Below, one piece after another: positions 1-64,000 of a DNA stretch of 64,000 bases. This stretch comes from Candidatus Obscuribacterales bacterium (lineage in GTDB: Bacteria; Cyanobacteriota; Vampirovibrionia; Obscuribacterales; Obscuribacteraceae), in assembly GCA_965228855.1 (NCBI GenBank), contig CBDDIJ010000002.1, positions 1,088,001 through 1,152,000 of the forward strand, given 5' to 3'. The stretch's first letter is position 1, and each line of letters opens with the position of its first letter. The notes beneath the pieces are model-generated. The model ran no database searches. It was not told the origin of the DNA and worked only from the letters and a program-made list of their open reading frames with translations. The position numbers were made by a program, and so were the translations under genes.

Positions 1-1092
1 GAGCCTGCGGTGGCTGATGAACCGGAAGAATACGCTCCGGCTGCGCCGAGCGTGGACGAGGAAGAGCAACAAGAGCCTGAGCCGGTTGCCGAAGAACAAG
101 ATGACAATTCATGGGCGCTTCCCGATGATTCCGGGGAAGGTCCTTCCCTGTCCAGCATGGGAGTTGCGACCAGCGATATAGCCGTAATCAGTTTTACCGA
201 ACAAATCCTGGATGATCCGATGAGCAATGTTGCCGAGCCGCCAGGCGGCAAGTTGGCAAACATTCTCGACCGACTGGCTGATGGCGATGAGGAAGATGCC
301 GAGCCGGCTTCCAACGGATCGAGCTCTTCCGAGAACGGCGACTCCGCTGCTTCATCCAATGGTGGTGGAAACGGCGCCGGCGCCTTGCCTCCTCCGAAAG
401 AGTTGAAGAAGCTCGACCCGGCTGACGCCAGACCCCTCGGACCGCTTGGGCGTGTGCGACCGGATCGCAACGCGCTGCGTGAGCAGGAGATGACGATTGC
501 GCCTCAGCGCATGAAGATCGACGAAGCGCAGCTGCTGTCGAAGACTGAGATGGAAGCTGTTCCGGAGCCTGAGACCGATAAAAAAGCCGCGGTGGGTGCC
601 GCAATGTACCGGCTGGCAGAGAGCTATTTCGAGCAGGGGGATTTCTCCGAAGCCCAGAAGATTTACGAGAAGATTCTTGCGATCCGCCAGGCGGAGCTGG
701 GTAGCCAGCACATCGAGCTGGTCGATGACTTGAATAAGCTAGCGGAAGTGCTCTGGGTGCAGGGCAATTTCAGGCAGGCGGAGCCTTTTGTTCGCCGCGC
801 CGTGACGATTTTGGAAACAACCCAACCGGTCGACCCGTTGCGTCTGGCTGAGGGACTGCGGATTTTGGCAGGTTTGTTCTTCCAGCAAGGGAAGTTCGAA
901 CCGAGCATTCCGTTCCTCGAACACGCCCTGCTGCTTAAGAAAGCGTCGCTCGGTGAAGACCATCGCGACGTCGGTAATCTGTTGCGAGAATACGCGAAGC
1001 TGCTTAAGAAGATGGGTCGAACTGCCGAAGCCGAGAAGCATTACTTGCAAGCGAAGAAGATTCTGGCAAAGAATCCTGAGCCTGAAGAGTAG
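1..1092 (+). CDS. TPR-repeat protein (acidic low-complexity region plus C-terminal kinesin-light-chain-type TPRs), 5'-partial
   Basis: Frame is open from base 1; repeats such as LAESYFEQGDFSEAQKIYEKILAIRQAELG and LGEDHRDVG...YAKLL. Confidence 0.8.
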   Translation, partial: EPAVADEPEEYAPAAPSVDEEEQQEPEPVAEEQDDNSWALPDDSGEGPSLSSMGVATSDIAVISFTEQILDDPMSNVAEPPGGKLANILDRLADGDEEDAEPASNGSSSSENGDSAASSNGGGNGAGALPPPKELKKLDPADARPLGPLGRVRPDRNALREQEMTIAPQRMKIDEAQLLSKTEMEAVPEPETDKKAAVGAAMYRLAESYFEQGDFSEAQKIYEKILAIRQAELGSQHIELVDDLNKLAEVLWVQGNFRQAEPFVRRAVTILETTQPVDPLRLAEGLRILAGLFFQQGKFEPSIPFLEHALLLKKASLGEDHRDVGNLLREYAKLLKKMGRTAEAEKHYLQAKKILAKNPEPEE

Positions 1093-1196
1093 ACTGCACG
1101 CATGCGCTCTCAAATGTCCGGGCGCGTTGAAAGCAGTCGTGTTGTAGAATGCATCTGTTGATCACTCTCCGGCTTCCGATCGATTGTGGGTAATCT

Positions 1197-1850
1197 ATGA
1201 GAATTCAAACACCTCTCGCGCTTTCAGTCTTATTTGCGACGACGATTTCTTTTTGTGCAGCAGGCGCGAACAGCGCTTTTGCGCAGCCGCAAGCGCAAGG
1301 GGAGCCTGATCCCTCTCTGCTAAAACGGCACGCTCCTACCGACTCCGATGCGGCCGTCGAGCTTAAGGAGTTCCATGGGCAGGGTATCTCGGTGAAATAT
1401 CCCGCCGGTTGGGAAGTTATTTCGGATGTGCCTGAGCCGCGAGTACTGCATGTAAAAACACTGGGCGGCAAGGTGAATGCCAGTGTAACGGTGCAGGACC
1501 TGCCGGATGACACATCCCTGGATGACTACAAAGAAGCCACCACTCGTGATATCACTGAGGAGGCTGGGCAAATTCATCCGGAAAAACTTTCTGAGGAAAC
1601 CACTCACCTCGGTGAAATGCCGGCATGGAAGTTGGTTTACTCAATCAAAGTTCCGGACAGTAAACCGGCTTCGTCTGCCAAGCAGACTTTGTTTGTAGCC
1701 GTGAAAGATGGTCGCGGTTATCTTCTTTGTTGCACCGCATTTGATGCACTTCCCGGCAAGTTCGACGGAGTTTTCAGATCTATGGCAGACTCGATGAAGG
1801 TTGATTCGGGGGCTGCAAAAGCGGCTCCGGCTGCGGATGCCCCCAATTGA
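1197..1850 (+). CDS. Secreted PsbP/Mog1/DcrB-like domain protein
   Basis: Signal peptide ending AFA; ISVKYPAGW and GRGYLL...FRSMADSMKV fit the PsbP-like fold. Confidence 0.6.
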   Translation: MRIQTPLALSVLFATTISFCAAGANSAFAQPQAQGEPDPSLLKRHAPTDSDAAVELKEFHGQGISVKYPAGWEVISDVPEPRVLHVKTLGGKVNASVTVQDLPDDTSLDDYKEATTRDITEEAGQIHPEKLSEETTHLGEMPAWKLVYSIKVPDSKPASSAKQTLFVAVKDGRGYLLCCTAFDALPGKFDGVFRSMADSMKVDSGAAKAAPAADAPN

Positions 1851-2361
1851 AATATCGAATCATCAGGGGGAGCAAGATGTGTCCCTGAACGATGCGGTGG
1901 AAGTAATCCTCATGAGAAAGTTCCACTTCCGAAAGTTCGAGTAGCTGTTCTTTCATCTCAAGCAAACCTAGTTGCTCTGCGTGTTGCGCGGCGACGAAGT
2001 ATTCTTGTGTATTGGCATTTTCCAAACGTCCGGCGAAGTACATCGGTAGAAACCAGCCCGTAAGAAAGCATCCAATGAAGGCTGACAGTCCGATGCACGA
2101 CATCATGAATTCGCGCCAGCACTGTGGTTTTCCGCCAAGTTTGTCGAGCATCTGTCCAACGAGAGCGCGATGTGTCCACTCATCAGTTTCAATTTTGTGA
2201 ATGTCTTTCTTTTGCTGCGGGTCGCGCACTGAGCGCCAGTGTCCTGCGTAGGCGTAAGCTGCGGCGAGTTCGCCCGAGTAAGCCATATGGAGAATATGGA
2301 TGAGGGCTTTTCGATGTTCTACTGCGTCCATAATTGGTCTACCGTTTTCATCGTGCTTCAA
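1780..2361 (-). CDS. Ferritin-like di-iron carboxylate protein (Coq7/demethoxyubiquinone hydroxylase-like)
   Basis: GELAAAYAYAGH, DEWTH, LE...Y, ELSH: two ExxH motifs; 3' end overlaps the convergent gene by 71 nt. Confidence 0.75.
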   Translation of the reverse strand: MKHDENGRPIMDAVEHRKALIHILHMAYSGELAAAYAYAGHWRSVRDPQQKKDIHKIETDEWTHRALVGQMLDKLGGKPQCWREFMMSCIGLSAFIGCFLTGWFLPMYFAGRLENANTQEYFVAAQHAEQLGLLEMKEQLLELSEVELSHEDYFHRIVQGHILLPLMIRYFNWGHPQPEPLLQPPNQPSSSLP

Positions 2362-2440
2362 TTATGTCACTTGGAAATCACGCGCGCTGAACTGAAGCAG
2401 ATCCGTTAATAATCGCTGCGAATTGTTTCAGGCACGAGCG

Positions 2441-4384
2441 TTACAGAGATCGAGCTACTGCTGTCAAACCTTGAGATAGGTTATCCGTGTCAGTGATCGC
2501 GGTCGCTTTTCCGAGCTGGCTTGTCTTGGCTCCTGCTGCGGCTGCTTCACTGGCCGCGGAGTTCTGGGCGACTGGGTTGTTTGCGACTTCTGTGGGTGAT
2601 GTGATGGTGTTATGGGTGGTGGCGTCTAATGCCGATGGTTTAGCATGGGAGAGATTGTTGCTGTCTGGTGCCGATGGTTTTGCGTGAGCTAAATGATCGC
2701 CGGCAGGCGCGTGGTGTCCATCAGCCACATGGTGTGCGGTTTTTGGCGCGTGTGAAACGGTATGGTGCGCGTTGCTAACCGTGTTCGTGGTTGGTGTATG
2801 TGTCGGCGCGGGAGTGTGAACGGAGGGCGATGCTTGTGCGACCTGCATATGACTGCCGCCATCAGGGATTGCAAGGTTTTGACCAGGATGGATCAGATCA
2901 GGATTGGCGCCGATTGTTCCCGCGTTTTGCTCGTAAATCGATGGCCAGTTTTTGCCGCCGCCAAGGTGATCTTTAGCAATATTCCAGAGATTGTCACCAG
3001 GTTTTACTAAATACTCGGATGGGTTGGAAGCAATGCTTTCAGCGCCGCCAGGCAGCTTCAAGTCCGTTCCCGAAAAAATCAAATCGGGGTTGCTGCCGAT
3101 TGCGTCTTTATTCAAGTCGTAAATTTCGGTCCAGCGCTGACCGGAACCGAGGTGATCTCTGGCGATGTTCCACAAGTTGTCGCCTTGTTGCACGAGATGA
3201 TGCGGCTGTGCATCGCCGGTGGTGGCAATCTCGGTGCCACTTCCGGTGGTGCTGTCGTTGCCGAGGAGCGAGCCGCGCCCATCGGTTTCAATGCCTGAAC
3301 CCTGCATGCTGTCAGCGTTTTGCTGCATGGATTGCATGCTGCTCTCGCCGCCGGTCTGAGCTGGACGCATCTGAGTAAATTGCTGCTGCCACTGTTGCGG
3401 AGCGACTTGACCGCCAGCAGACTGCATTTGCGCTGTTGGAACTTGCGAACCGCCAATCGTCGGACCGAATGACCCTTGTTGGTTTTCCATCGCCAGGAAT
3501 CTATTTGAATTCCAGTCGACATTCATTGCATTGCCGTGTACGAGCTGGTTTCCGTCCATGGAAGTCATTTCATACATGGAGCCGCCGGGACCGACGTTGC
3601 CACCGATGTCGAACGTTTGCGCGGTGAAGGGCTGGTGCTCCAGGCTCAGTGTGACAGGGCTTCCGACAGCGCTCGCGGCTTTGCCGCCGTCCATCAAACT
3701 CTGTTGAAGTAAAGTCTGGAACGGGTTGTTAGCGCCCATGGTCGTGAGCGTCATCGGGAAGTCGTGCATTACGACCGTCGCCAGTGTTGTGAACGCATTT
3801 TGCGCGGCTGCCGCCCATAAGGTCGGATCGAGCAGTGCCATTAAACCGCCATCGGCAGGGAAGAAGAAGGCCATGAGCGCGGAGAAGAAATCACCTACGA
3901 TTCCGGTCAATCCGGGCATCTTCAAGATCATTTGAACGAGCGGCGAAATCGGTTCGCCGCCCGGAGGCATTGCGCCGGCGAGGGCGCCCTGCTCAAGCCC
4001 TGGCATGAATCCCTGTTCCAGACCGGGTGTGAGACCTTGACCGGGGGTGAGCCCCTGTTCCAGACCCGGTGTTAATCCCTGGTTCAGCGAGCCAGGTTGG
4101 GTAATCGCCGATTCAACTCCTGTTGCATTCCAACTCGAGAAATCACTTCCGTTGAAACCGGAATTGTTTCCGAGGGAGGTTTCCGAGCCGAAGCCGCTGT
4201 CTATGCTGACGTCGGGAAGTTTTGCCTGCCCGCCGGACGTCTGAAAAAAGTCGCGAGCGCTATGTATATCAGTGGTTTGAGAAAGCTGATTGCCGATGCG
4301 CCCGTCGACAGCCGACGAGGACTCGAACCTCGGAGGCGTGTTCAGAATTTCCCCCGCTTTGACGGGGTCGAATTCGGGATGCAT
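2441..4384 (-). CDS. Tandem LysM-domain protein with long low-complexity arms
   Basis: Two LysM units: HLVQQGDNLWNIARDHLG...LIFSGTDLKLP and YLVKPGDNLWNIAKDHLG...LIHPGQNLAIP. Confidence 0.85.
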   Translation of the reverse strand: MHPEFDPVKAGEILNTPPRFESSSAVDGRIGNQLSQTTDIHSARDFFQTSGGQAKLPDVSIDSGFGSETSLGNNSGFNGSDFSSWNATGVESAITQPGSLNQGLTPGLEQGLTPGQGLTPGLEQGFMPGLEQGALAGAMPPGGEPISPLVQMILKMPGLTGIVGDFFSALMAFFFPADGGLMALLDPTLWAAAAQNAFTTLATVVMHDFPMTLTTMGANNPFQTLLQQSLMDGGKAASAVGSPVTLSLEHQPFTAQTFDIGGNVGPGGSMYEMTSMDGNQLVHGNAMNVDWNSNRFLAMENQQGSFGPTIGGSQVPTAQMQSAGGQVAPQQWQQQFTQMRPAQTGGESSMQSMQQNADSMQGSGIETDGRGSLLGNDSTTGSGTEIATTGDAQPHHLVQQGDNLWNIARDHLGSGQRWTEIYDLNKDAIGSNPDLIFSGTDLKLPGGAESIASNPSEYLVKPGDNLWNIAKDHLGGGKNWPSIYEQNAGTIGANPDLIHPGQNLAIPDGGSHMQVAQASPSVHTPAPTHTPTTNTVSNAHHTVSHAPKTAHHVADGHHAPAGDHLAHAKPSAPDSNNLSHAKPSALDATTHNTITSPTEVANNPVAQNSAASEAAAAGAKTSQLGKATAITDTDNLSQGLTAVARSL

Positions 4385-4791
4385 GCGCGAAACGACTCAA
4401 ATTAGTAAGTAAGAGGATAGAAGATGCCTATTTATAGCGATTATTGGGGGTGATGTCAAGCGGTTTAAGCCTTACCCTTCAATCACCCTTCGCTAAAAAC
4501 CTTGACAGGGTTGGGTTTTCGGACGATCAGAACTTCAACATGAGTTTCTTGTGCACGGTTTGTGCATTGTGATTTCGGCCAATATCCTAAGCATTTGCGG
4601 TTTCCGTATTAAGTAGAACAGTTTCGTTTGTACCTGAAGATAATGGCAGAGTTGTGACAAGTTGACGCGGAGGCGCACGCGACGGTAAGTCAAATCAACA
4701 GAGTCAGCAATGCCGACCATCAAGCCGGCATTACCAAAACTACAAATCGTTTCCGGGCGCAAACAGTAATCTCGCTCCGACACAGCGAAGA

Positions 4792-5061
4792 TTACGATGC
4801 GCGCTCACTCTCGTCTCTAACGCATTCCTCGCATTTCACGAGCAGCCTGGATACTCGCATTCGCAAGCCTTGAGCGATACTCGCGACTGCACCGATACTG
4901 GGATTCCGCTTGCCTTGTTCTACATTACTCAGGAAGGCGCGATTGACTCCGGAGCCCTCGGCCAGTTCTTGCTGAGACAAATGTAGTCGTTTCCGGCGCT
5001 CGGCTATGGCTTTGCCAAGGCATTTGTAAAAGTGTCCGTGTACCGATCGTTTATTTGCCAT
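4792..5061 (-). CDS. XRE-family helix-turn-helix transcriptional regulator
   Basis: LSQQELAEGSGVNRAFLSNVEQGKRNPSI; AGGAG RBS upstream. Confidence 0.9.
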   Translation of the reverse strand: MANKRSVHGHFYKCLGKAIAERRKRLHLSQQELAEGSGVNRAFLSNVEQGKRNPSIGAVASIAQGLRMRVSRLLVKCEECVRDESERAS

Positions 5062-5212
5062 TAGGTTGTCTCCTTTAGGATACGTCGGTTACGAGACGGG
5101 GCATCCTCGATTTGGTTTCATGAAATTTTTGCCAATACGATTAAAAAATGGCGGATTTAAGTTGCCGGGGTTTTAGAAGGCTCGGAACATCGATTGAGGT
5201 GGCGTTTGGGAT

Positions 5213-5887
5213 TTAAGACTGTTTCAGCTGGCGAAGTAACTCTTCGGCTGTCCGCACAGCTTCCTGTTCTTGAATATCTTTTGCAAAACCTAAAACGCGC
5301 TCGGCTTGTTTGACGGCTTTGTCCTTTTGATTGAGCTTGTAGAGCGCGGTGGCGCGTTTGATTCCGGCAGCCAGGGCCAGTCGCGGCAATTCGCTGTTGT
5401 CGGAAAACTGGATGCAGTTTTTGCTCTCGCGTTCGAGGTATTCCCAATCAGGTTTTAACTCCGCGTAGTGCATCAGGTTGAGCCAGCACAGTTGCGCCGA
5501 GTAGCCATCGCCTTCGTCGGCGGCGATGTTGAGAGCCTGCGAGAACTTGTCGTCCATAGCGTCAAGGTTGCCGAGTTCGCCAAAAGTGTTGGCTAGGCTG
5601 AAAAAATAATCGAAAAGGACCTTAAGCTCGAACTGTCCGGTGCAGCTCTTCATGTAGTCGGAATCGAGTATGGCTAGCGCCTCCTCGTGTCTGCCGAGGT
5701 CCATTAAACTCCAGGCTTTGCGCATATTGGACTGACCGAGAAAGTCGTGCGCCACCGCAGGCGGTGCTGAAATTTTATTGCCCTGGACGAGTATTTTGTC
5801 CCAAACAGCAAGCGCCTCTTCGTGTGAGCCTTCGCGCGCTTTACCGGCGGCGTCGTTGAACAAGTCTATGAGGTCTGGGGCGATCAC
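5213..5887 (-). CDS. TPR-like helical repeat protein
   Basis: KAWSLMDLGRHEEALAIL and LANTFGELGNL...FSQAL repeats. Confidence 0.65.
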   Translation of the reverse strand: MIAPDLIDLFNDAAGKAREGSHEEALAVWDKILVQGNKISAPPAVAHDFLGQSNMRKAWSLMDLGRHEEALAILDSDYMKSCTGQFELKVLFDYFFSLANTFGELGNLDAMDDKFSQALNIAADEGDGYSAQLCWLNLMHYAELKPDWEYLERESKNCIQFSDNSELPRLALAAGIKRATALYKLNQKDKAVKQAERVLGFAKDIQEQEAVRTAEELLRQLKQS

Positions 5888-6077
5888 GTTGGTGTGCTTT
5901 TTTTGTTGATGACAATACGGATTGTGACAGTTATATCACGTGGACTTAGCTGGTCGTAGCTCGCACGAGCTTCGCGAGGTCAAAACAGCAAATAGTGGCT
6001 GTTTTGAGCTTAAAGAAACGGTGAACTTGTAGTTTATAAAGCTCGTTGTCAGTATCTTGCTAATCAAAATACTTTTC

Positions 6078-6304
6078 TCAGCAAACATCATTTCCTGTCA
6101 CCGAAAACTAAAACAGACCCGATTAGCTGCCTCGACAATTGTTCCGCTTGGGACCTGGTCGAAACGGTACCGAATGTGATACCGCGTCGTGCAGCAATTT
6201 TGTGTCGGAAGATGTAGTTGAGACGAGGCGAGAACCAACTCGCCCAGTGCCGCTAGCTCGTCCATCGGTAGATGTGATTCGCCGATGAGCGACAACTGTT
6301 TTCC
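6078..6304 (+). promoter_or_regulatory. Candidate conserved structured leader motif, copy A
   Basis: GCAATTTT 6194, GAAGAT 6208, hairpin GGCGAG/CTCGCC, GCTAG 6252, GACAACTGTTTTCC 6291; same order as the copies at ~13.2 kb and ~32.0 kb. Confidence 0.5.
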
Positions 6305-6365
6305 ACGCGCTGCTCGAAGTTCTCGAGCCGCACCGATCAACACAGGCAGGACTATTGGAGAATCC

Positions 6366-7445
6366 ATGTCCCAAAACGACCGCAACTCGCTTTCCAGCGT
6401 CGAAGTTCGCAAGGCGGCTCCGCAACGCAAATCCGTTACCATCTCTCGCGCTGACCTCGACTGGGCTTCCAGTCAGGGGCTCGTCGGCACCGACCAGGTC
6501 GGCAAGCTGTGGCAAGCACTCGTAGAGCGCTCGGCCGCAACCAACACCGGTGGTCTGAACCTCATCAACCTCGCCTACTACGGCGGCGCCACCATCGTGC
6601 TCATCGCCATGGCGCTGTTCATGGGGCTCGTCACCGCTCAGTACCAGGCTCCTGCGCTGGTCGGCACGTCGCTCGTCTACGGCGCCGCCTTCGTCGCGCT
6701 CGGCTCGCATCTCTTCTTCCGCAAGGGTCTCGAGGTGCCCGGCGGGCTGATGTTCACGCTTGCCGTGGCCATCACGCCGGTCTTCGTGTTCGCGGTCATG
6801 AACATGAACGGCGCCGCACCGCCCAGCACCTCTCAGGAGCTCATCCTCGAGGTGGTGACGGTGGTGGCGTCCGTGGTGGCGCTCACTTTCGTGCGCTTCC
6901 CGTTCCTGACCATGCCGCTGTTCACCGCGTTGTGGCTCATGAGCGTGACGATCACGAGCATGGTTTCGCACGGGCAGTCCTGGTTCTGGGGCAACGAACA
7001 GCTCATCGTCTCGATGGTGTTCGGCGTGCTCATGACTCTCGGCTCGGTCGTCATCGACCGGCGCACGGAGAAGGACTTCGCGTTCTGGGGCTACCTCTTC
7101 GGCGTCTCCAGCTTCTGGCTCGCGCTGACCTTCTTCGATAAGGGCGGACAGCTCGGCATGCTCGGCTACTTCGCCGCCAACATCGTGCTGTTGCTCGCCT
7201 CCGTCGTCCTCCAGCGCCGCATCTTCCTCGCTGCCGGCGGTCTCGGTGCGACCGGCTACCTGATGTACCTTTCGTGGGACATCTTCCAGGACTCGATGAT
7301 GGCTTTCGCCGTCGTGCTTTCGGGCATCGGCGTCGGCGTCATCTTCCTCGGTATCCAGTACCACAAGAACAAGGCTGCCATCGACGCTGCCATCCTGCGG
7401 CTTCTGCCCGCCGGACTGCGTTCGCTGCCGAATCGCCAGGGCTAA
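6366..7445 (+). CDS. DUF2157-like multi-pass membrane protein, GC-rich
   Basis: GGAGA RBS before ATG 6366; N-terminal DLDWASSQGLVGTDQVGKLW followed by about 10 TM helices; codons strongly C/G-ending. Confidence 0.75.
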   Translation: MSQNDRNSLSSVEVRKAAPQRKSVTISRADLDWASSQGLVGTDQVGKLWQALVERSAATNTGGLNLINLAYYGGATIVLIAMALFMGLVTAQYQAPALVGTSLVYGAAFVALGSHLFFRKGLEVPGGLMFTLAVAITPVFVFAVMNMNGAAPPSTSQELILEVVTVVASVVALTFVRFPFLTMPLFTALWLMSVTITSMVSHGQSWFWGNEQLIVSMVFGVLMTLGSVVIDRRTEKDFAFWGYLFGVSSFWLALTFFDKGGQLGMLGYFAANIVLLLASVVLQRRIFLAAGGLGATGYLMYLSWDIFQDSMMAFAVVLSGIGVGVIFLGIQYHKNKAAIDAAILRLLPAGLRSLPNRQG

Positions 7446-7457
7446 ACGCCCGAAACC

Positions 7458-7483
7458 GGAAGGCTCGGCTCCCCGAGCCTTCC
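7458..7483 (+). terminator. GC-rich hairpin after the DUF2157-like gene (C-rich tail, no U tract)
   Basis: GGAAGGCTCGG/CCGAGCCTTCC perfect 11-bp stem. Confidence 0.55.
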
Positions 7484-7578
7484 ACCCCCACCGACTTGCT
7501 ACTATATAATATCGGAAGGACTCCATCTCCAAGCCGAGTCCCAGCGAGGCATTCCCGTCCTGCGGTCAAGAGCCGGGG

Positions 7579-7637
7579 TGTTTTTGGCTACGCGTGAATG
7601 ACGCTTTTTCGAAAATCCGGCAACGAGGCGTAGACAA
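7579..7637 (+). repeat. Palindromic CTACG...CGTAG repeat, copy 1
   Basis: 55 bp identical to 7724-7778; homologous to copies at 22.6, 29.2, 32.5 and 32.7 kb. Confidence 0.9.
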
Positions 7638-7723
7638 GTCTTCCTACTATATAGTACCGAGTCTGCTCTGGCTCAAAAGTGAGTGCCGTTCAGGGGTTGC
7701 TGGGTTGGGACTTAAGTCCGGGT

Positions 7724-7785
7724 TGTTTTTGGCTACGCGTGAATGACGCTTTTTCGAAAATCCGGCAACGAGGCGTAGGCAAAAT
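7724..7785 (+). repeat. Palindromic CTACG...CGTAG repeat, copy 2
   Basis: Direct repeat of 7579-7633 at a 145-bp period. Confidence 0.9.
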
Positions 7786-7941
7786 GGCTTTTGCGCGCCT
7801 CGAGGTTGCTATGCGAATGCCTGAAACGTACTGCCCAAGCGGGTTAACGCAGAAGTAGGGCTATGCAAGAATATAGTAGACGATATGGGGAGGTTCGGGA
7901 TGGTGGTATATTCGTTTGGTTCTGATCATTGGGTGAGGTTT

Positions 7942-8346
7942 ATGCCCAAAATTTTGGTGGTCGAAGACAGTCCGATTAACCAGAAGGTGATGACCTACTT
8001 CCTCGAATCCAAGGGTTTCGAGTGCGACCTGGCAACGAGTGGGGCTCAGGCTTTGACGCTCGTTCATACTAACGAATATGACTTGATCTTCCTCGATTTG
8101 CGCATTCCGAATCTTGACGGTTTCTCTGCTGCTCGTGCCATTCGCGAGACGGGCTGCACCGTTCCCATCATCGCGGTGACGGCGAGCGCCATGCCCGAGG
8201 ATGAGAAGAATGCGATGGAGTCAGGCATGAATGCGTTTATGACTAAGCCGTTCTCGCGGGCGGATTTCGATTCGGCAATCGCAATGTGGCTCAAGCCGAG
8301 GCAAGGGACTGAAACCGAGTCTGCCGGCTCGATGGCGGATAGTTAG
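7942..8346 (+). CDS. Single-domain response regulator (CheY-like receiver)
   Basis: KILVVEDS, DLIFLD, PNLDG, IIAVTA, KPF. Confidence 0.92.
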   Translation: MPKILVVEDSPINQKVMTYFLESKGFECDLATSGAQALTLVHTNEYDLIFLDLRIPNLDGFSAARAIRETGCTVPIIAVTASAMPEDEKNAMESGMNAFMTKPFSRADFDSAIAMWLKPRQGTETESAGSMADS

Positions 8347-8435
8347 CCGTCTCTTTGAAGCAGTTCCAGGTCTAATTAAGGATCTAAACAGATTGCGCCC
8401 GAATTGCTAAACTCAATTACGTCAATAAAGCGTTT

Positions 8436-9020
8436 GTGGGAGTTGCGGTTTTGTGGACTAGATTTTTTGAAAGTTCTTGGCCGCAATGTACGTTGCGTAA
8501 ACCGGCTTCCCAGGAACTTCTCGAGAAGTGCGAAGACGAGCTGAATGTTTCGATTCCGCTGCCGCTTCAACAGCTCCTCCGTGAGACTAACGGAGTAGCC
8601 GATCCAAATAATGAGTGCTTGATCTTCTCTGTAGAGGAGATGCTCGAATGCACAGAGGATATGTGGTTCAACACCGACTACGAGCAGCGCTTCCAGCCGT
8701 TCGTAAGTCTTTTGTTTTTCGGAACCGATGCTAGCGACAATCTATTCGCTTATCCAATACTCGGAGATAGACCGGACAAGAGCAAGGTGTTCAAATGGCG
8801 TCGCGACAACGACAGTCGCATGTATTATGCAGATGGTTTGGAGCAGTACTTCTACAAGCGCTGGAAGTGTCTTGAACAGAGCGATCCATCTCTTTGGGAT
8901 CAGAAATTGTCGTGCAAGGATTTTGATGACTACAAAACATTTATCACCGGTGGTGGTGGCGCGGACTTTTCGCCCGACTTCGCGCCGGATAGCTCCACGC
9001 CCGGGTCAATGAGCGGTTAG
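8436..9020 (+). CDS. SMI1/KNR4 (SUKH) family protein
   Basis: PASQELLEKCEDELNVSIPLPLQQLLRETNG and FFGTDASDNLF. Confidence 0.75.
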   Translation: MGVAVLWTRFFESSWPQCTLRKPASQELLEKCEDELNVSIPLPLQQLLRETNGVADPNNECLIFSVEEMLECTEDMWFNTDYEQRFQPFVSLLFFGTDASDNLFAYPILGDRPDKSKVFKWRRDNDSRMYYADGLEQYFYKRWKCLEQSDPSLWDQKLSCKDFDDYKTFITGGGGADFSPDFAPDSSTPGSMSG

Positions 9021-9038
9021 CTCGAAAGTGGTTAATGT

Positions 9039-9986
9039 TTAGTCTCTAGGATTGAAAGGTCCGGATGGGGGAATCGGCGTGAAGGTTGTCGATGAGTCCC
9101 ATTGATTGATCATCGGCAAACTCACTGAACCGCCAGCCTGGAAGTCTCCCAGCATATTGCGACCGGCAAATCCGTTCCAGAACGGTCGTTGCAAAACACT
9201 TCCGTTCGACGTGATCGTTCCCGGCGCAGTTATCGCCTCACCTGGCTTGCTTTGCCATGTATAGCTGTATGACGGGGCGGAAATAATTGTTGGTTGCGAG
9301 TAGCCCGTACCATACATGCCACCGCCGAAGCCACCATAACCACCATAGCCACCGTAACCACCATATCCGTAAAATGGGTTCCTGTAGCCCATTCCGAAGC
9401 CACCGAAGTTTAGCCCGAAACCGCCCCGACCAAAACCAAATCCACCCCCGCCGAAACCAAAACCGCCATAGCCCATTCCGCCGAATCCGCCATAACCCCA
9501 GGGACCAAAGCCTCCCATCATGAACGGATTCATGAATTGCGGTTCGGTATAAACTGACGGCAGATACGGGTTAAACGAGGGACCTGAGGGCTGTTGAATC
9601 ACCACGCCGCCGTACATCGGCTCATACGTTTGAGTGAAAGTGGTGCCTTGTTGCTGAATAGGCGGAGCGCCGCGATTAATGAGCGGCACCAGATTGCCGC
9701 TAGGCGTCATTTGAAAACCGTTATCGATCAGCTGCTTCTCGGTCAGACGCGGGCGTTCCAGATTGCTCGGCTTCTTCCGCCGCGCCTCTTCCTCGTTCCA
9801 TTTGTCCAGGTCGACGACTTCTTCCATAAACATGTTGCCGTCGTTGCCCTGAATCACTTCGCCAGGACCGCCCTGCGAGGGCGTGATTTCGTTTGCTGCC
9901 TGCGCCGAGTATGATGCTGCCACCATTGCGACGAAAGACGCGAGAATCGAATTTCTCCAGGCTCTGGACCGTTTGATTGCCAACAT
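9039..9986 (-). CDS. Secreted Gly/Tyr/Phe-rich hypothetical protein
   Basis: Signal peptide ending AQA; GYGG/GFG low-complexity tract. Confidence 0.7.
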   Translation of the reverse strand: MLAIKRSRAWRNSILASFVAMVAASYSAQAANEITPSQGGPGEVIQGNDGNMFMEEVVDLDKWNEEEARRKKPSNLERPRLTEKQLIDNGFQMTPSGNLVPLINRGAPPIQQQGTTFTQTYEPMYGGVVIQQPSGPSFNPYLPSVYTEPQFMNPFMMGGFGPWGYGGFGGMGYGGFGFGGGGFGFGRGGFGLNFGGFGMGYRNPFYGYGGYGGYGGYGGFGGGMYGTGYSQPTIISAPSYSYTWQSKPGEAITAPGTITSNGSVLQRPFWNGFAGRNMLGDFQAGGSVSLPMINQWDSSTTFTPIPPSGPFNPRD

Positions 9987-10117
9987 ATGAACTCCATTTG
10001 CCCGAATTGGTTCCGCCGAGCATTTTAATTTTAGCCGACTAAACCGTAGACCGCACCGGCGACTGAGCGTGACTGTTAAGACAGTATTGGACGGTCGCCA
10101 AGTAGTTGCGTCAATCC

Positions 10118-11737
10118 CTAATAACTTCCGGAAAACAAAAGAGTTCTAACTTTTTCCGCTTCGGTCTGCTGATTGTTCAATTCGTAAGAAGCCTGAAGGA
10201 GATCAAGAATTAGCTGTCGATTCGCAACGGGCGTTTGGCTGTTCATTCGCAGTTTTGCGAGTTCCAATAATGTAATGGCTTTCGCGATCTCGTTCTTCTT
10301 CAACGCTGCGCGCCCACCTTTCAGAGCCGTTCTGCATGAGCTCTGACGAATTTGTTCATCTTCCGGTCTAAATTTAAGTGCCTTCTCGAAGATTGAATTA
10401 GATTGCTCCCAAACGTTCATTCTCTCAAGATCTCGGGCGGTTGACAAATCTCTGTCAAAGTCAATTCCGCGAGTTCGGATATCGACCTCGTCCTTCTTTA
10501 TCCGAGCGTCTGAACTGGCAACGCTTTTCTGAGCCGCCGCCACTTTGGTCGCGTGTAATTCTCTCTTCTTCGTATCGTCGATGATTGCGTTCATCGCATT
10601 TATATCCGGCGCGGTGAGTTTCTCTAGCAGAGGTACTTGAAGCTGGAAGTACATGATGGTGTTTGGGTCAGGTAGGTGATCGGCGCCCAGGGCGTGCCCG
10701 ATTTCGTGAAGCGCCACGTTCTTCAGGTATTGTTGTCGAAAGGCAGGTTGGCTCGAACTTCGGTAAGTAAGTATGCGAATTTTGGCATGTTTCCTGGAGA
10801 GAGACCCATCCCATGTGCTCTGACACGTCCCAATTGCGTCTTTGCTTTTGGCGCCTAGTTTGTCCGGATGGTCCACCCATTCGCAGTCAATAGACGCTTC
10901 ACTTGCAGTTGGCACAAAGGCGAATTTTATACGATTACCCATTGTGCTCTGCCACATTTGAAACGACGCTACCAGGGCGCTTCTGTCGCCTTTAGCATAT
11001 CCGGGAATCTTCAAGCAACTGCTCTCGGTTGGTATAAAGACTTTCAGTGGAAACTTGGCTGTACCCCATCTAGCCTCCTTTTCGAACACTTCATCTTTAG
11101 CTTCGGACAGTGCTTGTTCGAGCGTTTTCTGATTCGCTGATCGAATGACTTTCTCTCTGGCGATTCTTTCTAGTGCTTGTTGAATTTCTTCGGCGGTCAT
11201 ATCCTCTCTAGGAGGCAATGTCGGCGGAGGGTGTACGAGTTTGTCGAGGCTGTAAATTCGCTGTTTGATTTGGATAATCGCGTGATGAGCCGGATAGGTT
11301 TTCTCTATGGAGCGAAGGGATTCCAATGCGCTTTCCTTGCGACTGAAGCGGATCTTCAGTAAGGCTTGCAGCAAAACAACATCGTCGCGCGGAGGCGTTG
11401 CCGAGCCTTTTGTCGCTCGTTTCGCGAGACCGTTCGAAAGAAACTCTAAACTTTCCGCGCTCGCTAGAAGTGGGTCACTGGAAGCGTTTCGCATTGCATA
11501 CATCAACCATTGATCGACCTCGTCCAGCCTGTTTCTCTTTATGCATTCGAGTGTCTTTCTCAAGACCTGCCATGTCACTTCTGGGTTCTTCTCAGCGGTG
11601 GTCTCTTCCATGAAGACCCGTCCATCAGGGTTCTCAATTACATTTCGTGCACAGGCCGCCGCTGAACTGCATGCGATAAACGCCACCGCTAGTAGTGTCG
11701 CGGAGGCTGTTGTTGAAGCGCGAAGGGACCCGTCCAT
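10118..11737 (-). CDS. Matrixin-family (M10-like) zinc metalloprotease with TPR-like flanks
   Basis: HEIGHALGADH metzincin motif with Met-turn IMY; N-terminal signal-like helix. Confidence 0.85.
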   Translation of the reverse strand: MDGSLRASTTASATLLAVAFIACSSAAACARNVIENPDGRVFMEETTAEKNPEVTWQVLRKTLECIKRNRLDEVDQWLMYAMRNASSDPLLASAESLEFLSNGLAKRATKGSATPPRDDVVLLQALLKIRFSRKESALESLRSIEKTYPAHHAIIQIKQRIYSLDKLVHPPPTLPPREDMTAEEIQQALERIAREKVIRSANQKTLEQALSEAKDEVFEKEARWGTAKFPLKVFIPTESSCLKIPGYAKGDRSALVASFQMWQSTMGNRIKFAFVPTASEASIDCEWVDHPDKLGAKSKDAIGTCQSTWDGSLSRKHAKIRILTYRSSSQPAFRQQYLKNVALHEIGHALGADHLPDPNTIMYFQLQVPLLEKLTAPDINAMNAIIDDTKKRELHATKVAAAQKSVASSDARIKKDEVDIRTRGIDFDRDLSTARDLERMNVWEQSNSIFEKALKFRPEDEQIRQSSCRTALKGGRAALKKNEIAKAITLLELAKLRMNSQTPVANRQLILDLLQASYELNNQQTEAEKVRTLLFSGSY

Positions 11738-11740
11738 TGT

Positions 11741-12886
11741 TCAATCCTGGTTTGGCTGCGGTTCCGTGCCTGTGTTTTGCGCATCTGACTGATCGTAGGG
11801 AATCGAATCAACGTTGATTTGCTCCGGCGCTTCTACACCAGGCACCGCCCCTGGAACGCTTTGAATGACCGAAGCTGCACCATTGGGTTGCGAAACCGTC
11901 GAGCCGGCCGCGTAGCCGTTCATATTCGCATCGTCTGCCCGCTGTCCTTCTGTCGGCGCCGAGCTTGGAGCTGTGGGCGTGGCGGCGTACGCCGGCTGAC
12001 CCTTGATGGACGCTATCAAATTGTCGAGAATCGCTTTGGTCGAGTCGAACATGTCTTTTGGAAGATCGACCGTCACGGTCTTTGTCATCCCCATTTTGCC
12101 TGCTGTGACCTCGGCTACCGGCTTTTCTCCTACCTTCACGAGCGACTCGAGAAGATTGACCCAGAGAGTCTTTGCGAGAACTTGCAGACCGGTGATTTTT
12201 GAAACCTGATAGTCGCCGTTGGGACGGTTTAAAAATTCGAAGCTGACCTTTTTGTTGAAACTTATCTTGGGCACGTCTTTTGAACCAACGTCTTTGACGT
12301 ACTTTTGTTCCAAACTCACCTCAACGACGTCCTTATCCGGGAGCATGAAAACAGCAATTTTATTGACGCATGCCTGCTTCATCTGCTTGGTGACTGATTC
12401 TCCGAAGGACAGCGGATCAATTGTTTTGTAATGTTTTCCCAGTTCGTCGAACGCGTGTGCAAGTTCGTCATCATTTATCGCGAGGCGCGCGTAAGCCGCC
12501 TTCGCCTCCTGCAGCTGGGCATCAGCCTTTTCGTAATCGCCTTTCTGGCAGTAGCATTGCCCGAGCTTTTTGTTTGCAATTGCCGTCATGCGATCTTTTG
12601 CGTTTTGATCGGCATCCACACGCGAAATCTGAGTCAGCGCCCGCTTGAACATGCTGATGGCTGGCGTCTCTTTGCCGTCGGTCAACATTGTTGTCCCGTC
12701 GCCGATCATCTTGCTCCACTTCGCGTCGGTAGATTGAAGGAACGCCTGCTCATCTTGCGAAATCCCTAACGGTGCCGATATTGGCGCGGTAGGTTCTGTT
12801 TGCGAATCCGCGAATGCGGCTTGATTGAAAGTGAAAAGGGCTAGGGACAAAGATGCGGCTAGGAGGAACTCACGGCGTTTTTTCAT
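11741..12886 (-). CDS. Secreted protein with an N-terminal TPR
   Basis: Signal peptide ending AFA; LGQCYCQKGDYEKADAQL; stop 3 nt before the matrixin start. Confidence 0.7.
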   Translation of the reverse strand: MKKRREFLLAASLSLALFTFNQAAFADSQTEPTAPISAPLGISQDEQAFLQSTDAKWSKMIGDGTTMLTDGKETPAISMFKRALTQISRVDADQNAKDRMTAIANKKLGQCYCQKGDYEKADAQLQEAKAAYARLAINDDELAHAFDELGKHYKTIDPLSFGESVTKQMKQACVNKIAVFMLPDKDVVEVSLEQKYVKDVGSKDVPKISFNKKVSFEFLNRPNGDYQVSKITGLQVLAKTLWVNLLESLVKVGEKPVAEVTAGKMGMTKTVTVDLPKDMFDSTKAILDNLIASIKGQPAYAATPTAPSSAPTEGQRADDANMNGYAAGSTVSQPNGAASVIQSVPGAVPGVEAPEQINVDSIPYDQSDAQNTGTEPQPNQD

Positions 12887-13129
12887 ATAATATCCATCCG
12901 AAAACTCACAGATACTCTACCCGGATTTTCAAGGTATTCCGAAGGTTTCAACTACCGCGAGATTAATTCCCTGGGAGCGTCGGCTGGGCATGGTTCTCAG
13001 TCCGATTACGCGGGTGTTTTGATCTTATAAATATCGAAAGCGCTCGTTTGGTGAGAGATCTTTTGGACTGAAATCATGACGCCAGTCATTCAGGTCTATC
13101 TAAAGCAGGCTACCGAGTGGTAACTTTGG

Positions 13130-13330
13130 GCACACATCATCTCTTTTATTTCTAGGGACGAAACACCACCAGCGCTTCAACCAAACGCTCAGATAGTTTT
13201 TTGCTGCAATTTTTGCGGTGAAAACAGCAACGCCTGTCGCCAGCCAATAGCTGAAGACCGAGATGATGTGCTTTTCGGCGCTCGGCGCCCAGGTGTTCCG
13301 CTAGTGTCGTTCGAGAAGACGTATTCGCGA
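13130..13330 (+). promoter_or_regulatory. Candidate conserved structured leader motif, copy B
   Basis: GCAATTTT 13206, GAAGACC 13253, hairpin GGCGC/GCGCC, GCTAG 13300, GAAGACG 13315. Confidence 0.5.
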
Positions 13331-13499
13331 GTGCCACTGAAGGCGGTGCCGTGTCGAAGTGGGTGTGGTGATTGCTTCGTGAAAAACCGTCGAGGCGATG
13401 ATGATTTGGCGGTGCTTGCGCGGGCGGTGTAGCCCGTTGCGAAGTGCCGCTTGCAGCATTACGCGTCAGCGTATTAACTCCTTTTCGAAAGGGAAAGCC

Positions 13500-14630
13500 A
13501 TGAAGAGAGCGCAAATTCTCTTGATTCTTGCAGTTTGCTTCGGCGTCTCAAATGCCGAGGCGAAGGGACCGGGCGGCCAGCATGGAGGCGGCCAGGTTCA
13601 CCATGGAGGTGGGAACGGACCTCGTGTGCAGCCGCATGTTCCGCGCGTGCAGCCGAACATCCCGCGGACGCAGCCGCATGTTCCGCGCGTGCAGCCGAAC
13701 ATCCCGCGGACGCAGCCGCATGTTCCGCGCGTGCAGCCGAACATCCCGCGTGTGCAGCCGCATGTTCCGCGCGTGCAGCCGAACATCCCGCGGACGCAGC
13801 CGCATGTTCCGCGCGTGCAGCCGAATATTCCGCGCACGCAACCGCATGTTCCCCGCGTGCAGCCGAATATTCCGCGCACGCAACCGCATGTTCCCCGCGT
13901 GCAGCCGAACATCCCGCGCACGCAGCCGCATGTTCCGCACGTGCAGCCGAACATTCCGCGCCCGCAGCCGCAGGTTCCGCACGTGCAGCCGAACATCCCG
14001 CGCCAGCAGCCGAATGTTCCGCGCGTGCAGCCGAACATCCCGCGCCAGCAGCCGCATGTTCCGCACGTGCAGCCGAATCTGCCGAATCGCCTTCCGCACA
14101 ATTTGCCTCCAGTCCACGTGGGGCGCCCGAATCAGATTCCGCAAAATGTGCGTCCGTATCCGGTTCGCTGCGTGCCTGATCGGCAGCCGGTGCATTACCG
14201 AAACTATCGCCCGCCCGTCGTGCAGAACAATTTCTGTGCGCCTGTCTACGGTCGATACACCGGTCGGTACAATTCGCCGGTGAGAAACAGTTTGTTTAAC
14301 ACCGGGTTCTGGTTTGGCGGAACGTGTTATTCCGCAAACCCGTACTTTTCGTACGGCAACTACTGTCCGACCAGCTGGTTTTACTTCGGTAACAACTGCT
14401 GGTTTCGACCGGGTAGTGGTTACTCTTATTCGCCTCCAATCGGCTTCAACGACACCATCACGGTCGTCGTCGAAGAGCAGTACACCGAGATGGAGCTAGA
14501 CCCGTTTCTCGGCATTGAAGTGCCGGTGACCAAGACAGTCACCTGGTATTACAACGCCTACTACGACGCAGGAACGGGTTGGTACGGGTACACCGACTGT
14601 CATGGTCAATTCCATTGGCTTCAGTGGTAG
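13500..14630 (+). CDS. Secreted Pro/Gln/Arg heptad-repeat protein with an aromatic C-terminal domain
   Basis: Purine-rich RBS before ATG 13500; signal peptide ending AEA; PRVQPNI/PRTQPHV repeats; Tyr/Trp/Cys-rich C-terminus. Confidence 0.8.
   Translation: MKRAQILLILAVCFGVSNAEAKGPGGQHGGGQVHHGGGNGPRVQPHVPRVQPNIPRTQPHVPRVQPNIPRTQPHVPRVQPNIPRVQPHVPRVQPNIPRTQPHVPRVQPNIPRTQPHVPRVQPNIPRTQPHVPRVQPNIPRTQPHVPHVQPNIPRPQPQVPHVQPNIPRQQPNVPRVQPNIPRQQPHVPHVQPNLPNRLPHNLPPVHVGRPNQIPQNVRPYPVRCVPDRQPVHYRNYRPPVVQNNFCAPVYGRYTGRYNSPVRNSLFNTGFWFGGTCYSANPYFSYGNYCPTSWFYFGNNCWFRPGSGYSYSPPIGFNDTITVVVEEQYTEMELDPFLGIEVPVTKTVTWYYNAYYDAGTGWYGYTDCHGQFHWLQW
13620..14081 (+). repeat. Coding tandem repeat, 21-bp unit (42-bp higher-order unit), about 22 units
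   Basis: CCGCGCGTGCAGCCGAACATC alternating with CCGCGGACGCAGCCGCATGTT. Confidence 0.95.
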
Positions 14631-14697
14631 TGGCGCTTGTGGTGTCACTTCGCTGCGCGGAGACGTTTCTACGCGTTTGAGGTGACTGGAAAACAGC

Positions 14698-14741
14698 GCA
14701 TCCCGAGCGGTTCTTCATTGAGCCGCTCGGGATGCCTTTTG
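14698..14741 (+). terminator. Rho-independent terminator
   Basis: GCATCCCGAGCGG/CCGCTCGGGATGC stem followed by CTTTT and a pyrimidine tract. Confidence 0.75.
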
Positions 14742-15130
14742 CCTTCTTCACTTTCTTACCTTTTTGCACCATTTTCTGTTAAAGCAGTCCTGATCTGATG
14801 GTCAGGGTTTAAACATATGCTGCCGCACCATTTAATCACGCAGCCGGAGGGCGTCTAATCCCAGGGCTGATTTATCGCGGCAGATTGGGTCGCTCAATCC
14901 GCGCTACGGCAATCCGATATTGGATCAAAGAAACCGACACGAAAGTATGCTTCCTATAAATGCAGGATTAGCTTCAGTGATCACTTCCTGCTCAGGCTGC
15001 GGGAACATGAATGGAAGTGTTTCGGTCATAAGTCAAGTCAAGTGTGCAGGCTTTACTTAGAGGCGAGCCGTTTGCTACTTTAGTACGATAAGCAGTAATG
15101 GCATTGGTATCAATTCGTATCGGGGGAAAC

Positions 15131-16105
15131 ATGAAGAGAACTCGCTTTCTTTGCTGGACTTTATCTCTTGTCGCCAGTATGGCCTTTTGCGCGCAGCCTG
15201 GCGATGCCGCCGCCACCAAAGCTGAAAAAACTGAGCAATGGGGCTCGGAAACGATCGCGGTGCGCGCGAATCTAGCCGCTCAAGCCCTGAAGGATAAGAA
15301 GTACCAGAGCGCGATTTCACACTTCCGTGCTTTGATCGGCTTGGACCGAAACAACGAAGATTTTTATCTTGGATTGTACGTCGCTAGTGATAAAGGCGAT
15401 CAACCTGGACAAGCCGTAATGGCTCTGGAGGAGCTTTTCGATAAGAAGCCCGAACTGAAGGCAACTTATGCAAAAGAGTTTGTGGATGCGTTGAAAAAAG
15501 CCAACCGTGAGGCGCCTGAAGTTAAGGCTGCGGAAAAGCTCGTAAAAAGCGACTCGCCGGACAACCTCGCCGAGAAGAAGGTTGATGAGTTAGTCGAAAA
15601 AAGTTTGTACGAAGAGATTTATGTCGAGCCCAAGAAGTTAGAGCCGGTTAAACGCGTTGAGCTCGATGCCGACGAGGTTCACCTCGAGAAAACGCGCAAA
15701 GCGCTTACATACGAAACGGCATTTGCTCAGTCGGAGAATATCGTAGTCGCTGAGTTCATCGGATACGACAAGAATAAGCCGATTACCTACTACACCCCAC
15801 CGAAGGCTCATTACAAAATCACTGAGTATCTCAAGGGCGCTCCATTCAACAAAGCACTTCCGATCAAGTATGAGTTCCACGATAAGATTGTCGGCGAAGA
15901 AAAGCCCGCAGACTGGAAGTTTGATGAGGTCGCGCTGATGCCCAAGAAAGGGTCAAAGTGGATTATGTTCATTCCGACAGCCGTTCCGCTGGATGGAATG
16001 CTGGAAACCTTCCATGGCAAATATGGACGTCAGGAGTTTAACGAAGCGAACTACGACGAGATTCAGCGAATAATTCAGGAGCACCGGGGCGCTACCAAGT
16101 TCTAA
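15131..16105 (+). CDS. Secreted hypothetical protein with an N-terminal TPR-like region
   Basis: GGGGG RBS; signal peptide; KKYQSAISHFRALIGLD. Confidence 0.7.
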   Translation: MKRTRFLCWTLSLVASMAFCAQPGDAAATKAEKTEQWGSETIAVRANLAAQALKDKKYQSAISHFRALIGLDRNNEDFYLGLYVASDKGDQPGQAVMALEELFDKKPELKATYAKEFVDALKKANREAPEVKAAEKLVKSDSPDNLAEKKVDELVEKSLYEEIYVEPKKLEPVKRVELDADEVHLEKTRKALTYETAFAQSENIVVAEFIGYDKNKPITYYTPPKAHYKITEYLKGAPFNKALPIKYEFHDKIVGEEKPADWKFDEVALMPKKGSKWIMFIPTAVPLDGMLETFHGKYGRQEFNEANYDEIQRIIQEHRGATKF

Positions 16106-16147
16106 TCGCGTTACGGCCTTCTTTGTTATCCTTGCGCTGCTCGTACC

Positions 16148-16858
16148 TTAGCGAGCCGTTGCATCGTCGAGTTTACTTGCACCATCGCGGTAGTTCGCTT
16201 CGTCGCGTACATTCTCTCCGTCGCTTGCTGCTGCGTCGCGTACTTCTAACTTCTCGGTGCTTGTCTTGATGACGCGCTTGAGTTCAGGTTGAAAGATTTC
16301 CGCTGACAGGCTTAGCATTCCCGCCTGGCGAGGCGTAACTTCACAAGAAAACGATGCCGTGCCGTCCTGACGGTAATCTCTCGATTTCTCATTAAACTCG
16401 AGTTGCGATCCCTGCCATCTGAGATCTAGACCAGGAGCCAGGTTTTTCACTGCAGCGATCACTTGCATCGGTTTCCCAAAATCGACCTGTCCTTCAGGCT
16501 TGACCAGTTTTATAACCGGCTCTTGTACGGAAATTGGAATTGTCCGCTCGGCAACGACTCGATCGTTGCTTTTGTTGAGAATTTGAATTCGCACGGAGAA
16601 TTCGCCCGGTGGTGATGAGTCGGGAGCGATGTATGTGCAGCTATTCAATTCATCCGGATCGCCGACGATTGCGCCTTTTGAGCGCCACTCGACACCTGGG
16701 CGCAATGAGCCGAACGCATTACCTCTCGAAATAACAGATCCATCATTTTTGATCAGATTCCAAACCGTTTTATAGTGTTTCGCACCTTTAACTTCGATGA
16801 ATAGTCGAGTTTCGGAAGCCGCGAAGATTGGCTTTTCATCAGTGAAGTGAACGGACAC
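16148..16858 (-). CDS. Hypothetical beta-rich (Ig-like) protein, possibly the frameshifted 3' half of the upstream TPR gene
   Basis: 236-aa ORF with GTG start, no clear RBS, overlapping the upstream ORF by 106 nt. Confidence 0.5.
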   Translation of the reverse strand: MSVHFTDEKPIFAASETRLFIEVKGAKHYKTVWNLIKNDGSVISRGNAFGSLRPGVEWRSKGAIVGDPDELNSCTYIAPDSSPPGEFSVRIQILNKSNDRVVAERTIPISVQEPVIKLVKPEGQVDFGKPMQVIAAVKNLAPGLDLRWQGSQLEFNEKSRDYRQDGTASFSCEVTPRQAGMLSLSAEIFQPELKRVIKTSTEKLEVRDAAASDGENVRDEANYRDGASKLDDATAR

Positions 16859-17817
16859 CGGTCCGCTGAATCGGTTTCCTCAAACAGAGGCGCTAATTTT
16901 GCGAATGATTGTTTGCGGCAGAATTCCAGGTTCTCAAAATCTTTACTGAATGCGAAGGCGACCTTTTCATCAGGATTGTCGTACAGGTCCGCCTGCTCGA
17001 ATTGTTTTTGTTTGACTAAAATCTCTTTGATTCGTGACTTGATTTCGTTCGATGCCGGGATTGGTTGTGATGCGGCTGCGTTCCATCCAACCCGCATGAG
17101 AAGCAGATTGTAGTAACGGAGTGCAGACTCATAATCTCCCTGATCGTAAAAGGTATTCGCTAAGATGTTGAGATAAACTGGTTCTTCGCTTCGCGCAAGA
17201 GGCTCTTGGGCAACGCCTTCTCGCATTTTTTTCCCCAGTTGAATCAGGGCAGAGTGGAGATTGTATTCTTTGAACAAGGTGAGAGTGTCGGTGGCGGCAG
17301 CATGTGTCAATGACGATGAAAACGACATGTATTGCGGCTGTGTATCGATCAAGTTTTGCAAGCAGTCATTCAATATTTGAGTTGATGCGTGGAGTGCGTT
17401 AGTTTCTGCACCTAAGTGCATGATCGCTTTTCTGCACTCGGGGGCTGACTTTCCGTCGGCTTGATGTTGAGTAAGAAGGAGAGCTTCTCGATAAAAATGG
17501 AGCGCTCTGGGCGTGTCTCCAGTCGCATCGTAGGCTCGCGCAAGTCCAAGAGTGACCTCTATAGTCGTGGAGCGAGGTAGACGAGCCATTTTTGTTAATC
17601 CGATCGCCGCTCGAAAGCTCTTTATCGCGGCGTCCGGCTCTTGTGGGAGGTGTTTTTTGCCTTCCGCCGCCAGCGCCTGGAACCGGTCATGAGTCGTCCA
17701 ACCTGTTGCCGGTTGCGAGATCGCAGTTGTAATCACAAAAGCAAGCAGCAGTGTGCACGAGCGTTTTCGCGCTAGTTGGTTGTATTGGTTGCTTTTGCAG
17801 CTTGCTCTGTTACCCAT
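16753..17817 (-). CDS. Secreted TPR protein
   Basis: Hydrophobic signal; LARAYDATGDTPRALHFYREAL and LANTFYDQGDYESALRYY. Confidence 0.65.
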   Translation of the reverse strand: MGNRASCKSNQYNQLARKRSCTLLLAFVITTAISQPATGWTTHDRFQALAAEGKKHLPQEPDAAIKSFRAAIGLTKMARLPRSTTIEVTLGLARAYDATGDTPRALHFYREALLLTQHQADGKSAPECRKAIMHLGAETNALHASTQILNDCLQNLIDTQPQYMSFSSSLTHAAATDTLTLFKEYNLHSALIQLGKKMREGVAQEPLARSEEPVYLNILANTFYDQGDYESALRYYNLLLMRVGWNAAASQPIPASNEIKSRIKEILVKQKQFEQADLYDNPDEKVAFAFSKDFENLEFCRKQSFAKLAPLFEETDSADRCPFTSLMKSQSSRLPKLDYSSKLKVRNTIKRFGI

Positions 17818-20525
17818 GTTTGGATAGCTTGCTCATTTTTCTGTCGGTAGATGACGCGACGGTGAACCTCTTCAAGCATTCTAGCAACTGCGGCTTTTGC
17901 ATAGGGAAGTTCGTGCGCCGCAAAAAACGACTTGAGGTCTTCTTCCTCTTCAGGCTTGTCGAAAGCTGCGCAGGCGTATGCCAGGTTTGCCATGCTTCTA
18001 GGCGGAAACTTCTTTGTAATTTCAGTCCAGTGCTCTTTTACGAATGTCCAGGTTCTATGTTTTGTTCTGTGACCATCCAGCATTCCTGCAAGAACGCGAA
18101 ATCCATCTTGACTTCGGATGGCGTCGCTTAGCACCATATTTAGTGTCCGGTCTACGAGTTCCGGTTGAGCAAAGTGTGTTAATGAAGATAGAAAGCGCTT
18201 CTCAAGCTCCGGTATCTTTTCGGTTTTGAGCGCCGCAATGATCTCTTCGTATTCCTTCTCTCCACCGTTGTAGGTGGTGACCGTCAAGACAGCCGATGCT
18301 ACATCCGGTGAAACTGACTGCCTGTCTACCATATATTGTTTGTAGAGTTCGCGCGCTTCGGCTATGCTTTCTGCGTCCTGTCCGAAAGTGCCGAGCAGAT
18401 TTATAACTGAGCGTCGCAAATCCTTGATGCTGTCTTCTTCACCGGGAGTTTCTTTCCACCCGAGTTTGTCTTTTACGGGTCCGACGACCGAGCTCATCAG
18501 TTTTTCATAATCGTTGTGGTGTGCGGAATCCAGGTAGACATAAGGATGCCAGCAGAAGTCCATTATTTTCTCCTGGACTATCGGATTCTTTTCGTCTGTT
18601 AATTTGAAGAGAACCGAGAGTTTGTCTTGGACTGGAAGGTTGCCTTTCCAGGTCAGTGCGCTCATATCGCTGAGGAATGCGAGACGTTCCTCAGGTGACA
18701 AATAGTCGAAGTGCTTGAGAATTTCTTGTTGGGTTTCGGTCGGATATTGGGTTCTATAGAAGCCGCGCCCGCCAGCGTTTACAAGTGCCCTGGACCAATC
18801 TTTCGGGAGCGTTATGGGTTCGATTTTGCCGACCATTAGTTTGGTAAGAGTCTTACCGTTTTCTTTAAACGGTTTCAATTCCCGAACTACCAGTGGGACT
18901 TGCCATAGCGAATTGTCGGCTTCAACGCCAGGCATTCCAAAGAATCTTTTCTGTGTTAGATTTAGAGGGCTGCCACCGCCAGTGGTGTTTAATATCGGGA
19001 AGCCTGGTTGGAAAACCCATGACTTCATGAGTCCGGAAACCGGCAAAGAACTGGCTTTTCCGATCGATTCCCAGAGGTCTTCGCTGGTGGCATTGCCAAA
19101 CACATGCGCGCTCAGGTAATCGTGAATTCCTTGTTGAAACTTTTTCTCTCCGACGTAGCTTTCCAGCATCCACAGAATGGATTCGCCTTTGTCGTACGTG
19201 ATGGAGTCGAACATTTCCGCTGCTTGTTTTGGGTCGGAAACATCAGAATGAATCGCACGCGTTGCTTGAAGTTCGTCAACTAGCATGCTGCCATTGCGCG
19301 TCAGAATTGCTTTTGTAAGTTCCTGCCATTCCGGGTGAATGGCGTCGACCGTCTTTGTCCCCATCCATGATGCGAAGGCTTCATTTAGCCAGATGTCGTT
19401 CCACCAGCGCATCGTGACGAGGTCTCCGAACCACTGGTGCGCGATTTCGTGGGCGACGATCGCGAATACGGTTCTCTTCGCTGAATTGCTGCCGGTCTTC
19501 TCATCGACGAGCAGGTTTGCTTCACGAAATGTGATGGCGCCAAGGTTTTCCATTGCCCCTGATCTGAAGTCGGGGATTGCTATCAAATCCAATTTGTTGT
19601 GTGGATATGGAATGCCGAAATACTCGTGCTGGTATTTCAAAATGTCGCAGGCCGCATCGAGCGCGTATTTACCGAGATGCTCTTTGCCAGCCAGCGCCCA
19701 GACGGTCACAGGAATTCCGTCGACCTCTTTTGTTTCGCCCGGCTTGAAATTGCCTATGATCAGTGCCACCAGATATGATGACATCTTCGGCGATGGCTCG
19801 AACGTTATTGTTTCGCGAAGCTCGCCGGGAGCTGCCAGAGCGTCGGCATAACCTTTTACCGGCTTCGATGCCTTCCCGTTCGAAAGTGCGATGGAACCCT
19901 CATTTACGTGTGCTGTTATCTTGAATTTTGCCTTCATCTCAGGCTCGTCGAAGCATGGAAACATGCGTCTCGCGTCCGTTGGTTCCATCTGCGTAGTTGC
20001 CAACCACTTCTTTTCGCCCTTGTCGTCAAGATAATGAGAGCGGTAAAACCCTCGTAGCTTGTCGTTTAGCTCGCCTGTGAATTCGAGGTGGAGCCGGTAT
20101 AAGCTGTTTTTCTCAAGTGGGGTTTTAAAGGCTACGCGAACCTGTTCGTGTTCCGCATCCACGGTTACAGTGCCGTTCTCCGCTTCGACTTTGGCGGGAA
20201 GGCGCGGCGATTCGCCAACGGTTTTTATTCGTGTAAGTTTCGCGTCAGTAATCTTGAGGTCGATCGCGTTGAGGACGATGGTGTCGGTTTTTTCTTTAAT
20301 TGAAACATCAATGGCGGCTGTTCCAAGGAACGTGAAATCGCGCAAATTTGGCGTGAATTCGAGGTCGTAGAGTTCAGGGAGGACGTCTGTTGGAAGTCGG
20401 TATTTGGAAGACGCGCTTTTGGTGGCGGATTGCGCGGGCTTGCCTTCCGCGGGACTCGCCGCCGGCATTGCGAAGAAGCTGATTGCCAGGCAGCTTGCGA
20501 TGGCGACAACCGACTTGGGTTTCAT
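17772..20525 (-). CDS. pepN: M1-family aminopeptidase (puromycin-sensitive/ERAP1-C type) with signal peptide
   Basis: GAMEN, HEIAH...NEAFA zinc motif, DARRMFPCFDEP, YDKG. Confidence 0.93.
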   Translation of the reverse strand: MKPKSVVAIASCLAISFFAMPAASPAEGKPAQSATKSASSKYRLPTDVLPELYDLEFTPNLRDFTFLGTAAIDVSIKEKTDTIVLNAIDLKITDAKLTRIKTVGESPRLPAKVEAENGTVTVDAEHEQVRVAFKTPLEKNSLYRLHLEFTGELNDKLRGFYRSHYLDDKGEKKWLATTQMEPTDARRMFPCFDEPEMKAKFKITAHVNEGSIALSNGKASKPVKGYADALAAPGELRETITFEPSPKMSSYLVALIIGNFKPGETKEVDGIPVTVWALAGKEHLGKYALDAACDILKYQHEYFGIPYPHNKLDLIAIPDFRSGAMENLGAITFREANLLVDEKTGSNSAKRTVFAIVAHEIAHQWFGDLVTMRWWNDIWLNEAFASWMGTKTVDAIHPEWQELTKAILTRNGSMLVDELQATRAIHSDVSDPKQAAEMFDSITYDKGESILWMLESYVGEKKFQQGIHDYLSAHVFGNATSEDLWESIGKASSLPVSGLMKSWVFQPGFPILNTTGGGSPLNLTQKRFFGMPGVEADNSLWQVPLVVRELKPFKENGKTLTKLMVGKIEPITLPKDWSRALVNAGGRGFYRTQYPTETQQEILKHFDYLSPEERLAFLSDMSALTWKGNLPVQDKLSVLFKLTDEKNPIVQEKIMDFCWHPYVYLDSAHHNDYEKLMSSVVGPVKDKLGWKETPGEEDSIKDLRRSVINLLGTFGQDAESIAEARELYKQYMVDRQSVSPDVASAVLTVTTYNGGEKEYEEIIAALKTEKIPELEKRFLSSLTHFAQPELVDRTLNMVLSDAIRSQDGFRVLAGMLDGHRTKHRTWTFVKEHWTEITKKFPPRSMANLAYACAAFDKPEEEEDLKSFFAAHELPYAKAAVARMLEEVHRRVIYRQKNEQAIQTWVTEQAAKATNTTN

Positions 20526-20661
20526 CTCAATCTCCTCTTGTGAAACGGTTTCTCAATTTACCAGGTTTGAGTAGAATCGTTATGGTAAATTTTGTGTATT
20601 GCAGTTGGCAAATGTCTCGGCAAGTCGCAAATCTGTTTTTACTACTTCGGGCACGAATTTC

Positions 20662-21507
20662 ATGGACGATAAAACCAAATCGGCTGACGGCGAGATCGGC
20701 GAAGGCGACTCCCCCGCGCATAGAGGGGCTGACGACTCGACGGCGGAGATCATCGGCGCGGATGGCGAGGATCAGATTGTCAGTGGAGATGGTCATGATG
20801 ACGGGCAGCGCGGAATCAAACGGCTAGGACCCAAGAAGGAAGACGAGGAACCGAAGAAGGAAACCTCGATGTTGGGAGAGGTTGTTCAAACGCTGGTTAT
20901 GGCGTTTGCGATCTTTCTGGTTGTGAAGGCGTTTATCGCGGAAGCGCGCTACATACCTTCGAGTTCGATGGAGCCGACGCTGAATATAAACGACAGAATT
21001 TTAGTGGAAAAACTCACGAGCCGCTTCTTCGGCAGGCAGGTAGAGCGTGGAGATATTATTGTGTTCTTCCCGCCAACGATTGAAACGGGCGTGCCGGACA
21101 ACCCAATGCTTCAGTCGGTGGGCGGTTTGCCGTTCCTTCCGGAGGGACCGCCTGTATTTGTGAAACGAGTGGTTGGTATTCCCGGTGATACCATCGAAGT
21201 GAAGAGCGGTCAGGGTGTTTTTATCAATGGAAAAAAACTCGACGAGCCTTACGTCAAAGAACTTCCGCAGTATGACTTGAAATTGATGAGTGACATCGGC
21301 GGCATGGCGTCGACGCAGCAGTTAATTCAACCTTATGCTGACAGCAATGCACCAATTGTGGTGCCTGAAGGGCAACTGTTCATGATGGGCGACAATCGCA
21401 ACCACAGCGCCGATAGTCATGTTTGGGGCTTTCTTGAGAAGTCTAGAATCGTGGGCCGGTCTTGTGCGGTTTTCTGGCAAGATAAGTGGTTGCATTTCGG
21501 CCAGTAA
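20662..21507 (+). CDS. lepB: Signal peptidase I
   Basis: IPSSSMEPTL (Ser), VKRVVG (Lys), GDNRNHSADSHVWG. Confidence 0.95.
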   Translation: MDDKTKSADGEIGEGDSPAHRGADDSTAEIIGADGEDQIVSGDGHDDGQRGIKRLGPKKEDEEPKKETSMLGEVVQTLVMAFAIFLVVKAFIAEARYIPSSSMEPTLNINDRILVEKLTSRFFGRQVERGDIIVFFPPTIETGVPDNPMLQSVGGLPFLPEGPPVFVKRVVGIPGDTIEVKSGQGVFINGKKLDEPYVKELPQYDLKLMSDIGGMASTQQLIQPYADSNAPIVVPEGQLFMMGDNRNHSADSHVWGFLEKSRIVGRSCAVFWQDKWLHFGQ

Positions 21508-21595
21508 GCTCTGTGTCTCTTCGAGACTATCTGCTTGACCGGCCGTGGGAACGTTACTGTTCTGGTCTCTGCTGTCCTGGGGGAACGCAGGGTCC

Positions 21596-22519
21596 TCAGT
21601 GGCTCTGAGACTTACTCTGCGCGAGTTGCTTTTCGAATTTGTGTTTGTCTGAAACTGCGATCGAACAGGTCGGATCAATGCGGAGCGCCTGATCGATGTC
21701 CTCTATCGCTTGTTGGTAGTTGCCTAGCTCCGCGTTTACCTGAGCGCGACTGTGGTAGAAGTCTTCGCGGTTGCCGTTGTTCGAGATGGCTTGTGTATAG
21801 TTTTGCTCTGCCTCTCTCCATTCCTTACGCTTCTGGTGCAGGTTTCCGAGTTCGAAGTAGGCTTGAGGGCAGCTAGACTGTTTGACCGCGGTTAGCAAAT
21901 CGGCTTTCTCGTTTTCCGCGTTGCCGCGGTCGCGCCAGTAGATTGCTCTTTCGTGATAGGCCAACTCTTTGCTGTTTGAACTCGAGGAGCTTGAAATTGC
22001 CTGGGTGTAGTTTTTCTCGGCATCCGCATAGTCTTTGCGAGCTTCCGAAACGGCTGCCAGACCGGCATAGCCGGTGACGAATTTTTCTTTATCGAGGGCT
22101 TTGTTGAAGTCGTCTCTCGCGCGAGCGTAGTCGCCTTTCTTGTAGTAGATCCAGCCTCGCTCCGCATAAACCTGGTGCGCAAGGCATGCATCGCCGCAGC
22201 AGGCGAAGTTAAAAAAGCCCGGAGTTTTATCGCTAATAGCAATCGCACGGTTGATGCTGTCCAGGGCTTCATCGAGTTTTCCGGTTCGCCTCAGGCAATA
22301 CGCCAGGTTCTTTAGGCACAGTGCGTCGTCTTTGTGAATCGGCTGTGTAAGCGCTTCTTTGTATGCCGTGATGGCCTGGTCGAACTTTTGATTGCGCCGG
22401 TAGTAGTCCGCTTGCGAGTTTTGGCCGTCGTAAATACTCCAGCCAACGCCCGCCGCGAGGGGAACGACAAACAGTCCCCCAATCAAAAGTATGCGCGCCA
22501 GACTCGTCCGTTTCTGCAT
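21596..22519 (-). CDS. Membrane-anchored TPR protein
   Basis: N-terminal TM helix and multiple canonical TPRs. Confidence 0.85.
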   Translation of the reverse strand: MQKRTSLARILLIGGLFVVPLAAGVGWSIYDGQNSQADYYRRNQKFDQAITAYKEALTQPIHKDDALCLKNLAYCLRRTGKLDEALDSINRAIAISDKTPGFFNFACCGDACLAHQVYAERGWIYYKKGDYARARDDFNKALDKEKFVTGYAGLAAVSEARKDYADAEKNYTQAISSSSSSNSKELAYHERAIYWRDRGNAENEKADLLTAVKQSSCPQAYFELGNLHQKRKEWREAEQNYTQAISNNGNREDFYHSRAQVNAELGNYQQAIEDIDQALRIDPTCSIAVSDKHKFEKQLAQSKSQSH

Positions 22520-22630
22520 CTCGCAATTATATCTGAACCCTTGTCTACTATCGAATACCGTGTAAGTCGCACCCGAAAAGCCGCTATGGCACTGGGTCTA
22601 CAGCGGCGCTACTCATAACGCCGACTTCCA

Positions 22631-22686
22631 TGTCTACGACAGAATGCCGAATTCGGAGAAAAGCGTCATTCTGTCGTAGACAAAAT
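22631..22686 (-). repeat. Palindromic CTACG...CGTAG repeat, copy 3 (perfect 16-bp inverted repeat)
   Basis: TGTCTACGACAGAATG 22631-22646 / CATTCTGTCGTAGACA 22667-22682; minus strand reads TTTTGTCTACG..GAATGACGCTTTT..CGGCA..CGTAGACA. Confidence 0.85.
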
Positions 22687-22771
22687 TGACGGACCGCGTT
22701 CGCGCCTCCAAGTTTATTCCGCCCGTTAAACCGTTTTGCGAAATTGCTGGAGTGCATTACCCGGAGCCGGT

Positions 22772-25700
22772 TTAAAGCTCTGCCATGCAGGTCACCTGTG
22801 GTTTCGGGTGACGGCAGAACTGGCTGCCGCCGGACTGCAGGTGCATCAGCACAGCTGTTGTTTTCAGCAGTTGCTTTGCTGTTCGTCTGGCGTGTGGCTG
22901 ATTCGATTGCATGAGCTCGCGCAGCGGAAGTATTGCAGACATCGCTGAGGGAATCGAATATTGGCTACTGAAGGCTTTTAAACCGTTCTCGAGCGACTGC
23001 GACGAAACGTACCGGTGACTGATCGCATCAGCCGGGTTAATCTCTGCCAGGCTGCCAATCGAATCCTTTGCGATCACAGCGCTTTCGCCCGGCAATACTT
23101 TGATGCGCTTGCCGCCAGCGGTGACGCTCACGGAATTGCTGTTCTGATCGTGCAGATTGTAGACTGCAATGCCGTCGGAGAAGGCGAGCACAAGAGCGAT
23201 AGAGCCTGCACCGACCTTTACCGATCCGAATTGCGTTTCAATACATCTGTCCTTTTCCGGAGCGGCAAGAATGCTTCCCCTCTGTAGGTTGAAGCTAGAC
23301 GCGGATGTGAAGCCGGTTTCGAGGATTCCCGGGATAGCACCACTTTCGAGTTCCGTTTCGCTCTTCCAGCCTTTCTTGAATTTGGTACCAAATTCGGTGG
23401 CGGTGAGAATGGGCGACGACGAACCGGAGATTGTGTTTATCAAACCTATTTCGCCCAAGGAAAACGCGTGTGCGCCTGTCTGTCCGCCTGCAATCTCAAG
23501 GAGCATCTCGGCGTTTTGAATTTGAGAATCAAATGTGTTTGTTAAACCGACTGAAATTGCAGGTTGAATCTCAGGCAGAACCGAGAGAGAGTCATTCGAT
23601 GAAACACCCGCACTGGCTTGGCTTGCAAGCACCTGCCCGTAATTAGCACCTCGGCGCGCCACGGTATTTGTGGCGGACAGCGTCGGTGCCGGAGCGGGTG
23701 GGTCGGCCGTAATTGAGACAGCGTCGTTTACTATGATCGCGCCTGGACCTGCTTTGCCAGCACTGAAGATGACATTGCCATTGATTAGGTTTATTGTGCT
23801 CGAACCGTTAGTAGTTATGCCGTTATTGAAGAAGACCGTTCCTCCGGAACCGTTAATCGTTACGCCTGAAGGAGTTGTTCCTGTCACCAATGGTGGTGGC
23901 AAGGTTCCGATTACGAATTGCACAGTACCTCCGCCGATAGAAGTTGAAAAGCTTGCGACAGAAGACAGAAAGCCCAGAGTGATAGAGGAGCCTTTCCCCT
24001 TGCCCAGGTTGTTGAGCGTGATTTCGCCATCGGTGGAAGTTATGCTGGCAAATGAGTTTAGATTCATGGCGCCACCGCCAGTGATGATAGTCACTGACTT
24101 GCCCGTCACTCCGGCGATGTTGATTCCGGCTGATGCCGAGATGTTGACGTCTCCTCCGCCTGCTACAGTTCCCAATTCCAGCGTTGTTTTCTTTGCCAGG
24201 CTTGCGATGTTGATGGCGCCGGATGAGCCAGCAAAAGCATTCGCTATTAGGTTAGTCGTTTGAACTGCCAGGGGCACGGCGCTGCTACCCAACGCGCCTC
24301 CTAGACTACTATCAAAGTTGACGGAACTTGCCGGACTTTCAGTGGTCAGGATTTTCACCTTTGTAGATGCTTGAGTGATATCTCCTGCTACCGCCTGCAG
24401 AGCGATTGAATTGGTTGATTTTGTTGAGCCTATGCTGGTGTTTAAGACAATTGCACCACTCTTTATGGCGATGGTCAGAGCCGAACTCAGTTTTGCGTTG
24501 ACGGTCACAAGATCGTCTGAAGTCAAAGATACGTTGCCTTTAGAGGTGCTCTCCACAAAATTGAGAGGACCAGCTGCCGAATTATTCGCGCTCACGTCGC
24601 CTGCGGCGTTCAGCGAGAGGTTGATTGCAGCGGTCTTGATGGGGGTGGCGAGACTTCCGATAGTTCCGGCGTCTGCAAACAAAACAATCGTGCCTGCAGA
24701 TAGCCCGCTCGAGGCCGGATCGTTCTGTATGGAAGAGCCAGCTCCTTTGCCTGTGCTTATTTCAATTTTGCCGTCATTACTGGTAGTGACACTTCCGGCT
24801 GCACCGAGGTTGATGATACTGTCGACCCCGGTGCTTGTGAGTATGACATTGAAACCGCTGATAGCGTTGTTGATCTGAATTGCGCCGGTCGATTCGAAAA
24901 TAAACTCTCCGGCGGTAGAGCCGGAAGCGCCCAGAGTGACCGCGGCCGCAGTATTGGAGAGGTTTACGCTGTCGCCACCATTGGCGGTGATGGTTTGAGC
25001 GCTGACGCCGAGTGCCTTCTTGCCGCCAATCACTCCGGTTTGCGTCGAGAGATTGAGGGTATTCGCTGTAATCGATTTCTTGCTTGTAATATCACCGGTG
25101 CCTGTAACGGTCAAAGTGATCTGGCTGGTAGTCGCGTTGCCCAGTACGTTGCCGAGAGTTATACTTCCATTGTTCGCACTGAATGCGATACTATCGAAAC
25201 CGAGAAGATCTCTTGAGAGTGTCACACCGCCACCATTATTGGTGACAGTCAGGTCGCCGGCTGAGCTGCCATTGGCTATCACGGTACCAAGAATTGCGTT
25301 TGTGCCCTTCTTCGCGCCGAACTCAAAGGCAGTGGAACTGTTGGATTGAAGAACCACATTGCCACTTGCTCCGCTATTGCTGCCACCGCTCACGTCGAGA
25401 TCGCCTGTGATTAGAAGGGCTCCTGGTCCGCTCTCGCCGGCAACCAGCGTGACATTAGTGCCGCCGGCGTCAGCCGCGAACGGGCTGATATTCAGTGCGT
25501 TTGTAGCGACGGACAGGTTGCCGCCGGTTATGATACTGACGTTGCTTTGTGAGAGGATTTGGCTTCCGGCGCTGATTGAGAACTGTCCGTTAGCTGTTCC
25601 GATCGTCAACGGCGCCGTGCCCAGCTGATGCAGCGATAGGGAGCCGGCTCCGTCCCCCTGTCTCACACTTAAATTGACATTCTGTGTCGCGTCCGCGACC

Positions 25701-28700
25701 AGTTGTCCGGCTTCGATTGATATAACTCCGCCTGTTCCGAGGGCGGTAGTGCCGGCGTGAACGGCGCCGTTGCTGATGGTGACAATCTGGTTTGCTGCTG
25801 CTTTGAAGTTGATGTTTCCGCCGTTGGCTCCAAACGATCCGGTGGCGGAAAGCAGATAATCACTTCCTAGCGAAACGTTTGTTTGTCCGCCACGAAGTTC
25901 GAGTGTGATCGAACCGCCGGCGCCTCCGTCGATGCCGTCAGCATAGAGCGCTAGAGGAGCCAACCCCGTGATGGAAATGTCGCTTGCTTTGAGGGTCAGG
26001 GCACCGCCGTTGAAACCGGAAGTCCCTTGCACGCTCAACAAATTGGTGGGCAAGTGGATGTCTCCATTACCGGCGTCAAAGAAGAGAGTTCCGCCTCTGC
26101 CGTTGCCGGGCGCGTAAAGGATGTTGCTTAGCGAGTTGATGTTGATGTCTTGATTTGAGATGAGGTAGATTGTTCCACCGTTCGTTGTTCCGTTTGCCGA
26201 GATCGAGTTGACGGAGTTTGTGCCGGCGCTGCCGATGTTGAGCGTGGTGCTGCCGAGCGCAGTTATATAAGCTGTTCCGCCGCTGCCGGATGGAGAGGAG
26301 GCCGTTAGATTGTTGAGGTGGACGTTGTTGCCCGCGAGGACATAAATGCCGGCTCCGACGGCTTTGAGGTCGTTTGCTGATATATCGGCGGTATTCAACG
26401 TCGAGGTAGTGTTAAACGGATCGCCAGAGAAAATCTGGGCTACCTGTAGACTGATGTTTATGTTGCCTGATGGCGCTACATATGGTTGTGCTGTCTGCAG
26501 CTGCACTCCACCGGGACCGAGTGCAGGCAATGGGCTGGGATTCGAACCGGTAGAGTCGATATCTCCTACCGATATGGCGGTTCCTGAGGTTTTGCCGGCC
26601 ACAATTTTGACTGTTCCATCGAGGCCGCTGCCGTTTGTTCCTGAAAGGATCGGCACATTGGTAGGAACCCTGATGTCGCCGGAGTTGTCACTGCCTGCGA
26701 ACGCTGCGAGCGTGATACCGAATGTGGAACCAGTTGTAACTGGTGCGCTGCGAAGTTCCGTTATCGGATTTGTTTCAAAATCGATTTTCCCTCCGGTCGC
26801 GGATGCGCCGGTTATGCTTACGCTGTCGCCGTTTGTGGTGAATTCGGCTCCGGCAAAAATGGTCAATGCACCGCTCTGCAGAGTTGTTGCTGAAGTTTTA
26901 ATCGCCAATCCGGGAGCCGCGGATACAATGTCATGGCCGGAGAACATGCCGATGCCGCCTGGCGCTAGAACATCACCGTAAAGGGAAATTGTGTCGCCTG
27001 CGGCAAGACCAATACCGAGAGATGTGGCGGTTGACTGCAGAACGCCGAGAGCGTCTATTGTCGAATCCGTAGCAACTGAGATTCTGCCCGATGACATGAC
27101 ATCGCCGTTGATCACGATGTCCGCATTGCCAGGGTTCACAAAGCTTCCGACCAGGAAGTTGCCGGTCGTAATCGCGCCAGCCGAGTTGATGGTCATTACG
27201 GTGGACGAGTTTCCCAGAAATTCGGGATTTCCGTTGGAGATGAAGACGTTGCCGGCGCCGGTTCCGCCACTGTGACTGATACTACCGATGTTGATTCCAA
27301 TCCCTGAAGTTGCGCCGGCGGCGATTGAAACTAAACCATTTACGCCAGTGCCATTGCCGCTGGCGTCGATATTGCTTCCACTTGGAAGGAGTATGTTGCC
27401 TGTGCTTGCGTTGATGCCGTATGCCGCCAGGATTATGTTTCCTCCGGCATTGTTCCCTGCTGTGGAGTTGCTGTTGATTGCTAATGTTGCACCAGCACTG
27501 TTGAAATCGATGCTGCCGCCGGTGGCGCTAGCGCCTGTGAAGGAGATGCTGCCGGTCGTTGGTGTACCGGGAGGGAGTGAGGTCGTCTGTTCGGCCAGGT
27601 TGCCTGTGACGTTGGCGCCGGCGACGATAGTGATATCGTAACCCTTGCCTGCGCCATCCTGGGCTTGAATCAGGCTGACTCCTGAGGTCGCGACGATGCT
27701 TCCACTTGCTACGATGGCGAGTGCTTCTCCGACCGAGATGTCACCGGTCAAAGTGATGTTGCCTGCAGCGTTGAAGTAGGTGGGATCACCGGTCAAGCAT
27801 TGCTGGCCTATGATGAGATTATCCGTATTGGCATTGACATGAACAGCGGTGCCCGATGAAACAACTTCGCCGGTAAGTTTTTCTACATTGACATCGGCCA
27901 AGCCATTTCCGGCATTGATCAACAATCTGCGCGAAAGGAGATCGCCACCACTGATGGTGGTATTGGCTGAACCGGTGTAGGCTGCGGATCTGAGGGCTAT
28001 GTCTCCGTTGGATGCGGAGAGCACGCCTCCGTTGTTTTCGACATGAAGGGGCTGTGAGTTAAATGAGTCTAGAACGATGTTTCCGGACTGCGATGAGATT
28101 GTTCCGCTGTTGGATATGTTTTTAGATTCAAGTGATATGTCGTGCACAGCCGAGATGTTTCCGCCGTGATTGCTTAGATTGCCACCGGATTTGATGGCAA
28201 GACTGCCGGAGCTGCTAATCGTGCCCGCGTTGTCGAAATCAGCCAAAGTGGACATGGTGAGGTCAACTGTCGATGCTCTGGAGCGGTCGATAGTTGTTAT
28301 CGTTCCGGTTGCCTGGTTGTCGATGCTCTGGGCGGATATGACTGCCTGTCCGCTGTTGCCGCGAACGGTTTGGCTCACAGTTCCGTAGTTGATGAGGTTG
28401 CCAGAAATGTCTATTTGCGAGCGGCTGTTGACTCTATCAACTGATTGAACAGCTTCCGGGATGACCACGTTGTGGATTGAATTTGCCTGTCGGCCGCTTG
28501 TTAGGTTTGAAAGCGAGAATGTGCCACCTGTAGCCTTACCGCTTTGGTCAACTGTGAGCGTCTGTCCTCTGCCCGTTTGTGCCTGTTGGAATGAAACAAA
28601 CTCTGCAGCGGAAACGCTGTCACCCTGTTGGATGGTCTTTATTGAGTCTCCCACCTGAATGGTGACGGACGGACCGCGCCTGAACATATCTTGCTGGATC

Positions 28701-28987
28701 ACAATGGAAGCGAGGCTTGAACTGAGATCTAGATCGATCGGTGTTACCGAAGGGGCACTGTATGTGTTTATGACCGGCTGGTTGCGGCTTTCGTTTCTCA
28801 AATTCAGACGAGCCTGCGCGTTCTGCAGTTTCAAATTGTGGAAACCTACATGCGGCACGCGACCTTGGCGATCGAACTGATTGTCGTGTGCTAGTGCCGG
28901 CGCGGCAAATTGCTGGATTAGCACAGCCGAAGAGAACAGTTTCACTCCAAGCGAAAGCGACGTATCTTTATTCATAGATAACTCCAA
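22772..28987 (-). CDS. Giant secreted beta-solenoid (haemagglutinin-like) surface protein with FecR-like C-terminal domain
   Basis: 2071 aa; signal ending ALA; G/S/T/N-rich GGxIxL repeats; N- and C-terminal blocks shared with 49330-56931. Confidence 0.8.
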   Translation of the reverse strand: MELSMNKDTSLSLGVKLFSSAVLIQQFAAPALAHDNQFDRQGRVPHVGFHNLKLQNAQARLNLRNESRNQPVINTYSAPSVTPIDLDLSSSLASIVIQQDMFRRGPSVTIQVGDSIKTIQQGDSVSAAEFVSFQQAQTGRGQTLTVDQSGKATGGTFSLSNLTSGRQANSIHNVVIPEAVQSVDRVNSRSQIDISGNLINYGTVSQTVRGNSGQAVISAQSIDNQATGTITTIDRSRASTVDLTMSTLADFDNAGTISSSGSLAIKSGGNLSNHGGNISAVHDISLESKNISNSGTISSQSGNIVLDSFNSQPLHVENNGGVLSASNGDIALRSAAYTGSANTTISGGDLLSRRLLINAGNGLADVNVEKLTGEVVSSGTAVHVNANTDNLIIGQQCLTGDPTYFNAAGNITLTGDISVGEALAIVASGSIVATSGVSLIQAQDGAGKGYDITIVAGANVTGNLAEQTTSLPPGTPTTGSISFTGASATGGSIDFNSAGATLAINSNSTAGNNAGGNIILAAYGINASTGNILLPSGSNIDASGNGTGVNGLVSIAAGATSGIGINIGSISHSGGTGAGNVFISNGNPEFLGNSSTVMTINSAGAITTGNFLVGSFVNPGNADIVINGDVMSSGRISVATDSTIDALGVLQSTATSLGIGLAAGDTISLYGDVLAPGGIGMFSGHDIVSAAPGLAIKTSATTLQSGALTIFAGAEFTTNGDSVSITGASATGGKIDFETNPITELRSAPVTTGSTFGITLAAFAGSDNSGDIRVPTNVPILSGTNGSGLDGTVKIVAGKTSGTAISVGDIDSTGSNPSPLPALGPGGVQLQTAQPYVAPSGNINISLQVAQIFSGDPFNTTSTLNTADISANDLKAVGAGIYVLAGNNVHLNNLTASSPSGSGGTAYITALGSTTLNIGSAGTNSVNSISANGTTNGGTIYLISNQDININSLSNILYAPGNGRGGTLFFDAGNGDIHLPTNLLSVQGTSGFNGGALTLKASDISITGLAPLALYADGIDGGAGGSITLELRGGQTNVSLGSDYLLSATGSFGANGGNINFKAAANQIVTISNGAVHAGTTALGTGGVISIEAGQLVADATQNVNLSVRQGDGAGSLSLHQLGTAPLTIGTANGQFSISAGSQILSQSNVSIITGGNLSVATNALNISPFAADAGGTNVTLVAGESGPGALLITGDLDVSGGSNSGASGNVVLQSNSSTAFEFGAKKGTNAILGTVIANGSSAGDLTVTNNGGGVTLSRDLLGFDSIAFSANNGSITLGNVLGNATTSQITLTVTGTGDITSKKSITANTLNLSTQTGVIGGKKALGVSAQTITANGGDSVNLSNTAAAVTLGASGSTAGEFIFESTGAIQINNAISGFNVILTSTGVDSIINLGAAGSVTTSNDGKIEISTGKGAGSSIQNDPASSGLSAGTIVLFADAGTIGSLATPIKTAAINLSLNAAGDVSANNSAAGPLNFVESTSKGNVSLTSDDLVTVNAKLSSALTIAIKSGAIVLNTSIGSTKSTNSIALQAVAGDITQASTKVKILTTESPASSVNFDSSLGGALGSSAVPLAVQTTNLIANAFAGSSGAINIASLAKKTTLELGTVAGGGDVNISASAGINIAGVTGKSVTIITGGGAMNLNSFASITSTDGEITLNNLGKGKGSSITLGFLSSVASFSTSIGGGTVQFVIGTLPPPLVTGTTPSGVTINGSGGTVFFNNGITTNGSSTINLINGNVIFSAGKAGPGAIIVNDAVSITADPPAPAPTLSATNTVARRGANYGQVLASQASAGVSSNDSLSVLPEIQPAISVGLTNTFDSQIQNAEMLLEIAGGQTGAHAFSLGEIGLINTISGSSSPILTATEFGTKFKKGWKSETELESGAIPGILETGFTSASSFNLQRGSILAAPEKDRCIETQFGSVKVGAGSIALVLAFSDGIAVYNLHDQNSNSVSVTAGGKRIKVLPGESAVIAKDSIGSLAEINPADAISHRYVSSQSLENGLKAFSSQYSIPSAMSAILPLRELMQSNQPHARRTAKQLLKTTAVLMHLQSGGSQFCRHPKPQVTCMAEL

Positions 28988-29096
28988 TTAAAACTGCCCC
29001 AATCGCCGTGACTCGGACACAGGGTGCCCAGGCGAGATTGAGGTGGTGAGCGCAACGTGCAGATTATATTACTATGTCGCGAAACTTTCAAAACTA

Positions 29097-29180
29097 CTAC
29101 TATAGAGCTCCGCACAAGACGTGACTCGAAACAGGGCTGCTACTATAGAGCTCCGCACAAGACGTGACTCGAAACAGGGC
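29097..29180. repeat. Perfect 41-bp tandem duplication (period 43)
   Basis: CTACTATAGAGCTCCGCACAAGACGTGACTCGAAACAGGGC at 29097 and 29140. Confidence 0.95.
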
Positions 29181-29224
29181 ATACGCCGAGACTCACACTC
29201 CTCGCCCTCCTTCGCGGCATTCGA

Positions 29225-29279
29225 TTGTCTACGACCGAATGCCGGAATTCGCGAAATCCGTCGCTCTCCCGTAGCCAAA
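29225..29279 (-). repeat. Palindromic CTACG...CGTAG repeat, copy 4
   Basis: Minus strand TTTGGCTACG...GACGGATTTCGCGAATTCCGGCATTCGGTCGTAGACAA. Confidence 0.85.
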
Positions 29280-29389
29280 GCCCGTCTTTTCGAGGCAACC
29301 GAGGAGGTTAAAACGTCGAAAGCCCATCTAGGCGTGCGCGGACGGCTTTGTGAGTATATGTCGGCATATAGTAGGCGGGGTGTGAGGGG

Positions 29390-29412
29390 CAGGAAGCCGG
29401 AAAGGCTTCCTG
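29390..29412 (-). terminator. Hairpin ending the GC-rich operon (C-rich tail)
   Basis: CAGGAAGCC/GGCTTCCTG 9-bp stem just after the stop at 29423. Confidence 0.5.
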
Positions 29413-29422
29413 GTATTGCGTT

Positions 29423-29746
29423 TCATTCGTGGTCGGGCTTCAGGAAGATCCTGTTCGACCAGAAGCTTGCGGTTGTGAGACCGAGGGCACTGCCGCTGGC
29501 CATAGCCAGAAGCGTCATGGCAGTGTAGCCTGCGATGTAGGGATTCAACCCGATAGCGGAGAGCGCGTCGATGAGGACCTCGGACTCCTGTGCGTAGAAG
29601 ATAAGTCCGAGGTTGATGTACGCGATGGAGAGCCAAGTCACGAGGGGAGGAATCGGCCCGCGCGATGCGACGGATTTGCTGATCAGGATGCCGGCGACGA
29701 AACCAGCGCACGCAAACAGGAGAATGGCGATGTTGAGCTCGTTCAT
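29423..29746 (-). CDS. Small three-TM hypothetical membrane protein
   Basis: AAGGA RBS; three hydrophobic segments. Confidence 0.7.
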   Translation of the reverse strand: MNELNIAILLFACAGFVAGILISKSVASRGPIPPLVTWLSIAYINLGLIFYAQESEVLIDALSAIGLNPYIAGYTAMTLLAMASGSALGLTTASFWSNRIFLKPDHE

Positions 29747-29781
29747 GAACGTTTTCCTTGTTCTCGCGTTGAAGCAGTTGC

Positions 29782-30207
29782 TTAGCCGTGGAATGCCGGC
29801 TGTCTCGTATACTCGAGCCAGACGTTGATCTGCCCGTCGTCGTTGGCGTACGGGTTGATCTCCATCCGGATGCCCTGCGCCGCCAGCCGCTCGGTGGCAG
29901 CCGCCAGCACGCCGGGCGTCGGGTAGAAGTTGATGTACTGGTTGGTGCCCTTCGAGATCGTGCCGCTGCAGGTGCGACGGGCGAGTTCGGCGGCCATGTC
30001 GTCGACCCAGGCGAGCGGGTCGGTCGACTTGCCGGAGGCGGCGTGCTTGGCGAGAGCCGTGTGCACGACCGGGTCGAAGCGCGTGTTGATGTAGACGATG
30101 AGCTCATCGGGACCGCAACGGCGAGCGCTGCGTTCGATGGTGACGGGGTTGACGAGGACGCGCAGGTGTTTGACACCTGTGGGTTCGCCGATGGTTGCTA
30201 CAAACAT
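29782..30207 (-). CDS. Hypothetical protein (GC-rich operon)
   Basis: GGAAAGG RBS before ATG 30207 (MFVATIGE); strong C/G codon-ending bias. Confidence 0.7.
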   Translation of the reverse strand: MFVATIGEPTGVKHLRVLVNPVTIERSARRCGPDELIVYINTRFDPVVHTALAKHAASGKSTDPLAWVDDMAAELARRTCSGTISKGTNQYINFYPTPGVLAAATERLAAQGIRMEINPYANDDGQINVWLEYTRQPAFHG

Positions 30208-30255
30208 GGCATTACCTTTCCTGTTTGAATGCCGTATAAGCTGCGCAGGCGCTGA

Positions 30256-30290
30256 GCAGAGAGGAGGCGACCGAAGCCGCCCCCTCTCTT
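30256..30290 (-). other. Intergenic hairpin with a cUUCGg tetraloop
   Basis: Minus strand GAGAGGGGCGGC-TTCG-GTCGCCTCCTCTC. Confidence 0.6.
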
Positions 30291-30312
30291 GTCTCAACGG
30301 CTCATGCTGTTT

Positions 30313-30960
30313 TCAGAACAGCGTGAGCTGGTCCGGGTGGACCTTCTGCTTGCGGCGCCGAGTGCGCGGCTTTGCGAAGGTTCCGGTGGGCGGAACCTGC
30401 GCCGTCTTCGCCGCGACTGCCGGGGCGGAGGTGGTCACCGTCACGGTCACTGTCACCGTCGCCGGGGCTTCGGTGCTCTCCGGTGCCGTGGACGCGGTCG
30501 GTTTCGCCACTGGAGCGACGTCCGTCTTCGTCTCGACCGGCTTGACGACAGGCGCAGCAGCCTTCGTCGTCTCGGGTTTCGCTGCCAGCGCCGGCGCCTT
30601 CATCGTGAAGTTGCAGCCCCAGGTGCCGTCTGCGCGGACCCTGGCGGTCTGGTTCTTCAGTTGGGCGATGGCGTCGAAGCAACGGCGCGCCTTGATGGGG
30701 CGCTCGTCGAACGAGTCGTAGCGAACATCGCTGTCCGCCACAACGTTGAGGCGAAACGTCCGCCACTTCTTGCCGTCGAAGATGGCGGAGCGGAACTGCC
30801 CGGACCACACTCGAGCGCCAGGCTTGAGGTGGCACCAGAGCTTCATGTCGCCGACCTTGGCATTGCGCTGAACCAGCTCCCGTGACGGAAAGATTTCCGC
30901 CAGGGCACCAGTCACGAGCGTTCTGCCGGTCAGCACGATCGGTTCTTTGCTGTCTTTCAT
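30313..30960 (-). CDS. Hypothetical protein with A/T/P-rich linker, basic patch and C-terminal QLTLF
   Basis: AAGGAG RBS; 215 aa; codon bias matches neighbours. Confidence 0.75.
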   Translation of the reverse strand: MKDSKEPIVLTGRTLVTGALAEIFPSRELVQRNAKVGDMKLWCHLKPGARVWSGQFRSAIFDGKKWRTFRLNVVADSDVRYDSFDERPIKARRCFDAIAQLKNQTARVRADGTWGCNFTMKAPALAAKPETTKAAAPVVKPVETKTDVAPVAKPTASTAPESTEAPATVTVTVTVTTSAPAVAAKTAQVPPTGTFAKPRTRRRKQKVHPDQLTLF

Positions 30961-30984
30961 AGATGCTCCTTTCTTTTTTTGGAG

Positions 30985-31803
30985 TTAGGAAAAACTACTG
31001 GAGGCTTCCTCCGCCCTCGTCATCGTCGCCACTTCCCACTGCCGCTGAACTTGCGGTTGCGGGGCGATTTGACGCTGACGGCAGAGTCCTCCATCCATGG
31101 CGCTGACCAGCGCGCGACGAGCGTCCGTCTCGAGCTCTTCGAGTTGGAAGCGGAGCGCGTCGCTGTCGTTGAGCTGCTCCACCATGGTCTGGAGCAGTTC
31201 AGTCAGGCTGTCGTAGCGAGCCAACCAGCGGCGCGCATTCAGGAAAGTGGCGTCGCCGTCGAGCCTCACGGCATCAACGACTTCGTCCCCACCCAGATGC
31301 GAACGCAGCGCCAGATAAGTCGCCACTGCACGGTCCCAGGCTTGCGGCTGGTTGGTGCGTGCGCGCCCGACATACGCCTCGATTGCCGCCGGCAGCTCGT
31401 CAGCTGCCACAGCCTGGCGAAGCGAGTCGATCGCGCGTGCTGCCTCGAGCGTGAAAGCCGCCTGTCTCCAGGCGTCGACCATCTCGGGCAGTTCTTCGGG
31501 CTTCTCAGGCTCCAGCAGGTGGAGCAGGAAGCGCTCGGACAACACACGGCGGAGACCGTCGGTTTCGTCCGAGTTCAGGGTCATGAGGTCGAATTCGATA
31601 AGCCCGTTCGAGCGGCTCGTGTTGAGCGTTTCGATGAGCTCGTGATACGCGTCCTCGACCTGGTCGTCCAGCGCGAGATGTTTCGCGCGTGCTTCGCGCT
31701 GACCGTCAGAACCGTCTCGCTGCAAGGCGAGCCAGTCCTCTTTCGCGGTCTCGCGATTCTGCAGCAGCGTGAGCAGCTGCGAGATTTTGAGTTTGAGTGT
31801 CAT
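30985..31803 (-). CDS. Hypothetical alpha-helical/coiled-coil protein
   Basis: GAGGAGG RBS; L/E/A/R-rich 272 aa. Confidence 0.7.
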   Translation of the reverse strand: MTLKLKISQLLTLLQNRETAKEDWLALQRDGSDGQREARAKHLALDDQVEDAYHELIETLNTSRSNGLIEFDLMTLNSDETDGLRRVLSERFLLHLLEPEKPEELPEMVDAWRQAAFTLEAARAIDSLRQAVAADELPAAIEAYVGRARTNQPQAWDRAVATYLALRSHLGGDEVVDAVRLDGDATFLNARRWLARYDSLTELLQTMVEQLNDSDALRFQLEELETDARRALVSAMDGGLCRQRQIAPQPQVQRQWEVATMTRAEEASSSFS

Positions 31804-31935
31804 GGTAATACCCTCCTCGAAGCGCAGCCCATCGAAGTCTCGCGACCTCGACCAACGCGCCTCATTTTTTTTTAGTCACGGTGAGTAAAACCGCATTCCG
31901 CTGTTGGCTGCGCACGCGCAACTTGCAACGAAACC

Positions 31936-32200
31936 GGAAAACCGTCTTCGCGTGCTAGCGAGAACGGTTTCTGGCTTTACGCCAGAGCGACACTTCACTG
32001 GTCTTCCAACAACGGCAGTTGAAAAATTGCGCTCAACAGACCGTCGTCTGCTGACCGCAATGCTCCAAGTAACGCGTAAGCTCGCGCTAGTTATTCCAGA
32101 ACTCGTTGATTAAAACTGGTTTGCAACGCGTTCAGCTCGCACAAGTCTGTCACCACCCGTGATACCGTCCCTGTCCGTGAAGGAAGGAGAAGTTTACTGA
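31936..32200 (-). promoter_or_regulatory. Candidate conserved structured leader motif, copy C
   Basis: Minus strand GCAATTTT (32030), GAAGACC (32006), hairpin TCTGGC/GCCAGA, CGCTAG (31960), GAAGACGGTTTTCC (31949). Confidence 0.5.
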
Positions 32201-32456
32201 AGTGATGAGGAGAGCAGGTGTTAGCTGGAATAATGCCTTGTTTTAGGTGGCTAGAGAAATGTATCTCGACCGTACTCTTATAGCTTTGGCTAAGCAAGAA
32301 ATGAGTCGATGGACTATATCTTCTGAGATTAGATCTCTTCGTATTTCCCCTACTCGCCCGCGCGCGCGTAATAGCGCGGTTCGCGAGAGCAGATTGACTA
32401 CTAAACCGACTAGCTACTAGATAGTATAAAAAGTCTATGTGACGGCGAGCGGCGTT

Positions 32457-32648
32457 CGGCAAGGCATTCCGGATCGACGCTTGGCTTAAGGTCTGTTTTG
32501 GCTACGGCTCGTAGACGCTTTTTCGAAAATCCGGCATCGTGGCGTAGACAAGCGGGGTTTCTCTCAGCCCTGGCGAGATGGTGAATTGCTCGAAAGTCTG
32601 TCTGGGAGCGGGCTGTGCTCCCAAGAAGACTACGGAAAAATATAGTAG
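32457..32648 (+). repeat. ~218-bp-period repeat unit containing palindrome copy 5 (32496-32551), ending ATATAGTAG
   Basis: 32457-32548 nearly identical to 32674-32766; tail homologous to 34020-34121. Confidence 0.9.
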
Positions 32649-32673
32649 GCATGGAGTGGTGGCGGCGCTTGTC

Positions 32674-32766
32674 CGGCAAGGCATTCCCGGATCGACGCTT
32701 GGCTTGAGGTCTGTTTTGGCTACGGCTCGTAGACGCTTTTTCGAAAATCCGGCATCGTGGCGTAGA
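32674..32766 (+). repeat. Left part of the repeat unit with palindrome copy 6, interrupted by IS110
   Basis: Identity to the previous unit stops at CGTAGA and resumes at 34020. Confidence 0.9.
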
Positions 32767-32780
32767 TAGTGTGTTAGGTG

Positions 32781-33743
32781 TCAAGCCAGAGTGCTGTTAA
32801 ACCTGGAATCGAATGGTTGTTTCGAGCGATATACAGCGACCATCATACGGAGAAGTTTGCGTGAGGCGGCACAAACAATTACTTTTCTGTTTTTTCCCTT
32901 TGCTGCCAGTCGTTTAGCGAATTCAGCCACTGGCGGATTAAACCGAGTGGCGGTAAGGGCGGCCATGTACAACATGCTGCGGATCACTGGATTTCCCATC
33001 TTCGAAATTCTGGAACGTCCTCGGACTGAAGAACCGGACTCACGGATCATGGGATTCAGACCACAGAATGCTTCGATCTGGCGCAAGCTCGTAAACGAGT
33101 CCATCATCGACAGTTCTGAGAGAAACGTGAATGCTGTTCTCCAGCCGACGCCCTTAATCGTCTGGAGTAATTTAGCGTTGCTTTTCAAAGCAGGATTCTC
33201 GGAGACCAGCGTCTTCGCCAGCTTTTCCAGTGTTTGAATTTCGTTGGTAATGAACTTCAACATACGCATCTGAGAGTCTAAAGCGCGCTGGTCCAGGCGT
33301 CCCGATTTCATTCGATTTGTGACTTGGGTTTTGGTTTTCTTTAGCGCAGCGAGCTCTCTACAAATGTCTCTCAGGGAGCGAATGTCAGGATCCATCGGAG
33401 ACCAAGGAAGGGGCTCCATTTTAAAACAAAAGTCGGCGATGATTTCCGCATCGATTGCGTCGGTTTTTGAACGTCTAAATTGGCTCTTGCCGAAGGCGTG
33501 TATCAGCGCTGGATTTACCACGCTGACTCGATAGCCAAGTTTGTGTAGAAACTCCGCAAGGGGCTCCCAGAGCTTCCCCGTAGCTTCCATGCAAAAGTGA
33601 ACATCCTTACCGGATGCTTGAATCCATTTGACTATTCTCTTGAACCCAGCTGGGTTATTGCTGACGTGCAGCTTCGAATTCTTCCTGTCCTGGCGATGGC
33701 AGTCTAACGTCTCCTTCGATACGTCGATTCCAACAAAGATCAT
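32781..33743 (-). CDS. IS110-family DEDD recombinase/transposase
   Basis: GIDVSK, CMEATG, KTDAIDA, TIKGVG, ESGSSVRG (catalytic Ser), RKLL; AGGAG RBS. Confidence 0.97.
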   Translation of the reverse strand: MIFVGIDVSKETLDCHRQDRKNSKLHVSNNPAGFKRIVKWIQASGKDVHFCMEATGKLWEPLAEFLHKLGYRVSVVNPALIHAFGKSQFRRSKTDAIDAEIIADFCFKMEPLPWSPMDPDIRSLRDICRELAALKKTKTQVTNRMKSGRLDQRALDSQMRMLKFITNEIQTLEKLAKTLVSENPALKSNAKLLQTIKGVGWRTAFTFLSELSMMDSFTSLRQIEAFCGLNPMIRESGSSVRGRSRISKMGNPVIRSMLYMAALTATRFNPPVAEFAKRLAAKGKNRKVIVCAASRKLLRMMVAVYRSKQPFDSRFNSTLA

Positions 33744-33772
33744 TGCTCCTACCTCCTGTTGCTGGTTCGCTT

Positions 33773-34005
33773 GGACGCGGATAGAATCTTGTCAGGGCGA
33801 GCCTTGTTTACACGTGCTAAATCGGTCAGGATTTGCTGTAGATAGTGTTCAGCCTTAGAGGACAAGACAGGAGCGGAAGTCCGAAATCTACGCCTCTGAC
33901 TTTCTAGCCGGAGACAAAATACTGGTTTCTTCCGCTCCTCTATCCTCGCGTCCTCGGATAGCCTTGCCGACTGCACGCTCCTGGTCAACAGCAACGTACC
34001 AGTCA
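33773..34005 (-). ncRNA. Bridge RNA with target-binding and donor-binding loops (ends approximate)
   Basis: Guides ATTTTGTCT (33920-33912) and GGCGTAG (33894-33888) inside stem GGAGCGGAAG/CTTCCGCTCC; ACACTATCT (33848-33840) and ACAAG (33807-33803) inside stem TCTTGTC/GACAAGA. Confidence 0.85.
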
Positions 34006-34019
34006 ACATCTAACGTACA

Positions 34020-34121
34020 AGACAAACGGAGCGTCCTAGGTCTGGACGGGATGATGAATCGCTGGAAAGTCTCTCTGTGACAGGGTCTTGGTTTCGATGG
34101 CAGTACGAAGGAATATAGTAG
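34020..34121 (+). repeat. Right part of the IS110-interrupted repeat unit
   Basis: AGACAA.CGG...GATG.TGAAT.GCT.GAAAGTCT.TCTG...AATATAGTAG aligns with 32546-32648. Confidence 0.85.
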
Positions 34122-34195
34122 TGGTTCTCTTAGGGGGTTTTGGTGGGGAAGGTGGAATAAGGTGTTGGGACCTCGAAACTTGATTGGAAACCTTG

Positions 34196-35476
34196 ATGAC
34201 GCACAGTGAATTTGCCGAAAGGACCACGCAGCCGATCTACAAACGGCCGCGGGTGCTCATCGCCGATTGCTCCGAAGAGTTGCGCAACTCGATTGTGGGC
34301 TGGCAAAACGAATTGCTCTGCGAGATGTTTATCTGCGACGATCCGGACAGCTCGCTGATGATGGCTGCCGGAAAGAAATTCGAGGCGATCATCATCGGGG
34401 TGGAGGCGGGCGGCGAGGAGCGCGCCCTCAATCTGGCGAGCAAGCTGCATCAGCTTCCGGACAAGAAAAACGTTCCGGTCGCGTTTCTCTTGAGCGACAA
34501 AAGTTCCGAGTCGATTATCGAGAAGGCGCAGCCCAGGTGCTTCGTATGCTTCGAGCAGCCGGAAGACTTCGAGGCGATGGCGAAGATCTCGAATCGTTTG
34601 ATGATTTTCGAGCATTACAACGCGCTGGTGGTTTCATCGGTAGCGCCGGTCACGGCAAAGCTTTCCGGTGCGCTCAAAGATGCGAGCATCAACGCCCGCT
34701 GTTCCTTGCACCCGCACAGATATCTTGAATTTCTCTACGATTTCGAGCCCGAAGTGTTTCTGATCGATGCTGAACTCAAATCGCCAACGCCTGTCGAAAT
34801 CTGCGAGAAGCTTCATCGCTCGAAGAGATGGAATTCGATGGCGGTAATTCTGTTCAGTTCATCAGGTCGAGAGATTGAAACCGAAACGCTTGATCGCTGT
34901 CAGGCAGCGGCGTCGATAGACCTGACCGACGTCGAGAAAACTGGTGCGATCGTCAAAGGCATCGCTCGCGATGTTCGCGAAAAAGCGCAGAAAGGCACTG
35001 AAAATGACTATCTCACCGGACTGCCGTTGTCCAATCAACTGTACGAGAAATATGTTCCGTTGATGGCAGAATCCAAGGGAAGCCCATTAACACTTACTCT
35101 TGCGTTGATTGACATAAAACAGCTGAAGGATGTAAACGACAGCGCCGGTCACGTTGTCGGCGACAGGGTGCTGACTGCCGTAAGCAATTTCTTGATGCAG
35201 CGCGTCGATGGAACACCCGCGATGATTTGTCGATGGGACGAGGATGAATTCGTTGTTGTGCTCAAAGCCACTACTGAAGCTGCGAAATCGTTGATCAAAA
35301 ATGCGATTCTCGATTTTAGTTTGATCAAAATCCCGTCCTACGATCAGCCCGTGAGGCTGCGTGCAGGTGTTTCATCCTTCCCGGATGATGCGGCTTCACT
35401 TGACGCCCTTCTCGACCTGGCGGCATGGCGATTGCATACCGCCAAGAAAGAACCCGATGGGGTGTGCTTCAAGTAA
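34196..35476 (+). CDS. Tandem receiver-like domains plus degenerate GGDEF domain
   Basis: DYLTGL, LALIDI..LKDVNDSAGHVVGDRVL, RWDEDEF in place of R.GGDEF. Confidence 0.85.
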   Translation: MTHSEFAERTTQPIYKRPRVLIADCSEELRNSIVGWQNELLCEMFICDDPDSSLMMAAGKKFEAIIIGVEAGGEERALNLASKLHQLPDKKNVPVAFLLSDKSSESIIEKAQPRCFVCFEQPEDFEAMAKISNRLMIFEHYNALVVSSVAPVTAKLSGALKDASINARCSLHPHRYLEFLYDFEPEVFLIDAELKSPTPVEICEKLHRSKRWNSMAVILFSSSGREIETETLDRCQAAASIDLTDVEKTGAIVKGIARDVREKAQKGTENDYLTGLPLSNQLYEKYVPLMAESKGSPLTLTLALIDIKQLKDVNDSAGHVVGDRVLTAVSNFLMQRVDGTPAMICRWDEDEFVVVLKATTEAAKSLIKNAILDFSLIKIPSYDQPVRLRAGVSSFPDDAASLDALLDLAAWRLHTAKKEPDGVCFK

Positions 35477-35519
35477 GTAACTGACTTAGCGAGGCTATCG
35501 AGAGCTTCGCTAGCGAGGA

Positions 35520-36104
35520 CTATTTGTCGCTGGGCGGCCGCATCACGGATACGAACTTACTGGACCACTGTTCGCGTCCTTCGAAGTTTTTGGTTCGGAA
35601 GTTGTGAGAGTAGATTTTTCCGTCCTCTCCGACGATTCCAACGTTTCGTCCCGGCCGGCGGTCGGTGTTTGTGAAAATGATATCGCCGGGTTTGGCCTGC
35701 TCGGCGGATGTGATGTCGACTTTTTCCCAGCCTGCCTTCTCGAGTTGGTTCGCCAGATTCTCCACGTTCATCGTGGGGGCAATTTCGGCACCACTTGCTT
35801 TCAGCAGCGAACTGACCGCAGTGGCAGAAGATAAGCCATTATCCGAGCGAACACCAAGATTTTGACCATCAAACAGTTGCGCTGCCTTGGCGACGGTCGC
35901 CGGAACGCCTGCCTGATCCATCGAGGGCATCATGCCATTGCCCAACATCTGTTCGTTTATCGAGCCCAGCCTGGAGCTTAAATCGGCAGATCCAGCTTTA
36001 GTTGCTTCCTGATTGTCAACTGAAAGTCGTTGCCCGCTTTCAGGCGTTTTTTCAATAACAGGAATTTCAGCTGCTTTGTCGCTGTTACTGTTTCTCTCGG
36101 TCAT
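35520..36104 (-). CDS. NlpC/P60-CHAP-like domain protein, probably catalytically inactive
   Basis: SSATAVSSLL...LEKAGW...AKPGDIIF...NVGIV: Ser and Asn at the usual Cys and His positions. Confidence 0.55.
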   Translation of the reverse strand: MTERNSNSDKAAEIPVIEKTPESGQRLSVDNQEATKAGSADLSSRLGSINEQMLGNGMMPSMDQAGVPATVAKAAQLFDGQNLGVRSDNGLSSATAVSSLLKASGAEIAPTMNVENLANQLEKAGWEKVDITSAEQAKPGDIIFTNTDRRPGRNVGIVGEDGKIYSHNFRTKNFEGREQWSSKFVSVMRPPSDK

Positions 36105-36302
36105 GGATTCAACCTCAAAATGCCTGCTCTATGACACTATGCCCAGGACCGGTCGGCTCGAACCCCTTGACTACTAGCCCTGAGTAGGAACCTGAGCAGT
36201 GGCGCAGAGCCACACCTCAGCTCAGAGCGAAACAGGAGCCATAGCAGACCCAGGAGCCAAAATCAGATCCAGATCCAGATCCAGAGCCGCGGAAACGGGC
36301 GC

Positions 36303-37172
36303 CTAACGACGCGGGAGAATGTACAGCGACATGTTCTTGTACTGCGGCTTTCCGTTTTCGTCGTAGAACTTCTCGTTTATGTTCTGGTCTACAACCGCGC
36401 CGGTGCGCCAGTTGTTGTGAATTACGCGAACTTCGCCGTTGCGTTTTTCGATGAAACCAATGTGATTTGAGCCATCGGAAACGTTTTTTGTCCCGGCGAT
36501 GAAACCGATCGGCCCATCAGGAAATTTGCTGATGTCGAAATCTCCGCTTAACGGAACTCGCCTGAAGCCGTGCTCTCCGAGCCATTGGCTGAGACCGGTG
36601 ACACTGATTTTGTAGTCGCGTTCGCGCATGAAGCCGGATTGCATCAGCCAGTCGCTCGATGTAGAAGCGCACTGAACGTTCTGTTCGATGACCATACCGG
36701 CAAATTCACTCGCGCCTTTCGGCACCCGATTGCCGAGCTTGGATTCGCCGACACTGTCGCGTGCCGCGCTCATCAACGCGTCCGCTGTTCCCCCGCTTCT
36801 GTTTGACGTGCGGCGGTCTGCGACCTGAATGAGTTCCGGCTGTCCATCGCCCTGGAGACTGAGATTGCCGAGTGACATCGACGCAACTTCGATAGGCGCA
36901 TTGTCCGACGGGCTTGTTCGCATTGATGCAGCCTGTACCAGATCTTTGCCGGATAAACTGCTGCCGTCACCGTTGACGAATGTTGGTGTCGACAACGAAT
37001 CTGCAATTTTCGAGTCAGGAGGCGCGCTACTGACGTCCGTGACCGACGCGCTACTAGTGTCGGTCGTCGTCGAGCTGGGTTGCGGTTTGTTCCAGGTCCC
37101 CTCCAGGAGCGCGCTTTGAACATCCGTGTTTTTGCCAGTTACGGCGTGAGCGTCGTGTGATTCTAGTCCCAT
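36303..37172 (-). CDS. NlpC/P60-CHAP-like Cys-His peptidoglycan amidase candidate
   Basis: QCASTSSDWL...WLGEHGF...NHIGFI...IHN; S/T-rich N-terminal half. Confidence 0.55.
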   Translation of the reverse strand: MGLESHDAHAVTGKNTDVQSALLEGTWNKPQPSSTTTDTSSASVTDVSSAPPDSKIADSLSTPTFVNGDGSSLSGKDLVQAASMRTSPSDNAPIEVASMSLGNLSLQGDGQPELIQVADRRTSNRSGGTADALMSAARDSVGESKLGNRVPKGASEFAGMVIEQNVQCASTSSDWLMQSGFMRERDYKISVTGLSQWLGEHGFRRVPLSGDFDISKFPDGPIGFIAGTKNVSDGSNHIGFIEKRNGEVRVIHNNWRTGAVVDQNINEKFYDENGKPQYKNMSLYILPRR

Positions 37173-37442
37173 GGGTTCTATAACTTCAGCGAGAAAGCGA
37201 GTGGTTTTAGTAAGTTTCTCTTTTATACGCCGCCAATGTGACGTGCGCGTGACCGATATCAATATGCCCGAAACGCCGCCAATCAAACTGCTACAGCGAT
37301 TGCAGACGTTCTCTCCCATCAAGTTTCAGTGGTCTCGGATAAATTGATCGTCCTACAGATGAAACAGACTGGGTAGAAAGATTCAAGGAAGTCACCGGCC
37401 GACACTTCAACAGGTCAGCAGTCAAACTTCGGCAGGAAAGAC

Positions 37443-38600
37443 ATGCAGTTAATTCGTAGCAGCTTGTTAATAGGAGTGGTATCGCATTCGGTGTTGCTGT
37501 TTTCTGCTGCGAACTTGCCCTGTCACGCCAACGCCACCTCGGCTGCACTCGTTAAACATGCCAACCAGCTGTGCTCTGCCAAGCGATACAAGGCGAGCGC
37601 TGATGAGTTGCGCCGCGCAGTAGCTGCCGATCCCAAAGACTATGACGCTCGCGTTGCTCTCGCGACCGTTCTAACAACACTCGGTGACAAAGATGGCGCT
37701 CTGGAGCACGCTACTGCAGCGATAAAAATGAGACCGGATCGAGTCGAAGGTTATAAGTGCAGAGCGGACATATATTTCAAAAAGAAGCAACCACAGATGG
37801 TGATTGATGACGCCACTAAGGCCATCAAGCTGGATTCCAAAGACCCGCATCTATACTTGCTCAGAGCAAGCGGCTACTTCTTTCTGACTGAGTTTGCAAA
37901 GGATAACGCGGACGATTCAAAACGTTCTCAAGCTGATTTAGATATGGCTTTAAAGCTAAATCCAAAATCTGCTCAGGCTCACTATTACAGGGGCTGCTGG
38001 TATGTGATGCAGAAAAACCTTCCACAAGCTATCGCGTGTTTTACAAAAGCCAACGAGCTGGACCCGAAGGATTCGGCGCCTTTGCGATATCGAAGCATGG
38101 CTTACAGTGCGACGAAGCAGTATGCGAAAGCCGCAAAGGATCTTGACCGCGTCATTGCGTTGAGCCCCAAGTCGGCCGAAGGCTGGCAGGCGAGAGCCGG
38201 TAACTATGAGCTTATGGGAGAATATCAGAAGGCATTTGACGATTACACTCAATCTTTAGCTCTTGCCAGCAAGAAGTTTAGAACTCGTTATTCCCGAGCG
38301 GCAGTGGCGATTAAGCTGAAACGGTTTCGCGATGCAATCGCAGATTATGATGCAATTCTTGCTGCAAATGCGCTTGATGACGAAGCTTTGAAACTGCGCG
38401 GTGATTGCTTTGTCAAGTTGAATGAATATAGCAAGGCTGTTGCTGACTACAATGAGGCGATCGATTTGTCCCCTGAGGCAGCTAGTTATTACGAGGCTCG
38501 CAGTCGGGTTCACAGCCTTCTGAGAAACGCGGGGGCTGCTAAGAAGGATGCCGAAAAGGCGAAGGCTTTGCGCTCAAGACCAGCGGAACTGAAAATCTAA
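37443..38600 (+). CDS. Secreted TPR-repeat protein
   Basis: Signal peptide; about 9 canonical TPRs. Confidence 0.88.
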   Translation: MQLIRSSLLIGVVSHSVLLFSAANLPCHANATSAALVKHANQLCSAKRYKASADELRRAVAADPKDYDARVALATVLTTLGDKDGALEHATAAIKMRPDRVEGYKCRADIYFKKKQPQMVIDDATKAIKLDSKDPHLYLLRASGYFFLTEFAKDNADDSKRSQADLDMALKLNPKSAQAHYYRGCWYVMQKNLPQAIACFTKANELDPKDSAPLRYRSMAYSATKQYAKAAKDLDRVIALSPKSAEGWQARAGNYELMGEYQKAFDDYTQSLALASKKFRTRYSRAAVAIKLKRFRDAIADYDAILAANALDDEALKLRGDCFVKLNEYSKAVADYNEAIDLSPEAASYYEARSRVHSLLRNAGAAKKDAEKAKALRSRPAELKI

Positions 38601-38711
38601 CGAGCTCTCGGTCGCCGACTCAGTTTCTCGATCTGTCACTGAATTTAAGAACATAAGATCAAACTGTTTGTGATCAGTCCCTATATACTGTGTGTGTAGA
38701 GCGGAATTACC

Positions 38712-41700
38712 ATGGCGTTTAAGAAGCGAGACAAAGGTGGCGAGGAGCGTGACCCGGCGGACATTGATGCGTCCCGGGCGGCTCGGCGTGCTGCCCGCGA
38801 CAAAGCGCTCGGGCGCAATCCGTCTGAGAATCAAAGTTCCTCGTCCGGGTCGGGGCGTCGCGACGACATAGAACAAGAGCCGCCTCGGCGCGAAATGCCC
38901 ATGACCGGTTCTGCTCGCGAGGTCAGGCGGCTGCGTCGAACCGGTCCAGACGTTGCCGCGCAAGTTGCTCAAATCAATTGTGACGAACTCGCTGCTGAGA
39001 TTGGCAAGAAGCGTCGACTGCTCTATATTGCGCTGGCGATTGTCGGCGCTGCGCTGGCTCTCTGTCTGGCGGCGAGTGTGTTTGGTTGGAAGCAAGTTTA
39101 TAGCGTTACCAGATTTTCGATAATTGCGATGCCAATCTGCATAGCGTTTGGCATGAACGATCTTTGTCTCTACATTGCAAAATCAAATCCTGTTCTTGCG
39201 CGGCGAATACTCACGGTGTTTTCGTTTGGAAACCCACACACCATCAGGACTCTAGCCTGGTTGTACATCGACACCGGTGATTACACGAAGGCGGAAAAAA
39301 TTATTGCTTCCGCTGTTCGCACCATCGATGCGAAGAAGAAGCTGCGTGATTATATTCTGATGCACGCTTTCCTCGCGAATCTTCGCGCGCACGTAGCGCG
39401 TATGGCCGAAGCCGAAGCATTGGTGCGGGAAGTCCTCACTGCTGCTGAGGATCACGATAATAACTTCCAGACTGATGGCTCTGCATTTCTGCTTGCGAAT
39501 ACTCTCAACTATGCCGCGCAACTCTGCGATCAGAAGGATAAGATCCAGGATGCGCTCGCCCTATCGCGGCGCGCGGTCAAGCTTTTGTGCGATCATAAAA
39601 AACCGCCGGCTGATGTTTGTCTCGTTGCTTTGTCGAATGCAGGCTACTATTGCAATGTTCTTGGAGAGTATCAAGACGCGCTTGTTTACTTGACCAAGGC
39701 GCATGAGCTGGCGACCAAAACCAATATCGCCCGCGACGGGCAGTGGGCATTTATTCTTTCAAATCTAGCGATCGCGAATCTCGGCATCGGTCGAAGCACG
39801 ATGTGCAAGCGCGCTCTCAATGATGCGGAAACAAGAGCTATGGCTCCTCTCGGCTTGTCGGAGCGCCCCCATCTTTACCAATGTTGGGCGATTTACCACT
39901 TTGCCAACGATCGTCTGGAGTACGCCTTGCAATCGTACGAACAGGCTATTGAATATTGCAGCTTGCAAAAACCGCGCGATAGTGTCGCTTTGCTGCGAAT
40001 CATCAAAGAATACTCCGTGCTCCTGCGTGAGGTTGGAAAAGTCGGAGAGGCTAGTGTGAATGAACAGCGCGTCACGCAGATTCGCGATACATTGTTCGTA
40101 AATGCGCTTGAGAAAAAGGACAAGAAAAGCAAAAAGTCCGGCAAGAAGAAAAAGGAATTGTCGGTGCCGACGGGTAAAGGGCGATTTCCTGCGCTATCTC
40201 TTATCATGGCGGGGTTGCTGGGCTTCGAAGTTTGGAGTTTCGGATTGCGCGTGGCGCCGTTCACGATGTGGGTTTTGTTTCTAGCATTTAGCGTAGTGTT
40301 TCTGATCAAAGTGGCCGCGAAGTATGGTCCCACCGTCAAGGAAGAAAGTTCGCAAGGCGCAATCAGCACAATTGTATCGGTGTTACCGTATGTCCGTTCA
40401 ATCGCGCCGGAAGTCAGAGTGTTGCCTCAAGCCGTTAGCGGTGCCATATTTGGTATTGCGATTGCGATTGGAGTGTTTGTCAACTTCACCAGTCCGGCAC
40501 CGAATATGGTGCCGCAGGAAGGGTTGCTTCCTTTTGAATACTTGCGTCTGGGTGATGAACTTTCAAGAAAACAAGTTTTCGACAAAGCTAAGGATGCGTT
40601 TGAACTCGCTATCAAGGGTGGTGAACAGCGCGCAGCCGTAAGACTCTTATTAGAGACGCCGCGAAATATGCCTTCAGCGGAAGCTCTCGATGATAATGCC
40701 AGAGCAGTGGAGATAGCTCAGGCTCAGCCGAAAGAGGCGGCCGCGCTCTGGCAAGCTTGTATTCGGCGTTATCCTGATTTCGAGTTTCCTTACATAAACT
40801 TGGCGAATATGTCGAGCCAGAAAGGCGAGGAAGGTGCGCTTGGATTGAGCATGACAGTGAGCAAAGCGGGGACTGAAGACAAGAGTGAAAGCACTGATGC
40901 ACGCCAATCTGCTAAATCCGACGAAGCGGAAAAACTGCTGAAGAAAGCGTTGCTAATAAATCCGAACTGCGAATTGGCGCTTACCAACATGGCTTTGTTG
41001 CAGACTCGACGGGGGCGCCATAAGGCGGGATTGAAATACCTCAATCGTATAACAGCGCTGAAGAACGGCGAGACGCCTGAAGACTTGGAGTTTGAGAACG
41101 TCGATGTTTCTGTCCATTCAGAGACGCGCGAGGACGAGGATACACCGGATTCGGATTCCAAATCCGCACTTGTCGGACCGGAGAAAGCTGAGAATAGACA
41201 GTCTGCAACCGAGCGAGCCAAAGTTGAGAAGTCGAATGCCGGGATGAAGAACGAGGCCACGAAAGTTGAGCAGCGCCTTCAACCAAAGACCGAGCCTAAA
41301 GCTGCAATCATCGTAACTAAAAAAGGCGATGTGGTTCCGAAACCAGATCCGAAGCCCGCTGCGGTTGTTCCGAAAGTGGATACGCCTCAGAAATCGGACT
41401 CGAAGAAAGTCATTCCACCATCTAAAGCGGTCTCGTCGCCAGCATCATCGGAGCATGGCGATTTGCGAAAGACATCAAAAGCTGCCGATGACGACGGCTG
41501 GGAAACGACGCCGCTCAAATCCGTTCCAATCAAAAAGCCGGCGGCGGCAGTTGAACAAAAGAACTGGTTGCAGAAGGCTGAAGATGACGCAAAAGCGAAG
41601 GCTAAGAGCGAGAACGGAAACGCTGGTACTGGTCGCTTAAATGATACAAAAGCGAAAGCAGACAAGGCACATGCTGACAAAGCACAAGGCAATCAGGCAA

Positions 41701-41909
41701 AAGCTGAAGTAAAAACCGACAAAGCAAAGGTCAGTCAGGCAAAGGCTGAGCAACTAAAAGCCGACAAAGCAAAAACCGAGAAGGCGAACCTTGAGAAAGC
41801 CTTAGCTGACAAAGCGAAAGCTGATAAGGAAAAGGCGCGGAAAAAACGATACGCCGAGCGGCACAAAGACGACTGGATGAAGCTCAGCCCTGACGATACG
41901 GACTGGTGA
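38712..41909 (+). CDS. Large membrane protein with TPR blocks and a KAKAD-rich C-terminal tail
   Basis: 1065 aa; two TM clusters, TPR-like helices, repeated KAKAD/KAE. Confidence 0.8.
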   Translation: MAFKKRDKGGEERDPADIDASRAARRAARDKALGRNPSENQSSSSGSGRRDDIEQEPPRREMPMTGSAREVRRLRRTGPDVAAQVAQINCDELAAEIGKKRRLLYIALAIVGAALALCLAASVFGWKQVYSVTRFSIIAMPICIAFGMNDLCLYIAKSNPVLARRILTVFSFGNPHTIRTLAWLYIDTGDYTKAEKIIASAVRTIDAKKKLRDYILMHAFLANLRAHVARMAEAEALVREVLTAAEDHDNNFQTDGSAFLLANTLNYAAQLCDQKDKIQDALALSRRAVKLLCDHKKPPADVCLVALSNAGYYCNVLGEYQDALVYLTKAHELATKTNIARDGQWAFILSNLAIANLGIGRSTMCKRALNDAETRAMAPLGLSERPHLYQCWAIYHFANDRLEYALQSYEQAIEYCSLQKPRDSVALLRIIKEYSVLLREVGKVGEASVNEQRVTQIRDTLFVNALEKKDKKSKKSGKKKKELSVPTGKGRFPALSLIMAGLLGFEVWSFGLRVAPFTMWVLFLAFSVVFLIKVAAKYGPTVKEESSQGAISTIVSVLPYVRSIAPEVRVLPQAVSGAIFGIAIAIGVFVNFTSPAPNMVPQEGLLPFEYLRLGDELSRKQVFDKAKDAFELAIKGGEQRAAVRLLLETPRNMPSAEALDDNARAVEIAQAQPKEAAALWQACIRRYPDFEFPYINLANMSSQKGEEGALGLSMTVSKAGTEDKSESTDARQSAKSDEAEKLLKKALLINPNCELALTNMALLQTRRGRHKAGLKYLNRITALKNGETPEDLEFENVDVSVHSETREDEDTPDSDSKSALVGPEKAENRQSATERAKVEKSNAGMKNEATKVEQRLQPKTEPKAAIIVTKKGDVVPKPDPKPAAVVPKVDTPQKSDSKKVIPPSKAVSSPASSEHGDLRKTSKAADDDGWETTPLKSVPIKKPAAAVEQKNWLQKAEDDAKAKAKSENGNAGTGRLNDTKAKADKAHADKAQGNQAKAEVKTDKAKVSQAKAEQLKADKAKTEKANLEKALADKAKADKEKARKKRYAERHKDDWMKLSPDDTDW

Positions 41910-41965
41910 CGGCATTTTCTGTTCCTGGTTGATAAGATGTGCCACTACTGCTGGTATGACAATCT

Positions 41966-43507
41966 CTACGGCAGATTTGCAATGTTCGCGCGCTTCATGG
42001 CGGTCAGCCGCTCGCGTTGAGCGACGAGATGCTCGACGTTGACGAAAGAATTACCGCTTGCTACGGCAACGAGATATCCATCGTCGGTAATTCGTGGCGG
42101 CGCGTTACGCCCCAGTTTTTCCTGAAAGACACGCTGCAGTGCTTCGTCTTCGCGCGGCACTGCTTCTCCGCTGATGCTTACGGTCTGTTGTGTGTTGAGA
42201 TTGCCAAATTCTGAGCCACTGAATGTAATACCAGTGCCGTCTACAGTGTAACGTCCCTCGCGTCTACCGCCTTGCTCAGCGCCCGGCTGGAAGCGGATCG
42301 GAAGTACGCCGTTGCCTGGTGTAATGCCGGCGTGTGACGTCGTGAATTTATCAGGCTTGCCGGTTTTCGGATCGACCGATGATAGTTCATGGTTTGCCAG
42401 AAGGAACTCAACGCCAACTGTATTTGCACCGTCATTTGCGGCGGCATGCCAAACCTCCACGCCCATGCCTTTAAGTCTCTCTATTGATTTGTTCGTTTCT
42501 AGAGCATTCTGTGCCCAGTTTCTAATCACTTCGCTTTTACCGTTATCAGAGGCTACTCCTCCGAGTCTTTTCAGGACATCTTTTTGCATGTCCGGATTTT
42601 TGATGTTTTCCGGTGTTATCTTATTTTCCGCGTTAGAGCCTAAGAGATAATTGAGCTGGTCGAAGGTCAGGTCCGGATTGCCGACGCTCGCATTGATTAC
42701 ATCGCCCTTGCCGAGCTGGAGTTTGCCGGCATCAATCATGTCGGCCATGCCATTGAGAGTTTGTGCAAAACCGTACGCTGAGCTGTTTGGTTCTACTCGC
42801 AGTGTATTGAAACCGTTTTTCTCTGCCATCCTGGCGCTGAATTCGCCATGTGTGAAGCCCGTTTCGGTATCTGTGCGAACGCCTTTCTCGGTGACGCCGC
42901 TAACGCGATTGACCGGCAATTCGATTTTTTGACCGATCACGAGGCTGTTTGTCCGCTTATCGAACTGCAGGCTGGGCGAACTTGTGTTCTTGAAATAGTC
43001 GACGAATGCTACTGTCGGTCGGCTTTGATCGAATTTTGTCGGGTCGCCCTGAATTTGGAACGGCTCGGTCTTGGCTGCGTCGGCAGGTTGCGGCGGCACC
43101 TCCGCTTTTCGCTCTTGTGGAGGCTTTCGCTCGCCCTCGACTCCACCGTGACGAACTTCGCCTTTTGCTTTCGGTTTTGTTTTTCGAGTAGCATCAAACG
43201 TGCCGTCGCCCGAATCATCGCGATTGAGCGCCTGCTCGATATCGGGTTGACCTGGGCGGCCGGCTGTCGTTGTGGATTCTGGTTTTAGTTCCTTTTGCTC
43301 AAATCCGTTTGACCCAGACCCGGAGAGTGGATCGTTTTGGCTGAAGTCGAGAACGCCTGGTTCGCTTCCAGCCTTTGTCGCCGGAGATAGAGCAGAACGG
43401 CTTGAATCCGACTTGAACAGATCGATTCTGTCGATCTGAGGATGAGCGGAATCGTTAGCAGCGCTGAGCCGTTCCGGCTCGATTCCCGAGTCATTTCTGT
43501 CAGACAT
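41966..43507 (-). CDS. Divergent subtilisin-like (S8) protease candidate
   Basis: VAFVD, THGEF, VINASVG, HAAAND, SGNSF: D/H/N/S in subtilase order. Confidence 0.55.
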   Translation of the reverse strand: MSDRNDSGIEPERLSAANDSAHPQIDRIDLFKSDSSRSALSPATKAGSEPGVLDFSQNDPLSGSGSNGFEQKELKPESTTTAGRPGQPDIEQALNRDDSGDGTFDATRKTKPKAKGEVRHGGVEGERKPPQERKAEVPPQPADAAKTEPFQIQGDPTKFDQSRPTVAFVDYFKNTSSPSLQFDKRTNSLVIGQKIELPVNRVSGVTEKGVRTDTETGFTHGEFSARMAEKNGFNTLRVEPNSSAYGFAQTLNGMADMIDAGKLQLGKGDVINASVGNPDLTFDQLNYLLGSNAENKITPENIKNPDMQKDVLKRLGGVASDNGKSEVIRNWAQNALETNKSIERLKGMGVEVWHAAANDGANTVGVEFLLANHELSSVDPKTGKPDKFTTSHAGITPGNGVLPIRFQPGAEQGGRREGRYTVDGTGITFSGSEFGNLNTQQTVSISGEAVPREDEALQRVFQEKLGRNAPPRITDDGYLVAVASGNSFVNVEHLVAQRERLTAMKRANIANLP

Positions 43508-43653
43508 AATTAGTAAGGTGAACCAGCGGTATCAGTAACGTATCATCACTGCGTTACCGCTTCGTGACAGACCGAGGGGGCGTGTTCGAACTCGCTATCT
43601 CGGTCAAAAGTTGGTCGAAGGCGAACTTCTTGGTTGGGTTGGGTTGGGGTCGC

Positions 43654-44742
43654 TCACTTCGTCAAATCCACGACTATCGATTCAACGGGCGTGACGTCTT
43701 TCAGCTTGGCGTGCGGATCCAGATTATTGGAATGCAAAACTACAGTGTAGACGCCAGGTTTCTGATATCGATGTGCAAAAGTTTTCTCTGTCATTTTGAG
43801 AAGCGCCTTTCCATCGTATTTTTCAGCGGCATCTTTCGTTCCGTCTCCCCAGTCCAAACTGTAAGAAAAGCATGAAGGGTGATTGACCGTGTACTTGAGC
43901 GCGACTGCTAAACGGTCGTTGCTTTGTGGTTCTTGCTTCAATCCGCCGTGGGACGAAACATATCGCTTCGTCATAGTAAATTCGCGAGTGGAGCGCGCCA
44001 AAATTGTTTTGCCTTGCGCGTCGAGCATTTGCAAAACCATTCGGAACTTCGTGTTGCCCTCCCGCAAAGCTCTTTCGTATCCATCAAACGATGGGGTGCT
44101 AAACCGTCTTTCGCTGTTTGAATTGTTGTGTGCGATGTTTTTCACTACATCCTCTGCAACCACTTTGTCTCCGCAAACCAACTGAAGGTGCAGATCAACG
44201 CGCCGATCCGTAGTCATGCTCCATCGAACGACTGGGAAATCTTGGTAATTAAACGTTTCCCCACCTCGAGGCTCTTGAATTTGCAGCGTGCAGCTTTGTG
44301 TTGCAGCACCGCCGACGGTGACATTGGTCCAGCTCTTCCAATTGTAGATGGGCGCGTCAGTTGGGCCCGGCGTGTACGTCGATGCGCTGACCGTATAGGT
44401 TCCTGGAACTGTGTATGTGTGCGTGAACAAAGACTCTCGATTTTGATTAGTCGAGTCGTAACTCTCCCTCAGTTGTTTTTGTCCATCGCCCCAATTGATA
44501 CTAAAGCCGGTGCCTCCTATTGAGGCGCGTCCGTTCCAATTCCTGACTTTTGTCAGCAAAACATCAGGTCCGGTAATTGTCACCCTGAGCGGTGCTGCAC
44601 CGGACTCCGGAGTTACTTGAATTGGCTGCCCTCCGTCCGCAACACCATTCTTGTAGCGAGTGAAACCCTGAGCCCAGCACATCTGAGTGTAACTCAGTGA
44701 GCTGAGCATTAGCAGGAAGATGATGACACGAAGCAGGTTCAT
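43654..44742 (-). CDS. Secreted protein with two PKD domains
   Basis: INWGDG...HTYTVPGTYTV and LDWGDG...HRYQKPGVYTV. Confidence 0.8.
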   Translation of the reverse strand: MNLLRVIIFLLMLSSLSYTQMCWAQGFTRYKNGVADGGQPIQVTPESGAAPLRVTITGPDVLLTKVRNWNGRASIGGTGFSINWGDGQKQLRESYDSTNQNRESLFTHTYTVPGTYTVSASTYTPGPTDAPIYNWKSWTNVTVGGAATQSCTLQIQEPRGGETFNYQDFPVVRWSMTTDRRVDLHLQLVCGDKVVAEDVVKNIAHNNSNSERRFSTPSFDGYERALREGNTKFRMVLQMLDAQGKTILARSTREFTMTKRYVSSHGGLKQEPQSNDRLAVALKYTVNHPSCFSYSLDWGDGTKDAAEKYDGKALLKMTEKTFAHRYQKPGVYTVVLHSNNLDPHAKLKDVTPVESIVVDLTK

Positions 44743-44935
44743 TGATTAATCGTGAAAGAAGACGACGCGAGTGAGACTGAAATTCCATTGAAGCACAAAA
44801 TTCAAAATCTTCGTTCAGTTTCCTGCTTGCGGGTTGCATCTGCGCTACGTGGGAGCTGGAATTCGTATGGGACTACGCGCATGATCCTCGAAGCCAGAAG
44901 GAGTAGCCGGCTGGCACCTCCTTCTGTTTCGCCGG

Positions 44936-45463
44936 TTAGATGCTCACCGTTGCTCTGTCAATCCAGGGAGCCGGATCGTTTCTTTTGAAGCCGTCCGATT
45001 CGTAGCCGTGCTTGCTCAGCTCTTCTCTAAAAGCTTCCGGATTGTCTGCGGCTTCTATCATCGTTTTTGCCACTACTCCGATTGCAGCCTGCCACGTATC
45101 AGCCATCGATTGAGTCCACTCACCCTCCTTACTCAAGTGTTCAGCCAGAACAGCCATTAGGTTCTCGCCGACGGCGTCGTAATGCGCGTTCTCTGTTTTG
45201 TATTTCAGGTGTCTGATTCCCATGGCGTGAAGGTACGGTAAAAGTCGCTCCGGTTGCTCGACTCCGGCTACGATAGCGCCAAGCGAAGCCATCAGTTTTT
45301 TATGCTGCTCCTCAGGAGGCGTGTTAAACAGCGGTCTGACCGAAGGATATTTTTCGAACAACCTTTTATAGAAGCTCATCCCTAGTGCCTTCGTGCCACC
45401 ATTTTCCTCTTTGGCGCGATTGAAGGTTTCTCTCAAAAGTGCAACATCTAACGACATAATCAA
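44936..45463 (-). CDS. Single-domain globin (flavohaemoglobin-type globin domain)
   Basis: FYKRLFEKYPSVRPLF, MGIRHLKY (proximal His), HYDAVGENL. Confidence 0.9.
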   Translation of the reverse strand: MIMSLDVALLRETFNRAKEENGGTKALGMSFYKRLFEKYPSVRPLFNTPPEEQHKKLMASLGAIVAGVEQPERLLPYLHAMGIRHLKYKTENAHYDAVGENLMAVLAEHLSKEGEWTQSMADTWQAAIGVVAKTMIEAADNPEAFREELSKHGYESDGFKRNDPAPWIDRATVSI

Positions 45464-45675
45464 ACTCCTTTGTTTTCCGTAAACAGCTGTAAGTCGCGCA
45501 TCAACGCTTCTAAATCATCTATGTGGCACATGCTGTCGCAGATGCCTAACTCGGTGTCCAGAATGCTTTCGTCGCATTCGCAAGGAACATTGACTCCGTG
45601 ATTCTCGAAAACCCGCACTGCATCTGGATATGCGTCCAGAATGCTTTTCACCGTGGTCTCTTCTGTAATAATCAT
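45460..45675 (-). CDS. DUF1858/ScdA-N-like small Cys-containing protein
   Basis: TVKSILDAYPDAVRVFENHGV..C.C; 4-nt overlap with the globin ORF. Confidence 0.75.
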   Translation of the reverse strand: MIITEETTVKSILDAYPDAVRVFENHGVNVPCECDESILDTELGICDSMCHIDDLEALMRDLQLFTENKGV

Positions 45676-45716
45676 GTGCTTCCATCCTTTTAAAAACCGC
45701 CAGCGCGCTTTGCGCT

Positions 45717-45782
45717 CTAGCGCTTATTGCCTTTGAAAAACGAATTGAGACTGTCGTTGCATAACGTGCAAATGACTTTCAT
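45717..45782 (-). CDS. Putative 21-aa CxxC leader peptide MKVICTLCNDSLNSFFKGNKR
   Basis: GGAGGA RBS 7 nt before ATG, downstream of the predicted promoter. Confidence 0.45.
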   Translation of the reverse strand: MKVICTLCNDSLNSFFKGNKR

Positions 45783-45807
45783 GTTTTCGTCCTCCTTTGA
45801 ATTGTCG

Positions 45808-45903
45808 GCAAAAAGACCTTTATGTCCATAATAGCACTGGCGGAAGGTCTGTCAAGGCTCGAAAGCCCCATTGTGTGGTATTATGTACAAAAGGATATAT
45901 TTG
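45808..45903. promoter_or_regulatory. Divergent sigma70-type promoters with paired operator-like sites
   Basis: Minus strand TTGACA-16-TATTAT (TGn-extended); plus strand TGgTATTAT; CCTTTATGTCCATAATA mirrored by TATTATGTACAAAAGG. Confidence 0.6.
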
Positions 45904-45918
45904 TTGGGAAGAGGCGGT

Positions 45919-46353
45919 ATGATCTCACAAACTGCGGAATATGCCTTGCGTGCAATGGTCTTTTTGGCGATGCAAAAATCGCCCGCGGTTGGCCACGAGA
46001 TAGCTGCCGTGACCAAGGTGCCGCCGGGTTACTTGAGTAAACTCATGCAGCAGCTCGTAAAATCCAAGCTCGTAAATTCTCAGCGCGGCATCGGCGGCGG
46101 GTTTGTTTTGGCGAAAGCTCCCGTCGATATCTCGATACTGGACGTCGTAAACGCTGTGGATCCAATCGAGAAAATCACAAGCTGCCCTCTCGACATTATG
46201 TCTCACGGACTGAATCTCTGCCCATTACATAAACGGCTCTCTTTAGCTACTGCGCAGGTAGAACAAGCGTTTGCCCAATCCAACCTGAGTGAACTGGTTG
46301 AAGAGTCGAGGAGTCCTCTCTGTACAAGTGTGCCGTTAGAGTCCGGTGGCTGA
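45919..46353 (+). CDS. Rrf2-family transcriptional regulator
   Basis: MISQTAEYALRA, YLSKLMQQL, SQRGIGGGFVL, ISILDVVNAVD, two Cys (SCPL, LCPLH). Confidence 0.93.
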   Translation: MISQTAEYALRAMVFLAMQKSPAVGHEIAAVTKVPPGYLSKLMQQLVKSKLVNSQRGIGGGFVLAKAPVDISILDVVNAVDPIEKITSCPLDIMSHGLNLCPLHKRLSLATAQVEQAFAQSNLSELVEESRSPLCTSVPLESGG

Positions 46354-46384
46354 GTTAAAGGAAGGCCGTTCTCGAGAATGATGT

Positions 46385-46702
46385 TTAGTCATCGTTTATT
46401 ATCTGAAACGTACATGGTCCGTAGGCTTTCTGGGCTAACTCCGGTCCAACGATTCGGTCGGCCATCAGTCTCCGTATTTCATCAGCGGACGCCTGGGGAT
46501 AGCGACTCTCCAGATCGCTTCGGACAAAAAGTAGCATTGCCTCCCGCATTTCTCCTGCTATCTCCAACTTGCGCCAGGCGGGTGCTTCTCGGAAGAATTT
46601 GAATTGAATTTTCTCGACTGAAGGAGAGGTGTCGGCATTCATGGAGCGCCAACTAGGCGGCTGGTTGCTTTTGTTTTCTTCCTTATGAATGGATGGACTC
46701 AT
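46385..46702 (-). CDS. Small hypothetical protein (DTSP...Q...R-type, possible antitoxin-like)
   Basis: DTSPSVEKIQFKFFREAPAWRKLEIA...RYPQASADEIRR; start may be 46642. Confidence 0.5.
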   Translation of the reverse strand: MSPSIHKEENKSNQPPSWRSMNADTSPSVEKIQFKFFREAPAWRKLEIAGEMREAMLLFVRSDLESRYPQASADEIRRLMADRIVGPELAQKAYGPCTFQIINDD

Positions 46703-46926
46703 TGCCGCTCTAACTCAACTTTGAACAATTGATCGTGTCGCATCTATAAATTTTGCGCTAAGGACGATGATTATAGCAGTTCCAGATATCCCGATGAAAA
46801 CCTGCGCTGCACAAGCCTTTCAATGAATCGCCCGTTCCAGGATTCCAGGTCCGAAAATAGCGAGCCCTAAAATTTCGAACGTGATTCAATTTACTGACTG
46901 AACTTCCGAATTCTCGAGGTGAAAAA

Positions 46927-48354
46927 ATGCCAAGTTCGTCGACGCTGGATCTCGCCGTTATCGCAGCCAAAAGCTGGCTTGAAGAAATCAACGAAAGACC
47001 TGTCGGTGCCAGCGACGATGTTGAAACTTTGCGTGCCAAGTTGATCTCCAACCTGAGTGACGAGGGCTCGTCGCCTGAAGAAGTCGTCAGCGATTTAGTC
47101 GAAGCAACAAAGGGCGGTCTTCTAGGAAGTGCCGGCGGTAGGTTTTTCGCATGGGTTATCGGCGGGTCCTTGCCTTCTGCTTTAGCAGCAGATTGGCTTA
47201 CTTCAACCTGGGATCAGAACGCTGCTCTTTACGCCTGTGGTCCGGCCGCAAGCGTGGTCGAAGAAATCGCAGGTGAGTGGATCAAAGAACTCTTGCATTT
47301 GCCGCGACAGTCATCATTCGCCTTTACGACCGGCTGCCAACTAGCGCACTTTACTTGCCTCGCTGCGGCACGAGCTGCGCAGCTGAAGAAGGTCGGTTGG
47401 AACATCAATGAAGACGGACTGTTCGGTGCGCCCATAATCCGCGTGCTAACGTCCGAACATCGGCACGCATCAATTGACCGTGCTGTTAGATACTTGGGCC
47501 TGGGAAATAGATCTCTCGTCTCTATTGAGACGGATAGCGAAGGACGAATTCGACCTGAAAATCTAAAACGTACTCTGAGTGCGTCAAGTGCGCCCACGAT
47601 CCTGGTTCTTAATGCAGCAGATCTAAACATCGCAGCGTTTGATCCGTTTGAGGAACTCATTCCGATAGCGAAAGAAACCGGTGCGTGGGTTCATATTGAC
47701 GGCGCGTTTGGATTGTTTGCACGAGCAAGCAAACAAAAATTTCATTTAACCGCAGGTTTGGAACTCGCTGATAGCTGGGCAACCGACGGTCATAAATGGC
47801 TCAACGTGCCGTTCGATTGCGGTATCGCGATTGTAAAAGATCGGGATGCTCATCGCGAAGCGATGACAATTAGTGCCTCGTACATTGCTCCGGAAAATCA
47901 GGCGCGCGATCAGATTGATTGGAATCCTGAGTGGTCGCGGCGGGCTCGTGGAATTCCTGTTTATGCCGCTCTCCGAGAGTTGGGTAAGGATGGAGTTGCG
48001 GATTTGGTCGATCGCACTTCGCGATACTGTCACACGATAGTCACCGAGATCGACAAAATTCCAGGCGCAAAAATGATGTGGGAACCTCAACTCAATCAAG
48101 GTCTGCTTCGCTTTCTCGACCTTCGCCCAGGCGCTACTGAAGCGGATCATGATAGAAGAACAGATGCAGTTATCGCCGAAGTAAATGCTAGTGGCGAAGC
48201 ATTCTTCTCGGGTACAACCTGGAACGGTTTGAAAGCGATGAGAGTAAGCGTCGTGAATTGGCGCACAAATGATGAAGACGTCAAACGTACTATCCGCGCT
48301 GTAGAAAACGTTGTCCGCGAACTACAGAAAACCGAGTCGGAGCCGGCTTGCTAG
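46927..48354 (+). CDS. PLP-dependent group II decarboxylase (aromatic amino acid/glutamate decarboxylase family)
   Basis: WVHIDGAFG, DSWATDGHKWLNVPFDCG, EWSRRARG. Confidence 0.92.
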   Translation: MPSSSTLDLAVIAAKSWLEEINERPVGASDDVETLRAKLISNLSDEGSSPEEVVSDLVEATKGGLLGSAGGRFFAWVIGGSLPSALAADWLTSTWDQNAALYACGPAASVVEEIAGEWIKELLHLPRQSSFAFTTGCQLAHFTCLAAARAAQLKKVGWNINEDGLFGAPIIRVLTSEHRHASIDRAVRYLGLGNRSLVSIETDSEGRIRPENLKRTLSASSAPTILVLNAADLNIAAFDPFEELIPIAKETGAWVHIDGAFGLFARASKQKFHLTAGLELADSWATDGHKWLNVPFDCGIAIVKDRDAHREAMTISASYIAPENQARDQIDWNPEWSRRARGIPVYAALRELGKDGVADLVDRTSRYCHTIVTEIDKIPGAKMMWEPQLNQGLLRFLDLRPGATEADHDRRTDAVIAEVNASGEAFFSGTTWNGLKAMRVSVVNWRTNDEDVKRTIRAVENVVRELQKTESEPAC

Positions 48355-48743
48355 AGTAATTGGTTAGTCGCGATGTATGCCACGCCTAAGATGTACGGCG
48401 ATCCGGTCTTGTTGAAATTGTCCCTTTACAACGGATCTCTTCGCCTTGCGGAAAGAAGCAGTTCGATAGCCTCGTTCTCGGTATAACGCTGAGCTCCGAG
48501 TTCCATCTCTGACAACTGCACATCAACTTCATTCACGGTAGAGGCGCCGGTTGCGCATGCCAACACAAGGGAAACCATAATAAGTGACGTCGAAAAAATA
48601 CCGACCTTCATGACTGGCGCTCCGAGTTGCCGTACATCATTAGTATCAGTTCAGAGTAAAATCTGCAACTGTATTGCTGTATCTACACTGCGAAACACAG
48701 AGGGCTATCGCGGCTGAAGACAAGTTATGAGGAATCATTGAAT

Positions 48744-49115
48744 ATGAAATTCGCGACTCAGTTTTGTTTAGGTTTGATACTAGCGGGTTCCGTTTGCGGA
48801 CCGGCTTTTGCGGAAGGAGCCAAGGTGGATATTAGAGGAAACATTTCGAGTGTTCAGAAAACGAACCCCAACAACCAGGGTGTGTTCGGGACGGTTTTGA
48901 TAGAAGGCAAAATCGAGAAGGACACAGGCTTTGACAAGGCTAGCGTTCGCATCACCAAGAGTACGAAACTGCTGGAGCGAAAAGACGGACGCGAGGTCGC
49001 GATCAAGTTCGAAGATCTGAAAGTTGGTCAAAGAGTGGAAGCGGCATTCGACGGTCCGGTGGCGGAATCTTACCCCGTTCAGACCAATGCGGGTCGGCTG
49101 GTTGTGCTGAAGTAG
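48744..49115 (+). CDS. Secreted DUF3221/YobA-like OB-fold protein
   Basis: Signal peptide; FEDLKVGQRVEAAFDGPVAESYPVQ. Confidence 0.75.
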   Translation: MKFATQFCLGLILAGSVCGPAFAEGAKVDIRGNISSVQKTNPNNQGVFGTVLIEGKIEKDTGFDKASVRITKSTKLLERKDGREVAIKFEDLKVGQRVEAAFDGPVAESYPVQTNAGRLVVLK

Positions 49116-49329
49116 GCGCGATAAGCTCGCCTGCAACTAAGCTGGAGTCCGAGCTGCGTTGAGCAGGGCTCTAGGAACGATTTGGAATTTGAGAACGGGT
49201 GGCTGTCAAGAGTTGCTCGCTAAATGTTTTAACACGAATTTCCTGCTAGTCTGTCTGGATGCTTTCAAATTGCTGCCGTTTCGAACGTCCAATTTTGAGC
49301 GTACTCGACTGCAGCACAGCTCCTGATGG

Positions 49330-52300
49330 GTGAAAAATTCAATGACTTCTCAAAACTCCAGACTGTATCTTTTGACCAGCCTTGCGTCATCGCTAGTCGC
49401 CGCCTCATTGCCGCTCACAGCGGGTAGCGCGCACGCTGACAACGACCGGTCCGCGATTCGCATTGACAATTTACAGGCTAGAGAAACCTTGCGTATGATG
49501 CGCGTGGAAGCCCATCAACAGCGCATCCAGCAGCGCATCGAGAGTCGCTCTGAGCGCGCAAATGTTTCACATCACCTCGCACTTCCCAATGTTAGCGGTG
49601 TGCTTCATGAGCGACATCAGGGCAGAACGACACGCCTTGAGCATGCCGACAATCTGCGATTACAACGCCATTCGAATCCTGTCACGAGAAACACTGCAGT
49701 TTTGTTTCCGGGTCAGGTGTCGACATTTCATACGCAGCGACCGCTCGGTACTGGAAGTACTTTCATCAACGACGCAGGCAAAAGCCGGCAATTGACGCGA
49801 GGTCTTTCACTCGACCTTTCGTCCACCAATGAAAACATAACCGTCGGCGAAGGATTGTTTGATGGCACCATAACTATCACTGTCGGTGGCGCGGATAAAA
49901 CCATTGCAGCCGGCAGCAAGGTAACCGCAGCTGAATATGCGGCTTTGACTCAAAAACTATCTACCGGTACCCAAACACTTTTGCTTGGTACTAATGGTGC
50001 TGCCGATGGTGGTAGCCTCAACCTCAATTCGGTGAGCGACGGCGGTTCAACAATTCGCGCTTCGGGACTGGTGGTCCCTGCTAACGTGACAGTGACCGGG
50101 GATTTCGCAAGATCCGCCGATGGTTTGCGCGTCACCAAAGATGTTGTGAACTTCGGCTCGATTGTGGCAACCTCCTCAGACGAGAAAACCAACACCGCGA
50201 TTATCTCCGCCCGAGATGTCGACAACGGGCTGGGCGCGTCAATCTCGTCGCAATCCAGTGCCACAAATCCGACTCTCAACCTGGCAGTCCGAGCTGATCG
50301 CGATCTAAACAATGATGGTTCAATCACAAGCGCCGGAAGTTTGGAAATCTCAGCAGGCAGATTGATCAATAACACGGGACTTCTGAGCGCCACTGCAGGT
50401 GATATCACCTTCTCGACCCCGGACAACACGATTCTGAGCATAAACAGTTCCGGCGGAACCGTAAGTGCGCTCAACGGCGCAATCAACATTCGTGGCGCTG
50501 ACTACACTGGAAATTCGGACAGCAACGTCTTCGGTGGCAACTTCTATTCGCGTGATTTGAACATCAACGCGGGGCAAGCGACCGCAAACTTGAAGGTTGG
50601 CGAAGTTACAGGTAAAGTGAATTCCACCGGTCTCGCCGCTCATGTCAGCACTGATACCGATACACTCGTAATCGGAACGCAATGTCTAACAGGTGACCCG
50701 ACTTATTACAACACTGGGGACATCGTCCTGGGCGGAGACATATCCGTTGGTGAGGACCTGGCGATCATTGCCGGGGGCGATATCACCACCAACCAAACAA
50801 CGCTGAATATCAGTACGACCGATCTCCTCGGCTTAGCTCACAATATCTACATTGTCGCTGGCGCCAATATCACCGCCGGAGCGGGACCGACTCCCAATCC
50901 GCTGCCGGGGCAACCGTTCGGCTCTCCCACCGGTAACGCTACGTCGCCTGTCACCATATCCGGTGGCGATGTGGACGGTGGAAGCATTGATCTAACCGGC
51001 GCCACCGGAGGAGTATCCATTTCCGCGATTGCGACCAACGCTGGCTCTGCAGGCGGCAACGTTGTGATTGCTGCATTCAATGGCGGCGGCACCGGTGGTC
51101 AGGTGTCACTGCCCACTAACTCAAGTGTCAATTCGTCCGGCGCCGGCAGTGGCAACAATGGCAATATCACAGTGGTAGCCGGTTCGCAGACTGGCACCGG
51201 GATTCAACTTGGTGCAATAAACGCTCATGACGGCTCAGGCATCAACGCCAATACCGGCGTTGTCTCTATCGTGAACGCTCAACCGACCTCTAGCGATGGG
51301 CTACCGATCACATTTGGCACCAATGGCAGCATCACTAGCGGAAACAGCATCACGGGCTCGTCCACTCTTACCGGTGGTAATACCATTTTAGGACAAATCG
51401 ACGCGAGGGAAGCGAGAATATCTGCGGGTAACAGTCTTAGTGTCTCCCAAATCACTGCTTCCTCGACTTCGTTAACAGCACTGGGACCGATTTCGTTGAC
51501 CGGCAATTTAGACGCCATTCAATCGCTCATCGTAGTCTCTTCGAAAGGAATTTCAACGGGCTCTATAACAATCGATACCAGCAACCTCGTGTCCGGTCCC
51601 GCGGGAAATATCGTTATGGCCGCAGGCGCGACTTTCACGGAGACCGCGACCGGAGTAACAATCACTGGCGCTTCGAGTTTTGCTAGTGAGCTCGATTTGA
51701 ACAACGTCACATCAATTGATTCGAGAAGCACCACGAGCTCCGGCGGCAGCTTGACGTTGCTTGCATTTGAAAACGGTGGCGGTGGTCACGTTGCATATTC
51801 GGGCGCGGCGGTGTCGACAGCGGGAGGAGGAACTGGCGGTAGTGTCACCATAATTGGCGGCGCCAATTCCGGTAACTCAGTGGCGTTCAATGCAGCTTTG
51901 ACTACATCGAGTTCAGTTGCAGGAGCGGGAGCGGTAACCCTGCTTTCGGCGACACCGCAGTCCGCTGGACCAATTTCGAAGACGACGGGTTTGTATAGCG
52001 GCACGTTCGCCGACGAGAGTGCCCTCACAGGTGGTGCTATCCAGGCGCTGGATATTTCGACCAACGCGAATATCGTCGTTAAGACCAACGGCGATTTGCA
52101 GACGCAAAATCTGAATTCAAATATTGGTGGGGGTCAGGCCAATGCTGGAAACATCAATCTAGTTTCTGGTGTCGCCAGCGACTTTTCCGTTTCCAACATT
52201 TCTGCCAATGGAAGTGGTACCGGTAATGGGGGCTCCGTTAACATTTCCGCGGGAAGCGGAGCTTCTTTCGGATTGGGTAACATTTCCGCAAATAGCGGTA

Positions 52301-55300
52301 GCACAGGCGTTGGTGGAACCGCAGGAAACATATTCATCTCTGCAAACAGAAGTACTGCGTTGACCTTTCCGAGTTCAGTTACCGCACAGGGGCTAGGGAC
52401 GAGTGGCTCCGGTGGGTTTGTCTCTCTGCAAAACACCGGATCTGGTGGGATTAGCTTAAACTCGAGTGCTGTAAACTTTCACGGCAATGGCAATAGTGGA
52501 AGTGTCATAGTCAATGCTGGGACCGGAGCAATCACAAATCTTGGCGGCATCAATTTCAATGCGCAAGCTGGTTCTGCGGGCTTCAGCGACGGCTCGATCA
52601 GCTTATCCGGTTCTACTATCACGGTGACAGGCGGAAACCTGATTCTAGATGCGTCAGGACACACAAATGGTTTCATCCAGGTAGCGACCAGCACCGGCAA
52701 TGTTTCGGTGGGTGGAGTATTCTCCGCCCTCTCAAGCGATATCGTTGACCTTCAACTCAACAACCACTCTCTGACCGTTGGCGGTGCCATCGCAGGCTCA
52801 ATAACCGTAACGGCTGGTAACTTGATTAATGTTGCAGGGACTCTCAGCTCGAAGCCTACAGGCACCAATGCCGGTGGCGGAGATATTTTCCTCACTTCCG
52901 GCGATCAAGTATCGGTGAACAATATCGTAGCGGATGGAGATGGTAGCGGTACTGGTGGCACAGTCGACATAACCTCCGGCGCCTCGGGAATGACGATTAA
53001 TACAATCTCTTCCAACAGCACGGGTACAAGGGGAACGGTGCATCTCACGGCCAACGATGGCGATATCGAAATATTCTCAGGAGTTACGTCCGACGTTCTG
53101 ACTGTCGCCTTGAACGGTACCACTGGCGGTACTGCCACAATCGGCAGTAGCAACGTCCTCAGACTCGGCGCCTCGGGTACTGGTGAGTTAGTTTTCAGCA
53201 ATGGCAACAATGCGTTAAGCATCGCCTCGCCCGGAATCAGCGGGACCATGAACGTTTCGTTGACCACCAACAGTCCCGCTGGAATTACGAATGACAACTC
53301 AATAAACATCACTGGCACAGTTTCGATGTTTACTTCAAAGTTGACGAACACCGGAAGCATTTCGGCTGATTCAATCCTCGTTCAAAGTGTTGGTGATTTG
53401 ACAATCGACGGCGGCGCTGGTTCGCCTGGAACAATGACCGGCACCGTACCATCTGCCGGCTCTCCAGGTAACCCAAGCTCTCCGGCGGCGATTCAATTTA
53501 TCACCGGCACTGGTGCCAATCTGAATCTGCAAAACAAGATAACCTTTACCGGAGACGTTCTGCTGAGCAATACCGGTGGCACGACCACATCTGCCAATAA
53601 CTCGCTGTTTACCGGAACAAACAACATCTCTCTCGACACGCTTTTCTACAATCAAACCGGCAATGGAACGATCGTCGCCAACGCCTTTATCTTCTCCGGA
53701 ATTTCCATCATTAACACGAGCGGCGATGTGACACTTCTTAGCGATGCTGTTTTCACCGGACGCGATTTGGTTATAGCCGCTAGCGGCAATGTCAATCTGG
53801 GCAATTTTTCGATAAACACATCCAGTAATTCCGGTAACGGCGGAGACGTTGCAATAATCGCCGGCTTCACAATTACTCCGGCATTGGCTGGAGGGCAGCA
53901 GTTCTCGCAAGGTGACTTCTTTGTCGATACGCCATCAGGAAGCGGTGTTGGCAACATTACGATCACAGGCGGCGGCAACATCAACACCAGCGCTACCGGC
54001 GCAAGCGGCGATGCGGGGAGCGTCCTTGTCGTCGCACGAGGCTCGATTGATCTCAAGGACATTACAGCAACATCCAATGCTGGAAGCGGCAGCGCAGTTA
54101 CAATCATTGGACAGGGGGTCACTACTGGTAGTATCGACTCGAGAGGCGCTACCGGAGACGGTGCCGTATTGATCGACTCCTCGACACCAGTACCTGCCAA
54201 TTCGACTCCGGTAGAATTCAATGCAGGTGCCATCGTCGACGGCTCCTTCGTGCCAAGCTTCGCCAATCGTGGTGACATTAGCGTTGCGAGCATTTCAGCC
54301 GACCAGGCGAGCATCAGTTTAAACACAGCCGCTCATGCAACTACGGTTTCCGGCACTTTAAGTGCGCATGCGATTTCGTTGAGTTCAGGCACTATTACAT
54401 TCACAAATACCGATACCCTTGCCGCTCTTACTGACGCGTCCGGAAATGGTGGCTCTGTTGGCGTGTTCGTTGACAGTTCCGTCATCGTAAATGGACCAAC
54501 CTTCAAAGTTCAGGCAAATGGAACTGGCACCGGTGATGGTGGCACTATCAACTACTACAACAAATCGGCATTTGTTATCAGTGACTCGGGCGATGTTCAA
54601 TTTGCCGCAAGCGCCCCAGGAGCGGGTGGCAGTCTCTTTGTCACCTCGGAATCGGATATAACGGTTGGCAGTAACGGAATAGTTCTCCTGGGTAGTAACG
54701 GGAATGGTTCAAATATTCAGCTAGAAGCCAGCCCATTCAGTGCGCCTGGAAATCTGATTATTACCGATACTAACTTCCTCGCTGCTGCAGATGCGCACGG
54801 AGCTCAGGGAGACGGTGGCTCGATTTATCTGGGTGGTCGGACGATAACATCCCCGAACAGCTTCTCGTCGCCGCTCCAACTGTCCGCTAATGGCGTTGGT
54901 ACCGGAAATGGTGGGTCCATAACCTATAACGTCCTCAACGATCTAACGCCGCTATACATCGGCGCGCCATCGAAACAGCCGAAGTCCGGAAACTTCCTTG
55001 CAATCAGCGCTGAGAGCGGAATAAACGGTGGAGATGGCGGCGACGTTCAGGTTGTGACCGGCGGAAGTTTGTACGTAGACACTTCGGCTATGACCATCGC
55101 TCCGCGCTCGAGTGTCGGTAACTGGGACGGCTCCAATATCAATCTACAAGCCGGCTTCACGGTGGCGCCGAAGGATGGATCTTTGAGAATCCTCGGCGAT
55201 ATCAGTACAAGCGGCGTAAATAATGGCGACGCTGGTTTCCTCAATTTGACTTCAAACAGCAAAAAAGCGTTCGAAATTGGAACATCCAAATTGCCCAAGA

Positions 55301-56931
55301 ACGGGATTCAAGGAACGATCTCGGCTAACTACATAGCAAATAGCGCTTTCGTCAGCATCACCAACAACGGCGGTAGTATTGCCTTTGACCGAAGCGATGC
55401 GCTCAATACCAACTATGCGATCATCGACGTCAATGGCAAAGGCACAATCACCGCAGGCAAAGGCGTCACGGTGACCGTGGCTCGGCTCGAACTCGTTTCC
55501 GAGAACGGAAATATCGGAAAGAAACCCCTCATGGTGGACTCGTCAGAGCTTACATTGAATAGTTCAGGAGCCTCGATAAATGTTATGGACGTTCACAGCG
55601 GCAACGTCACGCTACAAAACGCTCACGCTGCCGGAGATTTCACGCTAAACACCGCGAACGGTTTGCGCGTAACGCAGGACATTGATACTGATGCCGGCGA
55701 CATTAGTCTCACGACAAACAACAATGCGATTGAAATCGAAACTCAGACAATTACGGCGAATAACGGTTCGCTAACGCTTGCAGCTTTGAGCACCACTAAT
55801 GGTTCCATCGACATCGCTGGTGGTTCTGTGATCGAGACTCAAGGTAAGGGCGGACAGGTTGTAATCGCAATCGGTGCACCTCCGAAAAAGGGCGTCGGGC
55901 CGAATACATTAGCGGGTTTCACGGTGACTCCGACGGGCAAAGGTAACGCGTACTTCGGTCTCGACACGAGCAACATCATCAGTGGTGGAACTGTTGATGT
56001 TCTCGCGACTAACAAGAACGTTGTTTTCAGCAATCTAACCACAACCGGCGGACAAATTACGATTGGCGATGCAACAACCATCGAGGCGGACCCGCCGTCA
56101 AAAATCATGACAGCGCCCATAACTGCCACCTTGAACTTGTTGCCTCAAGACAACGTTGCTTCAACTTTGAGTTTGCCGGTGGCTTCTACACCGGAGGTCG
56201 CTCTCGGTCACCCTCAAATTGAAACAAATAACGTCAACATGCTCACCGCGATCATCGGCACCATCGGCGGTTTTATGGAAACTAGCGCTGCTGGCCAAAC
56301 GAACGGCGCTATACTCAACGGTGGAATAGCAGTTCAAGATGGAACCGCTGGGATGGGGTCTCCTCTAACTGTGAACGCTAGAGTTGTCGCCAACTCAAGT
56401 GATTTGACCGGCTCCGAGTTGAGTGAAAACATCCTGTTCGCACCCACCTCAGACGTTTCAATTGAAACCGGATACGGTGCCCTTACCGTTTCCGCCGGCT
56501 CGGTTGTGATTATGGCGAAGACGAGACATGGTGTTGCGGTTTACGATTTGCATGACCATGGACGAAACAGCGTGGTTGTTCACACAGCAGGTAAGCGCAT
56601 CAGTCTATCGCCAGGAAGGCATCTGACCATCGACAGTCGCGTCACGCACAATTTCGCAAGCGTAAACGCCCTCGAACTTGTTCAGCACCGTGGACTCGAG
56701 CAAACAAAGCTACAAAATGGATGGAATGTTTTCGCTTCGGAGTTTTCGCTTCCATCAGCATGCTATGCCGTAAAACCGCTGAGTGAACTGATGAATTCTA
56801 CTGACGCAAACGGTCTCAAACTTGCGAAGAAGATTATCAAAACGACTGCTGTTTTGATGATGCTAAATCCGGACAGAGGGGATTTCGTTCAACACTTCAA
56901 CCCAAGCGTAACGGCGATGCAAACCAGATAG
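49330..56931 (+). CDS. Giant secreted beta-solenoid (haemagglutinin-like) surface protein, paralogue of 22772-28987
   Basis: 2533 aa; signal ending AHA; shares LDLSS, QCLTGDPTY, ADPP and the C-terminal VY.LHD/LPSA/KTTAVLM blocks. Confidence 0.8.
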   Translation: MKNSMTSQNSRLYLLTSLASSLVAASLPLTAGSAHADNDRSAIRIDNLQARETLRMMRVEAHQQRIQQRIESRSERANVSHHLALPNVSGVLHERHQGRTTRLEHADNLRLQRHSNPVTRNTAVLFPGQVSTFHTQRPLGTGSTFINDAGKSRQLTRGLSLDLSSTNENITVGEGLFDGTITITVGGADKTIAAGSKVTAAEYAALTQKLSTGTQTLLLGTNGAADGGSLNLNSVSDGGSTIRASGLVVPANVTVTGDFARSADGLRVTKDVVNFGSIVATSSDEKTNTAIISARDVDNGLGASISSQSSATNPTLNLAVRADRDLNNDGSITSAGSLEISAGRLINNTGLLSATAGDITFSTPDNTILSINSSGGTVSALNGAINIRGADYTGNSDSNVFGGNFYSRDLNINAGQATANLKVGEVTGKVNSTGLAAHVSTDTDTLVIGTQCLTGDPTYYNTGDIVLGGDISVGEDLAIIAGGDITTNQTTLNISTTDLLGLAHNIYIVAGANITAGAGPTPNPLPGQPFGSPTGNATSPVTISGGDVDGGSIDLTGATGGVSISAIATNAGSAGGNVVIAAFNGGGTGGQVSLPTNSSVNSSGAGSGNNGNITVVAGSQTGTGIQLGAINAHDGSGINANTGVVSIVNAQPTSSDGLPITFGTNGSITSGNSITGSSTLTGGNTILGQIDAREARISAGNSLSVSQITASSTSLTALGPISLTGNLDAIQSLIVVSSKGISTGSITIDTSNLVSGPAGNIVMAAGATFTETATGVTITGASSFASELDLNNVTSIDSRSTTSSGGSLTLLAFENGGGGHVAYSGAAVSTAGGGTGGSVTIIGGANSGNSVAFNAALTTSSSVAGAGAVTLLSATPQSAGPISKTTGLYSGTFADESALTGGAIQALDISTNANIVVKTNGDLQTQNLNSNIGGGQANAGNINLVSGVASDFSVSNISANGSGTGNGGSVNISAGSGASFGLGNISANSGSTGVGGTAGNIFISANRSTALTFPSSVTAQGLGTSGSGGFVSLQNTGSGGISLNSSAVNFHGNGNSGSVIVNAGTGAITNLGGINFNAQAGSAGFSDGSISLSGSTITVTGGNLILDASGHTNGFIQVATSTGNVSVGGVFSALSSDIVDLQLNNHSLTVGGAIAGSITVTAGNLINVAGTLSSKPTGTNAGGGDIFLTSGDQVSVNNIVADGDGSGTGGTVDITSGASGMTINTISSNSTGTRGTVHLTANDGDIEIFSGVTSDVLTVALNGTTGGTATIGSSNVLRLGASGTGELVFSNGNNALSIASPGISGTMNVSLTTNSPAGITNDNSINITGTVSMFTSKLTNTGSISADSILVQSVGDLTIDGGAGSPGTMTGTVPSAGSPGNPSSPAAIQFITGTGANLNLQNKITFTGDVLLSNTGGTTTSANNSLFTGTNNISLDTLFYNQTGNGTIVANAFIFSGISIINTSGDVTLLSDAVFTGRDLVIAASGNVNLGNFSINTSSNSGNGGDVAIIAGFTITPALAGGQQFSQGDFFVDTPSGSGVGNITITGGGNINTSATGASGDAGSVLVVARGSIDLKDITATSNAGSGSAVTIIGQGVTTGSIDSRGATGDGAVLIDSSTPVPANSTPVEFNAGAIVDGSFVPSFANRGDISVASISADQASISLNTAAHATTVSGTLSAHAISLSSGTITFTNTDTLAALTDASGNGGSVGVFVDSSVIVNGPTFKVQANGTGTGDGGTINYYNKSAFVISDSGDVQFAASAPGAGGSLFVTSESDITVGSNGIVLLGSNGNGSNIQLEASPFSAPGNLIITDTNFLAAADAHGAQGDGGSIYLGGRTITSPNSFSSPLQLSANGVGTGNGGSITYNVLNDLTPLYIGAPSKQPKSGNFLAISAESGINGGDGGDVQVVTGGSLYVDTSAMTIAPRSSVGNWDGSNINLQAGFTVAPKDGSLRILGDISTSGVNNGDAGFLNLTSNSKKAFEIGTSKLPKNGIQGTISANYIANSAFVSITNNGGSIAFDRSDALNTNYAIIDVNGKGTITAGKGVTVTVARLELVSENGNIGKKPLMVDSSELTLNSSGASINVMDVHSGNVTLQNAHAAGDFTLNTANGLRVTQDIDTDAGDISLTTNNNAIEIETQTITANNGSLTLAALSTTNGSIDIAGGSVIETQGKGGQVVIAIGAPPKKGVGPNTLAGFTVTPTGKGNAYFGLDTSNIISGGTVDVLATNKNVVFSNLTTTGGQITIGDATTIEADPPSKIMTAPITATLNLLPQDNVASTLSLPVASTPEVALGHPQIETNNVNMLTAIIGTIGGFMETSAAGQTNGAILNGGIAVQDGTAGMGSPLTVNARVVANSSDLTGSELSENILFAPTSDVSIETGYGALTVSAGSVVIMAKTRHGVAVYDLHDHGRNSVVVHTAGKRISLSPGRHLTIDSRVTHNFASVNALELVQHRGLEQTKLQNGWNVFASEFSLPSACYAVKPLSELMNSTDANGLKLAKKIIKTTAVLMMLNPDRGDFVQHFNPSVTAMQTR

Positions 56932-56979
56932 CGCGCTTGTTAGAATTAAGAGATGGGACGGTACGCGTAGCGTGAGGAT

Positions 56980-57561
56980 ATGGAGCCTGTAAAAGTTGCT
57001 GCCGGCAAAATTTATACTGTCGGGCACTCAAATCACAGTACTGAAAGGTTTTTAGACCTTCTAGCCGAGCATGGAATCGATGTGCTGGTTGATGTGCGTT
57101 CAGCTCCGTATACGAAATACTCGGTGCATTTTAATCGCGAATTTCTGGAACGTTCGATTAAAACCGCCGGTCTGAAGTACCTTTTCTTTGGCAATGAGTT
57201 GGGTGGGATGCCCAAGAATTCAGCGTTTTACGATGAAGACGGATACGTGCTTTATTGGAAAATCGCGGAGTCGAAACCGTTTATTGAAACAATCGAAAGA
57301 TTGAAAAAGGGCGCTTCACTATATACAGTGGCATTGATGTGCGGTGAGGAGAATCCAACGCATTGCCACCGGCGGTTGTTGATCGGGCGTGTCCTGGAAG
57401 AGAGCGGTATCGAGGTTCTGCATATCAGGGCGAATGGCTCGATAGAGACCGAGAAAGAAATTACGGAAAAAGACGAACCCAAAGCGATTCAGATGACATT
57501 CTTTTCCGAACCGGTGGAGGAAACCCCCTGGCGTTCTTCCCACGCAGTTCGACGGGATTGA
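56980..57561 (+). CDS. DUF488 family protein
   Basis: YTVGHSNH, LVDVRS.P, ELGG, LMCGEE.P.HCHR. Confidence 0.9.
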   Translation: MEPVKVAAGKIYTVGHSNHSTERFLDLLAEHGIDVLVDVRSAPYTKYSVHFNREFLERSIKTAGLKYLFFGNELGGMPKNSAFYDEDGYVLYWKIAESKPFIETIERLKKGASLYTVALMCGEENPTHCHRRLLIGRVLEESGIEVLHIRANGSIETEKEITEKDEPKAIQMTFFSEPVEETPWRSSHAVRRD

Positions 57562-57788
57562 GCGTCGAGGTGCGTGGGGAAGCCCTCGAATCAGGACCTC
57601 TTATGGTTTCGAGTCTTCTGCACTGTCCTTAACCCCAGTTTTTGTTCGGTATGAATGAGCTGGATTCGGATCGATCTTTGAGGAATGCTTAATTAAACGA
57701 CTGGATGTCAAGCGGTCGCATACAATCGTGCAATCGATGATTCAAGAAACATCGAACGTTGCTATAAAAGTCCGGAGGTCGGCGCGAT

Positions 57789-58574
57789 ATGAGTGGATTA
57801 TCCAATTATTCTTTGATGATGGATGTGATTTCCCGGCTGGCAGCGGAGGACGAAGCTGCGTCTAAGGTCGGCATGACGCCTGCATTTGCGCCCGTCCCTG
57901 CGCACCCCTTTGCGGAAAAACTGCCTCGTCGCGAGTCAGATCTTTGCGCCAAGTCCAACGAACTGAGCTTCGCTCCACCGCCCAGCACTGCCCATGCCGT
58001 CAGCCTGTCGACTGATGACGCTAGCGTGCAGGTGAAGTTGTTTGACATGGGAATGAATAGACGACCCGCGAGGACCGCGCGCACAACACTGGTTTCAACA
58101 CCCAGTCTTGTTGATACCACGATGCAAGAGCGAAGAGTTGCACAGATCGATCAGGTCATGCGCGATCTTGAAAGCACGCCTGGGTTCTGGAATAACGCGG
58201 AATTGCTGCTGCAAGACTCTTGGCTAAACGGATATCGCGGAACCTTTTTCGAACAGAAAGAAGATTTCGGCGGTGCTTCAGAGTGCTATCAGCGAGCCCT
58301 CAAGCTATACGCCCTGGCACTGAGGGCAGATCGTCTAACGGCAAAATCGAGTCCGCATATCGTCTCCTACTATTTCCTTTTGAAGAGATACGCCAGTGTT
58401 CTTTGTGATTCGCGCTTGCCGCAAGAGCTCGTCGATATGCGGATAGTTAGCCGGATTCACCAGCAATTGGAAATCATTCGAGCCGAACGTGAGAAGTGGG
58501 GAATGAAGAATATCGAGCTTGAAGATGAGCCGTTTATCTATGCCGATACGATAATGAAAGTGCTCAGTCTCTAG
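57789..58574 (+). CDS. Hypothetical protein with one TPR-like segment
   Basis: GGAGG RBS; GTFFEQKEDFGGASECYQRAL. Confidence 0.6.
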   Translation: MSGLSNYSLMMDVISRLAAEDEAASKVGMTPAFAPVPAHPFAEKLPRRESDLCAKSNELSFAPPPSTAHAVSLSTDDASVQVKLFDMGMNRRPARTARTTLVSTPSLVDTTMQERRVAQIDQVMRDLESTPGFWNNAELLLQDSWLNGYRGTFFEQKEDFGGASECYQRALKLYALALRADRLTAKSSPHIVSYYFLLKRYASVLCDSRLPQELVDMRIVSRIHQQLEIIRAEREKWGMKNIELEDEPFIYADTIMKVLSL

Positions 58575-58647
58575 TTTCGCACGCAAAGGTTTGACAGGTA
58601 AGGGTAACGAGGTTCGCGAAAGCGACCTCGTTTTACAAGTCATCAAT

Positions 58648-59751
58648 TTACTGGTGCGCAGGTTTGATTGGTGGTGCTACAGGTGGTGCGCCATCCGCCG
58701 GTGGAGCGCCGATTGACGGCGCACTATTTGTGGTTTTCGGCGAGGACGCAGGCGCGTTTCGCTTCTGAACCGCGATCGCCGCTTTAATCATTGCCGGACC
58801 GTCGTCCATGAGAGTGATGCCTGTTTTGCCCGGTGCGAATTTCAGCGCTTCGTTCAATTGTTCGAGCCGTTTCGTCAAGTGCATTGCCGGTGTCGTAGTT
58901 CCAAACACCTGCACCTCGCACCAGGCTACTTTGGTCAGGAACTTCGCGCTGTCCGGCGGCGGGTCTTTCTGGTAAATGGCCGGATCTTCCGGAGGCGGCG
59001 CGGGTTGTTGCGATTGTTGATTTGCCGGATCGTCCGGCGGAAGGTCCGCCCGATTGCGAACTCTGACACCACCAAATCCAGGAACACCAAAGCCGGCAAG
59101 ATTCAACAATCCTGTGCCCACCATTGTTCCGTACTTGCGCAGGTTGTTGGTACCGCCACTGGTGCCACCTCCGCCGCTACCACCCCCGCCACTTCCGTCG
59201 TCGACGTTCTCGCCGCTCATCCCCATCGCTTTGTATGTTTGTTCCTGCTGTTCTTCCAGCTTTTGCGCCGGTTTGATGTGCAACTTCTTTTCTGCGTAAC
59301 TGTCAAGCGCATCTGTTCGAGCGCTTAAGTCAGGATTCTTGGAAGCGGCTCCGAACGCCGCTGTTTCAAGCCGGCTCAAGCGCGCTTCGATTGTGTCGTT
59401 GAGATAGGTCTTATGCAGAATTGCGTTTTCCAGTTCCGTAATATGCGGATAGTCGCCGCGGTCCGCCTGCGCCTGGTCGGGGTCGACATCATCCTGCGAG
59501 TAATCCTGTCCCTGATCCGCGTTCTGATCTTGCGAACTGTTTTGCGTCTGCGAATTGTCAGTCGATTGCGGATAGTCCGGCGCTTGATTGCGGTAGTCGT
59601 TGTGTTCGACGCCGGCGCTTTTGTCGACAGTGGTTGCGTCGGCTTGTGGTCCGGAGAACAAGTCGGTATCCGCCGTCGCCGCGGGCGGGTGGAATGACTG
59701 ATGAAGGAGACCGACGCTGAGACCGAGAACCAACCAATTGAGTTTTCGCAT
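58648..59751 (-). CDS. Secreted hypothetical protein with repeated LE...RL..L helical units
   Basis: Signal peptide; acidic/Gln and Pro/Gly linkers. Confidence 0.7.
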   Translation of the reverse strand: MRKLNWLVLGLSVGLLHQSFHPPAATADTDLFSGPQADATTVDKSAGVEHNDYRNQAPDYPQSTDNSQTQNSSQDQNADQGQDYSQDDVDPDQAQADRGDYPHITELENAILHKTYLNDTIEARLSRLETAAFGAASKNPDLSARTDALDSYAEKKLHIKPAQKLEEQQEQTYKAMGMSGENVDDGSGGGGSGGGGTSGGTNNLRKYGTMVGTGLLNLAGFGVPGFGGVRVRNRADLPPDDPANQQSQQPAPPPEDPAIYQKDPPPDSAKFLTKVAWCEVQVFGTTTPAMHLTKRLEQLNEALKFAPGKTGITLMDDGPAMIKAAIAVQKRNAPASSPKTTNSAPSIGAPPADGAPPVAPPIKPAHQ

Positions 59752-59906
59752 ATTCGCCTGCAGACCGTGTTATCGCGCGTGAGGCATCTATTTTAGACCA
59801 TCAGAGGTTGGATTAAAGGTGTCGGTTATGTATCATATGTCTTACAAATATAGGCGAATCGCCTGGCGTCTTTGGCATTTTTCAATAGCATTCAACGGTT
59901 TCGGGC

Positions 59907-61352
59907 ATGAGAGATTACATTCTTTTGTACATAAACGGTCGAGAGCACCGGGTTTCCGGCGAGAAGGTTTTCGCGCCTGTGACGGATTATTTGCGCTACG
60001 ATTTGGGTTTGTGCGGCACCAAGGTGGTTTGCGCTGAAGGCGACTGTGGCGCTTGCACGGTCATGCTGGGACGATTGCATGGCGAAGACCTTGATTACAA
60101 GCCGATAAACAGTTGCATTCAGTATGTTTTTCAACTTGATTGTTCGCACCTGATCACTGTCGAAGGGCTTAAACACAACGCGCAGCTCAATCCCGTTCAA
60201 GAGGCGATGGTGGAGTGTCATGGCGCTCAATGCGGTTATTGCACACCGGGATTTGTTGTTGCGATGTGTTCGATGTTCGACGATGGGAAACCGAAAACTG
60301 CTTGCCAGATCAAAGACGGACTGACAGGCAATCTATGCCGGTGCACCGGATATGAGGCGATTGTGAAAGCCGGGCTTGAAGTCGACTTGTCGCAGTGGGA
60401 GCCGATTGCGAAGCGTTATCCTGCCGGTGAGTTCGTCAAGGCGTTCAAATCGCACTTGAAAGAATCGGTGAGCATCACCTGGGATGGAAAGCAATTGTTT
60501 GTGCCGGCTGATGTGAAAGCGGCGTGCGAATTCAAAGCCCGGAACCCGGAAACCGTCATTGTGACGGGAGGCACGGATGTCGCGGTCAATATGAACAAGC
60601 GCGGCTTAGTTCCGGACTTTGTTATGGCGACCAGCAATTTGACCGGTTTGTCTGACATCGTCACGCGTAAGGATGGTGAACGCACGGTTCTCGAAATTGG
60701 CGGACGGGTTACGCTGAAGGCGCTCGAGGACTTTGTTTCGGACCTTAGCGGCGATATGAAGTACGTGATGTGGGTGTTCGGTTCTCCTCAAATTCGATAT
60801 GCCGGTACGCTAGCCGGCAACATCGCAAATGCTTCTCCTATTGCAGACACGCCGCCGATGTTGTTTACGATGGACGCTGAAATCGAGGCCACAGGCGTCA
60901 ATGGCGTTCGTAAAATCAAGATGACAGATTTCTATCTCGGCTATAAAAAGCTGGCATTGCAGTCGGACGAATTGATCACGAAGATCCACCTTCCCCTTCC
61001 AATGAGTGACGAAATCGTTCGCCTGTACAAAGTCTCTCGGAGGCAACATCTCGATATTTCCGCATTCACAGCCGCGATTCGTTTAAAAGTAACCAGAGGC
61101 AAGATTGAGACCGCTGCCGTCACATATGGTGGCGTCGCTGCCGTCGTTATGCGTTTGCCGAAGGTCGAGCAGTTTCTGATCGGCAAGGAATTTTCACTGG
61201 AAACTTGCCGGGAGGCGGGTAGGATAGCACGCTCCGAAGTTGCACCGATCTCAGACGTAAGAGGAAGCCGTGACTATCGGCTTGCGCTTGCCGAAAATAT
61301 TTTTTCCAAGTTCTATCACGAAACCGCAGAGAGGGAGCTTGTATGTCAGTAG
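59907..61352 (+). CDS. xdhA: Xanthine dehydrogenase small subunit (2Fe-2S plus FAD)
   Basis: CAEGDCGAC, QCGYCTPG, NLCRCTGY, GGTD, GTLAGNIANASP. Confidence 0.93.
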   Translation: MRDYILLYINGREHRVSGEKVFAPVTDYLRYDLGLCGTKVVCAEGDCGACTVMLGRLHGEDLDYKPINSCIQYVFQLDCSHLITVEGLKHNAQLNPVQEAMVECHGAQCGYCTPGFVVAMCSMFDDGKPKTACQIKDGLTGNLCRCTGYEAIVKAGLEVDLSQWEPIAKRYPAGEFVKAFKSHLKESVSITWDGKQLFVPADVKAACEFKARNPETVIVTGGTDVAVNMNKRGLVPDFVMATSNLTGLSDIVTRKDGERTVLEIGGRVTLKALEDFVSDLSGDMKYVMWVFGSPQIRYAGTLAGNIANASPIADTPPMLFTMDAEIEATGVNGVRKIKMTDFYLGYKKLALQSDELITKIHLPLPMSDEIVRLYKVSRRQHLDISAFTAAIRLKVTRGKIETAAVTYGGVAAVVMRLPKVEQFLIGKEFSLETCREAGRIARSEVAPISDVRGSRDYRLALAENIFSKFYHETAERELVCQ

Positions 61353-63859
61353 TCGGAAGAAACATACCGCACGATTCCGCGGAAGGTCACGTTGCAGGCG
61401 AGTCGATTTATATCGACGATATGCCAGCTCTGCGTAACGAGCTGATTGTAGATTACGTCGGTAGTCCATTCGCGCACGGCAAGCTTAAATCGATCGACTG
61501 TTCCGAAGCATTGAAGATACCGGGAGTGGTGGCATGTTACACGCATGAGGACCTCGCGCACAATCGCCTTGGTCCGATTATTCAGGACGAGCCGTTGCTC
61601 GTCGACGATGAGGCGATGTTTCTCGGTCAGCCGGTTGTGGTAATTGCTGCGGAGACAAGAAGCGCTCTCGCTCGAGCCAAGAAAGCGGTCAAGATCGAGA
61701 TGGAAGAGCTTGTTGCAACGCTCACAATCAACGAGGCCAAAGAGCGCAACGAATATCTAGACAGGGAATACACGGTTGCTCGTGGAGATGTTGAGACTGC
61801 GTTCAAGAATTCGAAACACATGATCGAAGGCACTATCGTTGTCGGTGGCGCGGATCACTTCTATCTCGAATCTCAGGCTTGTTTAGCCGTTCCTGGCGAG
61901 TACGACCAGATGACGTTGCATTCTTCCACTCAGGCTCCGAGTGAAATTCAACATACGACCGCGCATGTTTTGGGGCTGATGCAAAATCAGGTTGTCTGTA
62001 TAACGAAGCGCATGGGTGGTGGTTTTGGAGGTAAGGAGAGTCAGGCGACTCATCCTGCGGCGATGGCTGCGCTTGTCGCGCACAAGACGAAACGACCGGC
62101 GCGATTGGTTTATATCAAAGACGATGATATGAAATACACCGGTAAGCGTCATCCATTTCAAAACGACTACAAAGTTTCCTTCAATGATGATGGTGTGATA
62201 ACCGGGCTACAGGTGCGCTATTTCGCTGATGGTGGTGCGTACAATGACCTCTCGATTGCAGTGCTTGGTCGTGCAATCACGCACTCCGATAATGCGTATT
62301 TCATCGAGAACGCTCACCTGACCGGTCGGATTTGTCGCACGAATTTGCCGCCCAACACAGCGTTTCGAGGATTTGGCGGACCGCAGGGTGTGATTACTAT
62401 CGAGAACATTCTCGAGGAAATCGCCGCGTATCTCGGTAAAGATGCGTTCGATGTGCGGCGTGTGAATCTTTACGGCATTGACGAGCGCAACACCACTCCG
62501 TATGGGCAAGTGGTGCAGAACAACACGCTTCATCGGATTTTCGAGCGCATTGAAAAATCTGCAGACTATCGTTCTAGAGTGAAAGCGGTTCGCGATTTCA
62601 ACGCGACTTCGAAGACTCACCTCAAGGGTATCGCGGTTACTTCAGTCAAGTTCGGAATTTCGTTTACCAATACGATGTTGAACCAGGCGAACGCGCTGGT
62701 CAACGTCTACCTGGACGGTACTGTGCAGGTTTCCACCGGAGCGACCGAAATGGGCCAGGGCGTGAACACCAACATCAAAATGCTTGTTGCCGACGAGCTC
62801 GGAATCGATCCGGCGACCGTTATCGCTATGCCCACATCGACTGAGAAGAACAACAACACCTCGGCTACAGCGGCGTCTTCAGCGACTGATTTAAATGGAA
62901 GTGCTGCAGTCGATGCGTGCTCGAAAATCAAATCGCGCCTTGCAGAGGTAGCTGCGCGTTATTTTGCATCGCGTGAAGCCGGTATTGGAGCCTATCCGGA
63001 CAGTATCAAATTTGACGACGGTTATGTGTGGGACGAGCGCCGGCCGGAAATTAAGCTCCCGTTCAAAGATATCGTGGGTATGGCTTACCGCGCGAGAGTC
63101 AGTCTGGGTGAGCGCGGGCACTATGCTACAAAAGGAATTGAATTCGATTGGGTTGCCGGTAAGGGCGCGCCGTTTTTGTATTTCACGATGGGCGCTGCGG
63201 TTTCTGAAGTGACGATTGACCGATTCACAGGCAACATGAAGGTTGAAGGCGTCGACATCGTCATGGATATCGGTAAATCCATCAACCCGGGAATCAACCG
63301 AGGTCAAATTGCGGGCGCGTTTTTCCAGGGCATGGGCTGGATGACGAATGAAGAACTGAAGTATACGGACAAAGGAAATCTTCTCAACTACTCGCCAACG
63401 ACTTACAAAATTCCGAACATTCAAGATTTGCCACTGCGGTTCAACATCGAGACCGTCGAAAATCACAACACGCCTAACGTTCGCGGCACCAAAGCTGTCG
63501 GTGAACCTCCGCTCCTTCTGGGCATTTCTGTTTACGCCGCTGTGAAGAATGCGCTCTCGTATCTCTCCGGCGATGAGATTCCGTGCCTAACCGCGCCTGC
63601 TACCAATGAGGAAATCCTCGGCAGGTTGATGTACTACGAAACCGCCGATAGTGCCGCAAACAACGATGGTAAACAGGCTGCACCGATCGGCTGGACCGGC
63701 GACAGCATGAATGGAACGTCTTATTCGAATGACGCAGGCATGCTTGTTCCAACAATTAAACACGGCTCGCTTCGTCCGGTGAGCGAATCCATCGCGCGCG
63801 GCTTTTCGGTCGCATCGAATAAAGCTGGCTCGCCAAAAGCGAAGGTCGCGCAAAAGTAG
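61343..63859 (+). CDS. xdhB: Xanthine dehydrogenase molybdopterin-binding subunit
   Basis: HFYLE, RMGGGFGGKE, AFRGFGGPQG, EMGQG, KAVGEPP. Confidence 0.95.
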   Translation: MSVVGRNIPHDSAEGHVAGESIYIDDMPALRNELIVDYVGSPFAHGKLKSIDCSEALKIPGVVACYTHEDLAHNRLGPIIQDEPLLVDDEAMFLGQPVVVIAAETRSALARAKKAVKIEMEELVATLTINEAKERNEYLDREYTVARGDVETAFKNSKHMIEGTIVVGGADHFYLESQACLAVPGEYDQMTLHSSTQAPSEIQHTTAHVLGLMQNQVVCITKRMGGGFGGKESQATHPAAMAALVAHKTKRPARLVYIKDDDMKYTGKRHPFQNDYKVSFNDDGVITGLQVRYFADGGAYNDLSIAVLGRAITHSDNAYFIENAHLTGRICRTNLPPNTAFRGFGGPQGVITIENILEEIAAYLGKDAFDVRRVNLYGIDERNTTPYGQVVQNNTLHRIFERIEKSADYRSRVKAVRDFNATSKTHLKGIAVTSVKFGISFTNTMLNQANALVNVYLDGTVQVSTGATEMGQGVNTNIKMLVADELGIDPATVIAMPTSTEKNNNTSATAASSATDLNGSAAVDACSKIKSRLAEVAARYFASREAGIGAYPDSIKFDDGYVWDERRPEIKLPFKDIVGMAYRARVSLGERGHYATKGIEFDWVAGKGAPFLYFTMGAAVSEVTIDRFTGNMKVEGVDIVMDIGKSINPGINRGQIAGAFFQGMGWMTNEELKYTDKGNLLNYSPTTYKIPNIQDLPLRFNIETVENHNTPNVRGTKAVGEPPLLLGISVYAAVKNALSYLSGDEIPCLTAPATNEEILGRLMYYETADSAANNDGKQAAPIGWTGDSMNGTSYSNDAGMLVPTIKHGSLRPVSESIARGFSVASNKAGSPKAKVAQK

Positions 63860-63888
63860 GGACGCTCTCAAATTGCGAAAGGTATCTC

Positions 63889-64000
63889 GTGGTTCTCGAG
63901 TTCTATGAAAAACTGCAAGAGTTGCTTCACGGCAATGTTCCGTTCGTGTCGGTCACGATTGTGGACACGATTGGAAGTGTCCCGCAAAACGCCGGCAGCA
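63889..64000 (+). CDS. xdhC: Xanthine dehydrogenase accessory protein, 3'-truncated by window edge
   Basis: PFVSVTIVDTIGSVPQNAGS directly after xdhB. Confidence 0.75.
   Translation, partial: MVLEFYEKLQELLHGNVPFVSVTIVDTIGSVPQNAGS

Follow-up and report, generated by a model that had tools for sequence, protein, structure and literature searches.

Do the long leaders of neighbouring GC-rich genes carry one regulatory RNA, or do they resemble each other for some other reason? The question arises in a 64,000-nucleotide stretch (the window) of contig CBDDIJ010000002.1 from a member of the Obscuribacterales, an uncultured and widespread order of bacteria related to cyanobacteria but lacking photosynthesis. 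The initial annotation had proposed that three GC-rich "orphan" units, A, B and C, are preceded by the same ordered blocks of an unrecognised structured motif: a cis-regulatory RNA, an antitermination or processing signal, or the 5' end of a gene-carrying element. A, B and C are the GC-rich units of the window (Table 1). "Orphan" proved too strong a word: homologues of gene A occur in 19 of 60 relatives, and the first gene of unit C is found in 16 of 103 family genomes.

Table 1. Features in the window. Blocks are listed in the order GCAATTTT, GAAGA, CGCTAG.
Feature	Position	Strand	Details
Class palindrome upstream of A	5958..5971	.	PWM 12.7/13.4; putative, likely activator site
Predicted sigma-70-type promoter of A	6030..6058	+	-35 6030-6035, -10 6053-6058; read by eye
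Leader A, ~300 nt	6065..6365	+	G-poor 5' tract, then nested hairpins; blocks 6194, 6208, 6251
Gene A, 359-aa membrane protein	6366..7445	+	GC3 0.87
Hairpin directly 3' of gene A, likely 3' end	7458..7483	+	seen in sequence
~55-bp palindromic repeat, two copies	7582..7784	.	concentrated in origin domain
Leader B, ~380 nt	13120..13499	+	promoter not located; blocks 13206, 13253, 13299
Gene B, 376 aa, predicted secreted	13500..14630	+	7-residue Pro/Gln repeats; GC3 0.71
Palindromic repeat downstream of unit C	29225..29279	.	
Unit C, four genes	29423..31803	-	31803-30985, 30960-30313, 30207-29782, 29746-29423; GC3 0.75-0.86
Leader C, ~460 nt	31804..32262	-	G-poor tract, then hairpin row; core 31890-32082; blocks 32030, 32006, 31960
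GACG-loop hairpin in leader C	32053-32034	-	part of covarying hairpin row
Two class-palindrome matches inside leader C	32079..32145	.	32090-32079, 32145-32134; PWM 16.2, 13.0
Predicted sigma-70-type promoter of C	32269..32297	-	-35 32297-32292, 17-nt spacer, -10 32274-32269
Conserved upstream box of C	32371..32389	.	~100 bp before -10; PWM 10.7
Two palindromic repeats and IS110	32496..33743	-	repeats 32496-32551, 32714-32766; IS110 32781-33743, adjoining one repeat

The blocks of leaders A, B and C

The blocks are literally there. GCAATTTT, GAAGA and CGCTAG occur in all three leaders, the GAAGA-to-GCTAG spacing is 44, 47 and 47 nt as claimed, and the three hairpins and the GTTTTCC of A and C were likewise found in the sequence. 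The final block in A is a different word. The gaps between GCAATTTT and GAAGA are uneven (14, 47 and 24 nt), which speaks against one homologous motif. MAFFT brought the blocks together only when the ends were trimmed onto them, and predicted folds give the blocks differing structural roles in A, B and C.

A regular expression derived from the blocks had exactly three matches in the 8.2-Mb genome (G000), all within the window, although this test is circular. Among 4000 random triples of leaders from the GC-rich gene class described below, 362 had a loose ordered-block score at least as high as that of A, B and C. The strict block pattern, defined after the fact, was seen in only 2 of 5000 random triples, which favours a shared RNA, as does the position of A, B and C as adjacent units at a domain edge. 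Within 30 kb, 1 of 656 triples showed the strict pattern, namely A/B/C, and the expected number of such triples in G000 was ~0.26. One chance triple is therefore plausible given 656 neighbouring triples to draw from, though rare per triple.

Comparison with relatives spoke against the motif. The sibling genome G007 has 98–99% amino acid identity to G000 for gene A and the first gene of unit C, yet all three of its leaders have an altered CGCTAG, with further changes to GCAATTTT in A and to GAAGAC in B. Replacing the G000 leaders by those of G007 lowers the ordered-block chain score from 12 to 6. In an independent Illumina assembly (run X1), leader A shows the alleles that break the blocks in G007; 13240-13383 of B is skipped. 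All five blocks together were found in 0 of 14 upstream regions of A orthologues and 0 of 12 of C orthologues. The C orthologues do keep a purine-rich GA(A/G)GA stretch at one junction, a point for a shared RNA; the GAAGACG-GTTT of C, however, is the 3' arm of a covarying hairpin with a variable TAG in its loop.

We ran a covariance model of A, B and C on eight genomes, scoring 150 candidates in each from a pool of up to 243; it recovered only its training sites and G007's copy of A. Searching 1.04 Mb of the GC-rich domain for a fourth copy gave nothing new below E 1.4. A model of the C family recovered neither A nor B, and one covarying structure common to the three was not found. Known RNA families were not matched either: Rfam gave no match at gathering score in the window, none at E≤10 in 5800-33000, and two weak matches, well under their gathering scores, in 11 orthologous loci.

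Thus, the leaders of A, B and C are not copies of one RNA, and the blocks are no conserved RNA motif; they are mostly coincidence, aided by common composition. With its blocks broken in G007, the set missing from orthologous leaders and no further copies, the idea of one homologous cis-acting RNA with the blocks as its functional core is largely refuted already, and we consider it highly improbable. The proposal that the blocks mark the 5' end of a mobile element also found no support.

A GC3-rich gene class confined around dnaA

GC3 is bimodal in this genome. A, B and C belong to a class of 349 genes between 64 kb and 1.2 Mb of contig C2 with a GC3 of 0.81, compared with 0.56 for the 383 ordinary genes interleaved with them and 0.54 for genes of contig C3. 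The class is confined to ~1.1 Mb around dnaA; dnaA-dnaN lies at 791–794 kb, coinciding with the GC skew flip. Unit C is the last class unit on its chromosome arm and marks the right edge of the domain, with only two marginal ORFs of GC3 of at least 0.70 in the following 1.47 Mb of C2.

The same confinement is seen in three genera. In G101, a complete single-contig genome of another genus (43% GC), GC3-rich ORFs made up 65 of 168 sampled between -430 and +290 kb of dnaA and 7 of 342 sampled outside that range. In G117, complete and also of another genus, the counts were 19 of 103 ORFs at -780 to +190 kb and 0 of 194 elsewhere. Four samples from G012 (58% GC) failed to separate the class. Class membership is inherited, as 21 of the 31 G101 class ORFs having a match pair with a G000 class gene (median 42% identity), against 3 of 57 ordinary G101 ORFs; within the family, homologues of gene A hold a GC3 of 0.68–0.87. 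These are direct observations, as is the lower divergence of the class at fourfold sites between G000 and G007 (526/6132 vs 376/2776), which may also arise from skewed composition. Genes of the ribosomal-protein region are distant from oriC and have a GC3 of 0.56, which means that neither dosage nor ordinary growth-rate codon selection accounts for the class; the abrupt right edge is likewise not what dosage would predict.

Gene content was compared by hand tally of Pfam matches for 248 class genes and 125 of 212 neighbouring ordinary genes. The class leans to hydrolases, without signalling genes. Peptidases numbered 28 in the class and 8 among ordinary genes, a modest enrichment (p=0.14 overall, p=0.026 among annotated genes), vWA/MoxR/DUF58 proteins 20 and 0, and two-component, kinase or HTH proteins 0 and 10. 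Patatins, PLD, beta-oxidation, beta-amylase, isoamylase and nucleoside salvage are also encoded, together with PrkA-YeaH-SpoVR and spare copies of housekeeping genes (citrate synthase, isocitrate dehydrogenase, S1 proteins, FtsH, ClpP, Pth and sigma). No Pfam match was found for 106 of the 248 (43%), compared with 24% of controls. Gene A has no Pfam or NCBIfam match and a DUF2157-like lead only (DUF2157 on 18% of one cluster), the genes of unit C have no family matches, and homologues of gene B occur in 4 of 7 genus genomes.

A ~55-bp palindromic repeat shares this territory, with 86 of its 103 genome matches at 0–1.2 Mb of C2. All three identical copies of IS110 lie 18–29 nt from such a repeat.

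Palindrome, promoters and leaders

CGCTAG had been read as part of the RNA motif. The hexamer does lie at the core of a genuine signal of the class, but that signal behaves as a DNA palindrome, CT(C/A)GCGC(G/T)AG, which lies upstream of class genes on both strands with a peak at 250–500 nt. Palindrome scores of at least 12 were directly observed in 54 of 145 class upstream regions and in 26 of 869 controls, with 6 of 62 in ordinary upstream regions of the domain. A strong palindrome is missing from 91 of the 145, including that of B (scores ≤10.7). Out of sample, in G101, GCTAGC was present in 16 of 41 class regions vs 2 of 78, and CGCTAG in 14 of 41 vs 3 of 78.

The palindrome upstream of A precedes the predicted transcription start by ~100 bp, and in 11 of the 15 A-homologue loci examined, G000 included, the 600 nt upstream contain a site scoring at least 10. 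A stretch upstream of A, conserved in G005, G006 and G002 while the leader itself diverges, would hold its promoter. At C, the TTG.T and GTA.G.T columns are invariant in eight orthologues from two genera, which suggests that this stretch acts as its promoter; the GCGCTAT of the upstream box is likewise unchanged in 8 of 8.

No HTH regulator turned up within the class. A sigma-70 paralogue, another direct observation, lies inside the domain at 706.8 kb of C2 with a GC3 of 0.80. The 19 short-sigma loci have a GC3 of 0.64–0.84, compared with 0.37–0.57 for six RpoD-length loci, and 18 of the 19 are without a strong upstream palindrome. No close orthologue of the paralogue appeared among the matches listed for G101, G001, G003 and G004. 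Sigma54-dependent enhancer promoters were rejected, as RpoN (PF04552) was not found in G000, which is 95% complete.

The claim of structured 5' leaders was supported: the regions are long and predicted to fold, and the fold of leader C covaries among orthologues. Its 42 pairs are formed in 97% of cells, eight with two-sided change, in four sequences, the structure having been derived from the same 4–5 related sequences used to score it. The model found the untrained G005 orthologue at 87.9 bits and scored only 6–7 bits on the G001/G003/G004 group. Leader C thus appears to be a gene-specific structured leader conserved by covariation among orthologues. No run registered as RNA contained this stretch. 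In leader A, positions 6185-6325 have a fold z of -2.67, and 9 of 11 substitutions between G000 and G007 are unpaired or pairing-preserving; the G007 fold energy is no better than random changes give (25/60). In leader B the count is 14 of 16, and the G007 version folds better than 59 of 60 random mutants. Across the class, the median leader fold z was -1.66 (n=109) compared with -0.79 (n=90); a G-poor tract is only weakly apparent across the class (7% vs 4%). Long structured 5' leaders, that of C covarying, recall riboswitches and other Rfam cis-regulatory leaders. Unlike those, they have no Rfam match and no sequence-conserved core between units, and they are gene-specific, turning over within the genus.

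A proposed feeding-phase regulon and its rivals

With a probability of roughly 0.5, we favour the reading that A, B and C carry unrelated long leaders of an origin-confined class of ~350 genes, likely one co-regulated feeding-phase regulon. A dimeric activator would bind CT(C/A)GCGC(G/T)AG some 100 bp in front of a sigma-70-type promoter, and the class's own sigma may read that promoter. The transcript would begin with a G-poor tract followed by a gene-specific hairpin row, which would probably stabilise the mRNA or tune translation. The products may break down and reuse the protein, lipid, starch and nucleosides of prey or lysate. Selection for strong feeding-phase expression would maintain the codon bias, and the genes may be kept near oriC for copy number or accessibility in that phase.

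In the literature searched we found no report of predation by Obscuribacterales and no account of their life cycle. Vampirovibrio chlorellavorus, of the same class of non-photosynthetic cyanobacterial relatives but a different order, is an algal predator whose ingestion phase uses hydrolytic enzymes (PMC4451040); the sections of that account cited here describe alien genes by codon usage and genomic islands and mention no origin domain. Bdellovibrio offers phase-specific predator expression, an ori-centred chromosome conformation in growth and a compact state in which transcription is limited to accessible DNA (10.1101/2025.09.24.678257). It belongs to an unrelated lineage, and the cited portion of that work reports no origin-confined class with distinct codon usage.

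An unlikely alternative, which fits the regulon reading and would substitute for its dosage step, is a separate compartment at one life stage (a bud resembling a forespore, or a feeding cell) that only the origin-proximal ~1 Mb enters, or in which it alone is open. Genes required there would have to sit in that segment and evolve under the compartment's translation conditions. We know of no sporulation in Obscuribacterales. The abrupt right edge at unit C, the spare housekeeping copies and PrkA-YeaH-SpoVR fit this idea, and the asymmetric class spans (-0.43 to -0.78 Mb, +0.19 to +0.33 Mb in three genera) are comparable in scale to RacA regions (-412 to +200 kb; PMC4914108, in the part cited) and to the clustering of sigmaF genes described below. 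On the other hand, the long arm is on one side of dnaA in G000 and on the other in G101/G117, a few scattered class-like genes lie on contig C5, beyond the dense zone, and the palindrome is tied to class promoters and is not domain-wide (0.073 per kb of ordinary CDS in the domain vs 0.054 outside). The ram sites of RacA in Bacillus subtilis are a 14-bp GC-rich palindrome in that asymmetric origin region (PMC4914108, same part), of different sequence, whereas class sites stand 250–500 nt upstream of genes. Since the palindrome is hardly enriched in the domain's ordinary coding DNA, a transcription-factor site fits better than a ram site; ram-type origin anchors were rejected because the palindrome is not spread regardless of genes. 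The sigmaF regulon, as far as the cited sections describe it, is like the proposed regulon a stage-specific set near oriC with its own sigma (here a candidate), interleaved with ordinary genes and including many lineage-restricted and membrane genes, and its genes cluster in the forespore-trapped third of the chromosome (10.1101/381442). The class differs in being mostly hydrolases and metabolic spares and in a GC3 higher by 0.25, a shift those sections do not describe for sigmaF genes.

Also unlikely is a domesticated replicon: the family ancestor would have acquired a large GC-rich plasmid, chromid or phage by integration near the origin, rearrangements would have interleaved it with host genes, and the codons, sigma, palindrome and repeats would be its legacy. 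Class codon usage broadly resembles that of alphaproteobacterial-type genes on contig C4, the domain has its own repeat family, and the excess of genes lacking Pfam matches points the same way. High GC3 is kept, however, in orthologues at ~42% amino acid identity and in a 43%-GC host, where a passive relic should have ameliorated; orthologues are syntenic within the genus; and among 300 class proteins Pfam detected no capsid, terminase, Rep, Par or conjugation families, the only phage-like matches being to a holin and a gp30.3 family. It is very unlikely that the class is merely transcribed or repaired differently (as genes silent in most generations, or through biased gene conversion), raising unit-wide GC without codon selection: the last ~200 nt of class leaders are GC-raised (0.52–0.56 vs 0.46–0.48) like third positions and ribosomal-region genes are without the bias, but the bias is codon-specific (A-ending codons nearly gone; GGT, GCT and CGT retained; TAA the commonest stop) and interleaved neighbours are barely affected.

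The class explains why GC-rich "orphan" cassettes resemble each other without a common RNA motif. Two codon regimes here coexist within a single chromosome region in several genera, an unusually clear example that is relevant to how position, expression and base composition are coupled. Were the life cycle to comprise two compartments, the origin-proximal ~1 Mb alone being expressed in the feeding cell, which we think unlikely, several hundred genes would form a second program in the same chromosome with its own sigma, operator palindrome, long structured leaders and codon dialect. With nothing but sequence, GC3 and distance from dnaA suffice to single out a few hundred genes together with an operator and a candidate sigma, which probably constitute one life stage, and the class offers direct tests of whether Obscuribacterales feed on algae or other cells.

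A GC3-rich gene class around the replication origin

In the 8.2-Mb source genome (G000), the GC3 distribution of the 6367 genes called by a simple custom caller is bimodal, and genes with a GC3 of at least 0.70 are almost confined to 0–1.12 Mb of contig C2, contig C4, contig C1 and the end of contig C5. GC-rich genes on C4 and at C2 1–61 kb were excluded from the class described here but were kept in the first training sets for k-mers and for the palindrome matrix (PWM). Loci sampled there (C4 55–182 kb and C2 1–61 kb; L054-L060 and L061-L064) carry trb, relaxase, RepA, ParA and integrase genes, resistance genes for mercury and arsenic, and further genes of foreign appearance, and by this content they look like an ICE of alphaproteobacterial type or contamination. 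The class comprises 349 genes with a GC3 of 0.81, interleaved with 383 genes at 0.56; by comparison, GC3 is 0.54 for genes on C3 and 0.56 in the ribosomal-protein region. The sole dnaA, with the adjoining dnaN, lies at C2 791–794 kb, where the sign of the GC skew flips, and unit C is the final class unit of its arm. The codon bias is specific: A-ending codons are nearly gone, GGT, GCT and CGT are retained, and TAA is the most frequent stop.

We favor, with a probability of about one half, the reading that this class is a co-regulated feeding-phase regulon. Its main weaknesses are that ribosomal genes have ordinary GC3 and lie far away, and that the edge of the class zone is abrupt. Such an edge suits a compartment model, which we consider unlikely overall. 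According to the available text on RacA, the target of that protein is a 14-bp palindrome distributed from −412 to +200 kb (PMC4914108); in contrast, the palindrome of the class tracks class promoters and not the whole region.

The class is also found in complete genomes of two other genera. In G101 (one contig, 43% GC, dnaA at 2832 kb; 35 samples of 20 kb), a GC3 of at least 0.55 was found in 65 of 168 ORFs within 2400–3120 kb and in 7 of 342 elsewhere, and in G117 (one contig, dnaA at 2581 kb; 20 samples), a GC3 of at least 0.68 was found in 19 of 103 ORFs within 1800–2770 kb and in 0 of 194 elsewhere, zone limits and thresholds having been chosen after the values were seen and the dnaA positions being independent. 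A few GC3-raised ORFs of G101 lie near the terminus, beyond the origin domain (310–390 kb; L090, L134). The class was not separable in four samples of a genome of 58% GC (G012). Among G101 ORFs with a match in G000, 21 of 31 class ORFs matched a G000 class gene (median identity 42%) versus 3 of 57 ordinary ORFs; likewise, 6 of 11 class ORFs of G117 matched G000 class genes versus 2 of 34 ordinary ones. These matches indicate that class membership is inherited. A contrast inherited at a median identity of 42% would be unlike a passively ameliorating relic. Capsid, terminase, Rep, Par and conjugation families were absent from the Pfam scan of class proteins, and a consensus parS had no match. 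That the class is a domesticated replicon strikes us as quite unlikely.

Fourfold-site divergence between G000 and its sibling genome G007 was 0.086 in 38 class genes versus 0.135 in 18 ordinary genes. The lower value fits selection, and also a skewed composition; mutation bias as the explanation of the class is improbable in our view. Searches of the literature, subscription papers and supplements aside, listed no account of an origin-confined GC3-rich class in the Obscuribacterales lineage; we observed this class in three genera, and it is apparently undescribed so far.

Palindrome, predicted promoters and neighbouring repeats

Of 94 GC-rich units, 28 have CGCTAG upstream, compared with 69 of 1528 controls. 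Extension of this word by EM yielded a near-palindrome, CT(C/A)GCGC(G/T)AG, with AG/CT flanks. With a matrix trained on G000, 54 of 145 upstream regions of the class contain a site scoring at least 12, as against 6 of 62 ordinary regions within the domain and 26 of 869 beyond it; the sites lie on both strands, mainly 250–500 nt ahead of the start codon. An unbiased word list from G101 was topped by the same words (GCTAGC, 16/41 vs 2/78). The three CGCTAG copies on which the initial annotation had built a shared leader motif are unconserved, with scores below 10. Leader C contains two further palindrome sites, and B has weak sites only. In A and C, a conserved site precedes a conserved sigma-70-like −35/−10, recognized by eye, by ~100 bp, and the predicted promoter positions imply predicted leaders of ~300 nt (A) and ~460 nt (C). 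Between the GCGCTAT box of C and its promoter, 8 orthologues belonging to two genera share a second conserved element. In three genomes (G002, G005, G006; L003, L033, L074), another palindrome of ~30 bp, in many cases with CGCTAG at its core, stands in tandem copies at the equivalent sites ahead of the A and C orthologues.

We found no −10 consensus specific to the class, just a generic TTG-N16-18-TA...T peak 200–250 nt upstream. A sigma54 reading was set aside; RpoN was not found in G000, which is 95% complete. One of 19 sigma-70-family genes is a class gene (C2 706.8 kb), and across several genera 19 short-sigma loci have a GC3 of 0.64–0.84, versus 0.37–0.57 in 6 RpoD-length loci.

Positions of features in the window, unless a locus is named
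Feature	Position	Remark
GCAATTTT block	6194 (A), 13206 (B), 32030(-) (C)	
GAAGA block	6208 (A), 13253 (B), 32006(-) (C)	
CGCTAG block	6251 (A), 13299 (B), 31960(-) (C)	
Palindrome site of A	5958-5971	recurs in most A homologues
GCGCTAT box of C	32377-32371	invariant in orthologues
Second conserved element of C	32312-32352 (-)	
Short sigma-70 paralogue	L116:6806-7633 (-)	275 aa, GC3 0.80
~55-bp palindromic REP-like repeat	7582-7638, 7727-7784, 22631-22685, 29225-29279, 32496-32551, 32714-32766	
IS110-family element	32781-33743	three identical genome copies
M10 peptidase gene	10095-11684	
Repeat array in gene B	13544-14173	21-nt repeats, 7-residue Pro/Gln units
Gly/Asn/Ser-rich proteins	22772-28987, 49330-56931	2071 and 2533 aa

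Matches to the ~55-bp repeat are concentrated in the origin domain (86 of 103 in the genome lie at C2 0–1.2 Mb). Each identical IS110 copy lies 18–29 nt from such a repeat, which suggests that the repeat is the target of the element; another IS110 type, with 52% identity and 4 copies, does not adjoin the repeat. The array in gene B varies in sequence and number among orthologues. A contig of X1, an independent Illumina run, joins across the M10 peptidase gene, which is probably absent from the X1 strain. The two Gly/Asn/Ser-rich proteins, of ordinary GC3 and without a Pfam match, are probably adhesin-like. Elsewhere in G000 we noted an array of ~21 tRNA genes (C3 724.5–728 kb) and a tRNA-Sec call (C5 146.5 kb).

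Shared blocks and individual structures in the three leaders

The blocks claimed upstream of A, B and C were located as described, and the GAAGA-to-GCTAG spacings (44, 47 and 47 nt) and all three hairpins were correct. The first gap differs (14, 47 and 24 nt), and the final block of A is another word. MAFFT lined up the blocks only if the sequences were trimmed onto them, and a regular expression derived from the blocks matched G000 three times, at A, B and C themselves, so that this evidence is circular. The exact pattern had one additional match across 101 genomes (G071). Rfam, at gathering and E-value thresholds, returned no family for the leader regions, and BLASTN searches of the genome with the three leaders gave no homologous copies. 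EM from GCAATTTT, GAAGACG, GACAACTG or TCAGCAAAC seeds led to low-information motifs; the sole converging seed was GCGC(G/T)AG.

We scored chance agreement as the ordered exact blocks common to three 400-nt upstream regions. The A/B/C score of 12 was equalled by 362 of 4000 random triples from a pool of 122 comparable leaders. A stricter test, devised after the data had been seen (three blocks totalling at least 19 nt, one spacing within 4 nt), admitted 2 of 5000 triples drawn at random. Among the 656 triples within 30 kb it admitted one, A/B/C itself. The coincidence is rare per triple, which counts against our own reading; G000 by itself should yield about 0.26 such cases, so conservation must decide.

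The A and C1 proteins (C1 being the first gene of unit C) of G007 are 98–99% identical to those of G000, yet CGCTAG is changed in all three leaders; GCAATTTT of A and GAAGAC of B differ as well, and the chance score falls to 6. X1, labelled an algal bloom metagenome and probably DNA, supplied alleles only, for leaders A and B: its contigs share the G007 substitutions at positions 6197 and 6256, and in leader B they pass over 13240-13383. The full block set occurred in 0 of 14 A-homologue and 0 of 12 C-homologue upstream regions. A covariance model of the three leaders (R1), with 150 candidates scored per genome in 8 genus genomes, returned the three training sites, the A copy of G007 and one match at E 0.55; across 1.04 Mb of relevant region it had no further match below E 1.4. 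Conservation, as judged from these comparisons, speaks against a shared motif. No real family stands behind the proposed RNA motif, which as an account of the three regions is the least probable of all.

The leaders are structured, as had been proposed, each in its own way and with no common family. An alignment of leader C spanned 7 genomes of the genus and one further genus. Among the four closest sequences, pairing holds in 97% of the cells at 42 predicted pairs, and both sides have changed at 8 pairs; this covariation was matched by 0–4 of 500 shuffles on four of five measures, the fifth (further pair types) being unremarkable, in sequences that are few and related and for a structure derived from the same sequences. 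A model of the leader C family (R2) picked up the untrained G005 orthologue at 87.9 bits, gave the G001, G003 and G004 orthologues just 6–7 bits, and in 1.04 Mb missed A, B and all other leaders. In C, a single hairpin has CGC and GAAGACG-GTTT as its arms and TAG as its variable loop. Of 16 differences between B and its G007 counterpart, 14 are unpaired or pair-preserving; A shows a similar pattern, but by energy is no better than random. The A leaders of G005, G006 and G002 and those of G001, G004 and G003 are different sequences, each downstream of a partly conserved promoter region. Folds are more stable in class leaders (median z −1.66, n=109) than in the control set (−0.79, n=90). Two candidate elements were rejected: the GACG-loop hairpin is kept in C orthologues yet absent from the frequent class tetraloops, and a GGAAGA/TTTTCC closing helix from short folds of A and C was unsupported by C orthologues. 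The A, B and C regions are individually structured leaders of an origin-confined gene class.

Gene content and the proposed regulon

A Pfam scan covered 300 class proteins and 125 of 212 neighbouring ordinary genes, with categories counted by hand. In matched sets, peptidases made up 28 of 248 class genes and 8 of 125 ordinary genes (p=0.14), or 28 of 142 and 8 of 95 among annotated genes only (p=0.026). In the same 248 and 125 genes, vWA/MoxR/DUF58 genes numbered 20 in the class and 0 among the ordinary, two-component, kinase and HTH genes 0 and 10, and genes without a Pfam match 106 and 30; the ESM Atlas gave no usable match for the C1 protein. Four MoxR-DUF58-vWA operons (L173, L174, L190-L191, L196) are all class, and two adjoin S41 peptidase pairs. 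The class also includes patatins, PLD, beta-oxidation, beta-amylase, isoamylase and nucleoside salvage genes, SbmA-like and amino-acid transporters, citrate synthase, isocitrate dehydrogenase, PEPCK, S1 proteins, FtsH, ClpP and PrkA-YeaH-SpoVR.

Among known systems, the nearest to this class is the sigmaF regulon of Bacillus, whose genes cluster in the third of the chromosome that is trapped in the forespore (10.1101/381442). For Bdellovibrio, programs tied to particular phases are described, along with a growth conformation centred on ori (10.1101/2025.09.24.678257). Vampirovibrio, of the same class as Obscuribacterales, preys on algae via hydrolytic enzymes, according to the parts consulted of PMC4451040.

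In a feeding-phase regulon, class genes would be co-expressed: a dimeric activator would bind the palindrome, and a sigma-70-type polymerase would start transcription at the predicted promoters and produce the long leaders, whose gene-specific hairpins may stabilise or tune the mRNA. We speculate that the class products digest and recycle macromolecules during feeding, and that selection for strong expression would maintain the codon bias and hold the genes close to oriC.

Follow-up and report, generated by a model that had tools for sequence, protein, structure and literature searches.

The window analysed here, a stretch of 64,000 nucleotides from a Candidatus Obscuribacterales genome, carries an IS110-family insertion sequence, element A. 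With a probability of about 0.9, A is an intact IS621-type element, present in three identical copies at the terminal CT of 54-bp palindromes, whose left end likely encodes a predicted bridge RNA that would guide the recombinase there. What is shown directly for A comprises its gene and ends, the complementarity of guides and sites, the unoccupied orthologous sites and the guide-target covariation; the steps of the mechanism are carried over from IS621. In the surrounding clade, a CT donor is probably joined naturally to GT, AT and TT targets by a change of the left target guide (LTG) alone, with the right target guide (RTG) still reading the donor C after exchange like a third handshake base; A and a sister element, B, with one shared donor, would have divided between them, by guide reprogramming, a palindrome family that clusters around the origin and was previously undescribed.

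The features of A and its surroundings, in window coordinates, are as follows.

32498..32551, no strand: empty tandem sibling palindrome, its left flank matching the LTG at 6/9
32716..32763, minus: remainder of the interrupted 54-bp host palindrome, starting with the right target ACGCC
32764..34021, minus: IS110 element A, both CT cores included (from three copies compared and empty orthologous sites in genome G007)
32764..32784, minus: right end, with the -35 TTGACA (32784-32779), the left donor ACACTAT (32772-32766) and the right core CT
32781..33743, minus: recombinase gene, 320 aa, DEDD RuvC and Tnp domains (from family models and alignment to IS621)
33773..34005, minus: predicted bridge RNA, its ends taken from IS621 geometry
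33801..33802, minus: donor-loop handshake GC, able to pair with target position 6 and, by wobble, with position 7
33803..33811, minus: right donor guide (RDG) GT-(AA)-ACAAG, with an IS621-like 2-nt bulge
33841..33848, minus: left donor guide (LDG) ACACTATC
33886..33887, minus: target-loop handshake AT, complementing donor positions 7 and 6
33888..33894, minus: RTG GGCGTAG, of the 7-nt extended type
33912..33920, minus: LTG ATTTTGTCT
33929..33938, minus: 5' arm of the target-loop stem, with its partner at 33879-33870
33969..34005, minus: predicted 5' stem-loop (from folding)
34012..34019, minus: right donor TGTAC and predicted weak -10 (34017-34012) of a circle-junction promoter, with the same 17-bp geometry as in IS621
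34020..34028, minus: left target and left core, matching the LTG at 7/9; 34025-34020 form the opening 6 bases of the palindrome that A interrupts
34114..34121, minus: satellite motif CTACTATA, ~88 bp from the palindrome edge; another lies at 32648-32641

The recombinase of A matched PF01548 and PF02371 in Pfam, as well as NCBIfam NF033542 with 233 bits against a cut-off of 140. Two solved structures matched it, IS621 best and ISCro4 second. Alignment with a fetched copy of IS621 gave 41% identity, with the wedge positions and catalytic residues kept (D7, E53, D95, D98 and S236 of A align with D11, E60, D102, D105 and S241 of IS621). The element measures 1256 bp with one core counted (left core 34021-34020, right core 32765-32764), and comprises a noncoding left end of 276 bp up to the start codon and a right end of less than 20 bp past the stop. 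Seven IS110 matches were found in the genome (G000), namely three copies of A, without a single difference across 1256 bp, and four of B. CT stands at both junctions in 3/3 A copies. In G007, a genome of the same genus, all three sites are unoccupied with one CT each, which fixes the ends of A and indicates recent movement.

Contig depth is higher over A than over its flanks, and a scan of genome contigs returned two distant loci only. No end-to-end joint of A was seen in the contigs, which cannot show a rare circle. Searches with blastn for A in E. coli genomes and with Rfam across 31500-35000 of the window gave no match. The guide strings likewise had no match in Durrant Supplementary Data file 4, a gapped, incomplete file in which a missing match does not demonstrate absence. 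Elsewhere in the window, an undisrupted 430-aa ORF (34184-35476, plus strand), which by its motif we take to resemble a receiver plus degenerate diguanylate-cyclase protein, ends far from A. A cluster of short ORFs at 29300-31900, between two palindromes and beside an A/T-richer gap at ~32050-32450, gives the impression of having been acquired, and a repetitive, secreted-looking ORF of 2071 aa (22772-28987, minus strand) is also flanked by two palindromes.

In the proposed mechanism, the ends of A would join to form a promoter, the -35 coming from the right end and the -10 from the left end, 17 bp apart. In the joined sequence, TTGACA lies 17 bp ahead of TACGTT, with a perfect -35 and a -10 that keeps only 3/6 consensus bases; this promoter, and an RNA start near 34005, are predicted by analogy with IS621. 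A linear promoter scan of 32400-34300, which is blind to joined ends, returned 0 sites. The bridge RNA would then hold the target in one loop and the joined ends in the other. Cleavage of the top strands after the core T would be followed by their exchange, aided by handshake pairs that suit the direction of insertion. Being intergenic and plentiful, the palindromes would offer harmless places to land, only some of which the guide reads.

The initial annotation had proposed an IS110/IS621-type bridge RNA from the letters of the window, and this assignment is now backed by the family models, by IS621 as the top structure match, by the empty sites and by guide-target covariation. Its guides and three stems all lie in their place on the minus strand, the donor junction ACACTAT-CT-TGTAC is correct with all guide positions matching the donor, and the IS621 donor that it had given, ACAGTAT-CT-TGTAT, agrees with the fetched IS621 copy. 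Other parts needed adjustment. The target guides were said to match the insertion site, which is true of the RTG (7/7), while the LTG matches at 7/9 in the window and differs at positions 1-2. The LDG, described as a 9/9 match to the right end, is 8 nt long by IS621 geometry, its ninth base, T, likely pairing with a bulged RDG base. The RDG, read as ACAAG, was too short; GT-(AA)-ACAAG covers 7 donor bases and is interrupted by a 2-nt bulge.

Guide numbering here follows PMC11208158 and PMC11208160. In both loops of A, the 5' sides copy and the 3' sides complement the target and donor. Across the three copies, the LTG matches at 7, 7 and 8 of 9 positions and the RTG at 7, 7 and 5 of 7, so that the occupied targets match 12, 12 and 11 of 14 guide positions. 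When the left end was shuffled 20,000 times, three guide words that were examined turned up by chance in 0.9%, 2.2% and 0.4% of the shuffles. Two differences between A and IS621 are compensatory, one linking donor position 14 with RDG 157 and the other within the RNA (pair 131/159). The AT handshake pairs with donor A6-T7, and the GC handshake with target G6-T7 through one wobble. Both face the opposite DNA, an arrangement that would favour strand exchange. Within the close clade, the second base of the donor-loop handshake varies with the target, being C where the target has G6 and T where it has A6.

Guides track insertion sites across related elements. A model, R1, was built from 9 close relatives and gave 55 hits in 100 loci, of which three were set aside (two lay on the opposite strand and one lacked a target loop), leaving guides from 52. 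Covariation was counted with one row per guide family for which a junction was found. At LTG positions 1-8, 119/152 bases matched in 19 families (permuted 54±7; 0/20,000), and at RTG positions 10-14, 71/90 bases matched in 18 families (permuted 34±4.5; 0/20,000), in both cases among rows that are kin, nine of which built R1, and with three rows shifted by one column kept in. For example, in the closest orthologue (L021, 85% aa identity), GG in the RTG is replaced by CT and the site reads ACGAG in place of ACGCC, within the same palindrome family. The R1 search did not hit IS621 itself, and the IS621 register was therefore set by hand.

A belongs to the known IS621-type bridge recombinases. IS621 of E. 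coli (PMC11208160, PMC11208158) and A are alike in their domains, catalytic residues, CT core and junction promoter spacing, as well as in a left-end RNA with a 9-nt LTG, a 7-nt RTG, an 8-nt LDG, a bulged RDG and two handshakes. Their donors are near-identical, with one base differing per arm, and both elements insert at CTAC inside an extragenic palindrome. A differs from IS621 in its protein sequence, in a longer left end with extra 5' structure, and in its target guides and repeat family. ISCro4/IS622 (10.1101/2025.05.14.653916; PDB 9t56) matches the A recombinase with an E-value of 2e-59 and likewise uses 14-nt recognition and handshakes; unlike A, it is 88% identical to IS621, has been tested in human cells, and is used with designs that pair matching cores. 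ISPpu10 of Pseudomonas putida (10.64898/2026.03.19.712850) is, like A, an IS110 element that enters intergenic palindromes, and distal LTG mismatches are tolerated; it differs in its repeat and in that a hairpin requirement has been shown for ISPpu10. Orthologues of the bridge-recombinase class have already been screened, 72 in number (10.1101/2025.05.14.653916).

Sister element B is 52% identical to A at the amino acid level, with an identical donor and most of the scaffold in common. Its copies lie in G000 at C2:987926, C2:198188, C5:1462393 and C5:861234 (L016-L019); L004 is a further copy. B carries the LTG AAAAAGCGT and the RTG CTATGAG, and its RDG is without the 2-nt bulge. It enters the inner arm of the same palindrome, with GT at its left junctions and CT at its right. 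Empty B sites read GT, both in the G000 orthologue of a G007 insertion and in two tandem siblings, and the inner-arm position of the palindromes is GT in 286, GG in 145, AT in 2, GA in 1 and never CT; for these two reasons, the target core of B is assigned as GT and its donor core as CT. A later mutation of a CT site as the source of the left GT was considered and rejected, since the position is G in 431/434 arms, with C in none of them, and the empty orthologous and tandem sites carry GT. The LTG of B follows the target core, while its RTG keeps AG.

This pattern extends beyond B. Eleven insertions with a non-C left core and both junctions seen comprise five GT, five AT (2 + 3) and one TT, and the right core is CT in 11/11; these insertions are not independent, and the right-end search forced CT for L018 and L056. 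The right end of L023 and the LTG register of L121 are uncertain, and empty sites were seen for the GT group only. The IS110 clade with an AT left core is family-wide and comprises L114, L118-L121, L123, L132, L005, L011, L023 and L028; its LTGs end in AT, and several members are broken or partial. In the right end of the B copy L018, a single base is changed at donor position 7. B copies are nearly identical, and the LTG takes 1/2 of the differences in L016 and 2/10 in L004, each toward the copy's own site, a possible snapshot, in sequence, of guide reprogramming. Although the donor 14-mer is common to A and B, 0/7 copies occupy the other element's target, which suggests cis preference or protein-RNA specificity.

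In IS621, the core C is free of protein contact, the facing RNA G is contacted, and the first core base is reported as less conserved (PMC11208158). Cleavage of the top strands follows the core T; the donor core then pairs with the RTG, and the bottom cuts leave a heteroduplex at positions 6-9 with the bottom strand unligated (PMC11208158; PMC13626964). Unequal cores could thus arise through top-strand-templated repair, or through top-strand-only insertion, giving the target core on the left and the donor core on the right. In earlier experiments, cores were changed jointly in both DNAs together with all four guide positions, or guides were mutated against fixed CT cores, and the end-calling pipeline defines cores as repeats (PMC11208160). 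Design requires matching cores (10.1101/2025.05.14.653916), and CT and GT cores serve as orthogonal channels (10.64898/2026.04.29.721476). Natural unequal cores are not described in the available portions of the papers cited here or of PMC11187229, PMC13604230 and 10.64898/2026.08.14.744561, with supplements partly covered and ISfinder and subscription papers outside the scope.

The palindromes entered by A and B form a large family. An iterated profile found 221 loci in the genome, of which 217 are 54 bp long and 211 are distinct; in the window, further 54-bp palindromes lie at 7584-7637, 7729-7782, 22630-22683 and 29225-29278. Each consists of four G[T/G]C-NNN hexamers of alternating direction in fixed phase, with an A/T-rich centre, and mean self-complementarity is 0.65. 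With our own crude gene caller, 219/221 loci fall outside called genes, 116 between tandem, 87 between convergent and 16 between divergent genes; comparison gaps of at least 80 bp in the same region number 397, 96 and 152, respectively. Most loci (179/221) are concentrated in a region surrounding dnaA and the skew switch that makes up 14.6% of the genome. A satellite, ATAGTAG, occurs ~67, 78, 89 or 100 bp off the edge, in 11-bp steps, at 165/217 loci (0.6% of random sides), and the spacers are unrelated. The pattern count is 164 in G000, 146 in G007 and one in G006, with 0 in the other 58 genomes searched and 0 matches in viral contigs. Along C2:1-1.2 Mb of G000, GC drops from 59% to 51% over the palindrome-rich region, and if C2, C3 and C5 join in that order, the replichores differ by ~1.2 Mb.

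REPs are extragenic, repeated, imperfect palindromes, with GTAG just 5' of the hairpin and RAYTs, Y1 tyrosine transposases, as their partners; IS621 is said to target those of E. coli. The family described here is REP-like, being extragenic, repeated and imperfectly palindromic, but no RAYT was found: a PF01797 search gave 0 matches in the genome, which is 95% complete, with a control matching 6/14. Like REP/BIME elements, the palindromes number in the hundreds, are intergenic, imperfect, often tandem, enriched between convergent genes and targeted by IS110. Unlike them, they have a 54-bp frame of four phased hexamers, a satellite in 11-bp steps, clustering around dnaA, and no PF01797 match. 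GTAG lies inside the last hexamer of 157/434 arms and in the satellite motif, and is not fixed at the 5' foot. Two palindrome loci had no match in Rfam, and a literature search on Obscuribacter palindromes retrieved two unrelated papers and no description of the family.

Other identities were also considered, among them integron-like cassette sites. Tyrosine-recombinase matches number 17, three of them near or inside the repeat-rich region by coordinates. A promoter with an upstream operator was not supported, the next gene ending toward the motif on 143/205 motif-bearing sides, and the parS motif gave one 2-mismatch site only. A search for an IS91-type transposase gave no match, its control being equally silent. 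The pMV158 rolling-circle origin reportedly has a binding site 84 bp from the nick, and the palindrome-satellite spacing may be likened to it by analogy. The favoured reading, at roughly even odds, is that the palindromes are REP-like sites, bound by a protein, whose spread was local; their phasing suggests a bent or looped protein-DNA complex.

The 233-nt region folds better than 200/200 shuffles (z -3.6), and in the alignment consensus, whose structure was derived from the same alignment as the stem counts, 93% of cells are paired and 20/40 pairs change on both sides. The guides had been expected in loops rather than stable stems: the nine-sequence consensus leaves both loops open, whereas the single-sequence fold closes the target loop, pairing LTG with RTG (unpaired probabilities 0.07 and 0.17), formally the outcome that the initial annotation had named as a refutation. 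To open all four guides takes 16.3 kcal/mol in A, 10.5 in IS621, 8.7 in L021 and 4.9 in B, and the target loop alone costs 11.8 in A, the highest of 28 guide sets (7.3 in IS621), because the target is itself a small inverted motif. That the RNA of A is now largely self-closed, its two target guides being complementary because the target is palindromic, and A damped or inactive, would fit the low LTG accessibility and this top-ranking cost, yet it is improbable: the identical triplicate and empty orthologous sites point to recent movement, the working IS621 RNA likewise misfolds in silico, and the IS621 recombinase binds conserved loop bases (PMC11208158). The outer stem noted earlier is present in the letters, but its comparative support (81% of cells paired; covariation score not significant, 67/500 shuffles) falls below that of a mutually exclusive local hairpin (98%; 0/500). 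In the window (33961-33940 and 33785-33773), GGATAG can pair with either CTATCC copy, in the local hairpin or the outer stem, a possible RNA switch.

Each A copy sits at the terminal CT of its palindrome (3/3), and the proposal that the guides are programmed against the host palindrome family held as far as targeting goes; the family as a whole is not read, with 24/434 ends matching at 12/14 or better. Eight genome sites differ from the programmed 14-mer at no more than one position; six of these are in palindromes, which make up 0.18% of the genome, and the sole perfect 14/14 site is empty. It is possible, if rather unlikely, that site choice needs the palindrome hairpin or a bound protein in addition to base pairing, as in ISPpu10, in which a target stem-loop increases efficiency according to the available part of the report (10.64898/2026.03.19.712850). 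All seven IS110 copies of G000 lie in palindromes despite 1-3 mismatches, and the 60 of 92 sites within two mismatches of the A target that lie outside palindromes are all unoccupied. However, selection removing gene insertions would yield the same pattern, the DNA fold of the palindrome in the window is weak (-6.2 kcal/mol, with a family median of -10.2), and A insertions number only three. A more tentative balance, just short of even, applies to the route of movement, which may be top-strand copy-out followed by top-strand insertion completed by host repair, as opposed to double-strand cut-and-paste. Such a route is reported in the available portions of studies on IS621 (10.64898/2026.08.31.748434) and CazIS110 (10.1101/2025.10.25.684509), and both junctions carry the top-strand pattern in 11/11 mismatched-core relatives; a double-strand model with a 4-nt staggered cut and an unligated bottom strand would leave identical junctions, and the two routes cannot be told apart from sequence.

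In summary, A is an intact and recently mobile bridge recombinase whose guides can be read and whose lineage is little studied, a candidate for orthologue screens. The GT-target and CT-donor insertions of B, together with the sites found empty, suggest that the core barrier can be crossed by setting the guides asymmetrically. Should such a setting work in IS621 or ISCro4, more sequences could be targeted, and cross-talk between 'orthogonal' cores would be a concern; if true, one universal donor could be aimed at any NT core. The A/B pair provides a natural test of guide reprogramming and of cross-reaction between bridge systems that share one donor.
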